Below the pieces are notes generated by a model. That model made no database searches, was not told the origin of the DNA, and was given only the letters and a program-made list of their open reading frames with translations. A stretch of 64,000 bases of DNA from an uncultured archaeon (GTDB lineage: Archaea; Thermoproteota; Bathyarchaeia; Bathyarchaeales; Bathycorpusculaceae): the NCBI GenBank assembly GCA_963782915.1, contig CAWALK010000015.1, positions 224,001 through 288,000 of the forward strand, read 5' to 3'. Both the position numbers and the translations under genes were made by a program. Numbering within the stretch: position 1 is the first letter of the stretch; each line of letters begins with the position of its first letter. This document shows, piece by piece, positions 1-64,000 of this stretch.

Positions 1-2
1 AC

Positions 3-203
3 CTAACAAACGGTCCACACAGCATCAAAATCTATGCCACCGACACCTTTGGCAACATAGGCGCTTCACAAACAATCACATTCAACATAGCCCTTCCAGA
101 AAAGCCCCCTCAGAATCCTTCGATCGCTGTCTTTTTGGGTTTTTCAGCAGCAATAATTACCGTTGCAGCAGTTTTGCTACTTTACAAAAGACGGAGACAT
201 TAG
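3..203 (+). CDS. 3' end of a cell-surface/secreted protein with C-terminal membrane anchor (partial)
   Basis: Manual translation LTNGPHSIKIYATDTFGNIGASQTITFNI-P-rich linker-hydrophobic helix-YKRRRH*; Ig-like strand pattern plus TM and basic tail. Confidence 0.7.
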   Translation, partial: LTNGPHSIKIYATDTFGNIGASQTITFNIALPEKPPQNPSIAVFLGFSAAIITVAAVLLLYKRRRH

Positions 204-209
204 CGGCTG

Positions 210-929
210 CTAATAGCGCATTCTTCGCCTAACCGCAGGATTTTGCTCTGAGAGCTTTTTGGTTGCTAACTCAAAGGTTTCATCGGGCGACAACTCTTTT
301 TTAACAAAAACCCCTGTTCGCCCAATCGCATCGCGCCTTGTTAGAGCTCGTACTCTGTCAAGGACTGTTTCCGCTGAAATTCCAAGCAGTTTCGCAACGG
401 ATTCTTCTTTGCCGATGATGCTGCTCTCAATATGGCCTTTTTCTGTGGGTTCAATGAGCATAAGTCGTTTATCAACGCCAGCCATACGTAGATTGCTTTT
501 GAGTTGGGTTAGGTTTGCTTCTCCTCCGAATCGGTAGAATTCCCGTTCCACACGGCGCATTTCCATCAAAGGAAAACTAACAGTCGTTGTCTCGTCAACT
601 GTGATGTGGGCTTTCATGGCGTAATTAGGTGTTGCCTGCACAATCAAACGCGCATTAATCGGTATTTTGGCTTTTTCAAGCGCAGTTTCAACCAGAAAAC
701 TATTCTGCACTTCCCCAATGAAAACATCAACGTCGCTGCTTTCTTTGACGTCGCCCCTTGCTACGCTGCCATGAACAGTGGATTGCAGATGGAACGCTTC
801 CAATGCAGCCATAACAGGCATGGCTTTTTCGCGGAGCGCCTTTAGTTGTGTCCAGCGTGCACTGCTATAGGTTACTTCGCCGTAGTCGTCGCGTTTTGAG
901 GGTTTAGTAGCCATCTTTTTGCCAGCCAA
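210..929 (-). CDS. Pol-beta superfamily nucleotidyltransferase (archaeal COG2413-like)
   Basis: HGSVARGDVKESSDVDV motif; C-terminal GRTGVF conserved in this archaeal family. Confidence 0.8.
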   Translation of the reverse strand: MAGKKMATKPSKRDDYGEVTYSSARWTQLKALREKAMPVMAALEAFHLQSTVHGSVARGDVKESSDVDVFIGEVQNSFLVETALEKAKIPINARLIVQATPNYAMKAHITVDETTTVSFPLMEMRRVEREFYRFGGEANLTQLKSNLRMAGVDKRLMLIEPTEKGHIESSIIGKEESVAKLLGISAETVLDRVRALTRRDAIGRTGVFVKKELSPDETFELATKKLSEQNPAVRRRMRY

Positions 930-1046
930 ATCAAATCTTTATGTGACCATCGCTGTTTTTGTTTGATAAAAGTTTTGTCCTATCGCACGCACAGTCGGGT
1001 ATAGCTTTCAATATGGGGGCTCTCGCTTGTTTTGACAAAGCTTTCT

Positions 1047-1223
1047 TTACTTAACAAGATCTTCGCTTGAAACAATAATTACAGGGTACTGCATTGAACC
1101 ACCTGATTTGTTACCTGTGTTTTCATGCCCCTTTATACATCTCATTCCGTATTTTGTTTTGGTTTCATTTTCCCAAATCTTTTCTGTTGGTCCACCACAA
1201 ATGGGGCACTTAAAATCTTTCAT
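1047..1223 (-). CDS. 58-aa CxxC...CxxxH zinc-finger micro-protein (below ORF-track cutoff)
   Basis: MKDFKCPICGGPTEKIWENETKTKYGMRCIKGHENTGNKSGGSMQYPVIIVSSEDLVK*; GGTGA SD upstream; close paralog at 38092-38265. Confidence 0.8.
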   Translation of the reverse strand: MKDFKCPICGGPTEKIWENETKTKYGMRCIKGHENTGNKSGGSMQYPVIIVSSEDLVK

Positions 1224-1465
1224 AATTTTTTCACCAAAAACACTGCCGCTTCAATACTTTTTAAGTGGTCACCTTCAGTTAAGGTTTTTCGCTGTTTTAA
1301 GCGAAAATCTGTGATTAACACTTCTACTACACATTTCTTTAGGCCGATAGTGTAAATTTCCCAATCCATCAGATAACTAAAAAAAGAAAAAAGAAGGGTA
1401 GAGAGTGATGTTTGCGGGTCAATCTATATTTACTTATACACGCCAAATTACGCTGTGAACTCTTG

Positions 1466-2407
1466 ATGGATACGCCAGTTTGCACAGTTTGCCACACGCA
1501 TGAAGCCTTCTTCTATAGGCAAACCTCTGGCGAACGATTATGCAAAAAATGCTTCACAGAATCCATCGAAGCAAAAGTCCGCCAAACCATAACTCGTTAC
1601 CACATGCTAAAATATAACGATCATTTGGCGGTGGCGGTTTCAGGCGGCAAAGACAGCCTAAGCATACTCTACATACTCGCGAAACTGCGAAAGTATAGGC
1701 CACAGACAACCTTAACTGCGGTTACGGTTGATGAAGGCATCAGTGGTTACCGCGACGAAGCCCTAACCATAGCAGCAGACGTTTGCAAGCAACTTGAGGT
1801 TCCACATCACATCGTCTCCTTCAAGGACCTCTACGGTTTCACACTCGACGAAATCGTCGCCAAAGCACAATGAGAAGGGCAAAAACGAGTTGACACCATG
1901 CGCTTACTGTGGTGTACTGCGCCGAAGAGCCATAAACGTGGGCGCAAGAGAAGTAAAAGCCACAAAAATCGCCACAGGCCACACACTCGACGACGAAGCC
2001 CAAACCGTGCTCATGAACATTCTCCGCGGCGACATCGCACGGTTAGCTAAAGAAAAACCCGTAACCAGCGAAGTCCACCCACTTGTTCGTTCAAAAAATT
2101 AAGCCGTTCTGTGAAATCCCCGAAAAAGAAAGCGCCCTATACGCTTACGTGAAAAATATTGCTTTCCAAGATACACCTTGCCCATACGCTTCCGAAGCCC
2201 TGCGCAATGACATCCGGGGAATGCTAAACCGCATGGAGGAGAAGCATGCTGGAACCAAATTCACGGTTTCCCGAGCCATCGAGAAGCTGCGTCCAGCGAT
2301 TGAGTTAACAGCTAAAAAGGAAGATTTCAAACTCTGCCGCGAATGCGGTGAACCCTCAGCTAGGCGAGTTATGCAAAACCTGTGAAATGCTGCGTTTTGT
2401 GCGTTAG
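1466..2407 (+). CDS. TtuA/Ncs6-family tRNA 2-thiolation protein (TIGR00269-like), split by apparent frameshifts
   Basis: N-terminal CxxC, PP-loop [31 protein letters not shown] and C-terminal CxxC spread over ORFs 1412-1873, 1794-2102 and 2083-2385. Confidence 0.85.
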
Positions 2408-2610
2408 GGTTTGCGGTCAAAGCCCCGTTCGCTTTTTAGTTTTCGTATTATCTCTGAAGCCTCAAACGCCGTATTTGCGGCAGCAACCTTCTGTGCTTTC
2501 TGCAAATTAACGTTTGCACCGCAATACGGGCAGATTTTGGTTTTTTGATCCTTAGCTGCAAGGATGTAGCCGCCGCATTTAGTGCATTTGAGGATTAGCG
2601 TTACCGTCAT
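2404..2610 (-). CDS. DUF1922-like zinc-ribbon protein
   Basis: CTKCG...CPYCG pattern, ~68 aa. Confidence 0.7.
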   Translation of the reverse strand: MTVTLILKCTKCGGYILAAKDQKTKICPYCGANVNLQKAQKVAAANTAFEASEIIRKLKSERGFDRKP

Positions 2611-2682
2611 TTCGGTTGGCTTCCGAAAGCCTTTTCCACACACAAGCTCATAACAGTTTAGTCTAGGGAAGAGAGAGCATAC

Positions 2683-3046
2683 ATGAGCATTGATGAGGAA
2701 CAGGCAAAGCCACGATCCCCTTTGTTGGATTTGGCGATTTTATACTTCAAAAAAGAAGGCTACAAAGTTAACAGCGAAAACGTCAAGCTGGAGGGGCATA
2801 GCGGCGTTTTGCGGCATTTTGATTTGATTGTGCAGAAGGGACGATTGGAGCAGGGTGTTTGGGTGAGGGATTGGAACCGCACCATCGGAGTTAACGTGAT
2901 TATTAATTTGGATACTTCTTCAGAGGATGTGGATTTGTCTAGTCCGATTATGATTGGGGAAAAATTTAGTGACCACGCCAAATCTTACAGTAACCGCCGA
3001 AAGATTTCGTTTGCTTACTAAGCAGAAACTTGGCAGCTTAAGATAA
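2683..3046 (+). CDS. Restriction-endonuclease-like PD-(D/E)xK fold protein (probable 3' frameshift)
   Basis: GHSG...HFDLIV and FSDHAKSY segments resemble small archaeal Mrr-like domains. Confidence 0.6.
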
Positions 3047-3048
3047 GC

Positions 3049-3630
3049 TTAGACTTTGAGGTACTGGTCGGTTAATCCTTCCCGTTCCAGCATACCCAGC
3101 CAATCAACGAAGCCACTAGAGCATTTTTTGCCGTTGCTAAGAACATCAAGCATTATAGCCACAACATCTTGGGTTGTTTGCCCTGAAATGTCGAGTTCGC
3201 AGACTTTTCCTTCTTGGTAATCGAGTGCTTCGATTAGGCAATTATCAAGGATCTCTGCGGATAGGTTTTCGTCGATTTTTGCTTCGTTAAAGCCGCAGTT
3301 AATCATTTGTGCCTTGAGTTCGATTGGGTTTCTGCGCAAAACGAAAACTTGTGTGACAAGTTCTGTGGGGGTTACGGCTGCTGCGTAGTGCCCATCGATG
3401 ATGATATTATCGTTGCTGCTGGCTTTGATGGTTTCGGCAAGGCTTTTGCTCATGGCGTCTTCGTCGATTATCGTGGTTTGGCGTTCCTTATCTTCGCCCA
3501 ATGTTAAGCCGTTGGTTTTGGCGTAATCGGTTAAGTTGATGTATTCAGCGTTGAGTTTGGCGGTTAAGGCTTTGGCGGTTGTGGTTTTGCCCACTGCTGG
3601 TGTGCCTGTGAGGAGTATAACGCGTTTCAT
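3049..3630 (-). CDS. Adenylate kinase, AK6/Fap7 (hCINAP) family
   Basis: GTPAVGKTT P-loop, IIDGH motif, ENLSAEIL. Confidence 0.85.
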   Translation of the reverse strand: MKRVILLTGTPAVGKTTTAKALTAKLNAEYINLTDYAKTNGLTLGEDKERQTTIIDEDAMSKSLAETIKASSNDNIIIDGHYAAAVTPTELVTQVFVLRRNPIELKAQMINCGFNEAKIDENLSAEILDNCLIEALDYQEGKVCELDISGQTTQDVVAIMLDVLSNGKKCSSGFVDWLGMLEREGLTDQYLKV

Positions 3631-3678
3631 GCTCAGAAAAAACTATAACCCCCTTATATATACCTACAATGCAGTAAA

Positions 3679-4230
3679 ATGCGGAAGTGGTTCGGATTGA
3701 TCATTCGAGAAACAACCCCCGCAGACCTCCAAGACATACTATATGTGGAACATGAAGCATTCAAACGAGACTCAGAACCCCAGTTTACCAGAGACATGCT
3801 TGTTGACCCTTCAGCACAACCATGCCTCTCATTACTGGCATACATCGATAATCAACCAGTTGGGCATATCCTCTTCACCCACGCCTACTTGGCAAACAAC
3901 CCAAAAGTTGAGGTTTCGTTTTTGGCTCCCTTGGCGGTTGTACCGAAATTTCAGAAGCAAGGCATCGGCGGTGCACTAATCAAAGAGGGATTGGCGCGCC
4001 TAACTAAATCAGGCGTTGACTTAATCTTCGTAGTCGGTCACCCAACATATTATCCACGCTATGGCTTTACACCCGCAAGCAAATTGGGTTTTGAACCAAC
4101 TTATCCGATGCCCCCCGAAGTTGCTGATGCATGGATGGTACAGGCACTTCGTCCAGGGATAATCGGCTCTGTGTCTGGTAAAGTGATTTGTTGTGACGTG
4201 ATGAATAAGCCTGAAGTTTGGCGAGAATAA
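3679..4230 (+). CDS. GNAT N-acetyltransferase (YhbS-like)
   Basis: LAPLAVVPKFQKQGIGGALI and GHPTYYPRYGF motifs. Confidence 0.85.
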   Translation: MRKWFGLIIRETTPADLQDILYVEHEAFKRDSEPQFTRDMLVDPSAQPCLSLLAYIDNQPVGHILFTHAYLANNPKVEVSFLAPLAVVPKFQKQGIGGALIKEGLARLTKSGVDLIFVVGHPTYYPRYGFTPASKLGFEPTYPMPPEVADAWMVQALRPGIIGSVSGKVICCDVMNKPEVWRE

Positions 4231-4454
4231 CACAAGCCTTAGAAGCGTAGCTGCTTTGCAGAGGGACCCCCTCCCTTATTTATAGGGTGGACGTTTGCTG
4301 CTTAGCTTGTTAATGCAGTGTGCATTCATTGAATATGCACTGTGCACAAGCAACGCTTGTCGAGGTCGGCTTGTTCTAAATGTGCATCTGCAGCCGTTAA
4401 GTCGGCAATTAGCAAAGAAACTAATTTGGGAGGCGTACGCAAAAATGCGTAACG

Positions 4455-4799
4455 CTAATGTTTGATCGCGATTAACTCGTACTTTCTAGGCTTAGCCCCA
4501 GAGGCTTTCATAGCCTGAAGCGCCTTCAAACGAGTTAAGTCGCCCATAGCGGATTCAAACACTTGCTGCTCCAACTCAGGCGTAAATTCAGTTTCATAAA
4601 TTAGAACGGTTGCCTGATAGATTTTCGCCCGCTTAATCTTGGACAAATCAATAGCCTCACTTGCGCCAAGGCACATGGGAAGGTTTTCTTCTAAATCTAG
4701 GGCGTCAACGTGACGAGCCTTGTTTTCAACTCGGGTAACTCGGAGCTTTTTTTGGACTGTTTCGACGGGTTTCCAGTCAGGTCTAAGCATACATATCAA
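4455..4799 (-). CDS. Hypothetical protein
   Basis: 114-aa ORF, co-oriented with pelota. Confidence 0.55.
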   Translation of the reverse strand: MICMLRPDWKPVETVQKKLRVTRVENKARHVDALDLEENLPMCLGASEAIDLSKIKRAKIYQATVLIYETEFTPELEQQVFESAMGDLTRLKALQAMKASGAKPRKYELIAIKH

Positions 4800-4856
4800 A
4801 CAGCACTATGCCATGCAGTGGGATTATAAGAAATTTGCTAAAAGGAAAAAACGGTT

Positions 4857-5951
4857 TTAGCTTTGAGTTGGGGTGTCCCGATAAATGGGGTACCTCAAAA
4901 GCGCTGCTATTCCGCCCAGTGAAATCAGTTTTGATCCTGCCTCATGCTCGGTGCTAACTACGGTTATAACTGCTTGTCGCTTCTCTACGTCATGCATCAA
5001 CTGTTCAAGCTTTAATCGCTGTGGCTCATCGGCATCACGTAACGTAGTATCGGCAACGATTAGTTTTTCGATAGCTCCCATGTTAGAAGCATTCTCCACC
5101 GCAGTCAAGCCATAGGTTACTGTGCCTTCGCCTTTGCCTAACCTCTTCATGACTTCTTCCATTGTATCAGTCTCATTTACAATGCGCAACTCATGTGCCG
5201 CTTTTAGCAAAACACCCGACCGCAAAGCCTCATCGATTCCAGCTGTACCGCCGTTATTAACGCTTTTAATGTCAACGACAGCCTTGGATAGTTCCTTTGA
5301 TTCTTCTTGGAGGTAATTTACGAAGTCATTTTTTACGTATCCAGCACCGATGATGACGATAGGATTGTGGTTTGGAGTCCAAAGTTTGTGCAAACTGTCG
5401 AGTGCAAGGTGGAAGTATCCTTTTGTGGCTTCTACGCGTTTGTCGGCGTCTTGTTTTCCTGGTAATCTGGTGCGTTGGTCTACTCTTGTTTCGTAACCGT
5501 ACTGTTTGGTTTCAGCTATAGCGAAGCCTTCATCATCAATCGATAGAATTAGCAATGGCTTTTCGGTTTCGCTGGCTTTTGTTAAGCGATCCAAGAGATG
5601 TTTAGGCCATTCTTTTTTCACAATCGTCATCTGCTGGTTGAGCGCAATGGCGAGGGTGTGATGGGCTCCTGTGGGTATGATGTCTGGGGCATGAATGATT
5701 AAGCCGTGGACCCGCAGTTTACTCAGAAACTTGTCCCAACTAACCGACTCAACTTTAACGCCCATAAAAGCGGAAACCCGCTCGGCGCTTTTGGGACGCG
5801 ACGTTTCAGTGTCGCTTTTAATCGCCCGTGAACTGTAGGAGTAGACTTCGTCGCCTTTGTAGATGACGTTGTAGAGGTGCCAGAGGTCATCTGGCGTGTC
5901 AGGTACGACTTTGACATAGCCTTGTTGCAAGTTTTTCTCGGTAATCTTCAA
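4857..5951 (-). CDS. pelA: mRNA surveillance protein pelota (Dom34)
   Basis: DDLWHLYNVI, HHT, PGK and final LGGIAALLRY motifs; likely TTG start at 5951. Confidence 0.95.
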   Translation of the reverse strand: MKITEKNLQQGYVKVVPDTPDDLWHLYNVIYKGDEVYSYSSRAIKSDTETSRPKSAERVSAFMGVKVESVSWDKFLSKLRVHGLIIHAPDIIPTGAHHTLAIALNQQMTIVKKEWPKHLLDRLTKASETEKPLLILSIDDEGFAIAETKQYGYETRVDQRTRLPGKQDADKRVEATKGYFHLALDSLHKLWTPNHNPIVIIGAGYVKNDFVNYLQEESKELSKAVVDIKSVNNGGTAGIDEALRSGVLLKAAHELRIVNETDTMEEVMKRLGKGEGTVTYGLTAVENASNMGAIEKLIVADTTLRDADEPQRLKLEQLMHDVEKRQAVITVVSTEHEAGSKLISLGGIAALLRYPIYRDTPTQS

Positions 5952-6049
5952 CGATGGGACATCTCGATTGATAGTTGAATGCGTCTCAAGTAGAAATATA
6001 CTTTGGAGAACCAAACGCTTTCTAAAAAAGCCGTCATGGGAAAATTTAA

Positions 6050-6424
6050 ATGCTCTGCAATGGAGTGTCTAGTAGAGTTTTGGTGATTTTTATGGCAGGG
6101 CGAACGCTTCAGGATTTTATGTGCCATTATATGGAGGAAAAAAGTGATCCCCTCAAAGGGTGCCTACTAGCGGCGTTAGAAAACAAAGAGGGGTATCTGT
6201 GTTTACTTGTTGAGAGTTTGGGTACACCGGTTGTTTCAGAGGAAATAAGGCTCAGCGAAATGCTGACTAATGCGGGGCTGTTTTGGACTGAAGAAAAACT
6301 TAACCGAGACGGCCGTAACCGATACAAACTATTTCATTTGACTGATGCTGGACGGCAAATTGCCGAGCGGACTAAAAGTGAAGGTTTTGATGGCAAAATA
6401 GCGCAGAATATACCCGCAATTTAA
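6050..6424 (+). CDS. Hypothetical protein, possible winged-helix
   Basis: C-terminal YKLFHLTDAGRQIAE resembles a wHTH wing. Confidence 0.5.
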   Translation: MLCNGVSSRVLVIFMAGRTLQDFMCHYMEEKSDPLKGCLLAALENKEGYLCLLVESLGTPVVSEEIRLSEMLTNAGLFWTEEKLNRDGRNRYKLFHLTDAGRQIAERTKSEGFDGKIAQNIPAI

Positions 6425-6445
6425 CAGTTTACTTAAGGCTAACTT

Positions 6446-6514
6446 CTAAGCTACAGTATCATCCATAGACTTGATTATGTCTTCAACATAATCCAAGAAG
6501 TCTTTAACGCTCAT
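6446..6514 (-). pseudogene. Truncated HEPN/DUF86 (HepT-like) toxin remnant
   Basis: ATGA-coupled to the MNT gene; MSVKDFLDYVEDIIKSMDDTVA* resembles DUF86 N-termini, then stops. Confidence 0.55.
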
Positions 6515-6819
6515 ATATTCACGACTTCTTGCAAAACATGCCTGCCTATTCTTGGCTTAAGAGCAGACTTTTCAACCAAATCCACTTTAACCTCTAAAAG
6601 CTCGCTCAAGTAATCTTCGAGTCTAACAAAATCCAAAAGTGTCAAGTTCGAGGATTCTTCAAATTCAACCAACATATCGACGTCACTTTGCTTCTTTTGG
6701 CCGCCACGTACATAAGAACCGAAAACTCCGATTTCAATAATACCGTATTTCTGGGATAGCTCTTGCTTATGGCTGGTTAGGATACGCTTAATGTCCTCGA
6801 GAGTTTTCATGACTATCAT
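6511..6819 (-). CDS. Minimal nucleotidyltransferase (MNT/MntA antitoxin)
   Basis: FGSYVRG...SDVDMLVEF, VDLV, LKPRIG; ~100 aa. Confidence 0.88.
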   Translation of the reverse strand: MIVMKTLEDIKRILTSHKQELSQKYGIIEIGVFGSYVRGGQKKQSDVDMLVEFEESSNLTLLDFVRLEDYLSELLEVKVDLVEKSALKPRIGRHVLQEVVNI

Positions 6820-6951
6820 ATCTTAAATCTACTGTTTGAAAGTTAAGGTTTACCCCCACTAAACAACTGATTTAAAAAAATAAGCATTAAGTGTTTAGAA
6901 TTGGAAAAAAGTTTTTGAGGGAAGAAAAAAGAAACTTCCCTTTAGGACCGC

Positions 6952-9093
6952 TTAGATGAGGTGTAGTAGGTTGAGGAACAGCGGGATGAAGACGATGGAC
7001 AGTGTGCTCAGCAGTTTGATGAGTACGTGTAGGCTTGGACCTGCTGTGTCTTTGAGTGGGTCACCGACTGTGTCACCGACGACTGCTGCTGCATGTGCTG
7101 GGCTGCGTTTGCCGCCGAAGTGACCTGATTCGATGAATTTCTTTGCGTTGTCCCATGCACCGCCGCCTGTGTTCATGAATAGTGCTAGTGGTACCGCTGT
7201 AAGGGTGGTTCCGATGACTACTGCGCCGACTGCGATTGGACCTAAGAGGATACCGATGATGATTGGAACAACGACTACGATGACGCCTGGAACGACCATG
7301 CCTTTGAGGGCTGCTTGTGTGCTGATGTCAACTGCTTTGCCATAGTCTGGTTTGCCTGTGCCTTCCATGATGCCGGGGATTTCTTTGAATTGACGTCTGA
7401 CTTCGTTGACCATTTGTGTGGCTGCTTTGCCGACTGCGCTGATTGCTAGTGAGCTGAATAGGAAGGGAAGCATTGCGCCTATGAAGCCTGCAACGAGAAC
7501 AGCTGGCTGAGAAATGTCCACGACAAGTGTTACTCCGAGTTTAGCGTACACTTCTTCAGCGTATGTCTGGAATAGCAGTTGAGCGGCAAGCAATGCGGAT
7601 CCTAAAGCGAAACCTTTTGTTAGTGCCTTGGTGGTGTTGCCGACTGCGTCTAAGGCTTCCATGGTTTCTATGCCGGTTTTTTCGCCAGCCATCTCTGCGA
7701 TGCCTGCTGCGTTGTCAGCGATTGGGCCGAAGCCGTCGAGAGCTAAGACCATACCCATGACTGCGAGCATACCCATGGTTGCAAGTGCGGTGCCGTAGAC
7801 TCCGCCTGTGTAGGAGTTGATACCGATGCTTGTGCCAAACTGCGCGCCAAGTACGTATGATACGAGCAATGCGATGACTAAGGTGATGATTGGCAGAGCA
7901 GTTGTTTCTAAGCCGACTGCGAAGCCTGTGATGATGTTTGTTGCAGCTCCGGTTTGGCTTGCTGATGCAATTTGCCCGACTGGTTTTCTGTCACGGCCTG
8001 TGTAGTAATCTGTGATTTGGTCGATTAGTACGCTTGCAACTAAGCCTGTTAGTAGACAGCCAAAGATGTAGTACCAGTTGCTTCCGAAGAAGGCTATTGA
8101 GGCTATTGCGAACATTATTGCTGAGACGATGGTTGCTGCGTTTAGGCCTTTGCGTAGCGCCTTCATTGGGGTGTGAACTTCGTTGGCGTTGAGCTTAACA
8201 AAGGGCATTGCAATCATAGTTGCAAAGATGCCTAAAGCGCGGACAATCAGTGGGAAAATCAGGAACAATATGTTGCCTGTTGCTGCACTGACGAGTCCAC
8301 CGATGACCATGCCACCGATGTTTTCGCCGACTGCGGATTCGAAGAGGTCTGCGCCGCGTCCAGCTGAGTCTCCTACGTTGTCGCCGACGTTGTCAGCGAT
8401 GACTGCTGGGTTGCGTGGGTCATCTTCTGGGATGCCTGCTTCGACTTTGCCGACGAGGTCTGCTCCGACGTCTGCTGCTTTAGTGTAGATACCTCCGCCT
8501 AACTGAGCGAATAGTGCGACTAAGGATGCACCAAAACCCATACCTACTATGGCGCTTGCCGCGGTTACTCCGGCATTTGCAGGGGGATTTGCTCCGAATA
8601 GAACATCCCAACCGCCATAAGCTAAGAAAAGTAAACTTACTGCCAACAAAGATAAACCGACTACTGCAAAACCCATTGTTGCGCCACCATAGAAAGCGGT
8701 TTGTAGCGCAGCGTTAGGACCGTTTTTGCCAGCAGCCACAGTGCGTACGTTTGCTTTAGTAGCGTTATCCATGGCGATGTAGCCTGCAGCTAATGAGGCA
8801 ACAGAGCCAATTAGGAAAGCCACCGCCGTACCTATACCCAAAGCAACGGCGATGAGTGCAAACAGCACGACAATGATTACGCCGATTGTCTTGTATTGGC
8901 GTTTCAAAAACGCGTAAGCGCCTTCGCGGATAGCGTTTCCAACTTCAATAGCCTTCGGCGAACCGGGGCTCATTTTACCGATTTTACGCATGAGTAAGAG
9001 GGAAACTAGTATAGCAATTATGCCCGCTATAGGGGCAATCCAAAACACGTATGGATTATCCAGAGAAGTTAGCGTTTGTAGGGGTATGTACAT
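6952..9093 (-). CDS. hppA: Membrane proton-translocating pyrophosphatase, K+-independent type
   Basis: GGGIYTKAADVGADLVGKVEAGIPEDDPRNP, DNVGDNVGD; GNTTKA with Lys, the established K+-independence determinant. Confidence 0.93.
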   Translation of the reverse strand: MYIPLQTLTSLDNPYVFWIAPIAGIIAILVSLLLMRKIGKMSPGSPKAIEVGNAIREGAYAFLKRQYKTIGVIIVVLFALIAVALGIGTAVAFLIGSVASLAAGYIAMDNATKANVRTVAAGKNGPNAALQTAFYGGATMGFAVVGLSLLAVSLLFLAYGGWDVLFGANPPANAGVTAASAIVGMGFGASLVALFAQLGGGIYTKAADVGADLVGKVEAGIPEDDPRNPAVIADNVGDNVGDSAGRGADLFESAVGENIGGMVIGGLVSAATGNILFLIFPLIVRALGIFATMIAMPFVKLNANEVHTPMKALRKGLNAATIVSAIMFAIASIAFFGSNWYYIFGCLLTGLVASVLIDQITDYYTGRDRKPVGQIASASQTGAATNIITGFAVGLETTALPIITLVIALLVSYVLGAQFGTSIGINSYTGGVYGTALATMGMLAVMGMVLALDGFGPIADNAAGIAEMAGEKTGIETMEALDAVGNTTKALTKGFALGSALLAAQLLFQTYAEEVYAKLGVTLVVDISQPAVLVAGFIGAMLPFLFSSLAISAVGKAATQMVNEVRRQFKEIPGIMEGTGKPDYGKAVDISTQAALKGMVVPGVIVVVVPIIIGILLGPIAVGAVVIGTTLTAVPLALFMNTGGGAWDNAKKFIESGHFGGKRSPAHAAAVVGDTVGDPLKDTAGPSLHVLIKLLSTLSIVFIPLFLNLLHLI

Positions 9094-9267
9094 GTTGAAC
9101 AACCGATGTCCATTTTACTTATATAATTTTCCATGTAATTTGCTTAATTTATCGTTTGAACCGCATTTTAGCGATAACAGATAAATTTATGCCCAAAACA
9201 GGTTGGTTGCATTTTTAAGGAAGCCAAACATATTTCAAATAAGACTAATCAAACAAGTGAATGAATA

Positions 9268-10395
9268 ATGCCTCAAAGATTAATCGTCGTTAAAGTTGGC
9301 ACAAGCGGCATAACAACAAGCGAGGGCAAACTGGATTTGCATGAAATGGAAAACTTGGCAGCCCAAATCGCAGCCGCCTCCAAACAAGGCGACAGAATCG
9401 TCTTAGTTACTTCAGGCGCCGTCGCTGCAGGTATAGCCGAACTTGGCATTCCCCCTAAGCCCAAGGATGTGGCGTTTCAGCAGGCAGCCGCAGCCACCGG
9501 TCAAAGCGTGCTTATGGCTAAGTACCGCGAACTTTTCAAAAAATACGATTTGAAAGTTGCCCAGATACTGCTCACCGCCGAGGACCTCTCCAACCGAGCA
9601 TCCTACGTCCACACATGCGACGTACTGGCACTGCTACTAAAAATCGGCGTGGTCCCAATAATCAACGAAAACGACGTAACCTCAGTCGACGAATTAATGC
9701 GTACAGAGGGCTACAAAGTAAACTTTAGCGACAACGACATCCTCTCAGTCTTGGTTGCTGGAGCCGTCTGCGCAGACCTAGTAATCATACTCTCCGACGT
9801 AGAAGGCCTCTACACAGCAGACCCCTCACAACCAGGAGCAGAACTCATCAAAACCGTCGACGCAATCACCACCGAACTCAAAGATTCCCTTAGCGGCAAA
9901 AGCAAACTCGGCAGAGGAGGAATACAGAGCAAGATTAAAGCCGCCGAAATCGCCACTTCATGCGGCATCCCAGTCGTAATCTCCAACAGCCGACGGCCAA
10001 ACGTAATCGTTGACATCTTATCAGGCAAAGACGTAGGCACCTACTTCAAACCTCAAAGCCGCATGCCAGCCGTTGAACGCTGGATAGCTTATGGCGCAGC
10101 AGTTAAAGGCACCATCCAAATCAACGAAGGCGCAAAAAAAGCCATACTCGAAGGAGGCAGCCTCTTACCCGTCGGCGTAACCAAAGTCATCGGCATATTC
10201 GACGTCGGCGACGTTGTAAGCATTGCAGACGAAAAAGGCGCCATATTCGCAAGGGGCAACCCCAACTATAACAGCAGCCAATTAAACCTAATTAAAGGGT
10301 TACAAGTAACAGAAGTACACCAGAAACTCGGCGCAGATAAACCTAAAGAGGTTATCGAGCACCGCAACATTCACCTTATCGAGGAAAAGAAATGA
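9268..10395 (+). CDS. proB: Glutamate 5-kinase with PUA domain
   Basis: VVKVGT, TSGAVAAG, INEND, FSDND, C-terminal PUA (SLLPVGV). Confidence 0.95.
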   Translation: MPQRLIVVKVGTSGITTSEGKLDLHEMENLAAQIAAASKQGDRIVLVTSGAVAAGIAELGIPPKPKDVAFQQAAAATGQSVLMAKYRELFKKYDLKVAQILLTAEDLSNRASYVHTCDVLALLLKIGVVPIINENDVTSVDELMRTEGYKVNFSDNDILSVLVAGAVCADLVIILSDVEGLYTADPSQPGAELIKTVDAITTELKDSLSGKSKLGRGGIQSKIKAAEIATSCGIPVVISNSRRPNVIVDILSGKDVGTYFKPQSRMPAVERWIAYGAAVKGTIQINEGAKKAILEGGSLLPVGVTKVIGIFDVGDVVSIADEKGAIFARGNPNYNSSQLNLIKGLQVTEVHQKLGADKPKEVIEHRNIHLIEEKK

Positions 10396-11634
10396 TCAAA
10401 GAAATATGCATTAGAGCCAAAGCGGCAGCCACCGAAATGGCTAAGCTCTCAGCAGACGCCAAAAACAGGGCGCTTGCCAAGATGGCTGATGCGTTGGAAG
10501 CTAACGCACAAGAAATAATCGCCGCGAATAAGCTTGATGTGGAAGCAGCCAAAGCTAAAGGCCTCAAAGCATCACTACTCGACCGATTAGCACTCGACCA
10601 GAAAAAAATCCAAACCATGGCAAAAGAGCTTCGAGAAGTCGCCGCATTAGCCGACCCAATCGGCACCGTATTATCCACCTGGACTCGCCCCAACGGTTTA
10701 ATCATCAGCCAAATCCGCGTCCCAATGGGCGTAGTGGGAGTAATCTACGAATCCCGCCCCAACGTCACCTCCGATTCAGCGGGTATCTGCATCAAATCAG
10801 GCAACGCCGTCATCCTAAGAGGTGGCTCAGACGCACTTGCATTCGAACGTTGCCATCGGCGAAGTACTCCGCAAAGCACTCGCAACCACAGCAGTACCAG
10901 CCGATGCAGTACAAATCGTCAATTCACCAGACCGCAAAGATGCCGAAGAACTCATGACCATGCGAGAATACATCGACGTACTGGTTCCCAGAGGCGGCGC
11001 AGACCTAATCAAAACAACCATCGAAAAATCACGTATCCCAGTCATTGAAACAGGAACAGGCAACTGCCACATCTACGTCGAGGAAGACGCAGACCTACAA
11101 AAAGCAACACCGATTGTCATTAACGCTAAGGTTCAGCGTCCTGGCGTCTGTAACGCAGCCGAGAAACTCATCGTGAACAGTAAAATCGCCAAAACCTACC
11201 TGCCCACAGTCATCGCTGAATTGCGTAAGAATGGCGTGGAAGTCAGGGGCGACGAAGCAACCCGCAAAATCGTTTCAGATGTGAAAGCCGCTACTGAGCA
11301 GGACTGGTACACCGAATACCTTGACTTAATCATCGGCGTCAAAGTCGTCGACAACTTAGACGAAGCTATAGCCCACATCAACAAGTATGGCACACACCAC
11401 AGCGACAGCATCATCACCCGCGACTTCGGCAAAGCCATGCAATTCATAAAAGAAGTCGATTCAGCCGCAGTCTACTGGAACGCTTCAACCCGCTTCACAG
11501 ACGGCAACCAATTCGGATTAGGCGCAGAAATCGGCATAAGCACCCAAAAACTGCATGCACGCGGACCCATGAGTGTCCAGCACTTAACAACGACGAAGTA
11601 CGTTGTTTTGGGCGATGGGCAAATCCGCAAATAA
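10392..11634 (+). CDS. proA: Glutamate-5-semialdehyde dehydrogenase (one apparent frameshift near 10840)
   Basis: GVIYESRPNVT, GNCHIYV, CNAAEKL, NASTRFTDG, ISTQKLHARGP across two overlapping ORFs. Confidence 0.93.
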
Positions 11635-11660
11635 CCCTCGTTTCTATTTTATTTTTTTGC

Positions 11661-12053
11661 TCAGGCAAGGCTTTGTTTATAATCAATTACAGCTATCGCC
11701 AAAGCAAGTATTGAAATAAAAATCAAAGGTAAACCAACGAAAATGTCGTTTTCCCAAGGACTATGATAAATCACAAAAATAACCGAAGAAATAATGCCAC
11801 AAATCATCACTATAAAACCGATAATTATAGAAGAAAGCCGTTTTTTTCCAAACATTAGAATTCCGCTGATTATCGCAACGATGGCTGCTACAAGATTTAG
11901 GTACCCAACATACAAATATGGATAAAAAACATGGTAATGGGCAAGCACATCAGAGAGATACTTTCCAGAAATCAAGAATGCCGCCATAGAAGCGATTAAC
12001 ATTACTAAGCCAGCAATAACAGAAAAGTTGATACCGATTTTCTTTATGCTCAA
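11661..12053 (-). CDS. Four-TM membrane protein
   Basis: Four hydrophobic segments, AT-rich. Confidence 0.6.
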   Translation of the reverse strand: MSIKKIGINFSVIAGLVMLIASMAAFLISGKYLSDVLAHYHVFYPYLYVGYLNLVAAIVAIISGILMFGKKRLSSIIIGFIVMICGIISSVIFVIYHSPWENDIFVGLPLIFISILALAIAVIDYKQSLA

Positions 12054-12133
12054 GCAGATCCCAATGATGTTTAAAAAAAATCGTTGCTTTTTAATTTTAT
12101 AAAAAAATCAAGAAAAAAAGAAAATTTTTGATT

Positions 12134-13654
12134 TTAAGGTACGAACGGTGCTGTCCAAGGTAGTTGGTGGATCATTGGCTGTATCAGCTGCAAGATGACA
12201 TCTGGGAACAAGCCCAAGAGGAAGATTGCCGCGACCAGTATGAAGACTGGAATCAAGATGCGTTTGTCTTCTTTGATTTTGGTAGTAATGCCGTCTTTGG
12301 GTTGTTTGCCGTACATGACGTTGATGAGGCGGAATATGTATGCTGTCTGTAAGACGCTTGTTAGGACACCGATGACTGCTAGCCAGGTTAAGTTGACGCT
12401 GATTGCTGCGGTGAATACGAAGTATTTTGCGATGAAACCGCCCAGTGGTGGAACACCTGCAAATGACAAGCCTGCCATGATGAGTGCTAAGCTGGTCCAG
12501 GGCATTTTTTTGCCGAGTCCGTGGAAGTGGTCGAGTGTTTTGAAGCCTTTGCTGTTCATGATACCGACTGCCATGAATGCGAGTGCTGTGGTTAAGCCGC
12601 CGATTAGGAAGAAGTACAGGTTGCCTGCTAAGCCGAGTTCTGTGGCGCTGGTGATGGCGACGAGGTTGTAGCCGACGTCTGCAACGCAGATGTATGCGAC
12701 GAGGCGTTTGATGTCGTTTTGTATTAGGGCAAAGATGTTGCCGACTATCATGGTTAAGGCTGCCATGACTGCGAGCATCAGGGTCCAGTCGAATACTCCT
12801 CCGACTGAGGGTGGTAGGATGATGAAGAGTAGTATTCTGATTAGGATGTAGTAGCCGCCTTGGTCTACGAGTGCTGAGAGGAATGCTGATGAGGGTGCTG
12901 GTGCAGCGGTGTATGCGTCTGGTAGCCAAAAGTGGAATGGTACGATTGCTGCTTCAATTGCGTAGCCTGCTACGACGAATACGAAGGCAATTATGAGTAG
13001 GTTCATGTTGCCTACGCCTGCGCTTATTGCGGTTTGGAGTGCGAGGTAGTTGAGGGTGCCTGTTATGCCATAAATTATTGAGAGACCCAGCAGTACAAAC
13101 GCGGATGCGATGATGACCATGATGAGGTACTTGAGTGTGGCGTTGAGGCTAAACGCGTTTTTGCGGTACAGCATAAGGAATGCTGCGGCTGCTGTTGCGG
13201 CTTCCCAGAATATGAAGAATGTTAAGAGGTCACCTGCAAGTACTGCTCCGATGAGGGTTGCTGTGAGTAATAGCATGATTGCTATGTATCTGTCTGATGG
13301 TCGGTCGCATGAGTTAACGAAGAATACTGTGTAGACTACGACTACTGCGGCGATGGCTACTATGATTATTGCCATGTAGATTGATACTGCGTCTATGAGG
13401 AATGATGAGGCTATGGCTGCATTCGCTGTGCCGTCTAAGGTTAAGTTTAGGGTTGCTGGGTAAGTTGTGCTATAGTAGCTCAAGGCTAAGTTAGCCACAG
13501 TTAGTGAGGCAACAGCGAAAACCACCATAAACCATGCGATTGATAATCCGGTTTTGTGGTTGCTTTTGCGTATGGTTTTGAAGATGGGTATAGTTAATAG
13601 GGCTGCAATTATCAGCGTGAAGATGGGTAATATGATGTCGATTAGTGTAGTCAT
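12134..13654 (-). CDS. nuoN: NuoN/FpoN-like antiporter subunit
   Basis: PFHFWLPDAYTAAP, IKRLVAY, GVPPLGGF; last gene of the operon. Confidence 0.85.
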   Translation of the reverse strand: MTTLIDIILPIFTLIIAALLTIPIFKTIRKSNHKTGLSIAWFMVVFAVASLTVANLALSYYSTTYPATLNLTLDGTANAAIASSFLIDAVSIYMAIIIVAIAAVVVVYTVFFVNSCDRPSDRYIAIMLLLTATLIGAVLAGDLLTFFIFWEAATAAAAFLMLYRKNAFSLNATLKYLIMVIIASAFVLLGLSIIYGITGTLNYLALQTAISAGVGNMNLLIIAFVFVVAGYAIEAAIVPFHFWLPDAYTAAPAPSSAFLSALVDQGGYYILIRILLFIILPPSVGGVFDWTLMLAVMAALTMIVGNIFALIQNDIKRLVAYICVADVGYNLVAITSATELGLAGNLYFFLIGGLTTALAFMAVGIMNSKGFKTLDHFHGLGKKMPWTSLALIMAGLSFAGVPPLGGFIAKYFVFTAAISVNLTWLAVIGVLTSVLQTAYIFRLINVMYGKQPKDGITTKIKEDKRILIPVFILVAAIFLLGLFPDVILQLIQPMIHQLPWTAPFVP

Positions 13655-13655
13655 G

Positions 13656-15281
13656 TTAAACCACCGGTCCGAAGGTTACTGTTTGAATTAGCTGCATAAA
13701 GAACGTCGGGTAGATCCCGATTAGCACAACCAGCACGACAAGGACTGCTAAGGCAAATTTCATGTAGTTGGGTATGTCAACGATTTTGTGTCCGTGCTCT
13801 GCTTCTTTGGTTTCTGCTGGTGCATGACTGGCGTGTGCATCATGTGCGCCGTGGGCTGCTGGTTCGGTTCCTTGTTCGTCTTTGGATTGTCCCAAGAAAA
13901 CTTTGGAGACAAATCTTAGCGAATAAGCCAAAGAGAACACTGTTGCGATTAGCATTAGTGCTGTGGGTATCATGTAGAAGCTGTCGATGGCTATGATTTG
14001 GAAGGCTCCTACGAAGATGAAGAATTCACTGATGAAGCATGCTAGTGGCGGTGCACCTGCGATGCTCAAGGCCGCTATCATTCCTGAAACTGCGGAGAAG
14101 GGCATCTTGCCGGCTAAGCCGCCCATCTTGCGGATGTCTCTTTCTTCGGTTTGGTGCATTACTCCGCCTGCGGTTAAGAAGAAGAGGCCTTTGCTTGCTG
14201 CGTGAGTGATTATGTGGAGTACTGTGCCGACCAGTGCGATTGCTATTGGAGCGGTTAATGCGAGTGGTTGACCTGTTGCCAGCGCTGCTGGGATCAGGGA
14301 GAGGCCGAACATTATGTAGCCCATGTGGGCGATGCTTGAGTATGCGATGACGCGTTTAATGTCATTTGCAACCAGTGAAAGCAGTGAGCCAAAGAAGGCT
14401 GTGACTACACCGAAGATGGATATTACATGGAGGAAATCGGTTCCGAATGTTATGCCGACGGCTGGGAAAACCATGCCGAAGCTTAAGCGTATGATTGCGT
14501 AAGCGCCTGCGCTGATGATGACACCGCTAAGCAATGCCGACATTGGTGCTGGTGCTTCTGAGTGTGCATCAGGGAGCCACATATGAACTGGGAACACCGC
14601 CATTTTCACGGCGAAGCCAGCGGTTAAGGCGATTAGTATCCATTTGGCAATGTCCGAGTTAGCTGCCGTTGCCAAGAGGCCTTGGGCAGTAAACATGTCG
14701 GTGGTGCCGTTGGTTACCGCGTATATTGCTCCGATGCCCAGTAGTACGAAGACTGCGCCTGCGTGGGTGAATATGAAGAGTTTTAGTGCGGATTTGTAGC
14801 TGTTGCGGTAACCCCATTCTCCGACTATGAAGTATGCGGGGACAAGCATGAGTTCCCAGCAGAAGTAGAATAGGATTAGGTTGCTGGTTAGGAATACGCC
14901 GATTAAACCGACGCTAAGCATAGTTAGCAGGGCGTAGTATGCTGGGAGGTTTTTTTTGCCAGCCATATAGTTAATTGAGTATATGGATGCTACAAAGATC
15001 AGTACTAAACTGATCAGTGCTATCGAGACGCTTATGCCATCGGTGAATAGCGTGAATTGTGTGTTGATGATTGTAGGAATCCAAGTGTAGGATTCGATGT
15101 ATTGGTGTGAAGCGCTGTTTAGTATTGTTGGGATTGTACTGGCTACAAGCGCCATGTTGATTGCGGCGATTGCTGCGACAAAGAATCCCGCGGCTTTTGT
15201 CGACCTTTTACCGACTAAGTAAACAAACGGGATGCATATTGAGGTTATAGCGAATACTGATAGTAAGAGGGGTAGTGACAT
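13656..15281 (-). CDS. nuoM: NuoM/FpoM-like antiporter subunit
   Basis: WELMLVPAYF, FPVHMWLPDAHSEAP, KRVIAYSSIAHMG. Confidence 0.88.
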   Translation of the reverse strand: MSLPLLLSVFAITSICIPFVYLVGKRSTKAAGFFVAAIAAINMALVASTIPTILNSASHQYIESYTWIPTIINTQFTLFTDGISVSIALISLVLIFVASIYSINYMAGKKNLPAYYALLTMLSVGLIGVFLTSNLILFYFCWELMLVPAYFIVGEWGYRNSYKSALKLFIFTHAGAVFVLLGIGAIYAVTNGTTDMFTAQGLLATAANSDIAKWILIALTAGFAVKMAVFPVHMWLPDAHSEAPAPMSALLSGVIISAGAYAIIRLSFGMVFPAVGITFGTDFLHVISIFGVVTAFFGSLLSLVANDIKRVIAYSSIAHMGYIMFGLSLIPAALATGQPLALTAPIAIALVGTVLHIITHAASKGLFFLTAGGVMHQTEERDIRKMGGLAGKMPFSAVSGMIAALSIAGAPPLACFISEFFIFVGAFQIIAIDSFYMIPTALMLIATVFSLAYSLRFVSKVFLGQSKDEQGTEPAAHGAHDAHASHAPAETKEAEHGHKIVDIPNYMKFALAVLVVLVVLIGIYPTFFMQLIQTVTFGPVV

Positions 15282-15285
15282 TTTT

Positions 15286-17211
15286 TTACGCTCCTATTCC
15301 GACTGTTAAGACGATTAACACTATGATCAGTATGAAGCCGACTACTGCGGCTGCTACATAGTTTCTGAAGCTATCAGAGGGTCCCTTCTTCAGGGTCGTT
15401 GCGTGGCCTGGTTCTGCTGCTTGGCTGATGTCTGTTCCTGCTTTGTCTGGGATGCGGGCGAAAGCGGCGTTTTCAAAGCGTGTGAGTCCTTCGGAGATTT
15501 TGTTTATGCCTTTTCCGATGCCGTAGTAGAGGTCATCGAAGAAGTAGGCGTGGCCCAAGAGTTTGGTCAGGGGGTTTTTGCCTGCTGCGACGTTGCGGAT
15601 TGTTTGGAAGTTTCTGTAGTAGGTCCAGTATGCGAGTATGAATGTTGGAATCAGTAGGCCCATGAATATTGGGAATTCTGCGCTGGTGAAGGCTTCGAGT
15701 AATGTAACTTCAATTTCCGCATGTAAGAAGCTGACGACTAGTGGCTGTGAAAGTCCCCAGATGATACAGAGACCGGCTAAGATTCCTGCTGGGATGAGCA
15801 TGATTTTTGGTGATTCATGAACATGGATTTTTTCGATGTGTTCTGATTTTTTGCCCATGAAGACTAAGCTGAACATGCGCACACAGTAGGCGAATGTGAT
15901 TGCTGCGGTTGCGTAGAGTAGGATTGTTTGGATTAAGCCAGCGGTGGTTCCGATTTCAGATACGCTTGTTAAGATCAAGCCTTTGCTGAAGAAGGCTGCA
16001 AACGGCGGTAAACCGCTTGTGGTAATAATCATTATACCCATTAATACGAAGGATATGGGCATGATTTTTCTTAGGCCACCCATTAAGCGCATGTCTCTTG
16101 TGCCCAATGCATGTATGATGCCTCCTGCGAGGAGGAATCCGAGGCCTTCGAAGAATGCGTGGCTGACCATGTGGAATAGGCTTGCGAACCAACCGATGGA
16201 TGCGGCTCCGGCGACTGCTGTGCCTAAAGCTGCCATCATGAAGCCGATTTGGCTGACTGTGGAGTATGCGAGTACTCCTTTGATGTCGGTGGTCATTAAG
16301 CCCAAGGTTGCGCCGATGAAGGCTGTTATTACTCCAATCCAGGCGATGGTTGGGAACCATGCGATTTGTAGTTGAGTCATAAGGACGGTGGATACTGAGA
16401 AGATTAGGATGAATCTTGAGAGTAGGTAGATACCTGCTTTGACCATTGTGGCTGCGTGGAGTAATGCGGATACTGAGGTTGGTGCTTCCATTGCGCTGTA
16501 TAGCCATGTGAAGAGTGGGAACTGTGCTGATTTGGCAACTGCGCCGCCTAGGACTAAGAAGGCTGCCAGTACCATTAAATTCATGTCGAATCCGCCTGCT
16601 TGTATTCCGGCAATCATTCCCTGGAAGCTAAAGGTGTGGAACATGTAGAACAGAATACCGATTGCTGCAAGCAAAGAGATGTCGCCGATGCGGGTCATTA
16701 TGAAAACTTTGACACCGGAATGAATCGATTCTGGCTTTTTGTACCAGAAACTAATCAATGCGTAGCTGCATAAGCCCACCATTTCCCAGAAGATGAACAT
16801 CTGCAACATGTTGTCGGCAATTACTAGGCCAATCATGGATCCGATGAAGAGCAACAAGAGATAGTAGTACCGTGTTAGGCCATCTTCACCTTTCATGTAA
16901 CCTTGCGAGTAAACGGCGATAATTACGCCGAAGAATGCTACTAAGCAAGTGAAAAGTACGCTAAGGGGATCTATGTAGATGCCTGCTTCAACTAAACCGT
17001 TAATCCAGGGGACAGTAAAGGTTAAGACTTCACCGTTACCAGACCAAACACCAGGGACAAGAGAAAGCGCTAAAACCGCAACTACACCCATAATTGCAAT
17101 AACAAAATAGTTTCGGGCTTTTTCACTGTACTTGCCGATTACTGGAACGAATAAACTTGCGATAAGTGGGATGATCCAGACGAACCATGCTGAGAATTGT
17201 TCAAGTATCAT
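15286..17211 (-). CDS. nuoL: NuoL/FpoL-like antiporter subunit
   Basis: WEMVGLCSY, KSAQFPL, AMEAPTSVSALLHAATMVKAG. Confidence 0.9.
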   Translation of the reverse strand: MILEQFSAWFVWIIPLIASLFVPVIGKYSEKARNYFVIAIMGVVAVLALSLVPGVWSGNGEVLTFTVPWINGLVEAGIYIDPLSVLFTCLVAFFGVIIAVYSQGYMKGEDGLTRYYYLLLLFIGSMIGLVIADNMLQMFIFWEMVGLCSYALISFWYKKPESIHSGVKVFIMTRIGDISLLAAIGILFYMFHTFSFQGMIAGIQAGGFDMNLMVLAAFLVLGGAVAKSAQFPLFTWLYSAMEAPTSVSALLHAATMVKAGIYLLSRFILIFSVSTVLMTQLQIAWFPTIAWIGVITAFIGATLGLMTTDIKGVLAYSTVSQIGFMMAALGTAVAGAASIGWFASLFHMVSHAFFEGLGFLLAGGIIHALGTRDMRLMGGLRKIMPISFVLMGIMIITTSGLPPFAAFFSKGLILTSVSEIGTTAGLIQTILLYATAAITFAYCVRMFSLVFMGKKSEHIEKIHVHESPKIMLIPAGILAGLCIIWGLSQPLVVSFLHAEIEVTLLEAFTSAEFPIFMGLLIPTFILAYWTYYRNFQTIRNVAAGKNPLTKLLGHAYFFDDLYYGIGKGINKISEGLTRFENAAFARIPDKAGTDISQAAEPGHATTLKKGPSDSFRNYVAAAVVGFILIIVLIVLTVGIGA

Positions 17212-17531
17212 TATGCTTCAACCTCGACTTCTTCAACTTCGGCTTTTTCTTGCATTTTCGCAACTATCTTTGAGAGGTCGCTTGTGCCATATCGTTTGGA
17301 GACAATGACAAGCAACGCTAAGATTACTGCGCTAACAGCTGTATCCACTGAGAACGCTAAAATCAGCAGTGCTTCGCCCATGGCTTGGGGTGAAGCGAGC
17401 ATGATGAAGTTGAGTGTGGCTGCCGTAGCGATTAATTCTATTGAGATGAAAACTTTGAGCAATTGGCGGTTAGTTAGTAATCCGTAGATGCCAATGGATA
17501 ACATTACAATAGATAATATGACAAAGTCCAT
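17211..17531 (-). CDS. nuoK: NuoK/FpoK-like subunit
   Basis: IGIYGLL...ISIELI; three TMs; operon position. Confidence 0.82.
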   Translation of the reverse strand: MDFVILSIVMLSIGIYGLLTNRQLLKVFISIELIATAATLNFIMLASPQAMGEALLILAFSVDTAVSAVILALLVIVSKRYGTSDLSKIVAKMQEKAEVEEVEVEA

Positions 17532-17986
17532 TACTTTTTCCTCCTTTCAAAGAGGACAATGGCGATTCCTAACGCCACCGTCAAAATAACTATGGCCTGA
17601 AGCAAAACATCGAGGCCACGCAGATTCCAAAGGGCATCGCCGAATTGAACGTCTGCAGCAACAGGGTTTGATCCTGAGACTGACAGGAAAATTGCAGGTA
17701 AAGATAACAGCACACCTGCACCGACTAAGCCGCCGGTGCGTGCTGGAGAAGCTTTGCGGGTTGATTTTTCACCCAACATTTCGCCTGATAGGAACAAAAT
17801 TGCTAAAGTGCCTATGCTGACGGCGAATTGGAAGATACCTGCAAATGTTGCGCCAGTTAAAATGTAAATTATGGCTGTGAATGAGAAGGTTACCGCTAAT
17901 GCGGCAACGGAATAAACTACTTCATCTAGAAAGAGGGCAAGGACAGCTGAAACAATTAAACCAACTGCTAAGATTTCAATTATCAT
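17531..17986 (-). CDS. nuoJ: NuoJ/FpoJ-like subunit
   Basis: Multi-TM protein between I and K; GA.FAGIFQ motif. Confidence 0.75.
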   Translation of the reverse strand: MIIEILAVGLIVSAVLALFLDEVVYSVAALAVTFSFTAIIYILTGATFAGIFQFAVSIGTLAILFLSGEMLGEKSTRKASPARTGGLVGAGVLLSLPAIFLSVSGSNPVAADVQFGDALWNLRGLDVLLQAIVILTVALGIAIVLFERRKK

Positions 17987-18432
17987 TGTGATGCATCCTT
18001 TTTGGTATATGTTGGCTTCATGACTGAGGCGCCTTTATCGGTTGTTGCTAACTCGAATAGGTCTGACTGTTTGATTGCGTTTCTTGGGCATGTTTCTACG
18101 CATTGGTAGCAGAACACGCATTTGTTTAGGTCGATTTGGGGACGCTGTTTCCCGTCTACTTCAACGATTGTTATTGCATTAGCTGGGCAGTCTCTTTGGC
18201 AAACTCTGCAGTTAGAGCCTCGCATAGCTTTAATGTCGAAGCGGAAATCTTCACCGCATTCGAAGTCGATGGCATTGCATGATTTGATTTCATAAACCAT
18301 TTTGCCGCGGCTTTCTGCTGGAAGGGGTGGTCTTACGAAGGGATACTTTGTCGTCGCTGGCTTAGTGAATATGTGTGATATTGCGCGTCTAAATATTGGA
18401 GATATCCGTGATTTCGATTTCTTTTGTGCCAT
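17983..18432 (-). CDS. nuoI: NuoI/FpoI-like ferredoxin subunit
   Basis: ATTKYP, CRVCQRDCP and CVFCYQCVETCP. Confidence 0.85.
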   Translation of the reverse strand: MAQKKSKSRISPIFRRAISHIFTKPATTKYPFVRPPLPAESRGKMVYEIKSCNAIDFECGEDFRFDIKAMRGSNCRVCQRDCPANAITIVEVDGKQRPQIDLNKCVFCYQCVETCPRNAIKQSDLFELATTDKGASVMKPTYTKKDASQ

Positions 18433-18438
18433 CTAATT

Positions 18439-19449
18439 TTACACTCCAATCCCAAAGAAGGGATGATAGACCCATGTTACCAATGCAACAGTTACCATCA
18501 GTGAAATTAGCGCTGCAGGCAGCAGTATCTTCCAGTTGCCAGTTAAGACTTGGTCGATGCGTAAGCGGGCGACGACTGTTGTGATGTATTCGCTGATTAT
18601 TACTACTACGAGTAGTTTGAGTACGAACCATAGTGTGTAGAAGAACCAGTCAAGTCCAAAGAAGACTGGTCCGTTTGGTCCACCTAAGAATAATTCTACT
18701 ACTAATGCTGAGCCGAAGACCACTTGTACGTCGCGTGTTAAGTGTAGGAATGCAAGTTTTGCGCCAGTATATTCTGTTTCTAAGCCGCCGACGACCTCAG
18801 ATTCTGAGTGTGGGACGTCGAATGGGTCTTTTTCAAGTTCAGCTTGCAGGGTGATTATGAATAGTACGAATGCCCATGGAGCCAATAGGATGAAGGGTAA
18901 GGGGGCTCCTGCTATTGCAGAGATGCTTAGGCTGCCGGCGATGAATGCCGGTGTTAATGCCAGTAGGAACAGGGGGATGTCGTAGCCTAAGAATTGGGTT
19001 AAAACTCTTGCTGAGCCAATTGTGCCGTATGGATTAGATGAGGCCCAACCTGCGAGGAACAATAGGAAGTTTGCTATTGTGGCAAATACTAATATGATGA
19101 TTAAATCGCCGCTAAAACCGCCAATATTGGCGCCATATGATAGGACGCTTGCGCCGTCGATGGGTAAAAAGCACATGGCAAAAACCATGATGGCGAAAGC
19201 TGCCAGTGGAGCAAATCTGAACACCCATTTTTTGGTGTCTCTTGGTTCAATATCCTCTTTAGTTAACAGTTTGATAAAGTCTGCTAAGGGCTGAAGAATA
19301 CCGCCTGGACCCGCAACCATGGGACCGACCCGGTTTTGTATGCGTGCTTCGATTTTACGTTCTACCCAATCGCAGAACAAAGTTAAGAATAGGATGAATG
19401 TGAATCCTGGGAAGACTAGTATGCGGAAGATTAGTTCAAAGTCAATCAT
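18439..19449 (-). CDS. nuoH: NuoH/FpoH-like membrane subunit
   Basis: ERKIEARIQNRVGP, GILQPLADFIKLLTKE, PFDVPHSESEVVGG. Confidence 0.9.
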   Translation of the reverse strand: MIDFELIFRILVFPGFTFILFLTLFCDWVERKIEARIQNRVGPMVAGPGGILQPLADFIKLLTKEDIEPRDTKKWVFRFAPLAAFAIMVFAMCFLPIDGASVLSYGANIGGFSGDLIIILVFATIANFLLFLAGWASSNPYGTIGSARVLTQFLGYDIPLFLLALTPAFIAGSLSISAIAGAPLPFILLAPWAFVLFIITLQAELEKDPFDVPHSESEVVGGLETEYTGAKLAFLHLTRDVQVVFGSALVVELFLGGPNGPVFFGLDWFFYTLWFVLKLLVVVIISEYITTVVARLRIDQVLTGNWKILLPAALISLMVTVALVTWVYHPFFGIGV

Positions 19450-19462
19450 GTCGTGTCACCTA

Positions 19463-21037
19463 TCACCGGTCTGTGCATGAGAAGCAGGGGTCTAAGCTAA
19501 CAAAGTTCGGTGGAATGTCAGCTATGCTCTCACCTATGGCCGTTTTGAGGAATGATGGAATGTTAGCGAATGTTGGTGTGCGGATTTTTACTCGGTCAGG
19601 CATGTCGGTTCCGTTGCTGCGTACATAATAGAAGAGTTCGCCTCTTGGTGCTTCCAAACTGCAAACTGCTTCGCCGGCTGGTACGCTTCGGGCTACATCC
19701 ACACGGATTGGACCTGAAGGTAAATGGTCAAGTGCATATTCGATGATGTTGATGCTTTCTTCAACTTCGTCCATACGCACATTCATTCTTGCCCATGTGT
19801 CGCCGTCTGGATAGACGATTTCTTTGAATGGGATTTCGCCGTATGCTTCGTAGGGTATGTCTTTGCGTACATCCATGTCTACGCCAGAGCCTCTTGCAAC
19901 TGGACCCACAACGGACAGTTCTAGAGCGTCTTTTCTGCTTAATGTTCCAACGTCTTTCATGCGTAAGCGAATTGATGGTTCGTCAGTGTAGATTTTTCTG
20001 TAGAATGGCAGTTTACCCCTCAAATCAGATAGTACTGATTTAATCTTGGGGATATGCTCTGGGTTTAGGTCTCTTCTGACTCCGCCGACGGTCATGAGTG
20101 AACCGTACACGCGGTTGCCGCTGGTTAATTCGATCAAATCCATGATTGGTTCACGGTCTCTCCAGAAGTACTGGAAGACTGTTTCGTAGCCGATTTCTAG
20201 GCCTGCGTGACCCAAAGTTAGCAAGTGACTATGTAATCTGTTAAGTTCTAAAGCGACGACGCGTAGATATTTTGCTCTTTCTGGAACGGCTGGTTTAAGG
20301 ATTTTTTCAACTGCCCCAACGAAGCCGTAGGCATGGCAGGGGTTGCAGATACCGCAGACACGTTCAACAAGGTAAGTGTCTTGGAGGTATGTTCGGGATT
20401 CAGTGGTTTTTTCGATGCCACGGTGAACATAGCCGATTCTGGGTTCGACTTTAGTGACGGTTTCGCCGTCTACTGTTACTGAGAATTTTTCTGGTTCCAA
20501 CAGTGCTGGATGTTGTGGACCGATGATGATTTTTACTTGTCGTCCTTCCGCGGCTTTGTTTGCTTCGCGTTCTGGTGTTGGGACAAGTTTTACTTTGGTT
20601 GGATCTACGTCTTTTCGTAGCGGATAGACGCCGTCTGGCCAGTTCTCTGAGAGGACAAAGTGGCCGTTGAATTCGTTTCCGACGAAGACTACGCCGAATA
20701 AGTCTGTTACTTCGAGTTCATGGAAGAGTGCGCCTGGATGAATATCGACGACTGTTTTGATTTTGGGGTCTGCTCGTGGTACTTCGGCTTTGATTGTGAA
20801 GAATGGTTTGGTTGTGTGAACGTGATAGTATACGCCGAAAGTTGCGCCGAGGTCTAAGCCGGTGATGGCTGTTATGCCGGTTTTCTCGTCGGCGGCAAGC
20901 ATGGCTTTTAGGACGTCGTAGTGCAGGCCGTTGTTTGCGGTTATGGCTGCTGCTCCTAGTGCGTCTTTTTGGATTTGGATTTTATCGCCGAATTTCGATT
21001 CGAGTAAACCTATCATATCTACGTTATTGTTTGCCAT
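19463..21037 (-). CDS. Group 4 [NiFe]-hydrogenase large subunit, NuoC-NuoD fusion
   Basis: NuoC-like ELEVTDLFG...YPLRKD N-terminus; [14 protein letters not shown]; intact L1 ERVCGIC and L2 DPCFSCTDR motifs. Confidence 0.9.
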
Positions 21038-21561
21038 CTTGTTTTACCTCCGCAACTACTGGAGTTGCCATTGGTTGGGCAACTTCTGTTTTGGGCTCCT
21101 CTTTAGGGGCTTCAATTTGTTTTTGTTTCTTTACTTTTGGCGGGTTTATTGCGTTAAGAAGCTTGACGCATCCGTCGATGATTGCTTCTGGGCGTGGTGG
21201 ACAACCCGGTATGTAAGCGGAAACAGGAATAACCTTGTCAACGCCGCCCAAGAACGTTATAGTTACCTTCGAATACTCCGCCGCTGCAGGCACATGCGCC
21301 TATGGCGACGACGAATTTAGGTTGGGGCATCTGGTCGTAAACACGTTTTAGTCGTTCAGCACATTGCTGAGTAACACAGCCCGTAACTAATAGTACGTCT
21401 GCGTGTCTTGGTGAAGGTTCAAGTTTTATGCCAAAACGTTCAACGTCATATTTCGGCGTTAGCAAGGCGACGATTTCTATGTCGCAGCCGTTGCAGGCGC
21501 CAGAGTTAAAATGCAGGACCCAAGGCGATTTTACGCGTGCCCAAGTTTTTGTATCAGTCAT
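21024..21561 (-). CDS. nuoB: NuoB-like / hydrogenase small subunit (one apparent frameshift near 21245)
   Basis: [22 protein letters not shown] in ORF 21238-21561; [12 protein letters not shown] in ORF 21024-21293. Confidence 0.88.
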
Positions 21562-21911
21562 TAATCTTTTCCTCCGTCTAGAACAACTATTCCCGCGGCG
21601 AGGATTATGCCGAGGTAAAGGATTAAGAGAAGTGGATTAGCCACGGAGATTGCAAACGCGGCAAAAGCTAGAACTAATACTGATGAATCGAAGATTACGA
21701 AGTAAATCAGGTACTTGTAGAGTGAAACGTTGATTTTGAGTCCTTGGAAGGATACTTTTTCTCCGCAGGCATAGGCTGCCTGTTCGTTTTCGCTTATTGC
21801 GGTTTTTGGGGCGGATCTTTTACCTAAAATGTAGATGGCGTAGGTTGATACAAAGATTAGAACGAATGCGATGAGAGCTTCAACAAGGGCGTCAAGAGCG
21901 GTAATAATCAT
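21561..21911 (-). CDS. nuoA: NuoA/FpoA-like subunit
   Basis: YACGE and YLIYFVIFD motifs; three TMs; first gene of the operon. Confidence 0.82.
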   Translation of the reverse strand: MIITALDALVEALIAFVLIFVSTYAIYILGKRSAPKTAISENEQAAYACGEKVSFQGLKINVSLYKYLIYFVIFDSSVLVLAFAAFAISVANPLLLILYLGIILAAGIVVLDGGKD

Positions 21912-22268
21912 GCTTTTTTCTCTCCGTACATGCTTTTATTCATTAAAGCTGCCTCAGGGATAGAGACAAGTTTGCACTTGTTATATCCGAAAGCGTTTGT
22001 ATGAGCGTATTTAAGTTTATCTGCATGGGAACTAGCCAAATGAACAATGTCCAGCAAGGTCACGACTGAGAAGTTACTGGTGTTTTTCTGGAAACAGCCT
22101 AGCATAGTCTCTCCCACGCTTTTCTCTCCCCATACTACCCCGAGTTATTTCAGTAAAAGCATCACACTTACATTTAAATTTTGAGACCAAGAAAGTGGTG
22201 AATTTCATGAATTTGTCAAAGATTCGAAATCTATACTGAAAAACCAGGGAATTCCCCGTAAATGGGGG

Positions 22269-23375
22269 TTATACGGAGATTTCGTCGCTCAAACCGTTCT
22301 CGGGATATGGGAACAGGTGGGCTTTATCAAGCGGGTAGGTGATGGTGACTTCTTGGCCGATGCTAACCCAATCCTCAGTCAAAGAAGGCCTGTTGATTAC
22401 GAAGCGGTCGCCGTTCACAAGCCTGATTTCGTAGCGCACAATCGTGCCTTCGAAAGTGGTTTTTTCGATTTGCCCAAACAAGCCGTTGTGGCCTTCGCCG
22501 ATTAAGCCCAGTTTCATCTCGCAGGTTTCAGGCCTAATCGCGAAAACGACGCGGTCACCCAACTTTATGTTCCGCTCGTTGAATGCTTCCACACAGTAAC
22601 CCTCGCGTAATTCTATTTCCGCGTTTTTGCCGTCCACTTTGGTGATGTAGCCTTCTAAGAGGTTGGATTCGCCGATGAAGAAAGCAACAAAGAGGCTGTT
22701 GGGGTGCATGTAGAGTTCTTTGGGGGAGCCGATTTGTACGATTTTCCCTTTCTTCATGACGGCGATGCGGTCTGAGATGGACATGGCTTCTGATTGGTCG
22801 TGGGTGACGTGGATTGCGGTTAATTTGAGGTCTTTTGCCATTCTTCGTATTTCGTAGCGGATGTCGTTGCGGACTTTAGCGTCCAGTTGCCCCAATGGTT
22901 CGTCCAGGAGCAGTGTTTTTGCGCCTGCCGCTAATGCGCGGGCTACGGCGATGCGTTGCATCATGCCGCCGCTGAGTTCGCTGGGGTAAGCGGTTACGCG
23001 TTCGCTAAGTTTTACCAGTTCAAGTACTTCGTGTCCGATGGTTTCGGCTTGTTTAGCGTCATAGTTTTTGACTTTGGGGCCGTAGAGTACGTTGCTCCAT
23101 GCGGTCATGTGGGGGAAAAGGGCGAATGTTTGGAATACGAAGCCGATGTCGCGGTCTTCGGGCGGGTCTTTGTCGACTCGTCGGTCGCCGATGTAGATTT
23201 CGCCGCCGTCAGGTTCAATCAAGCCTGCGATGACGCGGAGGAGCGTGGTTTTGCCGCAGCCGCTTGGGCCTAGGAGCGAGAAGTATTCTTGGTCATGTAT
23301 CGTTAAGCTGACGTTGTTTAATGCGTAGACTTTCCCGTATTTTTTGGTGACGTTTACTACTTTTACATCGGGCAT
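22269..23375 (-). CDS. ABC importer ATP-binding protein (PotA/FbpC-like, with TOBE domain)
   Basis: GPSGCGKTT, LSGGMMQR, LLLDEP, VTHDQ. Confidence 0.92.
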   Translation of the reverse strand: MPDVKVVNVTKKYGKVYALNNVSLTIHDQEYFSLLGPSGCGKTTLLRVIAGLIEPDGGEIYIGDRRVDKDPPEDRDIGFVFQTFALFPHMTAWSNVLYGPKVKNYDAKQAETIGHEVLELVKLSERVTAYPSELSGGMMQRIAVARALAAGAKTLLLDEPLGQLDAKVRNDIRYEIRRMAKDLKLTAIHVTHDQSEAMSISDRIAVMKKGKIVQIGSPKELYMHPNSLFVAFFIGESNLLEGYITKVDGKNAEIELREGYCVEAFNERNIKLGDRVVFAIRPETCEMKLGLIGEGHNGLFGQIEKTTFEGTIVRYEIRLVNGDRFVINRPSLTEDWVSIGQEVTITYPLDKAHLFPYPENGLSDEISV

Positions 23376-23426
23376 ACCGTGTTCTCTCCTCTTGTTGGGT
23401 TATGATTGTTATATATTGTTATCATG

Positions 23427-25117
23427 TTAGGGTTTTCCTTTTCTGGTCAATAGCCTCAAAACGAGCAGTATGATGAAGCTAAACAGGATAAGCAAACCGC
23501 AGGCTAAAGCCACGTTTAATGCGTTGACTCCCGGAATCGGCGTTAATGCGCCTCTTACCGAGTTAACCCAGTTAACGATTAAGACTGGGGCGGTTTGTAG
23601 GTTTGTTGCTACGGCTAGGGATGCGCCTGTTTCGCTTATGCTGCGTGTGAAGACGATGATTGCGCCGGATAGGATGGAGTATTTCGTGATTGGCCAAACG
23701 ATTGTGCGGAAAACCGTTAGGGGTTTGGCGCCTAAGGTTTTGGAGGCTTCTTCCATTTCGATGCTTATGCGTTCCATTGCTGCGGACATTGAGCGTACGA
23801 AGTAGGGGTAAGTGATTGCTAAGTGTGCGAAGATTAGGAGCAGGAACTCGGGGATGCCGGGTAAGTTTGACCAGAAGAACTTCAGCGAAACGCCAAGGGC
23901 AATGGAGGGTACGATGATTGGCACGTTAATTAAGGTGTCAAGGATAATCGAGGGCCAAGATCCGAAGGTTTTGCGTGAAATAAGAATAGCCATCGGCAAA
24001 CCCAGTGCAATACCCAAAACCGTCACAATCGCAGCTAAAACATATGACAAGCCAAGGCTGCTCCAGAAACTTGCCCAAATCCCCGAGCCAGTAATTACCT
24101 CCATAAAAGTTTGCCCCGTAGCTATTGCTTGGAAAGCAGGCAACGCAACAAACATTGAGGGAATGAGTACGAGGAAGAAGAATACGGCTAAGGCGATGCC
24201 GTTGCGGGTTAGGGTGCCTTTTTTGTAGCTGAGTTTCTTTTCGTAGCCGACTAAACCGTGGCCAAAAGGCAACTTGAGTCTTTTGCCGACAACCCGTATT
24301 AAAACAAAGATTACGAGTGATACAACGATTAAGATGATGCTGGCAAAAACCGTTGCGCCTTCATAGGTGCCCTGTGAAATGGTGCCGCCTTTGAATTGGT
24401 TACTTACAGTTTGGATAAAGACGGGGCCGTTTAGGAACAAGCCTGCCGCAACGATGAATGTGGCGCCGGTTTCCGAGAGGGACCGGGCAAACGCAAGGGT
24501 ATAAGCCGCGATTAATGACGGTTTTATGATTGGGAACGTTACGGTTCTCGCCGCAGTTAATGGCGGTGCACCAAGGGTGCGGGAAGCACGTTCAAACTCC
24601 ACCTTGTAATCGAGCAAGGCACCGACGATGACGCGGACAACCACCGGGAACGAGAAAGTAAAGTGTAGGAGCATAACCAAAAGCCAACCGGGCGAAACAA
24701 ACGGTTGCCCAAACAAGTCAGAGATTCCGCCGCTTGAACTCCAAAACAACAGCAAGCGAATAACCCAGGGCGGCTGTGGGTACAACGAAGGGAAGGTCGG
24801 CTAATGTGTCCAGGACTGTTAGCCACCGTGATTTTCCTCGGGTGATAAGCCACGCCAAGGGGACACCGGCTAAAAGGTCTAAGGCTGCTACAACAAGGGC
24901 GATGATGAATGATGCTGCAATCGCACCCAACGGCAGTATTCATCAACGCGGGGTTATCGAAAACGTTTTGCAGCGAACCTGCTTTGGTTAGAATCCCAAT
25001 TAGCGGTGGAACAAAGATTAACGCGAAGAAAATTATAATCGCTGAGAGATAGAGAGTGTACTTTAAAGGTTTTTTAGACGATAAGCCATTGAGGGTATTC
25101 CAAACTTTACCTAGCAA
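23427..25117 (-). CDS. ABC importer permease with two TM domains (FbpB/ThiP-like), apparent frameshifts at the 5' end
   Basis: Two EAA-like loops (ERASRTLGA, EEASKTLGA); N-terminus continues in ORFs 24718-24930 and 24557-25117. Confidence 0.85.
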
Positions 25118-25562
25118 GGTGCCGCTCCCTGTGATTCAGCGATGTTTCTGCTCAAAAAGACATTTAATTGAACACTCCACTATATTAGCTGTTACATAGA
25201 AGGCGCTTTTTCCCGATAGTCACAAACAGAATATATAGAAACAACTGAAAATACAGATTTGCAGGTAGCTGCTTGACTAGCTAAAGGTACTGAAGAAGAA
25301 TACAGCCTAAAAAGCCCAAAGAAACACCAAGAAAAACCCTACATAAGAAACAGCAGAGACGCAAGTAAATTACAGAAAACATGAAGTCTTGCTTAGCGGT
25401 TCTAAGTATAAAATTATTTATAAAAATGCATGATTGGTCAATTAATACTGGGCAAACTACAAACTCGCCAGAAGAGACTCACTGATATCTTGAACTATGC
25501 AAAATAATATATCCATCTAGCAACAAGGCAGACAGCTAAACCTATACAGGGGTAACCGACCA

Positions 25563-26807
25563 ATGGCTAATCAGTCTTCACCCGATAACGTATTAGATAC
25601 TAAAGACCCCGGTGCAGATACCGCAAGAAGATACCGCTATCAGGCCGCCTGCACAGCACTTTTATCTCTTGACTTGCTGGACTCAGAGTCAGAATTTGAA
25701 GAATTATTTTGTGAACTGTTTGAAGACTTTATATTGAAACGCAAAGATGGGAATTTCACAGGTTACCAAATAAAGACTAAAAAGTTAGAGTTCGGCCCTT
25801 TCAGTTTAGATGACAAAGCTATCGTTAAGGCGATAAACAAGTTCATATTGATTGAGGCTTCGTTTCCTGGAAAATTCATTAATTTTATCATAGGTTCTAA
25901 CTGTGGCTTTTCCAATGAAGAACCACACGCAGAAAATAATCTGTGTAAGCTCTTAAACGAAGTCAGTAACGACTCTATGAAAACGGGCAGCAAAAAATGG
26001 GTAAAAGAATTTACGGCTAACTCTAAAAAAACAACCGAATTAACCATTGCGGTACTGAAAAAAATTAGGTTACAGCAAATGCTCGATTTGGATAAGTATG
26101 AAGATACATTAACAAGCCGAGTGGCGGCTATTATCGGCGAACAATATGATTATGCAATTGCTTGCAGGAACGCACGTTTGCTTATTGACCAAATGTTTAG
26201 GCAATCAGCGATTCCATGTGATGTTTCAAAATTTCATTATTTCCAATTTCATAAAGACCCTGAAGCTTGTTTAGCTCGTGCTACTATACAAGACAAGCGT
26301 GTAACAAGAGCAAAAGTTGAAAATATAATCAATAATTCTTTAGAAGAAACAATCCCCCTACGTTATGTTAATCCTGTAGACTTATCAGAATTGCCAAAAG
26401 GAATGAGAAAATTAGAGCTTAAACTAGCCAAAGGTGGTCTATCGTCGGGAAACATATTCAACGCTAAAAATCAGAAGTTTTCAGCAGATGCACTCATCGC
26501 TCGTTGGGTGAATCGATATAGTGAGACTAATCAGGCGCCAATAAATTATGAAGACATTAGCTCTAAAGTTCTGAATGTATGTTTGGAGGTTCATGACAGA
26601 TTAATAAATGGAAATCAACCGGTTTTCGGCACAGAGATGTTGAATCAAGTAAGAGAACTCCTGCAAAAAAAGTTTGACGAAGAGTTGCACAGGATTTATC
26701 CAGAGTGTAAATATGAACACATACTGGGAATGGCTATGATTTTAACGGAACAATGTTTGGTTTGGTGGAGCGAGACCTTCCCAATACCGGAGGAAACACC
26801 AATTTGA
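25563..26807 (+). CDS. Lamassu LmuA-like effector: Cap4/DUF4297 dsDNA endonuclease plus ABC-3C C-terminal domain
   Basis: G..T..RYRYQ, E..ED, YQIKTK PD-(D/E)xK pattern; C-terminal GMAMILTEQCLVWW. Confidence 0.78.
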   Translation: MANQSSPDNVLDTKDPGADTARRYRYQAACTALLSLDLLDSESEFEELFCELFEDFILKRKDGNFTGYQIKTKKLEFGPFSLDDKAIVKAINKFILIEASFPGKFINFIIGSNCGFSNEEPHAENNLCKLLNEVSNDSMKTGSKKWVKEFTANSKKTTELTIAVLKKIRLQQMLDLDKYEDTLTSRVAAIIGEQYDYAIACRNARLLIDQMFRQSAIPCDVSKFHYFQFHKDPEACLARATIQDKRVTRAKVENIINNSLEETIPLRYVNPVDLSELPKGMRKLELKLAKGGLSSGNIFNAKNQKFSADALIARWVNRYSETNQAPINYEDISSKVLNVCLEVHDRLINGNQPVFGTEMLNQVRELLQKKFDEELHRIYPECKYEHILGMAMILTEQCLVWWSETFPIPEETPI

Positions 26808-27358
26808 CGCTTTTCTCAATTCTCAATAATCTTGAGAAAAATGATGACATTCATGTTGCCAGAATCCTTGTTCTCCTGAAAACATACTCTAAGGATCAAT
26901 ACGGTCCGCCCATTAGAGGCATTACAAAACTAGTAAAATTAGATTTTCTCCTTAGATACCCCATCTATTTAGAAAGAGCACTAAAAGCTATCAATTCTAA
27001 AGACGATGTTCAGGTATTGCCGTTTGAACGAAATAGTATCGAATCGGCGATGATAAGGTACCACTACGGTCCTTGGGACCATCGGTATCGCCGTTGGATT
27101 AACTTACTTATGGCCAAGAATTTAATTAGCGTAAGAATGGAAAAAACAACAGTAGTTATTCAATTGACAAAAGATGGTAATGAAAAAGCAACTCTGTTAT
27201 TACAGCAACCTTGCTATAAGCAAATTGGCAATAGATCAAATGTACTAAAAATGAATTTTGGTAAGTACACTGCGATGAAATTAAAGGATTTCGTGTACAG
27301 CACGTTTCCAGAAATTAAAGGTAAAAAACTTGGTGAGGAAATTCTGAATGATCTTTAA
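26804..27358 (+). CDS. Lamassu LmuC-like / ABC-3C middle component
   Basis: TTG start overlapping the upstream TGA, GGAGG SD; KLVKLDFLLRYP, RYHYGPWD, wHTH-like LT..G. Confidence 0.72.
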   Translation: MTLFSILNNLEKNDDIHVARILVLLKTYSKDQYGPPIRGITKLVKLDFLLRYPIYLERALKAINSKDDVQVLPFERNSIESAMIRYHYGPWDHRYRRWINLLMAKNLISVRMEKTTVVIQLTKDGNEKATLLLQQPCYKQIGNRSNVLKMNFGKYTAMKLKDFVYSTFPEIKGKKLGEEILNDL

Positions 27359-29279
27359 AATCGACAGTTTAATACTAGAATGTAAAGAAGATAACGTAAG
27401 AATCGATTTTTCCCCCAATATTACAATTTTCCATGGTCCAACCTCAGCAGGGAAATCAACTATCGCACGTTTGATAGATTACTGTTTGGGGCGAGACATG
27501 TCAAAGAAAACTTTGGCCTTACAAAAAGAGCTATTATCAACAACACTTGATGCAACAATTGGTCCCAATAAAGCCCGTTTCAAAAGAGTTGAAGGACATT
27601 CAAATTACATCGAAGTAATGTGGACAAACCAAGCTACCCCTAACGTTGTTAATACAATAACAGCGCCTATACAACCTGCTGAACTACCGATAATGAGTAA
27701 TAACATTTTCAGTTTAAGCGATGTTATTTTCTTTTTAATGGGCAAACGTTCAATTGAGGTTCCAACAAAAGTTAAAATGGCTAATTTTAAGCAACTAACA
27801 TTCAGGAACTTAATGTGGTATTGTTACCTTGAACAAGATTTACTAGCATCTAAATTCTATCATTTAGGCGATCCAGTAGTAGAAATCGACAGCCGTAATG
27901 CAATGAAATACATAATGGGTCAATTTACCGATAATATGTATGTCTTGCTTAAGAAACTATCAGATATCGAAAAATTACTAGCTCAAAAACAAAATGAAGT
28001 AAAAAATAATTCGGCATTTCTTGAACAGTTCGGTTTTGAATCTAGTGAAATTCTTGGCAATAAAATTAAGGACATTCAAGAGGAATTAACTATTTCAAAA
28101 CAAAAACTAAGTGCACTGCACCAAGGATACAAAGAAAGCACCCATTTTGCGGATAGGCTGAGGCATGAATTACAAGAATTAAGTAAGAAAATTGGTGAAA
28201 GCGAGCAAGACATTATAGAAATTAATCGTCAAATAGATATTCAAAAATCATTAAGAGATGAGTTGCTTACAGCTCAAAATAAAATATATAGATCGCAAAC
28301 TGCCAAAAACATACTTTATTCTGTCAGTTTTAAGACATGCCCTGAATGTGGTAAGGAGGTCAAAAAAGAAAATTTGGATTTAGCGCATTCTTGCCCTTTA
28401 TGTAGACAGAAAATAGAAGTTGAAAATTTCGGTAACGATGAAGCCGCTAATATTTCAGATTTAAAATCTATATTATTTGAAGAGCTCAACGAGTCCATCG
28501 ACCTTCAACAAAAAGTACTGATTCTTAGAGAACAGGTTTTAAATGATAATCGAAACAAGAAAATAGAACTAGATGAACGATTTAATGAAGAAGTTAAAGA
28601 TTACGATTCCAGCTTTCTATCCAATTCACGTGATTCCGACAGAAAAATTGCAGAGTTAAATGAAAGATTGAATATTTATAGCCGTATTATCGAGTTGCCG
28701 AAGGCACTAATAAAAACCGAAGCGTCATGTACGCAATTATCTGAGGACAAAGTTATCGTCAATCAAGAAATCAACAAAGAAAAGAAGTTAGCGATAAAAT
28801 CTAAGGAATACATCCAAGAACTGGAATATCGTTATTTATTTTCAATGGTCGCATCTAATGTGCCTGGTGTAACCTCCCGGGATAGAGTTCATATAGATAC
28901 GCATACGTGGTTGCCTCATATCTATGAAGGTGGAGATGCAAGTAGAGCTTACACGTTTTACAATGCAGGCAGTTCTGGCAAGGCAACCCTCGTTAATGTA
29001 TGCTATGCGCTTGCGTTACATGAAATCACTACAAAACATGATTTGCCGTTGCCCGATTTCTTAATTATCGATACGCCGATGCAACATATTCATGAGGGGC
29101 TGAATCGGGCGATTTTCGAGGCATTTTATAATAATATCTATAATTTAGCAAAAGGGCCGTTATGTGACACTCAATTTATCATAATAGATAAAGAATTCTT
29201 CCCACCACAAGAGCCATTGCCGCTTAAGATTGAACAGCATTATCTTGAGAAACTAATACCCTATTATGACGGCGCATAA
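27348..29279 (+). CDS. Lamassu LmuB-like SMC/Rad50-type ABC ATPase
   Basis: Walker A GPTSAGKST, coiled coils with central CPECG...CPLC, signature SSGK, Walker B FLIIDTP, QFIIID. Confidence 0.82.
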   Translation: MIFKIDSLILECKEDNVRIDFSPNITIFHGPTSAGKSTIARLIDYCLGRDMSKKTLALQKELLSTTLDATIGPNKARFKRVEGHSNYIEVMWTNQATPNVVNTITAPIQPAELPIMSNNIFSLSDVIFFLMGKRSIEVPTKVKMANFKQLTFRNLMWYCYLEQDLLASKFYHLGDPVVEIDSRNAMKYIMGQFTDNMYVLLKKLSDIEKLLAQKQNEVKNNSAFLEQFGFESSEILGNKIKDIQEELTISKQKLSALHQGYKESTHFADRLRHELQELSKKIGESEQDIIEINRQIDIQKSLRDELLTAQNKIYRSQTAKNILYSVSFKTCPECGKEVKKENLDLAHSCPLCRQKIEVENFGNDEAANISDLKSILFEELNESIDLQQKVLILREQVLNDNRNKKIELDERFNEEVKDYDSSFLSNSRDSDRKIAELNERLNIYSRIIELPKALIKTEASCTQLSEDKVIVNQEINKEKKLAIKSKEYIQELEYRYLFSMVASNVPGVTSRDRVHIDTHTWLPHIYEGGDASRAYTFYNAGSSGKATLVNVCYALALHEITTKHDLPLPDFLIIDTPMQHIHEGLNRAIFEAFYNNIYNLAKGPLCDTQFIIIDKEFFPPQEPLPLKIEQHYLEKLIPYYDGA

Positions 29280-29779
29280 CATTTCATGTTGTAATGAAAA
29301 AACAAGGCGAGGCATGAATAAATTAGTCGCTACGTCGCTTAGAAAGAATATTTCTTTAGGCATAATGTTGTCACTCATTTTATGCTTGTTTTCTTGTGTT
29401 TTAGCCTGTTAATAGTGGGGGGCTAAAGGTTAGTCGGTTTAGGTATTGGAGAGTGTTAGTGGGTTTGTTGGTTGTTCTGAATTTTGTGGCCCTTTGTGTT
29501 GTGCCACGGGTGGTACAAGACGGCTTATCTGTAATCAGCGGCTCTTCTGGGGTTACGGGCGAATTGAATTGAATGGGCCATGCTAGTGCCCGACCTCATT
29601 GCGCTGTCATTGTCACTGCTTGCAAAGATATTCAATAATTCAGTCTATATATAGAGGGAGGGGAGGGTGCGGCAAAGCAACAAACTTGTGGACTGTTTGC
29701 GCATACGCTTCCATATACCGCTTTATATAAGGGGCCTATAGAAAAAAACCGCAGCTAATCCAGCAACCAAAGAAAACAG

Positions 29780-30565
29780 TTAACTGACGACTTTTCTGAA
29801 CTGGTACACTGTGGCACCCAACGTCAACACCCCCACGAGCGCGATGACGCCGTATGCTTGGAGGATTATGCTCCAGTCAAACCCAGTAATCATTAAAACG
29901 CGGCAAGCGTTTACGGCGTAGCTGATGGGGTTGAACGCTGAAATCGTCTGTATCCAGCTGGGTTGAAAACTCTGCGGCACCAACGCCGTACTCAAGAAAA
30001 GTAGCGGAAAAGTGATGAAGCCGCCGATGGCGAACACGGTTTCGGCGCTGCGTGTTTTCATGCCGATAGCTAAGGAAATCCCGGACCATGCTAAACCGAA
30101 AAACGCCACGGTTATCAAGATCAAGATGATGCCGGGGACACCTGTTGCGTATGAGACGCCCACAAAAGGCAAAAACGACAACGCAATAATAATAATCGAC
30201 TGAATAACCACGCGGAAAGCATCACTTGTCAAGCGACCCAGCAAAATCGCGTAGCGACTAACGGGTGTAACGAGCATTTTTTGCAGAAAACCCGAATCAA
30301 TATCCGCCACAATCGAGTTCCCCGATTGCAACGCACTTCCAAAAGCGTTCTGCAGCAAAATACCCGCCGTTGCGAAAATCGCGTAACTGCTCGTACCCGT
30401 AGCGGCGATGAAACCGGGAATTTCGGAGAATTGCCCAAAAAGCTGCGTGAAAAGCAGCAGGAAAATGATCGGTTGAAAAAGCGAAAAAAACAGCAAAATC
30501 GGGTTACGCACCAATTTTTGGAGGTAACGCACAAACAAGTACCAAGTATCTGCCAGTAAAGCCAT
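29780..30565 (-). CDS. ABC-2 exporter permease (DrrB-like)
   Basis: Six TMs; GFLQKMLVTPVSR; NPISYAV. Confidence 0.88.
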   Translation of the reverse strand: MALLADTWYLFVRYLQKLVRNPILLFFSLFQPIIFLLLFTQLFGQFSEIPGFIAATGTSSYAIFATAGILLQNAFGSALQSGNSIVADIDSGFLQKMLVTPVSRYAILLGRLTSDAFRVVIQSIIIIALSFLPFVGVSYATGVPGIILILITVAFFGLAWSGISLAIGMKTRSAETVFAIGGFITFPLLFLSTALVPQSFQPSWIQTISAFNPISYAVNACRVLMITGFDWSIILQAYGVIALVGVLTLGATVYQFRKVVS

Positions 30566-31575
30566 TACCGTCTGCCTCCTCCGAACATGGAACTCGGCGC
30601 CTTCACAAGATCCTCAGTGCGTATCCGCCGGCCGGTATGCTTAAGAAACACATCATCCAACGAAGGCGAAGAAAACGTAACCGAGAGCAGATGGATGTTG
30701 CTGCTGTCAAAAGCCCGCACAATATCAGCAACCAACAACCCGGCATCCTTAGCAAAAACATTCAAGCACTCCTCGGGACCGGAATCCACAACACTGGTCA
30801 CACCCTCCAAGGTTCCCAAAATTTCTTTAGCCTGCGGCTTAACCCGCTCGCAATCCTCAATCGAGAGCTTGATCGAATCCGAACCGATTTCCCGCTTCAA
30901 CTCCGCGGGTGTACCACCGGCAACGATTTTACCGAAATCCACAATCGCCAAACGCTTACACAACTTATCCGCCTCCTCAAGATACTGCGTCGTCAAAAAA
31001 ATCGTCATCCCCTCCTTATTGAGCCGTTCAAGATAAGACCAAATAGCCTGACGCGACTGCGGATCTAAACCGGTTGTAGGTTCGTCGAGAAAGAGCAGTT
31101 TAGGCTCATGAACCAACGCCGTAGCCAAATCCAAACGTTTCTTCATACCGCCGGAATAATTGCGTGCCCGCTTGTCAGCGGCACCTTCAAGCCCGACGAG
31201 TTTTAAGAGTTCCTCGCAACGCCTTTTAAGTTTGGCACTCGGGATTTGTTGGAAGTGACCTTGGAGCATAATGTTTTCTCGGCCGGTCAAATCGCCGTCA
31301 ACGGTTGTTTCTTGGCTTTGCACCCCGATGATTTTGCGTATGGCCGCGGCGCCGCCATCTATATCATGCCCCGCCACGGTTACTTTGCCGGAGGTTTTGC
31401 GCAGCAAAGTAGTGAGGATTTTGATGGTTGTGCTTTTTCCCGCGCCATTAGGCCCTAAGAAACCGAAGAATTCCCCTTCCCCAACACTAAAAGAGATATC
31501 ATCAACGGCTTTAGTGCCATCAGAATACACCAGTACCAGGTTTTTGACGGAAATAAATTCTGACATAGTTGCCAT
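30565..31575 (-). CDS. ABC-2 exporter ATPase (DrrA-like)
   Basis: GPNGAGKST, YSGGMKKRL, LDEPTTGLDP, PSLDDVFLKHTG. Confidence 0.9.
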   Translation of the reverse strand: MATMSEFISVKNLVLVYSDGTKAVDDISFSVGEGEFFGFLGPNGAGKSTTIKILTTLLRKTSGKVTVAGHDIDGGAAAIRKIIGVQSQETTVDGDLTGRENIMLQGHFQQIPSAKLKRRCEELLKLVGLEGAADKRARNYSGGMKKRLDLATALVHEPKLLFLDEPTTGLDPQSRQAIWSYLERLNKEGMTIFLTTQYLEEADKLCKRLAIVDFGKIVAGGTPAELKREIGSDSIKLSIEDCERVKPQAKEILGTLEGVTSVVDSGPEECLNVFAKDAGLLVADIVRAFDSSNIHLLSVTFSSPSLDDVFLKHTGRRIRTEDLVKAPSSMFGGGRR

Positions 31576-31846
31576 AAGTTTAATTTGTGTTTTTGGAATT
31601 AACCCTATGTGACTGTGTCTGGACAGCAACGATTGGAAGCTAGAACATATCCTTGATTGGTGCAGCTGTTGGCGGCGCTGGTTTTTGGTGTTGGGCTATT
31701 TTTTGGGTTGCTGGTTGGTTGGGGCTGATTGTGCAGCCAGACGCGGCTAAAAACAAAGCCTGATTTTCAAACTGGGATTCCTGTTACTACCAGTTGCACC
31801 AGCAGAGGCTTAAATATGCTCCATCTGGTAGTTTTTTGGTGAAAAC

Positions 31847-32056
31847 ATGCAGACGACAAGTCTAAACCAAATTCAGGGACAGGAATTATGTGATGAAATC
31901 GCGAACATGCTACTCAACACTATCGAAGCGCAGGACATTGATCATAAGGTTGAGGCGGCGGTGAATGTTTTTCTCACAAAACAAAACATCAACCTTGACT
32001 CGGCGGAGTTGGCGCAGAAACTTTCCTGGTCAATCAAAGTAAGATTGGAAAGATAG
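31847..32056 (+). CDS. Small hypothetical protein
   Basis: GGTGA SD before ATG; 69 aa. Confidence 0.6.
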   Translation: MQTTSLNQIQGQELCDEIANMLLNTIEAQDIDHKVEAAVNVFLTKQNINLDSAELAQKLSWSIKVRLER

Positions 32057-32070
32057 AATTTTGGAGGTGA

Positions 32071-32298
32071 ATGATTTTGGTTAGAGGCGAAGGTACAACC
32101 GCTCAGGGTTTTGCGAGTCCAGCAAAGATTCAGCATTGCCTAAAAGGGGCACATTACCCATCCAACAAGGATGACTTAGTGAATTTGGCGAAGAAGAATA
32201 ATGCGCCCAACGAGGTCATGTCTATTTTGGATTTGATTCCCGAGAAAGAATACATTTCTCCGGCGCATGTAATGAAAGAAGTAGGCAAAAAAGAGTAA
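32071..32298 (+). CDS. DUF2795-family protein
   Basis: LKGAHYPSNKDDLVNLAKKNNAP...IPEKEY.SPA motif; GGAGGTGA SD. Confidence 0.8.
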   Translation: MILVRGEGTTAQGFASPAKIQHCLKGAHYPSNKDDLVNLAKKNNAPNEVMSILDLIPEKEYISPAHVMKEVGKKE

Positions 32299-32350
32299 AC
32301 AAGTTCCCTTTTTTAAATTTTGGCGATCCCTTAAAGTTTGAGGCGAATGT

Positions 32351-32614
32351 TTGGTGGAAACTATAGGTAGAAGCTTTGATGATTCACGATATGGCATAAC
32401 AACGGTTCATCCTAACCGTGCAATCAAGAAATGCCGCATAAGGAACCTACTGATAGAATACATCCTAAGCGAACAGGCAATTATTCTAACGTTACCGAAA
32501 TCCTGCGGCAAATGCGAATGCATGGATGACTGCACGGATGACTTTATAATTCAAATTATTGAGAAAACCAGCGGAAGCAAAAACACCCCACAACCACACT
32601 ACACCCTACCCTAA
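32351..32614 (+). CDS. Small Cys-rich hypothetical protein
   Basis: CGKCECMDDC cluster. Confidence 0.45.
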   Translation: MVETIGRSFDDSRYGITTVHPNRAIKKCRIRNLLIEYILSEQAIILTLPKSCGKCECMDDCTDDFIIQIIEKTSGSKNTPQPHYTLP

Positions 32615-32653
32615 AAAATAAACAAAAAAGGAAAGTGGCAAAAGCCACGAGGT

Positions 32654-33307
32654 TTAAGCTTCTAAGCTAGCCCGTTTCTGAATCGGGGCATCTAAGCCGA
32701 TTTCGGGGAACTTGCTCTTTAATCGGCTCTCAGCAGCTACTTCGGCTTCCTCCAAAATCGCCATCGCCTCAGCATTCGCCACAATATTATTCGATGGACC
32801 ATCACTGCTTTGGGTAGTCGTGGTGCAAATGTCTGAGAGTAGGTTGCCGATGTTTCCAAGCTCTTGGCTGGCTTCTGGGAATATGCTGCACATTTCAGTG
32901 CGCACATTGTTTAGCATGCTCTTAGCCGGAGCTAAAACCGCAACCACATCACCCAACTCCGAAACCGTGCTAAGTCGCATGGAGACACTTTGTAATGCAA
33001 GGGAGGATTGCGAGAGCATTTTTTCGACTTTGCGGATTTCAGCCAATTCAGTGGCAAGGATGTTTGCGCGTGGCTCATCATGTTGCGCCATGGCTTTTAC
33101 GATGCGGCCAAAGATTTCTCTATCGCGGTTCTGGAAACGCCCAACTGCAGCGTCCAAAGTTTTTGTTTGTGTGTCAAGGCGTTGTGTAACTGTTGTGATT
33201 TGCTCTTTTAGGCTGACCGTTGGTTGACCAACATTTTTTATTTTGTTGACAAGAGACTGGTCGTTTGGCTCTTTGTCTTTCCATCTATCAGTGAAACCTC
33301 TAACCAA
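32654..33307 (-). CDS. Snf7/ESCRT-III (CdvB1/B2-like) protein
   Basis: RANILATELAEIRK, LALQSVSMRLSTVSELGDV, PEA..EL, AILEEA typical of archaeal CdvB paralogs. Confidence 0.85.
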   Translation of the reverse strand: MVRGFTDRWKDKEPNDQSLVNKIKNVGQPTVSLKEQITTVTQRLDTQTKTLDAAVGRFQNRDREIFGRIVKAMAQHDEPRANILATELAEIRKVEKMLSQSSLALQSVSMRLSTVSELGDVVAVLAPAKSMLNNVRTEMCSIFPEASQELGNIGNLLSDICTTTTQSSDGPSNNIVANAEAMAILEEAEVAAESRLKSKFPEIGLDAPIQKRASLEA

Positions 33308-33676
33308 TTAATATTCCCCAAGCCAACTTCGGCGCGGATAATAAAAGAGTGTTCGCTAAATTAAGTTAAAACCGAAGGGGTCTAAGGGGTCGCTTTTTAT
33401 ATTAATTGTTAAAGTTCCAAGCAAAACTGGAGAGAGTAAACGCTGTTTTATACATCAAACTATGGGAACGCCAGGGATAATTGTATTTATGCTCAACCCA
33501 AAAATCCACCAAAAAAATCCAAGCCACAGATTTTTCCCACATAAAAACATCATAGCTTCCAAACAAAAACCACACAATTAAACTCAAACATCAAGCGAAT
33601 ACACAAGCCTTGAATGAGATTAAACGACCGATAACTTAATTGCCACACAACCAAAATAAGTTAACGGCACACAAGC

Positions 33677-33925
33677 ATGGAAGACCATCCGCAAGACACA
33701 TTCATCAACAACCACGCCCTAATCCTAGGAATCATACTTTGGATCGCTGCAGTAATCTGCCTAATCGTCGGGTGCCTACTTTTCACAATCGACTTAAACG
33801 CCGCTTACTGGCAGGTACTCCAAAAAAGCAGCTACATTTCCTATGCGTTTCTTGGAATCCCCCTAATAATTCTAGGATTGATTCTTAGCGTTATCGTGGC
33901 CTTGCTATGGTACTACTCAGACTAA
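33677..33925 (+). CDS. Small two-TM membrane protein
   Basis: Two hydrophobic helices. Confidence 0.55.
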   Translation: MEDHPQDTFINNHALILGIILWIAAVICLIVGCLLFTIDLNAAYWQVLQKSSYISYAFLGIPLIILGLILSVIVALLWYYSD

Positions 33926-34369
33926 CATCCAGGCAGCCTTTGAAAATTAACGCAAATGTAGGAAACCCTCGACAGTCACGTTGCTTTATATGCACCTAAT
34001 AAACCCCTTGACTATGGAGAAAAATTGGGATCTGACAGTCAACTTCGGGGTGGCTATGGATCACCATTGTGACTAAAGAGGGAACGATTTGAAGGAAAAG
34101 AAAAACAGCAGTTTTCAATACATCTCTATTCTTAAAGTTCGAAAAGGTCGATTTATAGATGAATTTTTTATTGAAAACTCAGAGGATAAATTGGACATCT
34201 GCCTTGTTACCTGTTGGTGAAAATAGAAACACACCCTAACTCTAAGTAGTCTAACTAGCATAACTCAAAAGCTCTGGCGGGTCACCAAATAAAGTTTAAC
34301 CGCAGTGTCAACGCTGATGGCTTAGAAAATATTATAAATATCTTACACCGAATAGAATCGGGTGCAATA

Positions 34370-34774
34370 TTGTATCAAAAAATCCTAGTACCAATAGATG
34401 GCTCAGGGCATTCTAAGCGTGCCTTGCAAGAAGCCATCAAAATCGCTAAAATGACAAACGGCAGCATCACACTGCTTAATGTCAACAATCGATCAAAAAC
34501 ACTCTACGCCCCAAATCAACCAAACAATGAAGGCGCACAAAATAGTGTATTGATTGATGGGCAGAAGCTGGTTCAAGCTGACGGAATACCCGTCGATACA
34601 CGCTTCCTTGAAGGTAACGTCGTAGATCAGATAATAAAAACGGCTAAGGAAGAAAGCTTTGATTTAATCGTCATTGGCGCTAGAGGGTTAAGCAAGTTTG
34701 AAGAAATCTTGTTGGGTAGTGTTAGCCATGGCGTAGTTGAGGAGGCGCCATGCCCCGTAATAGTGACAAGATAA
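34370..34774 (+). CDS. Universal stress protein (UspA family)
   Basis: ILVPIDGS, DLIVIGARG, LLGSVS, APCPVIV. Confidence 0.92.
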   Translation: MYQKILVPIDGSGHSKRALQEAIKIAKMTNGSITLLNVNNRSKTLYAPNQPNNEGAQNSVLIDGQKLVQADGIPVDTRFLEGNVVDQIIKTAKEESFDLIVIGARGLSKFEEILLGSVSHGVVEEAPCPVIVTR

Positions 34775-34870
34775 ACTTGCTTATGGCCTGACTTTGTGGG
34801 TTCATTTTGAAATCACATCTATTTTTGTATAATCAAAACTAAGAGAGTATTGCTGAGGAAGTAGTTAGCA

Positions 34871-34975
34871 AGTGGGCTAATCTGCTGGTAGGTCATAAGG
34901 TACCCGTTTCTACCCCTCTCTCTTCCAATAATTTTTCTGCCTTCTGGCCCATTCCACTTGGCAGATTAGCTCACT
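34871..34975 (+). ncRNA. Putative structured RNA, CU-loop hairpin family copy H1
   Basis: AGUGGGCUAAUCUGCU/GGCAGAUUAGCUCACU outer stem, GGUCAUAAGGUA/UGCCUUCUGGCC inner stem, loop CCCCUCUCUCUUCC. Confidence 0.6.
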
Positions 34976-35077
34976 CTAAATTCTATGCTCCCTGACATAT
35001 ATGGGCAGTCGAGCTAGGTATTGTTAGTACTGCTGGAAATAAATAGCCAGTACAGCTTACCAATTGATTGATGATGG

Positions 35078-35272
35078 ATGTTCAAGAGACCAAAGGGTAG
35101 CTTCAAGAAGCGTTTGACAGTAATTATTTTGTATACTATTCTTGTAGCCACCATCATGTTTTTCGCCTTCAACGACGCTGTCAATCGAATAGAATTCGGC
35201 GTCGTTATGGGCGCTTTATTGCTACTGTATCCGGCAGTTACGTTGATCTTCCAACGCTTCAAGAGAGATTGA
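35078..35272 (+). CDS. Small two-TM membrane protein
   Basis: 64 aa, basic N-terminus and two hydrophobic helices. Confidence 0.5.
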   Translation: MFKRPKGSFKKRLTVIILYTILVATIMFFAFNDAVNRIEFGVVMGALLLLYPAVTLIFQRFKRD

Positions 35273-35381
35273 ACCAAGCAACTTAGAGATTGTTTGGGAA
35301 GCTGCACTTGTAGGCTCATTGATGTAACAACGCAGGCTTAACTATCATATTGTGGCTAATGCCCAATAAAGAGGATTAAAA

Positions 35382-35645
35382 ATGGTGTCAGCAGTTGTAT
35401 TATTAAATACCGATTTAGACGCACAGGACGAAGTAGTAGATAACCTTAGACTCATAGATGGGGTTGAAGAAGCACATGCATTATACGGCGTCTATGACTT
35501 GTTAGTTAAAGTAAAAGCGAAAAATATTGACGAACTGAAAACCGTAACTAAGTCACGAATAAAGCAGGTAGCGGGCGTTACCAGCTCATTGACACTGGTA
35601 CTACATGACGGCGACAAAGAAATGCCCCATATAGGCTCGCCATAG
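35382..35645 (+). CDS. Stand-alone Lrp/AsnC ligand-binding (RAM) domain protein
   Basis: GVEEAHALYGVYDLLVKV...GVTSSLTL. Confidence 0.88.
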   Translation: MVSAVVLLNTDLDAQDEVVDNLRLIDGVEEAHALYGVYDLLVKVKAKNIDELKTVTKSRIKQVAGVTSSLTLVLHDGDKEMPHIGSP

Positions 35646-35710
35646 ACCATCATACAAACGATTCCTTCTAAAAATCGAGATTGTTTTATCGCCTTTAAGG
35701 ATCAAATTAT

Positions 35711-36058
35711 TTAATGCCGTTGCCCGAAGTCTTCATGGCGCTCTTTTTCTGTCGCAGGTATAAATTTCTCCGATCGGCCAGTTTCAGTCCTATTTTCCAC
35801 AGGCCTGTTTGTTGGTCCGGCAAATTTTTCTTTATAGTTACCTTCCGCTCTTTGTATGTCTTCATCTAACCTTTTTAGTTCTATATCGACCTGCTCATTT
35901 ACCTGTATAGTAGTCCATCGATCCTCCACTCTATCTTCAACACGTTCGGCCACTTCTTCGGCGACTCGTTCTGGAAGGCCTGCAGCCTCTAAGTCTTTCT
36001 TGACATCTTTGCAATCAAACTTTGACTCATTACCGGAACTTGAAATTATTTTTACCGT
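35711..36058 (-). CDS. Stand-alone ATP-cone-like protein (apparent ACG start)
   Basis: In-frame upstream extension VKIISSSGNESKFDCKDVKKDLEAAG...AEEVAERVE; GGAGGTGA 6 nt before ACG. Confidence 0.6.
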   Translation of the reverse strand, partial: TVKIISSSGNESKFDCKDVKKDLEAAGLPERVAEEVAERVEDRVEDRWTTIQVNEQVDIELKRLDEDIQRAEGNYKEKFAGPTNRPVENRTETGRSEKFIPATEKERHEDFGQRH

Positions 36059-36407
36059 AAAAAATCACCTCCAAACGAGACAAAATAAAAAACGGTTGGG
36101 TTTACCAATGCCAACCGTGTTTTTCTTCTTTCTTGGTCTTAACAAAGATGCTTAGCCCAATCGCGGTAATTGCAGCGCCTATGCCTGCGATTGCTAGATA
36201 TTTCTTATAATGATACAAAACAATCACCAAAATAAAAGGCAAGAAAATATCTAATAAGCATGTGTTGTTCACATTCTGAAGCATCTTTTTAAAAAAAAAT
36301 AAGGCACAATGCCACCACTAAATCAAAAGGCTGGACAGCGAAATTCTAAGACAGAATTTTGGAAAAAAATCATATTTTAAAAATAGTTGTGATTGGAAGA
36401 GAGAGAG

Positions 36408-36476
36408 AAAGTTGACTTGAACGCAAACAAAAGGAAACAGGAAGAGAGAGGGTTTGTTTACATTCAAGCTAACTTT
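36408..36476 (-). ncRNA. Putative structured RNA, CU-loop hairpin family copy H2
   Basis: 24-bp stem with G-U pairs on the minus strand; loop CCCUCUCUCUUCC; second CUCUCUCUCUUCC just 3' of the stem. Confidence 0.6.
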
Positions 36477-36567
36477 TTCGCTTAGACACAGTATATTACC
36501 CTTGAATCTTAAATAACGATGTGACTGCATCGATGCAACAACTTTTTTGGGAAAAGGGAAAAAGTAG

Positions 36568-36654
36568 GTTAAGCTGGCTTAGCCGTGTACTAACGTCGAT
36601 AAGGCAGAAGAGAGGGGAACGCTTATCTTTTGTTAGCAGCCAAACCTGCTCAAC
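36568..36654 (-). ncRNA. Putative structured RNA, CU-loop hairpin family copy H3
   Basis: GUUGAGCAGGUUUGGC/GCUAAGCCAGCUUAAC outer stem, CUAAC/GUUAG and GAUAAG/CUUAUC inner stems, loop CCCCUCUCUUCU. Confidence 0.55.
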
Positions 36655-37036
36655 TTGGGGTTGCTCTTAACAAACGTGTTACCTTTGAATTGGATATAAG
36701 GCAATGTTGTTACAGGATGTAGCAACAACCGCTAAAAAATCGCAATATTTCCTTTGAGCGTTAGAGTTATAATTGATCTTCGTGGAAAGGTTCACAATTA
36801 TAGATATTACGAATCCCTTTCAAGTTTCGTTATGTTATTGTCCTTTGCAGTCACATTTTCTTTTATTTGTTGTGGGTTCGAGGCACATATTAGGGGGTTA
36901 GGTTTGGATTTCATGGGTTAGTGCCTGCTTCTTTGATTTGTTAATTAGTGAATGCTGTGAGTATTTAAGAGCTATCACTAATTTGTTTTCAGATACGATA
37001 CGATTATTAATTGTGCTGTCAATCATAGCCGTCACA

Positions 37037-37156
37037 ATGTCACATGAAATTTACATTTGCCCGATTTGTAACAAGGAGCTCAAAGACCCAAGACAGTTAA
37101 GGGAGCACCGAATGACTGAACATAAAGGGCAATCAAGAAACAAAGTGAACCTTTAG
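37037..37156 (+). CDS. C2H2 zinc-finger micro-protein
   Basis: MSHEIYICPICNKELKDPRQLREHRMTEH: Cx2C-x12-Hx4H. Confidence 0.75.
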   Translation: MSHEIYICPICNKELKDPRQLREHRMTEHKGQSRNKVNL

Positions 37157-37266
37157 TAATTGCAGAAACCCCTCTTTTTCCGATGTAACAGTTTGTTGCT
37201 ACATAATGTTACAACAATGCCTTTAGTATCAGCATGCTAACACTAACTTCTGTATGTGTCGAAAAC

Positions 37267-37362
37267 GTTAGGCTGATATGGCTGAAAAGAAAAGAAGACC
37301 CCCTCTCTCTTCCGTTTGCTTCTACCTCTTCTTTTCGATTCACAGGGCCAGGTCAGCTTAAC
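37267..37362 (+). ncRNA. Putative structured RNA, CU-loop hairpin family copy H4
   Basis: GUUAGGCUGAUAUGGCU/GGCCAGGUCAGCUUAAC, GAAAAGAA/UUCUUUUC, AGAAG/CUUCU; loop CCCCCUCUCUCUUCCG. Confidence 0.6.
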
Positions 37363-37438
37363 ACTAATTTTTGGTTGCTTCTTATAAAGCGGTAACTTAA
37401 TATTTTTTAATAAGAACTAAAATCACTGAATTACAGCT

Positions 37439-37603
37439 TTGGAGATTTCTCAAATTAATAGGCCAGTTACTAAGTATAATTGTTGTGATTGCGGAAAAAG
37501 CTTAACTGCTCGGGCTAAGACCCCTGAGTGGAGAAAGATTCCAGCCGACCAGAAAAGATGTAGAGGCTGTTCTTTAAGATATAGAGCTTTGATGAGAATT
37601 TAA
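37439..37603 (+). CDS. 54-aa zinc-ribbon micro-protein (not in ORF track)
   Basis: TTG start; MEISQINRPVTKYNCCDCGKSLTARAKTPEWRKIPADQKRCRGCSLRYRALMRI* with CxxC...CxxC. Confidence 0.55.
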   Translation: MEISQINRPVTKYNCCDCGKSLTARAKTPEWRKIPADQKRCRGCSLRYRALMRI

Positions 37604-37652
37604 ACACAAAAGCTTAAGCATGCAAGCAACCAATAGCAGTCGATGATTTACC

Positions 37653-38051
37653 ATGCAGTTTGAGGGTGAATATTTCGGGGGCAACTTCCAATTAAAAGTT
37701 GATAAATCACTTCAAAAAACAAACGTACTGCTAAAAGTTCAGGAACAACTAAGCGTTTTTCAATCTATTGGGCCTTTAACCCATAATTATCAGGAAAAAG
37801 CAGCCATATCTTTTGATTATGGGGATATTGTTAAGATTGAGAATTTGCCCAGTGAAAGAATTGGTGCTTTGCGTTCTATGGTTCTTCCGGCTCCGGTTGC
37901 TGTTATGTTGCGTAAGAAGGAGATGTTTTTGAATGTGACGTTTAAGGATGGGATTGGGATGGAGCAGAATATTGTGTTTAAGGTTAAGCAGGCTGATGAA
38001 TGTTATAAAGCGATTTATGATAGAATAGCTGAGATTAGAGGGAAGAAATAG
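37653..38051 (+). CDS. Hypothetical protein (possible PH-like fold)
   Basis: 132-aa ORF, beta-rich with a C-terminal helix. Confidence 0.55.
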   Translation: MQFEGEYFGGNFQLKVDKSLQKTNVLLKVQEQLSVFQSIGPLTHNYQEKAAISFDYGDIVKIENLPSERIGALRSMVLPAPVAVMLRKKEMFLNVTFKDGIGMEQNIVFKVKQADECYKAIYDRIAEIRGKK

Positions 38052-38091
38052 TTTTTAGTCTGGAATTTCTTTGTTTTTGCTAAAGCTTTCT

Positions 38092-38265
38092 TTACTTGGC
38101 AAGGTCTTCGTTCGAAACAAGAAATACGGAGTACTGTTTTGCGCCTGATTTGTCAGCTTTGTTTTGATGGCCGTTTATGCATCTCATTGCGTATCTTGTT
38201 TTGGTTGTATTTTCCCAAATCTGTTCTGTTGGTCCACCGCATACTTGGCATTTACAATCAGTCAT
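38092..38265 (-). CDS. 57-aa CxxC...CxxxH zinc-finger micro-protein, paralog of 1047-1223
   Basis: MTDCKCQVCGGPTEQIWENTTKTRYAMRCINGHQNKADKSGAKQYSVFLVSNEDLAK*; GGTGA SD. Confidence 0.8.
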   Translation of the reverse strand: MTDCKCQVCGGPTEQIWENTTKTRYAMRCINGHQNKADKSGAKQYSVFLVSNEDLAK

Positions 38266-38315
38266 ATAGTATTCACCAAAAATCTATTTCTTAATTATTT
38301 ATGCATCGTCTCGGT

Positions 38316-38498
38316 TTAAGGTTTCTCGCCTGCTTTCGCTAAGAATGCCTGGATTAGTTTTTCGTCGTCATTTACTTGTTTGATGTCGTGTTTTCGTACT
38401 CGGCAAAGTAGCGTTCTATAGCCTTCGAGTTTATCGCCTGTTTCGATGTAGCGTTGAAGGATTTGTCGTTCTGCAGGCGTTAGGATGTAGTCTCGCAT
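38316..38498 (-). CDS. Small putative DNA-binding/repressor protein
   Basis: MRDYILTPAERQIL... transcribed divergently from the gene string starting at 38650. Confidence 0.55.
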   Translation of the reverse strand: MRDYILTPAERQILQRYIETGDKLEGYRTLLCRVRKHDIKQVNDDEKLIQAFLAKAGEKP

Positions 38499-38569
38499 TA
38501 TAGATTTCTCTCTATTGTATCTGTGGTTGACTTGCTATTTAATGTTTCTTTTTATTGCTAGACTGTTAA

Positions 38570-38622
38570 GCTACAATCATAGTAACGCTTAATAGATAGT
38601 TGTGTGTTACAGTGATTGTAGC
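38570..38622. promoter_or_regulatory. Inverted-repeat operator candidate between divergent genes
   Basis: GCTACAATCA-t-a-GTAAC ... GTTAC-a-g-TGATTGTAGC. Confidence 0.5.
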
Positions 38623-38649
38623 AATAGATTGAAACAAACGGTGAAATAA

Positions 38650-38988
38650 ATGATAAGCGCACAAACAATAACTCAGGAAAAGTTTACTCCACCCTTCAAA
38701 CGCCTAAACCAAAAAGAAGTCTTAGAATGCTTAGAACACGGCTGGACAGGCAGAGCCACCTTCATAAAAGCAGCTGAAGCTCCAAAGGAATCGGGGAAAT
38801 ATGCGCGGATGGCTTACAGTATGGGCAATCACCGCTCGTTTGTTAGTGCAATGGTTTTCCCATCTGAAGGAAACACCTATCGAATGGTTGATTACAGCAT
38901 AGTTGCTGCACTTGAAAAGAAGGGTTTAGTGAAGGTTTCTTTTCTTTCGGATTGTGAAGCTGCATTTCAACTCGTCAAGGAGGATTAA
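38650..38988 (+). CDS. Element hypothetical protein
   Basis: GGTGA SD; first gene of a co-oriented string. Confidence 0.65.
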   Translation: MISAQTITQEKFTPPFKRLNQKEVLECLEHGWTGRATFIKAAEAPKESGKYARMAYSMGNHRSFVSAMVFPSEGNTYRMVDYSIVAALEKKGLVKVSFLSDCEAAFQLVKED

Positions 38989-38991
38989 ACA

Positions 38992-39417
38992 TTGAACTCT
39001 TTTACGCCTTCAGTCGTGGCCCCGCTTGAGTCCTGGGATGACACAAGCGACGTTATAGTGTTCCTGATTGAACAGAAAGAGGAACTTCACATCAACCAAT
39101 ACGCTGATTTAGTCCTCGAACACCTCCCCGAACAGTACCATGGCAGCCGACGATTCGTAACTCCCGAAAACCAATCCGCACAACTCGAAGGCTACATAGC
39201 AGGCAAAGGCAAAATCCGTTTGGAATTCACCGCTGAATACCGGGATGATATTGTCGATGCTGAAACAGGTAACCAGATAGAAGGTTATAATGTCACTGTA
39301 ACTCGCAAATTCGTTAACGATTGGCGGTCTAAGCCTGAACTGTTTGTTTCCTATGTCGTGGCGGGTTCAGATCGAAGCGATTTTGCAGTAATCAGCGAGG
39401 TTAAAGCGGAGGCTTAA
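38992..39417 (+). CDS. Element hypothetical protein
   Basis: GGAGG SD; tightly packed. Confidence 0.6.
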   Translation: MNSFTPSVVAPLESWDDTSDVIVFLIEQKEELHINQYADLVLEHLPEQYHGSRRFVTPENQSAQLEGYIAGKGKIRLEFTAEYRDDIVDAETGNQIEGYNVTVTRKFVNDWRSKPELFVSYVVAGSDRSDFAVISEVKAEA

Positions 39418-39421
39418 AAAT

Positions 39422-39718
39422 ATGGCGAAATATACAGAACAACAAATCAACGATATCCTAAACCTCACAGGATGGCTCAACTCTCGAATCGATTGCTTCA
39501 AACTCTATGCGGTCCTAACCATCGGCGTAACAAACAACACCCGAGGACCTGGCGACTCATGGGAAATCACACAGAAAACCTACTCGGAGAAAGCTTTAGA
39601 AATCAAACTTGAAGACTTCGCCGACTGCACAAGCAAGAATGCTGTTAAAAAACGGTTCAAACAAGTAATGCAGAAAGCCGTTTCAGCGGCAATGTTCCCA
39701 GGCAATAAAATTTTTTGA
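39422..39718 (+). CDS. Element hypothetical protein
   Basis: GGAGG SD; tightly packed. Confidence 0.6.
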   Translation: MAKYTEQQINDILNLTGWLNSRIDCFKLYAVLTIGVTNNTRGPGDSWEITQKTYSEKALEIKLEDFADCTSKNAVKKRFKQVMQKAVSAAMFPGNKIF

Positions 39719-39763
39719 ATTATCCATCAGGAATTTAACAATAATTAAAAATGGTGAAGTAGA

Positions 39764-40339
39764 ATGAGTGAAAAACAAACCAATCTAAAAAATAAAAACT
39801 CAGCCCTAATAGGCTATCTTGAATGTGAATTAAAAGAAAGTAAAAGCCTCGAGGAATTCAAGGTTAAGTTCGCAGAAATCAAAGCCATCACTGAAGCAAG
39901 CGCCATTGCTGAAACAATCACCGCATCAGACGAAAAAGCAACCGCTGAGAAAATCGACTGGGGCGAATATGACAGCATCCTATCACGGAATGTATGCGAG
40001 AAAACTATGCAGATCATGAATGAAGTTGAAGCATTAAGTGATTTCTGGCTTCAAATGATGAGTCGATTCGTCACCAAAGAAGGCTCTGAGGAGTGTGGAA
40101 GACCGTTACTGAATGATGAGAAAGTGGCTTTGCACAGTCTCTTAACTAAAAATCGAGCCGGTCCCATCGGAAGCAATAGTGAGATGTCAGCGCAGAAACT
40201 GTACAATGCTACCCGGCGAAAACTGGGCTTAAGCGAAGAAACCTATGAAGCCTTAGCGGAAGCTGCAGAGAAAACAGGTGTGACATCCGAAAAACTGCTC
40301 CATAGTATCATCTGTGAGCGATTTAATGTTGACACCTAA
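39764..40339 (+). CDS. Element hypothetical protein with C-terminal RHH-like segment
   Basis: LSEETYEALAEAAEKTGVTSEKLLHSII resembles a ribbon-helix-helix. Confidence 0.55.
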   Translation: MSEKQTNLKNKNSALIGYLECELKESKSLEEFKVKFAEIKAITEASAIAETITASDEKATAEKIDWGEYDSILSRNVCEKTMQIMNEVEALSDFWLQMMSRFVTKEGSEECGRPLLNDEKVALHSLLTKNRAGPIGSNSEMSAQKLYNATRRKLGLSEETYEALAEAAEKTGVTSEKLLHSIICERFNVDT

Positions 40340-40380
40340 AGCGGAGAAGTTCTTATAATATTTCCCCTCTCTTTCTAAAA

Positions 40381-40569
40381 GTGACCTATATGGAAAAAGA
40401 ATCAACTCCAAAAACTGAGCCCGATATACTCTTCTGTGGCCTTATCTTTCAAGCAAACGAGGAAACATACAAACGAATCAAAGAGTATATCCTCAAAGAA
40501 ACCAATGCGAAACTAATAATCCAGAAGAAAGGCACTGAATACTTAACGGTCACTAAAACAGACAAATAA
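40381..40569 (+). CDS. Small element protein
   Basis: GLIFQANEETYKRIK; similar to HGIIFRGTQMDYARLL near 49325-49475 (-). Confidence 0.5.
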   Translation: MTYMEKESTPKTEPDILFCGLIFQANEETYKRIKEYILKETNAKLIIQKKGTEYLTVTKTDK

Positions 40570-40581
40570 GTGAGAAAATAA

Positions 40582-41007
40582 CTATTCAGAATTATCGTCA
40601 GCCACCTTTGACTTTTCCAGATTGAACATGAAAGGCATAAAATGAGTATTAAACTCGCAATCAGGCGCTTTGCATCTGACTCTTGCGCCTTCCTTGTTAT
40701 CCCAATTATAAATCAATGCTTCGCGTCCATGCTTGGGGCAAATTGTTCTATTGATTATCCCCCGCCTACCAATATCCAGCTTACAAATAGCAATGCCATG
40801 TCTGAGTTTCCGTTTTCCATATTTGATGATAAGACGCTGTTTCTCGGCAGGTGAAGCCGAATAGTAAGATACTGCTTCTTTGAGTTCAAAAGCGGTTAAG
40901 CTCTGTGAGGGGCGTCCATGTGCTTTTTTGGGGATAGGAATCGATAGAATATTTGAACCCATCAATTGTTGATCGGATAGAAAACTCTGGAGAATTGTTT
41001 GCTGCAT
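40582..41007 (-). CDS. Element hypothetical protein with Zn-binding motif
   Basis: CPKH...CKAPDC. Confidence 0.55.
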   Translation of the reverse strand: MQQTILQSFLSDQQLMGSNILSIPIPKKAHGRPSQSLTAFELKEAVSYYSASPAEKQRLIIKYGKRKLRHGIAICKLDIGRRGIINRTICPKHGREALIYNWDNKEGARVRCKAPDCEFNTHFMPFMFNLEKSKVADDNSE

Positions 41008-41019
41008 GATATTTTGGGC

Positions 41020-41445
41020 TTAAACTAAACTCACAGGCCAACCATCCAGAGATCGCCGATGTTTCTTGATTTGTCGCTCGCACTGCTTTAGGTAATCGTA
41101 TTCTTTTCTGTTAACAGCTACTTCGCCTCGGGCGAGTAGTTTGAAGCCTAAACTTTTTGCTTGCAGTTCGAGAGTCTGCAGGGTGTCATCTTTAATTTCA
41201 GTTGGACTGTAGCCTTCTCTTATGCTCTGAGATTCGAGCCAAGATTCAACGTTTGGGTAATCTCGCAGTTCTTCAAAGGCTGATAATAGGTCCCCGGTGT
41301 CACCGTAGAATAGGTTATACTGTTTGATGGCGCTGCAGATTTCAAAAACATTAAATTTGGTGGTGGTTTTGTGCCATGTTCCTCTTGATTGGAGGTGTTG
41401 CTTGATTTTTTGGTATTCTGGGGGTAATCTAAAAGAATGCTTCAC
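41020..41445 (-). CDS. Element hypothetical protein
   Basis: 141-aa ORF in a co-oriented string. Confidence 0.5.
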   Translation of the reverse strand: MKHSFRLPPEYQKIKQHLQSRGTWHKTTTKFNVFEICSAIKQYNLFYGDTGDLLSAFEELRDYPNVESWLESQSIREGYSPTEIKDDTLQTLELQAKSLGFKLLARGEVAVNRKEYDYLKQCERQIKKHRRSLDGWPVSLV

Positions 41446-41475
41446 AGATGTTTAGGATAAAAAGAAAAAGATTGT

Positions 41476-41859
41476 TTAAGGTTCGAAACGCTTAACGTCT
41501 TCTGGCCTTAGGGGACCTTTGCATATTACGCAGCATTTCTCGAAAACAGAGTACCGTGCTTTGTTCCGCTCTGCAACATTGACATTTTGGCATTTCTTTC
41601 TTGCCTCAATTATGCTCTTCAATGTTCTGATTTCACGCTGTTTTGTCTTGATTGATGCTTCAACCTTTGATTTCTCAGCGGCATAATCGAACTCTTGTTT
41701 TTCAAGAAAACTTAGAACAAACGGGTCGGTGGGTACTGGTTGGAGGTTTACTTGATTGATTTCTCTTTTTAGGTTTTCGATTTTTAGTTCGGTTGATCTA
41801 ACAAACTTTTCGCATTCCCTATATTTTTCGGGGATTTCTTCGTCAAACACTCTGGTCAT
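41476..41859 (-). CDS. Coiled-coil + Cys protein, paralog of 42428-42892
   Basis: ELKIENLK...FDYAAEK...CVIC. Confidence 0.6.
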   Translation of the reverse strand: MTRVFDEEIPEKYRECEKFVRSTELKIENLKREINQVNLQPVPTDPFVLSFLEKQEFDYAAEKSKVEASIKTKQREIRTLKSIIEARKKCQNVNVAERNKARYSVFEKCCVICKGPLRPEDVKRFEP

Positions 41860-41920
41860 AGTTGTTTCCTCTAACTGTTTTGGTGTTTTCCATTAAACCG
41901 AAATTTTCAAGTGACAATAT

Positions 41921-42169
41921 ATGAGCCTAAAAGAAGCCGTCAAAAAACAGTATGCAGAACTTGGGTTAGTTTTTAATGAGAAAGATTTCCCAGATGACAA
42001 CGAAGATCCACTTGCAGCGGTATTATCTAAAGAGAAAATTGATTGGTTGAATGTTGAATCTAAAAAAGCTGAAGCGGTTAATCAAATATCGAACGAATTC
42101 TATTTGCTTGCTGCAGTTAATAAGCAAAGAGAAGAAGCTGGATTACCGCCTCTTGTAACTTTAGAGTAA
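41921..42169 (+). CDS. Small protein, paralog of 42957-43169
   Basis: MSLKEAVKKQYAELGL. Confidence 0.6.
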   Translation: MSLKEAVKKQYAELGLVFNEKDFPDDNEDPLAAVLSKEKIDWLNVESKKAEAVNQISNEFYLLAAVNKQREEAGLPPLVTLE

Positions 42170-42427
42170 AAAATTGAAACAGTTTAAATCAGTGAGAAGG
42201 AGCCATAACTGTAATTATCCCACACTTGAAGGTATTCTCTAACTTCGATTTCTGTGTAACCAAGATTCTCCCATTCGGCTTTACGTTCATTTGCTATTTC
42301 GATGCTTGAAACCTTGCATCGTACTGGTTTACCATTCGGGTCTTTGGCCGCTAATCGGTAAAACATTTGTGTAGTCATGTTATTAGTCTCAAGAGATTTA
42401 GTGAAAAACAGAGAAAAGAGAGAAATT

Positions 42428-42892
42428 TTACTCTTTACGGTTTGCTGCTTTAGCACTTTTCAATTCAGCGGCTTTTTGTTCTCGTTGGGCTTTTTCCTGT
42501 TGTTTCTTGGCGATATCTGCTTCTTGTTCTGCGATTTCAGCGTAGAATGGCTTAAACTGGCATTTTTCGCAAGCAGCACCGGTTTCTTTTCCATGAGGTC
42601 CACGTTGTGCGGGATAATGTTGACTCCAACAATTTTTTAATTGAGCTATTTCAGAGCGGATGCTGCTGATTTCTATCTTAATTTTGTTGGCTCCTTCCGT
42701 TAACTCGGCGCGTTCTGCGTTGAAGTCAAAACCAAACTTTTTGTTTAAGTAATGTTTGATTACGTCTAAATCGGTGAAGACGTTTCCTTCTTTGTTGAGT
42801 TGATTTTCTAAATCATTGATTTTTAGCTCGAGTTGAGTTACTTTTCCTTGACATTGTTGACGTTTTTGATTTATTTTTTCGGTATCTATCAT
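42428..42892 (-). CDS. Coiled-coil + Cys protein, paralog of 41476-41859
   Basis: ELKINDLE...FDFNAER...CEKC. Confidence 0.6.
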   Translation of the reverse strand: MIDTEKINQKRQQCQGKVTQLELKINDLENQLNKEGNVFTDLDVIKHYLNKKFGFDFNAERAELTEGANKIKIEISSIRSEIAQLKNCWSQHYPAQRGPHGKETGAACEKCQFKPFYAEIAEQEADIAKKQQEKAQREQKAAELKSAKAANRKE

Positions 42893-42956
42893 AATGGTTC
42901 ACTGAATTATTTGGTGAATATTGGAATTAACCGAAAATTTTAAGGAAGAAACGCAT

Positions 42957-43169
42957 ATGAGTTTAGAAAGCGCAGTCGAGAAATGTCGTAAAGAATTAGG
43001 CATAACTAATACAGTAAATTTGATACCGCAGAAACGTAGTGTGTTGATTATTATTTATCTAAAACTGATATTGTGGTCAAAACTATTTTCAGGGATTAAT
43101 AACATTGGAAATCAAGCGGACCAAAATATTCTTTTGCAGGCTAAAATGAGATGGAAAAAGAACAAATAG
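42957..43169 (+). CDS. Small protein, paralog of 41921-42169 (3' part probably error-affected)
   Basis: MSLESAVEKCRKELGI. Confidence 0.5.
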   Translation: MSLESAVEKCRKELGITNTVNLIPQKRSVLIIIYLKLILWSKLFSGINNIGNQADQNILLQAKMRWKKNK

Positions 43170-43299
43170 GTTAAAATATCGATATAATATTTGGGTATAA
43201 GATAGTTTTGTTGGTGCAGGGTTATAATCTCTGAACACCATAGGAAGAACTAAATTGACAGATTAGAACAACGAGCATTCGACTTCATATACTTTTCGG

Positions 43300-43481
43300 A
43301 AAAAAAAAAAAAATATATATAATATTATTATATATATATATTTATATATATATTATATTATTTTATTATATTATATTATATTATTATATTATATTATATT
43401 ATTTTATTATATTATATTATATTATTTTATTATATTATATTATATTATTTTATTATATTATATTATTTTATTTTATTTTAT
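43300..43481. repeat. Pure A/T low-complexity tract (poly-A, then TA/TTATA-like units)
   Basis: About 180 bp with no G or C. Confidence 0.9.
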
Positions 43482-43487
43482 GTTTGA

Positions 43488-43871
43488 TTATTCATTGAGT
43501 AGTTGCTGCCAAGTTAACTCTTCCACAACAACAAAACCCACAAACCCCAAAATAGCAGCAATCGGATCATCTCCAATCTGTGCGCATGGAATGCTATGAA
43601 CTTTATAGTAACTGTGCTCGTCACTGTCTGGTTTTGTTGCTGGATCGTTGCTCCAGGCACGTAACGCAGCTTTAGTTAAGTGTCCATGTATCAATTTTGC
43701 TGAATAGAGAAATTTGCTCAGTGATTCTGTAAGTTCTTGCTGAGAGGGCGAGTTTGGCACTTGCACAGTTTTACCGATGTTTGCACGGTAGTTTATTGTG
43801 TTTCCGTATTCCCATCCGTTTCTTTGAGCGTAAATGTAATAGTCTGCTTCAATGCCGATGTAGTTCACCAT
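43488..43871 (-). CDS. Element protein with C-terminal hydrophobic segment (possibly truncated by the AT tract)
   Basis: GAGG SD; DPIAAILGFVGFVVV. Confidence 0.45.
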   Translation of the reverse strand: MVNYIGIEADYYIYAQRNGWEYGNTINYRANIGKTVQVPNSPSQQELTESLSKFLYSAKLIHGHLTKAALRAWSNDPATKPDSDEHSYYKVHSIPCAQIGDDPIAAILGFVGFVVVEELTWQQLLNE

Positions 43872-44609
43872 TTGATTGCCTCTTTGGTGGATTCTTAAAA
43901 AGAAGGTTGAATGGATGGTAAAGCTTCAAGGAGCGGGTCGGTTTCTTTGGTTTAAAGATTGGTTGACACATAAGTCCTGTTTTAAAAGGGTCAACTACCC
44001 AGAATATGCTTCTGCGTTAAATAACCAAACAAGCCGCCGACAGTAGTCAAAACCAATACCGTTATGGATATACCCTCTAATTGGGGTAAGCCATTCAGGA
44101 TAAACGTTTGCTGTTATAACTAACACAGTTTCTTTCGCATTTGCCGGTGCAACCTTCGAAGTCAGCGACATATTTACCGTTACGCAGTTCCAAATCTTTT
44201 AGAGAGGTATTGAGATTTGATAGGGGCTTTGTGTGTAGGAATTGTCTGTTTGTATCTCTGTAAATATAGTAGAGTTGGTTGACAGAAACCTTCTGATACA
44301 GACTATCGACGCCGATGAGAGTGTTTTTCTATTAAGTAACTGAACAGTTTGCTTACAGTGTTGAAGCTGCACCAGAAGCGATCGCTTCTAAGATGTGGTA
44401 AGCCAATCGGGATGAATAAGTCCAGCGATAACAGACACAGTTTCGACTGCATTTATTTTGGCAACCATTGAAAGTCAGCGTATGGGCCAGGATGGTTTTG
44501 CAGGTTTTCTAAGGATTGTGTGATTCTTTGAGGGGTTGGTTGATTTGACATATTTAAGCCTCAACTGAGTCGGTCTTATCTTACAAGTATTGAAGATAGA
44601 AGCCAAAAT

Positions 44610-45390
44610 TCAAGTGCAGTGTGTTACCGCTTTTGAGCCATAAATGATGCAGTTCTTCCCCAGAGCGCCTATGATGCCTGCATTGAACCGCTGGATTAAC
44701 CAGATTCTATAACCTAAACGTGCTGCATTATAACAGTAGCCGAGGTCTTCCCCTAACTGGATGCCTTTTCCTCTGAATTGGAAAGTTTCAAATCTTAAAC
44801 GCTCATCAAGGACCGTTTTCTGGCTGAGACATAAACAGGCACTGCATACATAACCCGACTGTGATAACATATCAGGAAGAGAATTGGCAAAACTCAAAGA
44901 GGCAATCATATTGTTTATGAGTACAAAATTGCCGTAGCCCACGGCTAACTGTTCAACTTTTGAACCGTCTGCGAATCAGTAATCCTATAGGGACAACAAC
45001 TATACCCGATACTATGTCTTTACCGCTGCTTACAAGGGCCTTTAATCCGTCTATTGGAAGCGAGACGTCGCTATCAACAAACACAGCAAAATCATAACCT
45101 TTAGCTTGTTCGAGCAGAAGGTTACGGTGGATGGCGAGTTCCTCAAAACGGGTTTCTGCTATGATATATTTTTGTGCCTTGGATGATTGTGTAGGGTAAA
45201 CTGAAATGTGTCTTTAGGAAAAGAATGTAGTTTTCTTTGACTCTGGGTTAGCTGTGAAGATACAATATATTTTTTCTTTTGATGGTTTGTTTTTGGAGTG
45301 CTCAAGATAGAGGATTAATGCGGTTTCTATGGCGTTATTGATTGGTGTGGGTGGTAGAGGTGTTAATATGGTGATTGAGGGTTCAGTATG
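44610..45390 (-). CDS. GT-A (family 2-like) glycosyltransferase, heavily frameshifted
   Basis: Manual reading gives HRNLLLEQAKGYDFAVFVDSDV (DxD)...GKDIVSGI and LGEDLGYCYNAARLGYRIW. Confidence 0.6.
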
Positions 45391-45773
45391 AGGCTATAGC
45401 ATTGTTTGTTGAACTAAGATGCTTTTAAGCATAGAAAAAGAAGTTGAGAGGGCGGCTAAGGGTTGATTGTTACCGTATATCTGTGGGTAACCTGTTGGCG
45501 GTGTTCCAAACTTCGATGGAAGCCGAGGGATCGAGTTTGAATGTATGCTTCGGTTTTTTGGATGTCAGGCAGCTTGATTTTTGTTTGCTTTTTTTAAAAG
45601 GTGTTTTTTTTTTTAAGATTGGCTATTTTCGGTTTGTGTTTGATTTGATTGGTTTGGTTTGTTGTTTACAATGGTTCTTGTAGGGTTTTGCATTTCGTTG
45701 TTTACCCTGTCTTTTCATTCAGTTCTATTTTGTTGCATGTTTCAGATTTCGTTTGTTTGTCAATAAATATTTT

Positions 45774-46070
45774 TCACGCTCTGTGGGCGGCTTGGAAACG
45801 CTGCATAAACTCTTCACCAGATTCTTTTAATTCAAAAGGAAAAGCACTGCTTCGCTGGATAGTCAATAAGTTATGTTTTTCTAAGAAGGCTAAATCTCGG
45901 TTCACGGTCCACCAAACACTAACGCATTCGGCTGCTTTGCTAACAGTAAATCGTTTAATTGTTTGTCGTAAGGCGATTAATCGTTGGCGTCTACGCTGAA
46001 TATTCAAACTTGAGGTTCTTTGACGTTTCTGACTTTAACATTTAGTTGCACTCATCTGGGTTTTCTCCAT
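45774..46070 (-). CDS. HTH DNA-binding protein of the element
   Basis: RRQRLI...TVSKAAECVSV..TVNRDLAFLEK, DeoR-like HTH. Confidence 0.5.
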
Positions 46071-46374
46071 GTTATATTGTTCCAAAATGTGTTTTCTTGC
46101 AGTTTTTCGCAATTTTATAATAATCCCTTCGGTTTTATCTGCACCAAACAGAGCAACAAAAACCGGTTAACTGCACAAAAACTCTGAAAATGTATCGTTT
46201 TGTATCTTTTCGCTAATAGTGTCCGCTTTTGTCTGTTTTTGTGTCTTTTTGTGTTGTTTTCTCGGAAGCGTTTGGTAGCATCTAACAGTGAAAAAATGAA
46301 AACCTGTTGAAATGTGATGTTTTGTGAAGTTTGGGGTGCAATTAAAAAGAAGAAGAAAGAAAAGTTAGCGTTTG

Positions 46375-49014
46375 TTAGCAGTTTTCTGCGCCAGGGTTAG
46401 GTGATTCGAAGCCTCTACAGTTGATTGGTAATGGTGATTGCGGGGTTCTGTCTCCCCAGTGACCACTGGGGGGTTGACAGGTCGGCTTGTCAAAATGGGT
46501 ACATTCGGCTTTGCAGAGGCGGGGCTTTTCAGTCTGTGCAGGTTGTGCAGGCTGTGCAGTGGTTTTGTACAACTTGTCTATATTTTCACTATTTTCTTCT
46601 ATCTCTTCCTTTTTTTCTAAGGAAGAGTTAGAAAAAGGCTGCACAAGTTGCACAGGTTGCACACTTTTTACCATCACATAACGGTAAGCCCAAACTTGCT
46701 GCTTGATTTCTTTGCCTTTAGAGTCAGTGCCTGCCGAGATTCGTATTCGAAGGCGTTGAGCTGCGGGGCAGTAGTCACGCATTGCTTTAATTAAGTCGCC
46801 TTGCCGTGGGATGGGTTTTCTTATTTCAGCTGTTTTCCAGAACTCGACTATTTTGCGGTATAGGTCGTCTTGTAGGATTTCGTCGGATTCGCTGTTGGTT
46901 ACTTCAAGGCTTTTCTCGATGAAGTGCCGTGTGGGTGCTGATTCGCGTATGTAGAAGTCCTTTTTCTGTGGTGTTGTCATGTTTTCTGTGTAGCCCTTTT
47001 GTTTGCGTAGGCGTTTTATGCCTTCGATTGCATGATTTAGTAGTCCGCTCATTTCTTGGGGTGTGGTTATGGTGTCTGCGAAGTTTGGGATTTTGTCTTT
47101 TTCTGCGACTGTTCTTTCATATTTTTGGGGTAGCAGGCGGTTGTAGTAGCTGTCGTCGTCTTCGCTTGGGTTGATGGCGGGTAGGTTATTACAGTTCATC
47201 CAGAATTTACAGTATGGTAGAAACTGGAAGGTTTTCTGGTACATTGGGCGTCCCATGATGAAGCCGCCACCTGTGATTGTTTTCCAGACGCCAGTTGCGC
47301 GTAGTATACTGCTGCTTGTGTCGTCTCCTATGTTAAGGTATTTCTGATAGAGATCGCTTGGAGCGTTTTTGTCATGGTTAATTTCTTGGATTGTGTGGCT
47401 TGCAATGTTTTGCCAGTCGAGAAACCGCATTACTATTTTGGCTTGCTGTGTTTTGCTTGTGTCTGTTGGGCCGACGGCGACGTATGAACGTTTGTATTTG
47501 TTTGTTGATAGGATGCAGTCACCCAAGAACTCGTAGAATATTAGCTGCTGTGTTTTGTCTATTGTTTGGTCTTCGAAGGCGTCGATTTTTGGGCAGGATG
47601 CGTTTGGGTCATAGTTCCATGGGATTTTATTTATCAGGTAAATGTCTGGTGTGTATGGTTGTAGCTGCATTGTTTCGATATTTAGGATGCCGTTTCTGAC
47701 AAGGATTAAGTCGGGGTTGTTGCTTACGCTTTTTTCGGGTGTTTTTCCCATAATGTAGTAACGTATGTCTTTGTGGTAATGTTCACGGGTTTCCTCATCG
47801 AGTTCAGTTATGATTTCACGCCGTATAACTTCTTCAGCGATTGTTTGGCGTAGATACAATCCTTCTGTCTCATCGTAAACGTATAGTTGGCGGCTTTCTT
47901 TGTCGGTTATGAAGTGGTGTTTTGCAAGTATGTTTTTTGCGACGTTTATGGGGTTTACGTTATCTTTTTGCTGTTGTTTCTTGAATTGTTGACGCCATGG
48001 GCATTCTTCATGCTGTCGGGGTAGAGGCAGTAACCGTATTCTTTGATGGTTTCACATTTAGCGGTGCGTTCAGGTTTAGCACTAAGAATACCCTGCATGG
48101 TTTCTTTAGAATTGAAGCCCTCTTGAAGCTTGAATAAATCCATTATCTGCTCAGTGGTGTAGCCGTCACGTTGAAGCTGTGCCGCGATTGTCACTCGCAT
48201 TCTATGACTGCCACCATGTTTTAGTTGTTTCTTCTCAAGCAACTCATATGATGCATGGTCGCTTAACAGAAGCTTTATTTTGCCCGGTAACTTCCTTTTC
48301 ATGAACCATGTTTGAAGATGGTGACGCTTTAGCTGGCTGCTCGAGTCCCACCTCTTCGCATGTTTCAATAAAGATTTTGTAAGCATCAGTAACTATCGTG
48401 GGTTGATTGTCATTTAATCGGTAGTATCCTATACTGCCTTCGATGACTACCCACCAAGGTCCACAGATGTATTCGATGTGTCCAACTTCTGTTTTAGCGG
48501 TTGCCTCGGGGGATTTAAGGTTGAAGAATAGTCGGTGTTCGCCGTTGTTGATGGTTAACCCGTGGTATGTTATGGGTAGATGTGTGTGGAATTCAGTTTG
48601 TTTTTGAGCTAATTCTGGGGTGTAGCCTTCGCCTTTTTTGTCTGTGTCGATGGTTACGGGGTAAACTGTTACGGTTTCGCCTGTTGTTGGGTGCTGGATT
48701 GTTAGGGGTGTTCCCATTAGGACGCCGAACATACGGTACTTGTCGAAATGTTGAGTGTTGAATTCTTCAAGTGTTTGGGGTCGGCGTTTCCATTCTTCAA
48801 ATAAGCCTGTGGCTATAACGGGGGATTTGTCCCATTTCTTTTTTGTTGGGTTCCATTCATGTCTGAAGGGTACGATTGTGCAGCCGAGGTTGTGCCAATA
48901 GTTGATTTGCTGCAGCATTGATTCACGGTTGAACGGTGGTAGTTTTGGCTCTGGTGTTTGGGTGCTGTTGACAGTTACCTGTGGCGTTTGTATGGTTACT
49001 GTGTTGGCATTCAT
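46375..49014 (-). CDS. Replication protein: PrimPol (AEP) - PriL-like 4-Cys domain - D5_N - SF3 helicase (two apparent frameshifts)
   Basis: KSP..W, GVLMG, IDTD, TINNGEH (PrimPol); RPC...H.MR...KCETIKEYGYC...ECPW; RNGILNI...PYTP...WNYDPNASCP (D5_N); GPTDTSKT, WKTITGG, CNNLP. Confidence 0.8.
46535..46663. repeat. Opposed 9-bp-period iteron arrays (putative replication origin)
   Basis: TGTGCA x3 (46535, 46544, 46553) and TGCACA x3 (46640, 46649, 46658) around a T-rich spacer. Confidence 0.6.
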
Positions 49015-49861
49015 CGGTTATCGCCTTATTGCTGTTTCTGCTTTCGGAAGATCGTGGCAGGTTAAATCGGCATGGTCTTGGCAAGTGCTGCAGTTGTTAG
49101 GTGCTCGGGGAATAAACGGTTGGCTTGGTTCACAGCAGCTTGGAACAGAAGCATAGCGTCTTTGTGGTTGCTCGGTCATGGTCGATTCTCGACTATTCAA
49201 AAGCCACTAAAGCAGATTTTAGCGTGGTCTTCATGTCGTTGAGCAAGTCTAGCAATTCCTCTTTGGTGACTTGTGGTTTAGCGTCAATAACTACGTATTG
49301 TTGCTGTTGAGTTTGCTGCATGGTTATGGCTCCTCTTTTGGTGCTTCGCCATGCTTAAGCCAGAGTTTATCGACACTGCTTGCTTTATAGACAATATATA
49401 GGTCGGGAAACTCTAATTCGAGGGTTCTAAGAAGCCGTGCATAATCCATCTGTGTCCCACGAAAAATAATACCATGGGTTAAGTGGACTCTGACAAGACT
49501 ATACTAATAGTTGATCGGGGGAGCTATTGCTCATTTTTTGTGTGGGGTAGACTATCATCTTGTATTCTTCCTTGATGTAGTCGGTCTATATTCCTACGGT
49601 CTGTTGCACTGTTTTCCCCGGTTCAGTGAACACGATTTGCTTCTGGTCCCTCATATGAAAAGCGAGGGGTTTAGCTCCAGACGCGGTGCGTTAGTATGTC
49701 GTTGCCCTGTGGTTCTATATGCGTGCGTTGCAGTGAGGGATTAGCCGATAACTACAGGCTATGGCTAACCTCCTTATATGTTTTTAGTGTTCTCATAGTT
49801 GCCTATGACACTACCAGTAGCGGTGTGATAAAGGAAGTTAGTGGTTTTTGAGTTTAGTCTT

Positions 49862-51013
49862 CTAATTCTTCAACTTTCCTCAAGTAATCCCTCAAGCATC
49901 GGCTTTGCACCTTCAAGCACTTGCAGACGCTTCTTTAACGCATATATTTCTGTGTCTTTAGATTCAACAGTTCGCAGAGTGACTTGTGGCACCAGAAACG
50001 GCAAACACATCTTGAAACAGAGTCAAGTAATCCTCATTCGGCTTATCCTCACTGTCTTGATGGTTCGCGTAGGTGGCTTCAATTCCCGTGGGTTTATGAG
50101 AGGTTAAAGGTTTAGCCAAGTTTGCATTAGCTTTTACCTGTGGTTTCTCCAACACTGTGCTGATTACATCACGGATATCATGGATGCTAAACCGTTTTTT
50201 AGCGAGGTTTCCCCATGCAATTTCGGAAGCCCTTTCAAAAATCCCGGATGTTGTCATTAGTGGTCCGCCTTTCACTGCGCCCCAGGGGTTGTTATTGTAA
50301 GCCATGAACAGTGGTGAAGTCTCAGTGTATGTCTATGCCTCTTTGTTTGAGTTCCAGTTTGTAGGCTTCCAATTTTTGGGCTGCATAGTAGTGGATGAAG
50401 CCAACGTGTTTTGCTCCTTTGTATTTGCCTTTTCCCTGTCCTTTTAAGCGGTCTGATTTCACGTTTATCCAGTAAGGCACTTCTGGATCGTTTAGATGGT
50501 TTTAGATCGCTCCACACTAATTTTCTGAGGGTTCCGGCTCTGACTGGGCATGATACGAGGAACCATAACATGAATTTGTCACGTTGGGTAGTCATTGCCT
50601 CTTCGAGTTCGATGACGTCTTCTATTGTGGGGGATCGTTTTTTGGATTCGGGTGCTTCAAACTCTGAGCCTACATCGGGAGCTAAATCTCGTCCTCTTGT
50701 GGCTGAATAGAAGCTTTTTATGGCTATGAGTAAACCGATTTTTGCTGATGCTGTAATATTGTCTGATTGGAGATAGGTTTCTAAGAGGGTTTCTGCTTGG
50801 AATTCTTTTTCTGTGGCTGGATGCTGTAAACCTTCAAGTTTTAAGGTGATTAGTTCATCGGGGTTCTTTTTGGTTGCGTCGCAGTATCGTTTTAGTCGGC
50901 GGGTGTATTCAAGTTCTGTGTAGGGGCTGTTTTTGAGTTTTTTGTTATAGAAGTTGTTGTCCGCTGGTGTAGGATAGGAGCCATGTTTGGTTGATTTCCG
51001 AGATTTTACTCAA
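49862..51013 (-). CDS. Tyrosine recombinase/integrase (several apparent frameshifts)
   Basis: RDKFMLWFLVSCPVRAGTL (catalytic R), FSIHDIRD (HxxR), LTSH...ATY (H, Y); TTG start with GAGGG SD. Confidence 0.85.
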
Positions 51014-51114
51014 GTATTATTCCCTCTGCTTGAGTCGGTTTTATTATGTTACTCGTGCCTACCACATTTTCTTTTATTTTTCCGTTAGTCTTAATGGTGA
51101 ATAACGCAAAGCGA

Positions 51115-51199
51115 AATCAGGGTTAACTCAATACAGGCACCAAATTCGTTCTTTCTTTCTCTTCCAGAATTTTCCGCTTGCATTGAGTTAGCCTTGATT
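51115..51199 (+). ncRNA. Putative structured leader RNA of TFS gene, CU-loop hairpin family copy H5
   Basis: AAUCAGGGUUAACUCAAU-CAGGC / GCUUG-AUUGAGUUAGCCUUGAUU; AAAUUC/GAAUUU; loop CUUUCUCUUCC. Confidence 0.6.
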
Positions 51200-51223
51200 C
51201 AGCCAAACAAAGGTGAATAAAAA

Positions 51224-51571
51224 ATGGATTTCTGTCCAAACTGTGGCTCTATACTTTTCCCAAAAACCGTTGAAGTCGGCTCTCAAGCAATGCTAATTCT
51301 AACCTGCAAAAAATGCGGCTATACAAGCAGAGAACCAAAAGAAGATACCAAAATTGAATTGAAGACTATCCAGCATAATCCCAAACAGATGGTTGCAGTC
51401 ATAGACAAAGCAGAAGATGTTAGCGTTGAACCGACTATTCAGATGGAGTGCCCAAGATGCGGCAATAGGACCGCTTATGTTTGGCAGGTGCAGACGAGAG
51501 GGGCAGATGAATCGTCCACGCAATTCCTCAGGTGTACAAACTGCGGGTTTACGTATAGAGAAAACACTTAA
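51224..51571 (+). CDS. tfs: Transcription factor S (TFS/RpoM-like)
   Basis: FCPNCG, CKKCG, CPRCG, QTRGADES, CTNCG. Confidence 0.92.
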   Translation: MDFCPNCGSILFPKTVEVGSQAMLILTCKKCGYTSREPKEDTKIELKTIQHNPKQMVAVIDKAEDVSVEPTIQMECPRCGNRTAYVWQVQTRGADESSTQFLRCTNCGFTYRENT

Positions 51572-51649
51572 TCGGCTGCCCAAATAGGGCCATCTAATAT
51601 AGCATTTGCTCATTCAAAAAATGCGATAAACCAAAATTTGAAATTGTAA

Positions 51650-51726
51650 TGGTGCGGTAACCGGGATTTGAACCCGGGTCCTAGACTTGGCAAGCCTATG
51701 TACTGACCAAGCTGTACTATTACCGC
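51650..51726 (-). tRNA. tRNA-Gly(GCC), CCA encoded
   Basis: GCGGTAATAGTACAGCTTGGTCAGTACATAGGCTTGCCAAGTCTAGGACCCGGGTTCAAATCCCGGTTACCGCACCA folds as a cloverleaf. Confidence 0.95.
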
Positions 51727-52004
51727 ATATGGTGCGCCACGCAATATTCTAAATACTTCCTAATAAACTATAGTTTTTAATCTTTGCGACTTTTCTATTA
51801 TTTCTGCTGGAGTTAACGTTAATCTGGCGGCATTTCTGTCGAGGAACGAGATGGACCTTACAAACCGAAAACCAAGTGGAAAAAAATAAATTTTTGATAA
51901 ACAAAAAATTGAACAATCAAGCTATAGATAATGACACTCTTACCAGCTCAAATCAATAACGCTGTTTTGATTATGGCATCTGGACTTGAGCGCATTTTTG
52001 GTTC

Positions 52005-52220
52005 TTATTCGCCCCAGTCTTCGCCTTCAATAGTCAACTCTTGAAGACTTACGCATCCACCATCAACAGATGGTTTTATAACTTCTAGCTCAAGTCCACA
52101 ACCTGGACAGCTAAGGATTTCTCCTTTTTCTGCGTCGAGTGGAACGTCTAGTTCACAATCGCAGTCTGGACATTTGGCTTCGTTACTTTGTTTTTGAAGA
52201 TTGGAAATTGTCGCATTCAT
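52005..52220 (-). CDS. lysW: Amino-group carrier protein LysW/ArgW
   Basis: CPDC...CPGCG.ELEV...EGEDWGE C-terminus. Confidence 0.9.
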   Translation of the reverse strand: MNATISNLQKQSNEAKCPDCDCELDVPLDAEKGEILSCPGCGLELEVIKPSVDGGCVSLQELTIEGEDWGE

Positions 52221-52434
52221 TGTTTTTCTTCTCTTTTTGATTATTCTTTCAAACGGGAATACGATTCTTAAGTATTGTGACGCCCCTGTGCCATATTGAG
52301 TTAATTATGTTCTATTTAGGACAAAATTCCGAATAGCAAAAATCAAGCCCCCTGCGGAATGCTTCGCAAAAGGCAAACGCATTAATCAAACCTACATCGC
52401 TTCGATGTACCGACAAGCACTTGGAAGATGGAAC

Positions 52435-53004
52435 ATGAAGCAAACTAAACTCTTTGGCAATGATTACATGCCTGAACCGCAAGTTTTATCGAAACTTGAC
52501 ATAGTAAACGCGCAAGCACTTGCCCTTAGGGTTCAAGGTGCAATTTCGCCGTTATGTGACAGATTTCAGCTTGTCGGCAGCATAAGGCGAAAGAAGGCAT
52601 CGGTTGGTGACATCGATTTTGTAATAATCGCTACTGATGCCAACTGGGGCAAGCTTCTTCAATCACTAAAAATTCCTAAGGCAATCTGTGCAGGTCCAAG
52701 CGTTATAAAGTTCAACTTTCCGTGTGAGGATAAAATGTTCCAAGTGGACTTCTACCGAGCAACTGAGGAGACGTTTGGAATACAGATGCTTATTCGTACT
52801 GGAAGCGCCGACCATAATGTGTTCCTTGCGTCTTATGCTATTTCGAAGGGGTTTAAGCTAAAGTATTCCGAAGGTCTGTTGAAGGATGAGAAAGTAATCG
52901 CTGGGTACACTGAAGACAGTGTTTTTGAAGCATTAGGTTTGCTATGCCCCAAACCAGAAGAAAGGGAAATAGTGAACGGAAAACCCATCTGGCTAACAAC
53001 ATAA
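52435..53004 (+). CDS. Minimal X-family DNA polymerase (palm + thumb only)
   Basis: GSIRRKKASVGDIDF, QVDF, TGSADHN, TEDSVFEALGL...PEERE. Confidence 0.82.
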   Translation: MKQTKLFGNDYMPEPQVLSKLDIVNAQALALRVQGAISPLCDRFQLVGSIRRKKASVGDIDFVIIATDANWGKLLQSLKIPKAICAGPSVIKFNFPCEDKMFQVDFYRATEETFGIQMLIRTGSADHNVFLASYAISKGFKLKYSEGLLKDEKVIAGYTEDSVFEALGLLCPKPEEREIVNGKPIWLTT

Positions 53005-53054
53005 TTCCGTTTGTTCCCTTAACGTTGAAATCTGTTAACGCTGCCAGCGGGGCT

Positions 53055-53585
53055 TTATTCACGCTTATTTTTTTGACCGCTTTCCTCAACAGCCCTTTTA
53101 AGCGCCTCAAGATTAACCGCTTTTTCTGCAGGCTTATTCTTGAAGCTCTGCTCGATCCCTCGTCTCACAATCATGACATATTCAGCGTCCCAGCTAGTGG
53201 TGTTGGGTATTCTTTCATTTTTAGGGATAATAAAAATGCGGGTGGTCCCAAAGATTGATTCCAGCTGGACAGGTCTATAGCTGTTAAATCTAGCTTGTTC
53301 ACTGTTTTTTCGGTTTTCAATATTTGCCCGTCCCATCTCTATATTCATAATTTCCGCATAAGCTTCATCGTCAGCTTCGTAAACGTAAGTGTAGTATACG
53401 TCTTTAGGGTCATTTGTTTGTACAAGATTCAAAACTGCTTCGTTTCGGGCATGGCTTTTCTTATCGAAAGAGGGTTTCCAGCCTTTCCTTTCAATTACGC
53501 CTTTTTCGGTCAGTGTTCCTTTGATTTGTTTTCTTTCATCTTGATTTAGCAAGGAACCATATACTTCAATGAGCATCAAATCCAC
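53055..53585 (-). CDS. Hypothetical protein
   Basis: 176-aa ORF. Confidence 0.55.
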   Translation of the reverse strand: MDLMLIEVYGSLLNQDERKQIKGTLTEKGVIERKGWKPSFDKKSHARNEAVLNLVQTNDPKDVYYTYVYEADDEAYAEIMNIEMGRANIENRKNSEQARFNSYRPVQLESIFGTTRIFIIPKNERIPNTTSWDAEYVMIVRRGIEQSFKNKPAEKAVNLEALKRAVEESGQKNKRE

Positions 53586-53736
53586 TCTTCTCTATACTGT
53601 ATTCAGTTCAACTATAACATATTGTATTCTGTTTTAATTTACCATTAAAATGGTGCCAAATAAGAAAATGCCTGCACCAATTCCAAGGCGAAAAATATTA
53701 AAGTGCTTATCGGTAACTTGGTTTGAGAGGGATGAA

Positions 53737-54582
53737 GTGAGCAAATCAAAAATATTCATCAGTTTACTGGCTATACTTTTAGTTATTTCAATAATTCTGA
53801 ACGGTTTTCTCGCAAACCAAAGCTTCACAGATACAAGCGACCAAACGAAAATGGACATGAGCAGTATACTTAGTGAAGCCCAAGTTAACTTAGACAATGA
53901 AATGCAAAGAATCGGCGATAGCCTAGTCTATGCGTCAGAGCAATTATCGGCCACTGGAATAAGCGGTGATCAGGCTCATGGCATTCTAAGTGCGTTGGTT
54001 GCGAATAGTTCATACATAGTTGGTGCAAGTACCCAAGACCTCGGCATGAAAATGTTAGCTGTGGAACCAGAGGCTCTTAGAAGCTCTGAGGGTAAAACTG
54101 TGAGTTCACATGTTTCAGCGAATACAAACCCAGATGCCCCCATAACTCCAGTCATGTCATCCCTTATTCCGTTGATGTCAATTCGTAATGGCACATCTAT
54201 GGTTGCCCCAGTGTTTGACCAAAACAAAGAATGGATCGGCAAGGTTAGCGTGATACTTGACCCCAGCATCATACTGAACGGTACAACCGCTCAACTTTTA
54301 GAAGGCAAATCATACGAGTTTATAGCAATGCAAACTGACGGACAAACCCTATGGGACAGTAACCCAGCAAAGCAACCGACAAACCTATTCACTAATCCAG
54401 CTTTCGCCAACCAAACAGAACTCTTAGCATTAACTCACCACATTGCCGACGAATACTCAGGGTACGGAACATACAATTCAGACACGACAAACCAAAGCAA
54501 ACCGCATGAGGTCTACTGGACAACTATTACTGTATATGGAGTCGAGTGGCGATTGGCATTAATACACAACCTTTATTCCTAA
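53737..54582 (+). CDS. Membrane-anchored extracellular Cache-like sensor domain protein
   Basis: N-terminal TM, APVFDQ..WIG.VSV, MQTDGQTLWD, GYGTY...YWTT...EWRL. Confidence 0.65.
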   Translation: MSKSKIFISLLAILLVISIILNGFLANQSFTDTSDQTKMDMSSILSEAQVNLDNEMQRIGDSLVYASEQLSATGISGDQAHGILSALVANSSYIVGASTQDLGMKMLAVEPEALRSSEGKTVSSHVSANTNPDAPITPVMSSLIPLMSIRNGTSMVAPVFDQNKEWIGKVSVILDPSIILNGTTAQLLEGKSYEFIAMQTDGQTLWDSNPAKQPTNLFTNPAFANQTELLALTHHIADEYSGYGTYNSDTTNQSKPHEVYWTTITVYGVEWRLALIHNLYS

Positions 54583-54690
54583 TTTTTAGCTCTAAATTAT
54601 CCCTGAAAGGCGGAAATAGAATGGCTGCTGAGCATAAGGGCAATCAAGAAAGAAACAGTCATTCCAGAATAGCGATGACAAAAAAGCGCA

Positions 54691-54858
54691 TTAATTCTTT
54701 GGGGAGCATTCTTTTTCTTCCCACACCCTGAATTTCTCACAATTCTCGCATCGCAACGGGTCTTTCGGTTGCTCTTCCCCTGCATTATCGCATCCAAAAC
54801 AGGGAGAAGCAACGTTATCACAAACTTTGGGTGTAACGGGTAATTGAGGACCATCCAT
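54691..54858 (-). CDS. 55-aa Cys-rich micro-protein (not in ORF track)
   Basis: MDGPQLPVTPKVCDNVASPCFGCDNAGEEQPKDPLRCENCEKFRVWEEKECSPKN*. Confidence 0.5.
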   Translation of the reverse strand: MDGPQLPVTPKVCDNVASPCFGCDNAGEEQPKDPLRCENCEKFRVWEEKECSPKN

Positions 54859-55046
54859 GTCAATAACTTCCTATCAAATACTAAAAACAAAACCCAGTTA
54901 TAAGTTTCTTGACATGGAAAACAACAATATTTCAGCTTTCTTTTCTTAAAAGCTACCCCATTGAGATAGGGGAAGAAATCGAACCGTTCAACATGCCGCC
55001 ACAAGCACAACACGCTAAATCCAACATTGAGCCATGTTAGCGCGCC

Positions 55047-56308
55047 GCTTTGTCCCTAAATTGAAAAGCTTATAACTAGAAAAGGGGTCTCATGTCAAAT
55101 TAGAGACGTCCACGCTTAGGAGGTGAGTCCTAGCGAGACAAGATGAGCATGAAACCCTTGAAACCCTATTTAGAAACGTAGACTTAAGGTTTGCTAACAA
55201 TCAAATAGAGCGATGCTACCACCAAAGCGGTCCAGGCAGACCACCCAGAAATCCCATAGGCATCTTTAGAGCGTTTTTGATCATGCGAATGAAAGGTGTA
55301 CGCAGCTTAAGAGAAATGACCCGCATACTCGACACTGACAAAAGAATGAGAAAGATCTGTTTAATCAAAGAAAATCAAAAAGGCTACACACGAAGCGTAA
55401 TGAGCCGGTTTTCCAAACGAGTAGGCCAAGACAACCTCAACAAAATAATCGATCAAAAAGTAATCGATCTACTCAAATCTCAGCAAACCACTGAAGTCGA
55501 TGTGGTTTTGGATGCCTCTTTCATTAAAGCCTGGAGCATACGTCATCCATCCGATAATCAGATTGGTTTTTCCGATATTGAGGCTAGAGTTGGCAGAGCT
55601 GGTCGATCATTTGCATTGGGCTATAAAATGCATCTATCAATTGATCACAAAACTATGCTTCCTCTTTCAAACGTTTTTGCCTCGGCAAACCAAAACGAAA
55701 AGAAACATTCACTAACTCTACTTGAAAAAGCCAAGGGACTTCTCAAAGTCTGCGAAGCAAAGGTTAGAAGTGTAGTGGCTGATAGTCAATACAGTGATGC
55801 TAAGCTTAGGTGTGCGGTGGAGATGGCGACTATTCCATACCCGGCAAATCAAATGAAGGGTGTAGAGGGTGTTTTGAGGGTTGATAAGAAGTTTAGGACT
55901 TATGGGTCTTTGGAGCAAAAGATGGAATATCATAAGAGGCCTCCTGTTGAAGCAGTCAACAGTTTCCTTAAGACACAGTTTAGTATGGCAAACAATAAAG
56001 TCAGAGGCTTAGCTCAGGTGACGTTTTATGCATTGTGCAGTATTTTATGCCTTGTACTTAACAGGGAGGCGGCTCAAAGAATTGGTCGGTATGACAAAGC
56101 AGTGTCCCCTACTTACTTCAACACGTAATTAACGACACAAACTACGAATAACACCAGCGAAACTCCAGATTACAGAGTCATTGTTCGGTTGATGTTTACT
56201 AATTGTTTTTTTGAGGCCAAAACAGCCGCTAAAGGAACTTATGATTTTGGATAAAAATGACCTTTCTAAGGGGTATTTCCTTTTTTAAGGGTATTTTCGG
56301 GACAAGCC
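55047..56308 (+). mobile_element. IS5/IS1182-like insertion sequence
   Basis: Terminal IRs GCTTTGTCCCTAAA / TTTTCGGGACAAGCC; AGCGCGC direct repeat at 55039-55045 and 56309-56315; DDE transposase inside. Confidence 0.8.
55143..56128 (+). CDS. DDE transposase (DUF772-like N-terminus + DDE_Tnp_1-like), 5' frameshift
   Basis: GPGRPP...SLRE, VLDAS, GYKMHL, VADSQY, Y.KR..VE..NS.LK. Confidence 0.85.
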
Positions 56309-56318
56309 AGCGCGCTAT

Positions 56319-56438
56319 GGCGTGTGGAGGAAAATGCTTATCCCACACCGAAACAGGCGCAGGGACACAATGCAACAGCAAAATACAACGCAATCCCCAA
56401 ACAGTCTTGTGGAAAATTAAAACTCGCCACACCCACAT
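56319..56438 (+). repeat. ~120-bp repeat, copy A (inverted relative to 59238-59358)
   Basis: About 6 substitutions and 1 indel versus the reverse complement of copy B (manual alignment). Confidence 0.9.
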
Positions 56439-56466
56439 AAAGAACGAAAACAAAAAAGAAAAGAGG

Positions 56467-57255
56467 CTAGTTTAGGTCGTTATTCTCTATTTTTCTTGCC
56501 ATCTCAGCCACAATCTTGGTAAACGGATGGTCCGGTTTGTCCTGAACAAAAATCAAGTTACCTTCCGCTCTTAGAACCTCGCAGAAACACGGCACAACAC
56601 CCAACAGAGGCACTTGATAGTCAGCTTTTATCTTAGCCTGCATCTCAGTTTTCCGAGATGCTGCGGAGGGGTCAAGGACCTTGTTTAATACTAGTCCGGT
56701 TTTCTTTTCGAATAGATTGTAGAGTTCAGCAAGCATGCGTTTGGTTCCGTCTACGTCTGAGCGATCCCCCGTAGTTGCTACAACCACAAAGTCCGCTGCC
56801 ACAATGGCGTTGATAGATGAGTACTGTAATCCTGGGCTTGTGTCAAAGATTAAGTAATCGAACTTTTGGTCCCTAAGCAAGCTTTCTCTAAGAGCCAGTA
56901 ACCTGCCAAGTGCACGCATTTCCCATTTACGGTCTTTGGAGGAGATGTCTCGGATAGCTTCTGTTGAGGGATTAGCTAGGCAAGAGTAGAATTTGCCGGC
57001 TCCTGGGATTCTGCTGCTCATGTCTATGAGTGCTGTGTTGATTTCGATGGTGCTGTTTAGGTAATCGTTAAACCAGTACTCGACGTTTTGAGCTTTAAGA
57101 ATGGCAAACAAGCTTGGCGCTCGAAAGTCTAAGTCGAAGACGCATACTTTTTTGCCGTTCTTTGCAAAAGTCGCTGCTAAGTTTACGGAAATTGATGTTT
57201 TTCCTGTTCCGCCCTTGTAGGAGTGTACTGCGATGATTTTTGTCATAGCCCTCAA
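56467..57255 (-). CDS. MinD/ParA-family ATPase
   Basis: KGGTGKT, DLDFRAP, FDTSPG. Confidence 0.88.
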   Translation of the reverse strand: MRAMTKIIAVHSYKGGTGKTSISVNLAATFAKNGKKVCVFDLDFRAPSLFAILKAQNVEYWFNDYLNSTIEINTALIDMSSRIPGAGKFYSCLANPSTEAIRDISSKDRKWEMRALGRLLALRESLLRDQKFDYLIFDTSPGLQYSSINAIVAADFVVVATTGDRSDVDGTKRMLAELYNLFEKKTGLVLNKVLDPSAASRKTEMQAKIKADYQVPLLGVVPCFCEVLRAEGNLIFVQDKPDHPFTKIVAEMARKIENNDLN

Positions 57256-57638
57256 CTCTGTGATTCTCTGTCAACGTAAAAGTATGCTTTTCGGCCTTTA
57301 CGTTCCTTCTTAAGATACCCCATTATGACCAACTGGTTAAGATATGCGCTTTCTACTGCTCTGGCGCGTTGTGTTTGTTCAGAGATTTCCTCAGCGGTTG
57401 CTCTTCCACATCTGCAAATCGTCATAGCTGTCTTGCGCAAATGGTCAGGCATAGACAAAAGAGTCATGACATCCAAAGACGCATCAGGCAATGCAGGCAC
57501 AATCCTTTGATTGTTTACACCGGAATTCTTCTGTATCTCGATCATAACTTCCATTTTTTCGTTAAGCTTCTCGAGGCTCTCCTCTATCTTCTCCAGAATA
57601 TTCAAGGGCTTTTTATTGGAAATTTCGTTTCTAATCAA
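57252..57638 (-). CDS. Coiled-coil + HTH transcriptional regulator
   Basis: ATAEEIS..T.RARAVESAYLNQLV.MGYL.KERKGR. Confidence 0.75.
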   Translation of the reverse strand: MIRNEISNKKPLNILEKIEESLEKLNEKMEVMIEIQKNSGVNNQRIVPALPDASLDVMTLLSMPDHLRKTAMTICRCGRATAEEISEQTQRARAVESAYLNQLVIMGYLKKERKGRKAYFYVDRESQS

Positions 57639-57826
57639 ACAATATCCCCGAGTTGTATTTCATGTGTACAGTTGTTGTATACCTAACCACTATACAGTTT
57701 ATTAAGTCTTGCGATACTTCAATATGTATTAGAAATGCGCCAAAACGTTAGCTATTAAGAATTGAAACAACTAAAATGATTGGAATCTATTGAAATATTA
57801 AAGATTATGGGATAATAAAATTGGGT

Positions 57827-58120
57827 TTAGTAGGGAACCGGTACTTGACTACGGGCTTCCTCTACAATGGGTAGAACTTGTTTAAGTTCCTTAAAGTACT
57901 TCAAGACCGTGATGCCGCGAGGCGTGACAGCGAAAACTACGCGTCGTTTACCTATTGTGCGTTCTTCGACTAATCCTTGTTTCATGAGGAAGTCTAGGTA
58001 TTCCTTGAGGACGCTGCAGTTAACGTTAGCCTTGTACATTACGTGGGTTAGCTTAAGGGGGCCACGATGAGCTAGCACTGTTAAGATGTCAACATACATT
58101 TCGAGTTTTGATCGACGCAC
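57827..58120 (-). CDS. Archaeal winged-helix regulator (HTH_45/DUF4364-like)
   Basis: RRSKLEMYVDIL...THVMYKANVN...YLDFL...T.RG. Confidence 0.82.
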   Translation of the reverse strand: MRRSKLEMYVDILTVLAHRGPLKLTHVMYKANVNCSVLKEYLDFLMKQGLVEERTIGKRRVVFAVTPRGITVLKYFKELKQVLPIVEEARSQVPVPY

Positions 58121-58210
58121 TTAATACTCCTCTTAGTTTTGTAAAGATTCTCCGTTTTGATATAAATCACTTATGTATTACTGATCAGTATTAATGTCCA
58201 TGGTTAGCGC

Positions 58211-58396
58211 TTAGAGGGCTGTTTTATCGTTGGCGTTGTTTAACACATTTAGTCTATTTTCGAATGCAGTGACCATGTCATCTAGGAATATTGCACGCAA
58301 TTCTGTTGGCAATCCATCGATTTCTGTATCGAAAACATTGGCTAATTTAGCCTCTAATTCTTTTCTACTTTTATCCGCAAATTGTTTCATATACAC
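58211..58396 (-). CDS. Small hypothetical protein
   Basis: 61 aa helical ORF in a co-oriented cluster. Confidence 0.55.
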   Translation of the reverse strand: MYMKQFADKSRKELEAKLANVFDTEIDGLPTELRAIFLDDMVTAFENRLNVLNNANDKTAL

Positions 58397-58863
58397 ACAT
58401 CCTGCAATTTTCTAAGTATACCCCAAATGGGTGGAAGCCATATAACTGACTTATGAAAGCAACCTCTGAATCAAAAATTAATAACAAAAAACTGAACCGC
58501 ACCTTAGAACCGCTGATACTTATCACTGATTCGGAAATATACTTGCCTTATCTACTCTATAATGACTCAAGTAATAGATAACGTAATGTACGTGCGCAGA
58601 TTCTCCGTACACTTTAGTCTAAATAAAATTTAAGATAGTTAGTTAACATGATTTATGGGAGATTTCACTGTTAGTATTAGCTGTCGGTTCCCTACACACA
58701 AATGAGGATAAAGCGGAGTATTTGATAAGTTAGTGGCTGGTTGATGCATGAGTTGCTGTTGTTTTACAATCACAAATTAATTTAAACTTCGCTGACTCTG
58801 CACAATAAGGAAAAACAGCCATTTTGATTTGATGTGACCTTTTTCTAGGCGGCCCATTTTTTA

Positions 58864-59166
58864 ATGTTCTATCAATTTAAGGAGAAATCATGGAGCGTTC
58901 TGCTCGTAAAGGGATATGTGTTGAACGATCAAGTTCGTGCAATACGTTGCGAAAACTGCAAATCGACAAGTGAGGTTCTAACTGCAAACCACAATAACCC
59001 TAACTTGCTGCTATATGGCTGCAAAGACACCAAATGCAAACACAGGATGCTACGTTTAGATTTTGACAGAGGAGTATCAAGAAAGTTACTAATCGATAAT
59101 ATCCCAACATCCCTCCATTCAAAAGATGCCTGTAGCGAATCGTTTGCTCCTATGCTTTCTGCATGA
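58864..59166 (+). CDS. Small Zn-binding protein
   Basis: CENC...CKDTKCKH. Confidence 0.5.
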   Translation: MFYQFKEKSWSVLLVKGYVLNDQVRAIRCENCKSTSEVLTANHNNPNLLLYGCKDTKCKHRMLRLDFDRGVSRKLLIDNIPTSLHSKDACSESFAPMLSA

Positions 59167-59237
59167 AAACCTTTCATCAGCTTTTCTTTAAGCGTATAAC
59201 TGGTTAAATCCCTATTTGTGACTGCATTTTTCTCTTC

Positions 59238-59358
59238 ATGTGGGGTGTGGCGAGTTTTAATTTTCCACAAGACTGTTTGGGGATTGCGTTGTATTTTGCT
59301 GTTGCATTGCTTCTCTGCGCCTGTTTCGGTGTGGGATAGGCGTTTTTCTCCACACGCC
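59238..59358 (-). repeat. ~120-bp repeat, copy B
   Basis: Reverse complement of 56319-56438. Confidence 0.9.
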
Positions 59359-59565
59359 CTGCATGCTTCTATGTTGAAACCGCCGAGGTGTGGAAGTGAA
59401 GGCATGTTAAGCTTGCTTTTAGTTTTTACGTTAGAAATAATCTCGTGCTCGCAAAGCTAAAAACGAGCTATATACCGTTTTTTAAATCGGCCGAAAAATG
59501 GCTATAGTTAGACGCCACCAGAGTTGAAATATAGAGCGTCAAACTCGCTCCCGCCCGCCACCAAC

Positions 59566-59988
59566 TCATAGAAGCTCTATAGGGTAGCCTTTTGGCTGGA
59601 GTTTTTTGTACTGAGTCTGCTCATCCGCGGTAATGCAAACGGTTTTTTTGTATTCCGCGATGGCAACGGGCAGGGCGTCGTAGAACGTTATTTTTCCGTC
59701 GTAGGCTATTTCGCCAGTTCTTGCTGTGAGGGCTTCAGTCAGATGGGTAACGCCCATATGGAGGTTGAATAGTTGCGCTAACGCGTTTTTCCATTTCTGG
59801 GCATCGTAATCGGGTTTATATCGCAGGGCGTTGCCGACTTCGCAGAATAAGATTTCAGAGACCGTTAACTCAACTGACCCTTGAGTGTACGCATCTAGGA
59901 GTTTAAGAGCTTCATCTGATTTTGTCTCTATGCTAAACCATTTGACCACTATGGAGGCGTCCAGTATTATTTGGCGGCATCTCGCCAT
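59566..59988 (-). CDS. vapC: PIN-domain toxin VapC
   Basis: ILDASIVVKW, EVGNAL, ITFYDA, ITAD. Confidence 0.88.
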   Translation of the reverse strand: MARCRQIILDASIVVKWFSIETKSDEALKLLDAYTQGSVELTVSEILFCEVGNALRYKPDYDAQKWKNALAQLFNLHMGVTHLTEALTARTGEIAYDGKITFYDALPVAIAEYKKTVCITADEQTQYKKLQPKGYPIELL

Positions 59989-60188
59989 TTTCGTATTTCT
60001 CCCGCACCGTTCCATTCTGCGTTGTTTTCCATTCGAAGGTTTTTGATTGCCTCTGCTGCGCATTGAATTTCTTCTTTTCGTGCGGCGTCTTCGAAGGCTT
60101 TTCTTGCCACTTCGCTCCAGTTGACGCTTTTGCAGTGCTTCATGCGGTCTTTTAGCTCTTCTGGAACTCTTACTGTCACGTTACTCAT
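59967..60188 (-). CDS. vapB: RHH antitoxin (VapB-like)
   Basis: VTVRVPEELKDRM...VNWSEVARKA...EIRKWRD; overlaps vapC. Confidence 0.82.
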   Translation of the reverse strand: MSNVTVRVPEELKDRMKHCKSVNWSEVARKAFEDAARKEEIQCAAEAIKNLRMENNAEWNGAGEIRKWRDAAK

Positions 60189-60628
60189 ACACATTACCTT
60201 TTGCACATGTTAGGTGCACATATTATTTGTAAGTACCGAGTTAAAAGGTTTCCATTTCAAAAATAGAATTACGAGCTTCGCCAAATAACCGCGTCTTGAT
60301 AGGGGATAGGGTTCAATCCTTCCCGTCCGCCACGTTCCACATTCGATTTTTTGATAGTAACGGTCGAAATGACAGTTTACTCTGAAATGTGATTAGAAAG
60401 GTTACTGTATAATTTGAATTATCTCAGGGTACCCCTGATAGGAAGGGTTTAGGTCCCATGTTAGCCGCATAAACCGCCAACGCAATACTAAAAAAGACAT
60501 CATCATGAGCGTAATAAGGCTTTAAGGAATTTCATAAAATAAACGCTCATTAAAAATACCATTTTTAATCGCTTGTTTACAGAAACCTTAAACTTTCGTT
60601 TATCCTAGAATTACCTCTGGAATTCGAT

Positions 60629-61296
60629 ATGGAAAGATCAGCTATTATTCTTGCAGGTGGAATGTCAAAAGAATTTGACGGCGACAAAGCGGTCTTAGAA
60701 TTAGAAGGTAAGCCCCTATTGAGCTATGTTGTTGAGTCAGTAAAGGGCATCGCTGAAGAAGTCATAGTTGTTACTGATTCCCAAGGATATTGCTGATGCA
60801 TATGCGAAGGTTGTGCCGTCAGCAAAGTTTGTCGTTAACCAGGACCCATCGGGCGATTTATTAGTCTGAGGTTATTGCGGGTTTTGAGGCTGCTCAAGGT
60901 GAATACTCGCTTATTCTGCCGTCAGGTAGCCCTTTTGTTTCGCATGAACTCGTGACTTTGCTTTTTGAATGCTGTATTGGCAAAGCGGCTGTTGTTCCAC
61001 GGTGGACTAATCAGGAGATTGAGCCTTTGCATGCTGTTTACGATACAAAGATGGCGTTGGAGGCAGCTAAAGCGTTGTTGGCAGAGGGCGGATCGGATAT
61101 GGTTGAGTTGGTTGAGAGGCTCAGGGGCGTTCGTTACCTGTCGACTATGGTGATTGAGCAGTTGGATCCCGAGTTTAGGTCGTTTTTTACGGTGACGTCT
61201 CCTGTGGCTCTTAAGAAGGCTTTAGTTATGTCTAAGATGTCGAAATCTAAGCCTAAGTCGAAGTCGAAGGGGCATAAAACTAAATATCCAATATAA
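60629..61296 (+). CDS. mobA: Molybdenum cofactor guanylyltransferase-like protein (frameshifted)
   Basis: Manual reading MERSAIILAGGMSKEFDGDKAVLELEGKPLL; IEPLHAVY; DPEFRSFF. Confidence 0.75.
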
Positions 61297-61448
61297 CCCC
61301 ATATTTCTTGGGTAAAGACCCTCTAGGTTTATGCATAGATTAACTATTTTGAGCCTTTTATTAGCGGTTAGTCGGTTGTTGCTGTATCGAAGCTACAACA
61401 TCGCTTAATATGGCACCTAAGCCATAGGTGACTCGCAAGGCACCAGAT

Positions 61449-61616
61449 ATGCTAAAACAAGTTTTCCGATGTCCAATCTGCAGAAAAAGCATAACCAACC
61501 CCGAACAATTAAGGCTCCACCGAATAAGCAGACACAGAGGAACAGTCTGTGGCGACAACTGGTTAGCGCCCCGAAAAGTTGTAGTTGTAACCGTGCAGCC
61601 ACATGATTATTTATGA
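61449..61616 (+). CDS. C2H2 zinc-finger micro-protein
   Basis: FRCPICRKSITNPEQLRLHRISRH: Cx2C-x12-Hx4H; similar to 37037-37156. Confidence 0.72.
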   Translation: MLKQVFRCPICRKSITNPEQLRLHRISRHRGTVCGDNWLAPRKVVVVTVQPHDYL

Positions 61617-61683
61617 TTCAACAGGACCTATGTTGTAATCGCGTAGGATGTGATAATATCCAAAAGCGTCAGGCGAACCAACA

Positions 61684-61761
61684 GTTAGTTGAGGCACAAG
61701 CAAAGAAGTGTTTTCCCTCTCCCTCTCTCTTCCGTATACTTTCGTTTGTGCCCCAGCTAAC
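61684..61761 (+). ncRNA. Putative structured leader RNA of TFS gene, CU-loop hairpin family copy H6
   Basis: GUUAGUUGAGGCACAAGC/GUUUGUGCCCCAGCUAAC; AAGUGU/AUACUU; loop CCCUCUCCCUCUCUCUUCCG. Confidence 0.62.
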
Positions 61762-61796
61762 CGAATGGCAAGCCAACGAACAGTTTTGTTTAGGAG

Positions 61797-62162
61797 ATGA
61801 AAAGTAAAATGGAATTTTGTAAGGAATGCGGTTCAAGACTAAAACCCGTAAAAATACATTCAGGAAACCAAGCAATGATAATGTTAGCCTGCACCAAATG
61901 TGGGCAAAAAAAACAGGAAACCGAAGTCAATGCGAAAACGTTTAATGGCAAAGTTATTGAGCATAGCCCAAAACAGTTCGTTGCAGTAATCGGCAAAGAA
62001 GAACAGGAACTAACCACTATGCCAACAATACAGATCGATTGCCCAAGATGCGGAAACAACACGGCTAATGTTTGGCAAGTGCAGACCCGCGGTTCTGATG
62101 AGTCTTCGACGCAGTTTGTGCGGTGTATTCGGTGCGGTTTCACTTTTAGAGAATACACCTAG
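61797..62162 (+). CDS. tfs: Transcription factor S paralog
   Basis: FCKECG, CTKCG, CPRCG, QTRGSDES, CIRCG. Confidence 0.92.
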   Translation: MKSKMEFCKECGSRLKPVKIHSGNQAMIMLACTKCGQKKQETEVNAKTFNGKVIEHSPKQFVAVIGKEEQELTTMPTIQIDCPRCGNNTANVWQVQTRGSDESSTQFVRCIRCGFTFREYT

Positions 62163-62286
62163 CTTTTCCTTTATTTTTACCCTGTTTTTTGTTAATCAGC
62201 TTTTTTATTATTTACGGTAATTGAAAAGGTTTATCAGACTTTGGGCACCACTAGAAACTAACGCTTGTTAGCAGTTTTTGAGGTAA

Positions 62287-62730
62287 TTGTTTTTGTCTAT
62301 GGCTCCACTTGACCCCATCGGAAACATTAGCCTAATTCTTCAAATCGTAATTTTGTTCCTGCTCATCTTGGGGTTACCGTTCTTCAGAGGGCAAAAAGAC
62401 CAAAAAAACCTAACAGTGCATGGCTACTTTACCGTGGCAGCGCTTGTTTTGCATACTATTCTTATTTTTTTGGTGATGATTCCGACTTTTACTGGTGGGT
62501 TAGGTGAATTGGGTGAGCTTTCATTGTTTAATTCGTTTACGGTGTGGTCGCATATAGTTTTGGGGACAGCAGCTGAGGTTTTAGGTGTTATAATCATCGC
62601 TTTCTGGCTGGGCAAGGGACCGAAAAAGATGGCTTGTTGGAAATTTAAAAAGTGGATGTTGCCGACTTTTGTTATTTGGGTTATCTCGATTGTGAATGGT
62701 ACGCTCATACACATTTTAGGTATGCTCTAA
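62287..62730 (+). CDS. Four-TM His-containing membrane protein (DUF420-like)
   Basis: HG, H..L..VM.P, HIVLG in TM helices. Confidence 0.65.
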   Translation: MFLSMAPLDPIGNISLILQIVILFLLILGLPFFRGQKDQKNLTVHGYFTVAALVLHTILIFLVMIPTFTGGLGELGELSLFNSFTVWSHIVLGTAAEVLGVIIIAFWLGKGPKKMACWKFKKWMLPTFVIWVISIVNGTLIHILGML

Positions 62731-62731
62731 C

Positions 62732-64000
62732 ATGAACCATGAAGGCATGAATATGGAGGGCATGAAGCATGAAGCCCCAGCCCACAGCATGCATACGCAG
62801 ACGCTAAAAAAGCGTTTCTGGGTCTGCCTCATCCTCACAATACCCGTGCTGATTCTTTCCCAAGCTATCCAGGGCTGGTTCCAATTTACCCTCACAGTGC
62901 CATATCAGCAATTTATTCTCTTGGCATTAGCAGTCGTCATCTATGTCTATGGCGGCTATCCTTTCCTAACTGGTTTAATCCAAGAGCTCAAGCAACGCCA
63001 ACCCGGCATGATGACACTCATCGGCACAGCCATATCAGTCGCGTTTTTCTTCTCCGCAGCCACCGTTTTTGTGCCCGTTGGAGGCGATTTCTTCTGGGAA
63101 CTCGCCACACTAATCGATGTAATGCTACTTGGGTCATTGGCTTGAAGCACGCAGCGTATTGGGCGCTTCTCGTGCGCTTGAGGAACTGGTTAAAGTGATG
63201 CCCACCACCGCTCACGTTTTTATGGGTGGCGAATTCATGGATATGCCCGTTGCTCACCTGCAAGTCGGCAGTGTTGTGCTGGTTCGCCCTGGCGAAAAAA
63301 TCCCCTCGGATGGCACAGTACTTGAGGGCGAATCTTTTGTTAACGAATCACTTCTCACAGGCGAATCTAAACCAGTGCATAAGCAGCAAAACGACAAAGT
63401 TATCGGCGGCGCAGTCAACGGCGACGGTGCATTGCGGGTTCGGATTGAGCGGACGGGTGAGGCTACTTATCTATCGCAGGTTGTGCGGCTGGTTCGTCAG
63501 GCGCAAGAAAGCAAGTCTCACACACAGGACCTTGCAAACAGGGCAGCCGCGTTGCTTTTCTACGTTGCCTTAACCGTGGGGGCGGTAACTTTTGCGGTTT
63601 GGGCCTTACTGGGCAATACCCAGTTTGCTTTAACCAGAAGCGTCACCGTACTTGTGATTGCCTGTCCGCATGCGTTGGGCTTAGCTATTCCGCTTGTAGT
63701 TGCCCTCTCAACATCAATAACAGCAAAAAGGGGTATCCTAATCCGTGATCGGAAAGCCTTCGAAGATGCGAAGGATGTGACGGCGGTGGTTTTTGATAAG
63801 ACGGGTACGTTGACGTTGGGGCAGTTCGGTGTCACGGATATGGTGGCGTATGTTTCTGAGGCTGAACTTTTGGCGTTGACGGCGTCGGTCGAGCGGAATT
63901 CTGAACACGTCATCGCTAAAGCCATCGTTGAATATGCCAAAGCAAAAGGAATCGCTGTTCCGGAGAGTAAGGATTTCAAAGCAATACCCGGCAAAGGCGC
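62732..64000 (+). CDS. copB: Copper-exporting P1B-type ATPase, CopB type (frameshift near 63135; runs off the window)
   Basis: His/Met-rich N-terminus, PGMMTLI, TGES, ACPHALG (CPH), FDKTGTLT, SEH. Confidence 0.88.

Follow-up and report, generated by a model that had tools for sequence, protein, structure and literature searches.

A predicted family of small hairpin RNAs in one genus of soil archaea (Bathyarchaeia), with a loop antisense to the leaders of secreted-protein genes

The window, i.e., the whole 64,000-nucleotide stretch of DNA that we analysed, harbours six hairpins with a CU loop. H1 to H4 lie in a region (34.8-38.3 kb) where small genes and hairpins form a mosaic; their paralogues, 68-83% identical, occur in another order on other contigs. 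H5 and H6 each precede a gene for the transcript cleavage factor TFS. Folded as RNA, H1 (34871-34975, plus strand) has a minimum free energy (MFE) of -36.6 kcal/mol (z = -5.45), H2 (36408-36476, minus strand) of -23.0 kcal/mol (z = -7.80), H3 (36568-36654, minus strand) of -32.5 kcal/mol (z = -4.84), H4 (37267-37362, plus strand) of -33.3 kcal/mol (z = -3.96), H5 (51115-51199, plus strand) of -33.7 kcal/mol (z = -8.84) and H6 (61684-61761, plus strand) of -27.9 kcal/mol (z = -6.33). This confirms all six hairpins where the original prediction had placed them, with z-scores from -4.0 to -8.8 and, for every one, no equal or better fold among 200 dinucleotide shuffles. The two "weaker copies" proposed at 37154-37201 (z = -0.85; 33/200 shuffles equally stable) and 45507-45539 (z = -1.54; 20/200) are unsupported. 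The RNA fold of the CU strand beats that of the opposite strand in 6/6 hairpins, by 3.6 to 11.1 kcal/mol, and the strand bias noted earlier (non-Watson-Crick pairs mostly G-U on the strand carrying the CU loop) is real.

As for the stems, which had been described as largely unrelated, they fall into two homologous types: H2, H5 and H6 form one, and H1, H3 and H4 another, with 57% mean column identity. The covariance model of the short type (R1) recovers H2 (36405-36480; 65.2 bits, E = 1.7e-17), H5 (feature 51111-51203, match 51115-51198; 53.6 bits), which has a variant CU loop, and H6 (feature 61672-61774, match 61677-61767; 61.5 bits), in which the CU loop is extended. That of the long type (R2) recovers H1 (match 34868-34989; 64.5 bits), with a paralogue on contig C25, H3 (36554-36657; 87.8 bits), with a variant loop, and H4 (37264-37376; 94.1 bits), with a paralogue on C19.

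The stems covary, as expected if pairing is conserved over sequence. In a MAFFT alignment of the short type that was not fitted to structure, 79.5% of cells are paired (30-46% in slid controls) and 21 of 26 pairs are altered on both sides, a value reached in 0/500 shuffles. The model-fitted alignment of 45 distinct copies is 86.5% paired, with 84 double-change cells, and in the outer stem of the long type the paired fraction is 88.9% for 9 copies and 92.0% for 39. G.U cells exceed A.C cells by 60 to 28 in one count and 117 to 35 in another; like the covariation counts, these come from related sequences. In the long-type outer stem, G.U is the most frequent pair at 5 of the 17 positions. Covariation, the G.U excess and the promoter-like and T-run flanks described below support the proposal of a single-stranded, probably RNA, element, and point to the CU strand as the one transcribed. 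The hairpins very probably constitute a structured RNA family, and there is no Rfam match, in keeping with the initial failure to recognise a known family.

The loop is far more constant than the helix that carries it, 13 nt being invariant across subfamilies whose stems are only 50-60% identical, with the order of bases strictly preserved. The window contains six copies of its 9-nt core, a number that none of 100 shuffles attains (mean 0.26). Of the 12 exact copies of the 13-mer in the 3.28-Mb genome, four fall within the window; 11 of the 12 occupy a strong hairpin's loop and one is in a truncated copy. When up to three mismatches are allowed, the 13-mer shows no clear enrichment in the window (18 matches; mean 9.87, with 3/100 shuffles reaching 18). 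The sixth 9-mer match in the window (2667-2675, minus strand) lies outside any hairpin loop. Many short-type RNAs repeat the loop motif in their tail. The genome contains approximately 16-17 CU-loop copies in total. In the long type, no more than 12 of the 39 distinct copies have a CU-like loop, which implies that this RNA must serve another, loop-independent function as well.

The family appears to belong to a single genus. R1 matches 101 of 120 and R2 48 of 61 genomes of the same genus. Beyond it, the class sample contributes 146 genomes, which yield only two borderline matches in total; none of the 10 from other genera of the family matches. The position of H6 is syntenic in relatives, and one subtype, at eight loci, immediately follows the stop codon that ends an ORF of ~90-105 aa.

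The majority of copies stand alone, each behind a promoter-like block of its own; the promoter, start and end of the transcripts are predictions from sequence. In H1, this block (34813-34832, plus strand) consists of a conserved hexamer and an A/T-rich TATA-like box and is conserved with the paralogues on contigs C25 and C18. H2 is preceded by an upstream repeat element, a conserved 10-mer and a TATA-like box (36500-36541, minus strand), which are conserved in 4/4 short-type paralogues and in relatives. An inverted-repeat element and a TATA-like box precede H3 (36692-36731, minus strand), conserved in the four H3-like paralogues and in relatives, and likewise H4 (37191-37230, plus strand). The blocks of H5 and H6 are at 51062-51081 and 61578-61623 (both plus strand). 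A promoter-like regular expression, composed after the sequences had been seen, matches upstream of 41/45 short-type and 30/38 long-type copies at clustered distances, against a background of 0.014 per 120 nt. The short-type transcript would start at the base of the helix. Downstream, a T-run occupies a fixed place in 35/38 long-type copies, 4-6 nt past the foot of the hairpin, as exemplified by the T5 runs of H3 (4-6 nt beyond the foot) and H4 (37368-37372). The 3' tail of H2 (36376-36407, minus strand) contains a second CU box (36395-36407), which pairs in part with the RNA's purine-rich 5' end, and then a T-run.

Two of the four TFS genes have a hairpin as 5' leader. H5 ends 20 nt upstream of the start codon of the first (51224-51571, plus strand; Pfam Zn_ribbon_TFIIS, E = 2e-17), whose product retains the acidic DE pair, and H6 lies upstream of a paralogue (61809-62162, plus strand; Zn_ribbon_TFIIS, E = 9.4e-15). 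In the four TFS-leader copies, pairing of the loop with its own ribosome-binding region does not exceed that with 386 background regions: fractions of 0.77, 0.59, 0.32 and 0.19 of these pair at least as well. The reading favoured below therefore does not account for what the leader copies do.

A candidate for the purine-rich RNA target that had been postulated was found in this genome. Over 17-18 nt, the loop and its 3' flank are matched exactly, as reverse complement, by the 5' leaders of four genes. These genes, one of which encodes a GH5 cellulase, have promoter, leader and signal peptide in common, and the leader block is present in 4/4 genes of this genome with that signal peptide. When the antisense of a short-type loop of this genome is aligned with the four leaders, the 17-18 identical bases are contiguous; over four loops and four leaders, 11 columns are invariant, and complementarity extends to bases beyond the pyrimidine tract. 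Among 126 9-mers of the same composition, the one complementary to the loop core ranks first for placement near starts, defined as 2-12 nt upstream of ORFs no shorter than 100 aa, with 10 sites against a mean of 1.83, although four of the 10 are paralogues and hence not independent; the runners-up are likewise loop complements. The window itself contains a candidate target (2667-3021, plus strand), in which a loop-complementary purine tract ends 7 nt (2667-2675) or 5 nt (2667-2677) before an ORF (2683-3021) whose product matches no Pfam family.

The block of the four leaders is conserved ahead of homologues throughout the genus. With at most one mismatch allowed, a 17-nt leader pattern is found in 51 of the 120 genomes, while its reversed control gives three sites in all. 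A sample of 30 sites includes 16 situated 0-5 nt upstream of a long ORF, and all 16 ORFs encode homologues of the leader-set proteins of genome G000 (25-73% amino-acid identity, in one case over 40 residues only). The leader block is the sole invariant stretch among 20 anchored 5' regions. Since the pattern is found in 51 genomes and the RNA in 101, these leaders cannot be its only target. Moreover, generic purine-pyrimidine complementarity is cheap, since the reversed loop pairs almost as well with ribosome-binding regions as the true loop (mean -9.0 against -9.55 kcal/mol).

Could the loop be read by a protein instead? An invariant pyrimidine loop on a variable helix might be what a single protein of the KH, RRM or zinc-finger type recognises in the RNA, the 5'-leader and 3'-end copies being regulated targets and the stand-alone RNAs decoys, in a system that would operate like iron-responsive elements or CsrA sites. 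Iron-responsive elements, bound by IRP, present a fixed 6-nt loop on a covarying stem in 5' leaders, 3' ends and elsewhere. The hairpins share this arrangement, but their loop is 13-15 nt long and finds its exact antisense in mRNA leaders, a match over 17-18 nt that protein binding leaves unexplained. An invariant loop of 13 nt might serve just as well for binding a protein. In favour of this are its preserved order on diverging stems, its doubling in many short-type RNAs, the lack of support for cis pairing, and its occurrence in three contexts (stand-alone units, the 5' leaders of 2/4 TFS genes and, at eight loci, directly after a stop codon). Yet no protein is consistently linked: a gene for a small C2H2 zinc finger, weakly matching a dsRNA-binding finger in Pfam (E = 9e-4), lies directly upstream of a hairpin at 3 of its 9 matches in G000 and in 4/29 loci of relatives, but of those 29 zinc-finger loci none contains a short-type RNA and only four contain one of the long type. 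Binding of CU-rich RNA by archaeal NusA found no confirmation in the parts of the literature consulted. Overall, we consider a protein-binding module unlikely.

Less likely still is that the hairpins are purely local structures, protecting or terminating RNA ends or acting as attenuators before TFS, with no trans role and a loop conserved by descent only; descent alone does not hold 13 nt invariant on stems so diverged. A start at the base of the short-type helix, the T-run just past the long-type foot, the subtype 3' of a stop codon and the ORFs close behind H5 and H6 would all suit such elements, whereas the prevalence of stand-alone units and the complementary conserved leader do not. Archaeal termination at T-runs requires no hairpin. 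Its efficacy has been linked to the U-tract and aCPSF1 (PMC8716108). Finally, the hairpins resemble integron attC sites, also reported from Archaea (PMC9668308), in being imperfect hairpins between small genes with pairing conserved over sequence. Their feet recall the two attC core boxes, and the reordered mosaic at 34.8-38.3 kb would fit recombination sites or MITE/REP-like repeats that shuffle nearby small genes. However, the boxes stand in inverse order to those of attC, hairpins occur on both strands within 2.5 kb, and no tyrosine recombinase lies near any copy, the only PF00589 matches in the genome being three weak ones on other contigs or far away. Copies are also few and old, with 68-83% identity between paralogues, positions are syntenic across species, the conserved G.U pairs would become A.C mismatches on the other strand, and the conserved loop and the promoter-like and T-run flanks suit transcription units. 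We therefore reject attC sites or MITEs as their identity, and a DNA-level role is largely refuted and highly improbable.

The reading that we favour, and hold to be somewhat more likely than not, is that the hairpins specify trans-acting antisense small RNAs that mask ribosome-binding regions. There are bacterial parallels. RepG of Helicobacter pylori has a pyrimidine-rich hairpin loop. This trans-encoded small RNA is described as pairing through its loop with an mRNA leader, thereby setting the level of translation (PMC8295292). The predicted RNAs would likewise expose a pyrimidine-rich loop to a purine tract in mRNA leaders, but RepG is single-copy, unrelated in sequence and without Rfam match here, and its target is, in that account, a variable G-repeat rather than a fixed mixed G/A block. 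The archaeal RNAs are multi-copy, have far longer helices and are also found as leaders and 3' ends. Cuckoo/CcsR (alpha-r14) and RoxS/RsaE, also bacterial and often multi-copy, use conserved C/U-rich loop motifs to pair with several ribosome-binding regions. The present family resembles them in copy number and loop conservation, but their motifs resemble an anti-Shine-Dalgarno sequence, whereas the loop here matches a non-canonical purine block that is not the complement of the 16S 3' end; their Rfam models find no match within 34700-37500 even at E = 1. In archaea, base-pairing small RNAs such as sRNA162 of Methanosarcina mazei are likewise reported to act in trans on mRNAs, at or near the translation start (PMC3510493; PMC4152357). 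Their lineage, sequence and fold are unrelated, and their action was shown by experiment, whereas the family here is predicted. Our literature search found no described small-RNA family in Bathyarchaeia.

On this antisense reading, the six hairpins would be small-RNA genes, in two cases 5' leaders, each unit apparently having a promoter of its own that drives transcription of the CU strand and is of an unusual but conserved type (upstream repeat or inverted-repeat element, conserved hexamer, TATA-like box). The RNA, ending at a T-run in most copies, would be essentially a single long imperfect helix of 24-30 bp that keeps a purine-free loop of 13-15 nt open. That loop would act as an antisense seed for purine-rich stretches found where the ribosome would bind in a few mRNAs, most clearly the four signal-peptide genes, whose leaders are roughly 20-25 nt long. 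To judge from complementarity, the loop on balance probably works by pairing with these leaders. Should the two RNAs meet, the effect would likely be repression, since pairing would cover nearly the whole leader and block translation initiation. What is novel is a loop that, with its 3' flank, is the exact antisense of the short 5' leaders of four genes. Through this match, the hairpins probably control the amounts in which the secreted proteins encoded by these genes, including one of the GH5 cellulase family, are made.

All six hairpins of the window that carry a pyrimidine (CU) terminal loop, H1 to H6, fold as the original prediction had described them. As RNA, they have minimum free energies between -23 and -37 kcal/mol; the z-scores, from H1 to H6, are -5.45, -7.80, -4.84, -3.96, -8.84 and -6.33, and none of 200 dinucleotide shuffles is as stable for any of them. 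Two further stretches put forward as weaker copies are no better than shuffles (z = -0.85 and -1.54) and were dropped. The 9-nt core of the loop motif is found at six sites in the window, against a shuffle mean of 0.26, and the exact 13-mer motif has 12 occurrences in the source genome (G000), four of them in the window. G000 is a 3.28-Mb assembly of 25 contigs (C1 to C25), and the window is C15:224001-288000. Of the 12 13-mers, 11 are found in strong hairpins, within the loop, and the other is in a truncated copy. Every folded copy presents the CU motif in its loop, so that the putative seed is kept single-stranded by conserved structure.

As for the stems, which had been thought largely unrelated in sequence, they instead sort the copies into types. 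The short type (H2, H5 and H6, with further copies on contigs C9 and C20, one of them at C20:377739-377820) measures ~65-90 nt. The long type (H1, H3 and H4) measures ~90-105 nt and consists of a 17-bp outer stem, a 4-8-nt bulge in the 3' arm and an inner stem. A third subtype sits directly 3' of the stop codon of a ~90-105-aa ORF (C15:3552-3635, C17 and six loci of relatives). Most copies are stand-alone units. One arrangement recurs as a module, in which a long-type hairpin, a promoter-like block and a short-type hairpin follow one another (window 36395-36740, C9 and C20), and in many relatives the long- and short-type pair is spaced 150-260 nt apart in model-match coordinates. A 16-codon ORF lies inside some short-type hairpins; we do not regard the region as coding because the start codon is missing from other copies.

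The family is confined almost entirely to the genus of the source organism, within the Bathycorpusculaceae. The exact 13-mer is present in 18 of 24 other genomes of the genus and in 1 of 16 genomes from other genera of the order, and the reversed 13-mer, used as a control, is found nowhere in the genus. As the original prediction had proposed, covariance models were built and run on Bathyarchaeia genomes: R1 from 23 short-type copies (26 bp) and R2 from nine long-type copies. On its own genome, R1 recovers all known copies and reveals no hidden large family. Within the genus, at E ≤ 0.001, it finds matches in 101 of 120 genomes, including 64 of the 73 of high quality. It finds none in 10 genomes from other genera of the family and, in the class sample with the genus set aside (146 genomes), only two borderline matches (E ~7e-4). 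R2 matches 48 of 61 genus genomes. Its hairpin defines a conserved RNA of ~105 nt, exemplified by window 36554-36657 (-), 37264-37376 (+) and 34868-34989 (+) and by loci L077 to L099. Several long-type members of G000 carry the CU loop, and the end loop is not CU-rich in most relatives; since a CU-like loop is seen in only 12 of 39 distinct copies, the long-type RNA is a conserved family in its own right.

No Rfam family matches these hairpins. At gathering scores, an Rfam 15 search of the whole window returned only one tRNA (51653-51726), bearing out the earlier view that the hairpins belong to no recognized family, and a permissive search of 34700-37500, at E up to 10, gave five chance-level matches, all far under gathering scores. 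A search of the literature on small RNAs or hairpins in Bathyarchaeota found no relevant description. Judged by sequence comparison, the hairpins are a real, conserved and uncatalogued structured-RNA family in one Bathyarchaeia genus, with a specific predicted target.

The substitution pattern in the stems indicates that the copies act at the RNA rather than the DNA level, as had been supposed from the conservation of pairing. In a MAFFT alignment of the short type that was not structure-fitted, 79.5% of cells are paired and double-sided changes occur at 21 of 26 pairs; on none of five covariation measures does any of 500 shuffles come up to these values, and pairing falls to 30-46% when the partner is slid by 1-3 columns. 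RNAalifold returned only nine pairs on this alignment, with the outer stem out of register, and the register was then set by hand. When 45 distinct copies are aligned to the model, 86.5% of cells are paired and 84 cells show double changes. The outer stem of the long type is paired in 88.9% of cells across nine copies and 92.0% across 39, G·U being the commonest pair at 5 of its 17 positions, which would be mismatches on the opposite strand. With the register fixed, there are more G·U than A·C cells (60 to 28 and 117 to 35), and the strand carrying the CU loop is the more stable one in all six window hairpins; since the sequences are mutually related, these covariation and strand-asymmetry counts are descriptive and not probabilities.

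The flanks of the copies resemble those of independent transcription units. Upstream lies a conserved block formed by a repeat or inverted-repeat element, a conserved hexamer and an A/T-rich TATA-like box. A promoter-like regular expression, composed after the sequences had been seen, matches upstream of 41 of 45 short-type copies (22-37 or 54-68 nt before the model start). Among the 38 long-type copies, 30 have a match, 36-55 nt upstream; in the genome at large, the rate is 0.014 matches per 120 nt. In the commonest short type, the TATA-like box ends ~25 nt before the helix base, and therefore the RNA would begin at the helix. Downstream, 36 of 38 long-type copies are followed by a T-run; in 35 of them it consists of four or more T and begins 4-6 nt past the foot. 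Such a run is found within ~45 nt in 33 of 45 short-type copies. Judged by sequence, the hairpins would thus have a promoter and a terminator of their own. In a search of sequencing runs for sampled words of the region, no RNA run was listed, and six DNA runs contained at most 0.16 of those words. The tRNA genes of G000 use a different, canonical box pair, which sets the hairpin units apart as a promoter class of their own. A conserved 10-mer of the hairpin promoters occurs at 21 genome sites (~6 expected), and protein-coding genes also have it, a few bases ahead of their TATA-like boxes, for example at window 36847 (+). These sites may represent a separate promoter class or regulon.

A distinct promoter-like repeat, at window ~29654 (+), C1:61015 and C12:46841 among others, combines a TATA-like box, an immediate G-rich run and a conserved block ~6 nt further on. 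It comes in two types, often in tandem, with ~217 loose matches in G000. A 14-nt pattern of it has 36 sites in G000 and 30 in G055, another genome of the genus, with 0-4 in 10 other sampled genus genomes and 0-3 in the rest of the class, so that it looks like a species-group-specific proliferated element. We rejected it as the target of the loop because its abundance is limited to these two genomes, whereas the RNA is present in 101 of 120.

The hairpins are neither integron attC sites nor MITEs, and both readings were rejected. In integrons, attC sites have their core boxes ordered R''...R', with conserved triplets beside the inner helix. The box order is inverse in all copies, whose triplets lie at the outer helix ends; only three weak PF00589 matches were found, none near a copy, and no integrase. 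Strands are moreover mixed, H1 and H4 being on the plus and H2 and H3 on the minus strand, which does not fit an attC array. Integrons have been reported in Archaea (PMC9668308). A MITE or REP-type repeat, the former named beforehand as an outcome that would sink the proposal, would come as numerous, almost identical copies with terminal repeats and target duplications in non-syntenic places; it is contradicted by the small number of loci (R1 matches ~13 and R2 11 in the 3.28-Mb genome), by the divergence of the paralogues (68-83% identical) and by the synteny of H6 in relatives; the flanks were also read for target duplications.

Two of the window hairpins stand in front of genes for the transcript cleavage factor TFS. 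The distance to the start codon is 20 nt from the end of H5 and 35 nt from that of H6. G000 has four TFS genes, two of which carry a hairpin leader, and both encoded proteins keep the catalytic acidic pair. H6 is syntenic: three relatives retain its upstream gene and two the TFS gene; in the other relatives, the hairpin persists without TFS. Small C2H2 zinc-finger genes lie directly upstream of H4 (window 37037-37156, +), of H6 (window 61455-61544, +) and of the copy on C25 (C25:48-155). They share a ~40-aa core with a weak Pfam match to a dsRNA-binding finger (E = 9e-4), and the family has nine matches in G000 and is found in 43 of 61 genus genomes. We rejected these genes as a fixed partner: in relatives, a long-type RNA lies within 1.5 kb at 4 of 29 loci and a short-type RNA at none of 29.

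Several other features of the neighborhoods were recorded. Window 34800-38300 is a mosaic of hairpins and small genes (an AsnC-type ligand domain, a zinc finger, small membrane proteins and a 54-aa zinc ribbon), paralogues of which, 68-83% identical, are found in different order on C9, C18, C19, C20 and C25. A conserved 46-aa zinc-ribbon gene lies 3' of the short-type RNA in many relatives (loci L018, L036, L056, L059, L064, L067, L070 and L071) and appears leaderless, with a TATA-like box ~27 nt before its start codon; in G000 it is at C20:370900-371037 (-), 6.7 kb from the nearest hairpin copy. Window ~38000-51700, a run of ORFs without Pfam families that includes a D5-type primase/helicase (46375-47859) and ends beside the tRNA gene on the minus strand at 51653-51726, is probably an integrated element, in which no integrase was recognized. 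A DDE transposase gene is present at window 55277-56128 (+; Pfam DDE_Tnp_1, E = 2.5e-11).

The original prediction had also proposed that the loop might be presented to a purine-rich RNA target, and candidate targets were found. The complement of the 9-mer loop core has 32 genome sites, 17 of which are the hairpins and CU boxes themselves. Ten of the other 15 precede, by 2-12 nt, the start codon of an ORF that is 100 aa or longer. This count tops the ranking of all 126 same-composition 9-mers, whose mean is 1.83, and those placed next are loop complements too. Four of these ten genes (C1:164621-165751, C19:161183-162148, C23:137207-138370 and C18:82318-82830) have only their 5' end in common, namely the promoter region, the leader and a ~45-aa signal peptide. 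Their mature parts are unrelated, comprising a GH5 cellulase-family domain in one (Pfam E = 1.6e-18), Pro/Thr-rich proteins and others. The shared 5' end looks like a cassette that has been joined to various secreted proteins. The other six sites precede genes for an MscS channel, a SAM synthetase and a thioredoxin, two unknown ORFs and the ORF at window 2683-3021.

Complementarity extends beyond the pyrimidine tract. The antisense of a short-type loop of G000 is identical to the four leaders over 17-18 contiguous bases, and an alignment of four loops with the four leaders has 11 invariant columns. Allowing at most one mismatch, the 17-nt leader pattern is found in 51 of 120 genus genomes, the reversed control giving three sites in total. 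In a sample of 30 sites, a long ORF starts 0-5 nt after 16 of them, and all 16 ORFs are homologous to G000 proteins with this leader (25-73% amino-acid identity, one over 40 residues only); about five more sites correspond to hairpin loops read on the other strand. The leader block is the sole invariant stretch across 20 anchored 5' regions, and a TATA-like box ends ~26 nt upstream, so that the leader would be only ~20-25 nt long. The predicted target mRNAs would thus share a conserved complementary site at their ribosome-binding region.

We infer from this complementarity that the family consists of trans-acting antisense small RNAs, the loop of which would pair with the leader mRNAs, mask their ribosome-binding stretch and so repress them. 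Several observations speak against such masking. The RNA is present in more genomes than the leader pattern, and generic purine-pyrimidine pairing is cheap, since the reversed loop does nearly as well on average. Moreover, the loops at the TFS leaders pair with their own ribosome-binding regions no better than background: among 386 background sites, the share with equal or better pairing is 0.77, 0.59, 0.32 and 0.19 for the four leader copies, which gives no support to a cis-acting leader that masks its own ribosome-binding site. A protein-binding role of the loop, the other option originally envisaged, is a less likely alternative; archaeal NusA may bind CU-rich RNA, which we do not count as evidence here.

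If the antisense reading is taken as a whole, it would amount to a type of post-transcriptional regulon that has yet to be reported from Archaea, in which multi-copy long-helix small RNAs with an operator-like promoter class use one invariant pyrimidine loop to silence a promoter-leader-signal-peptide cassette of diverse secreted proteins, including a GH5 glycoside hydrolase, with the same module in two of four TFS leaders. We put this full picture forward tentatively and consider it rather unlikely to hold in every part. The Cuckoo and RoxS groups are bacterial pyrimidine-loop small RNAs that are functionally close. By function, the closest systems are such bacterial RNAs, RepG among them, together with small RNAs of archaea, of which sRNA162 is an example; the label "base-pairing small RNA with a pyrimidine seed loop" denotes a functional kind here and not a homology family. 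RepG is a bacterial small RNA (PMC8295292) and sRNA162 an archaeal one (PMC3510493).

Two covariance models result from the analysis, both for families that Rfam lacks. A concrete candidate pair of RNA and target also emerges, testable in vitro without culturing the organism: on one side the small RNAs, present in most genomes of a single genus, and on the other the conserved ~20-25-nt leader. Bathyarchaeia are abundant, uncultured archaea that degrade plant and sediment polymers, and we know of nothing reported on RNA-level gene control in them; to our knowledge, few multi-copy small-RNA regulons are well defined in Archaea, a small set that this one would enlarge. The predicted leader precedes genes with a common signal peptide, one of which encodes a cellulase-family enzyme, and promoter, leader and signal peptide can travel jointly as one cassette. 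If the proposed regulon is real, the production of secreted proteins would be tied to the state of the transcription machinery.
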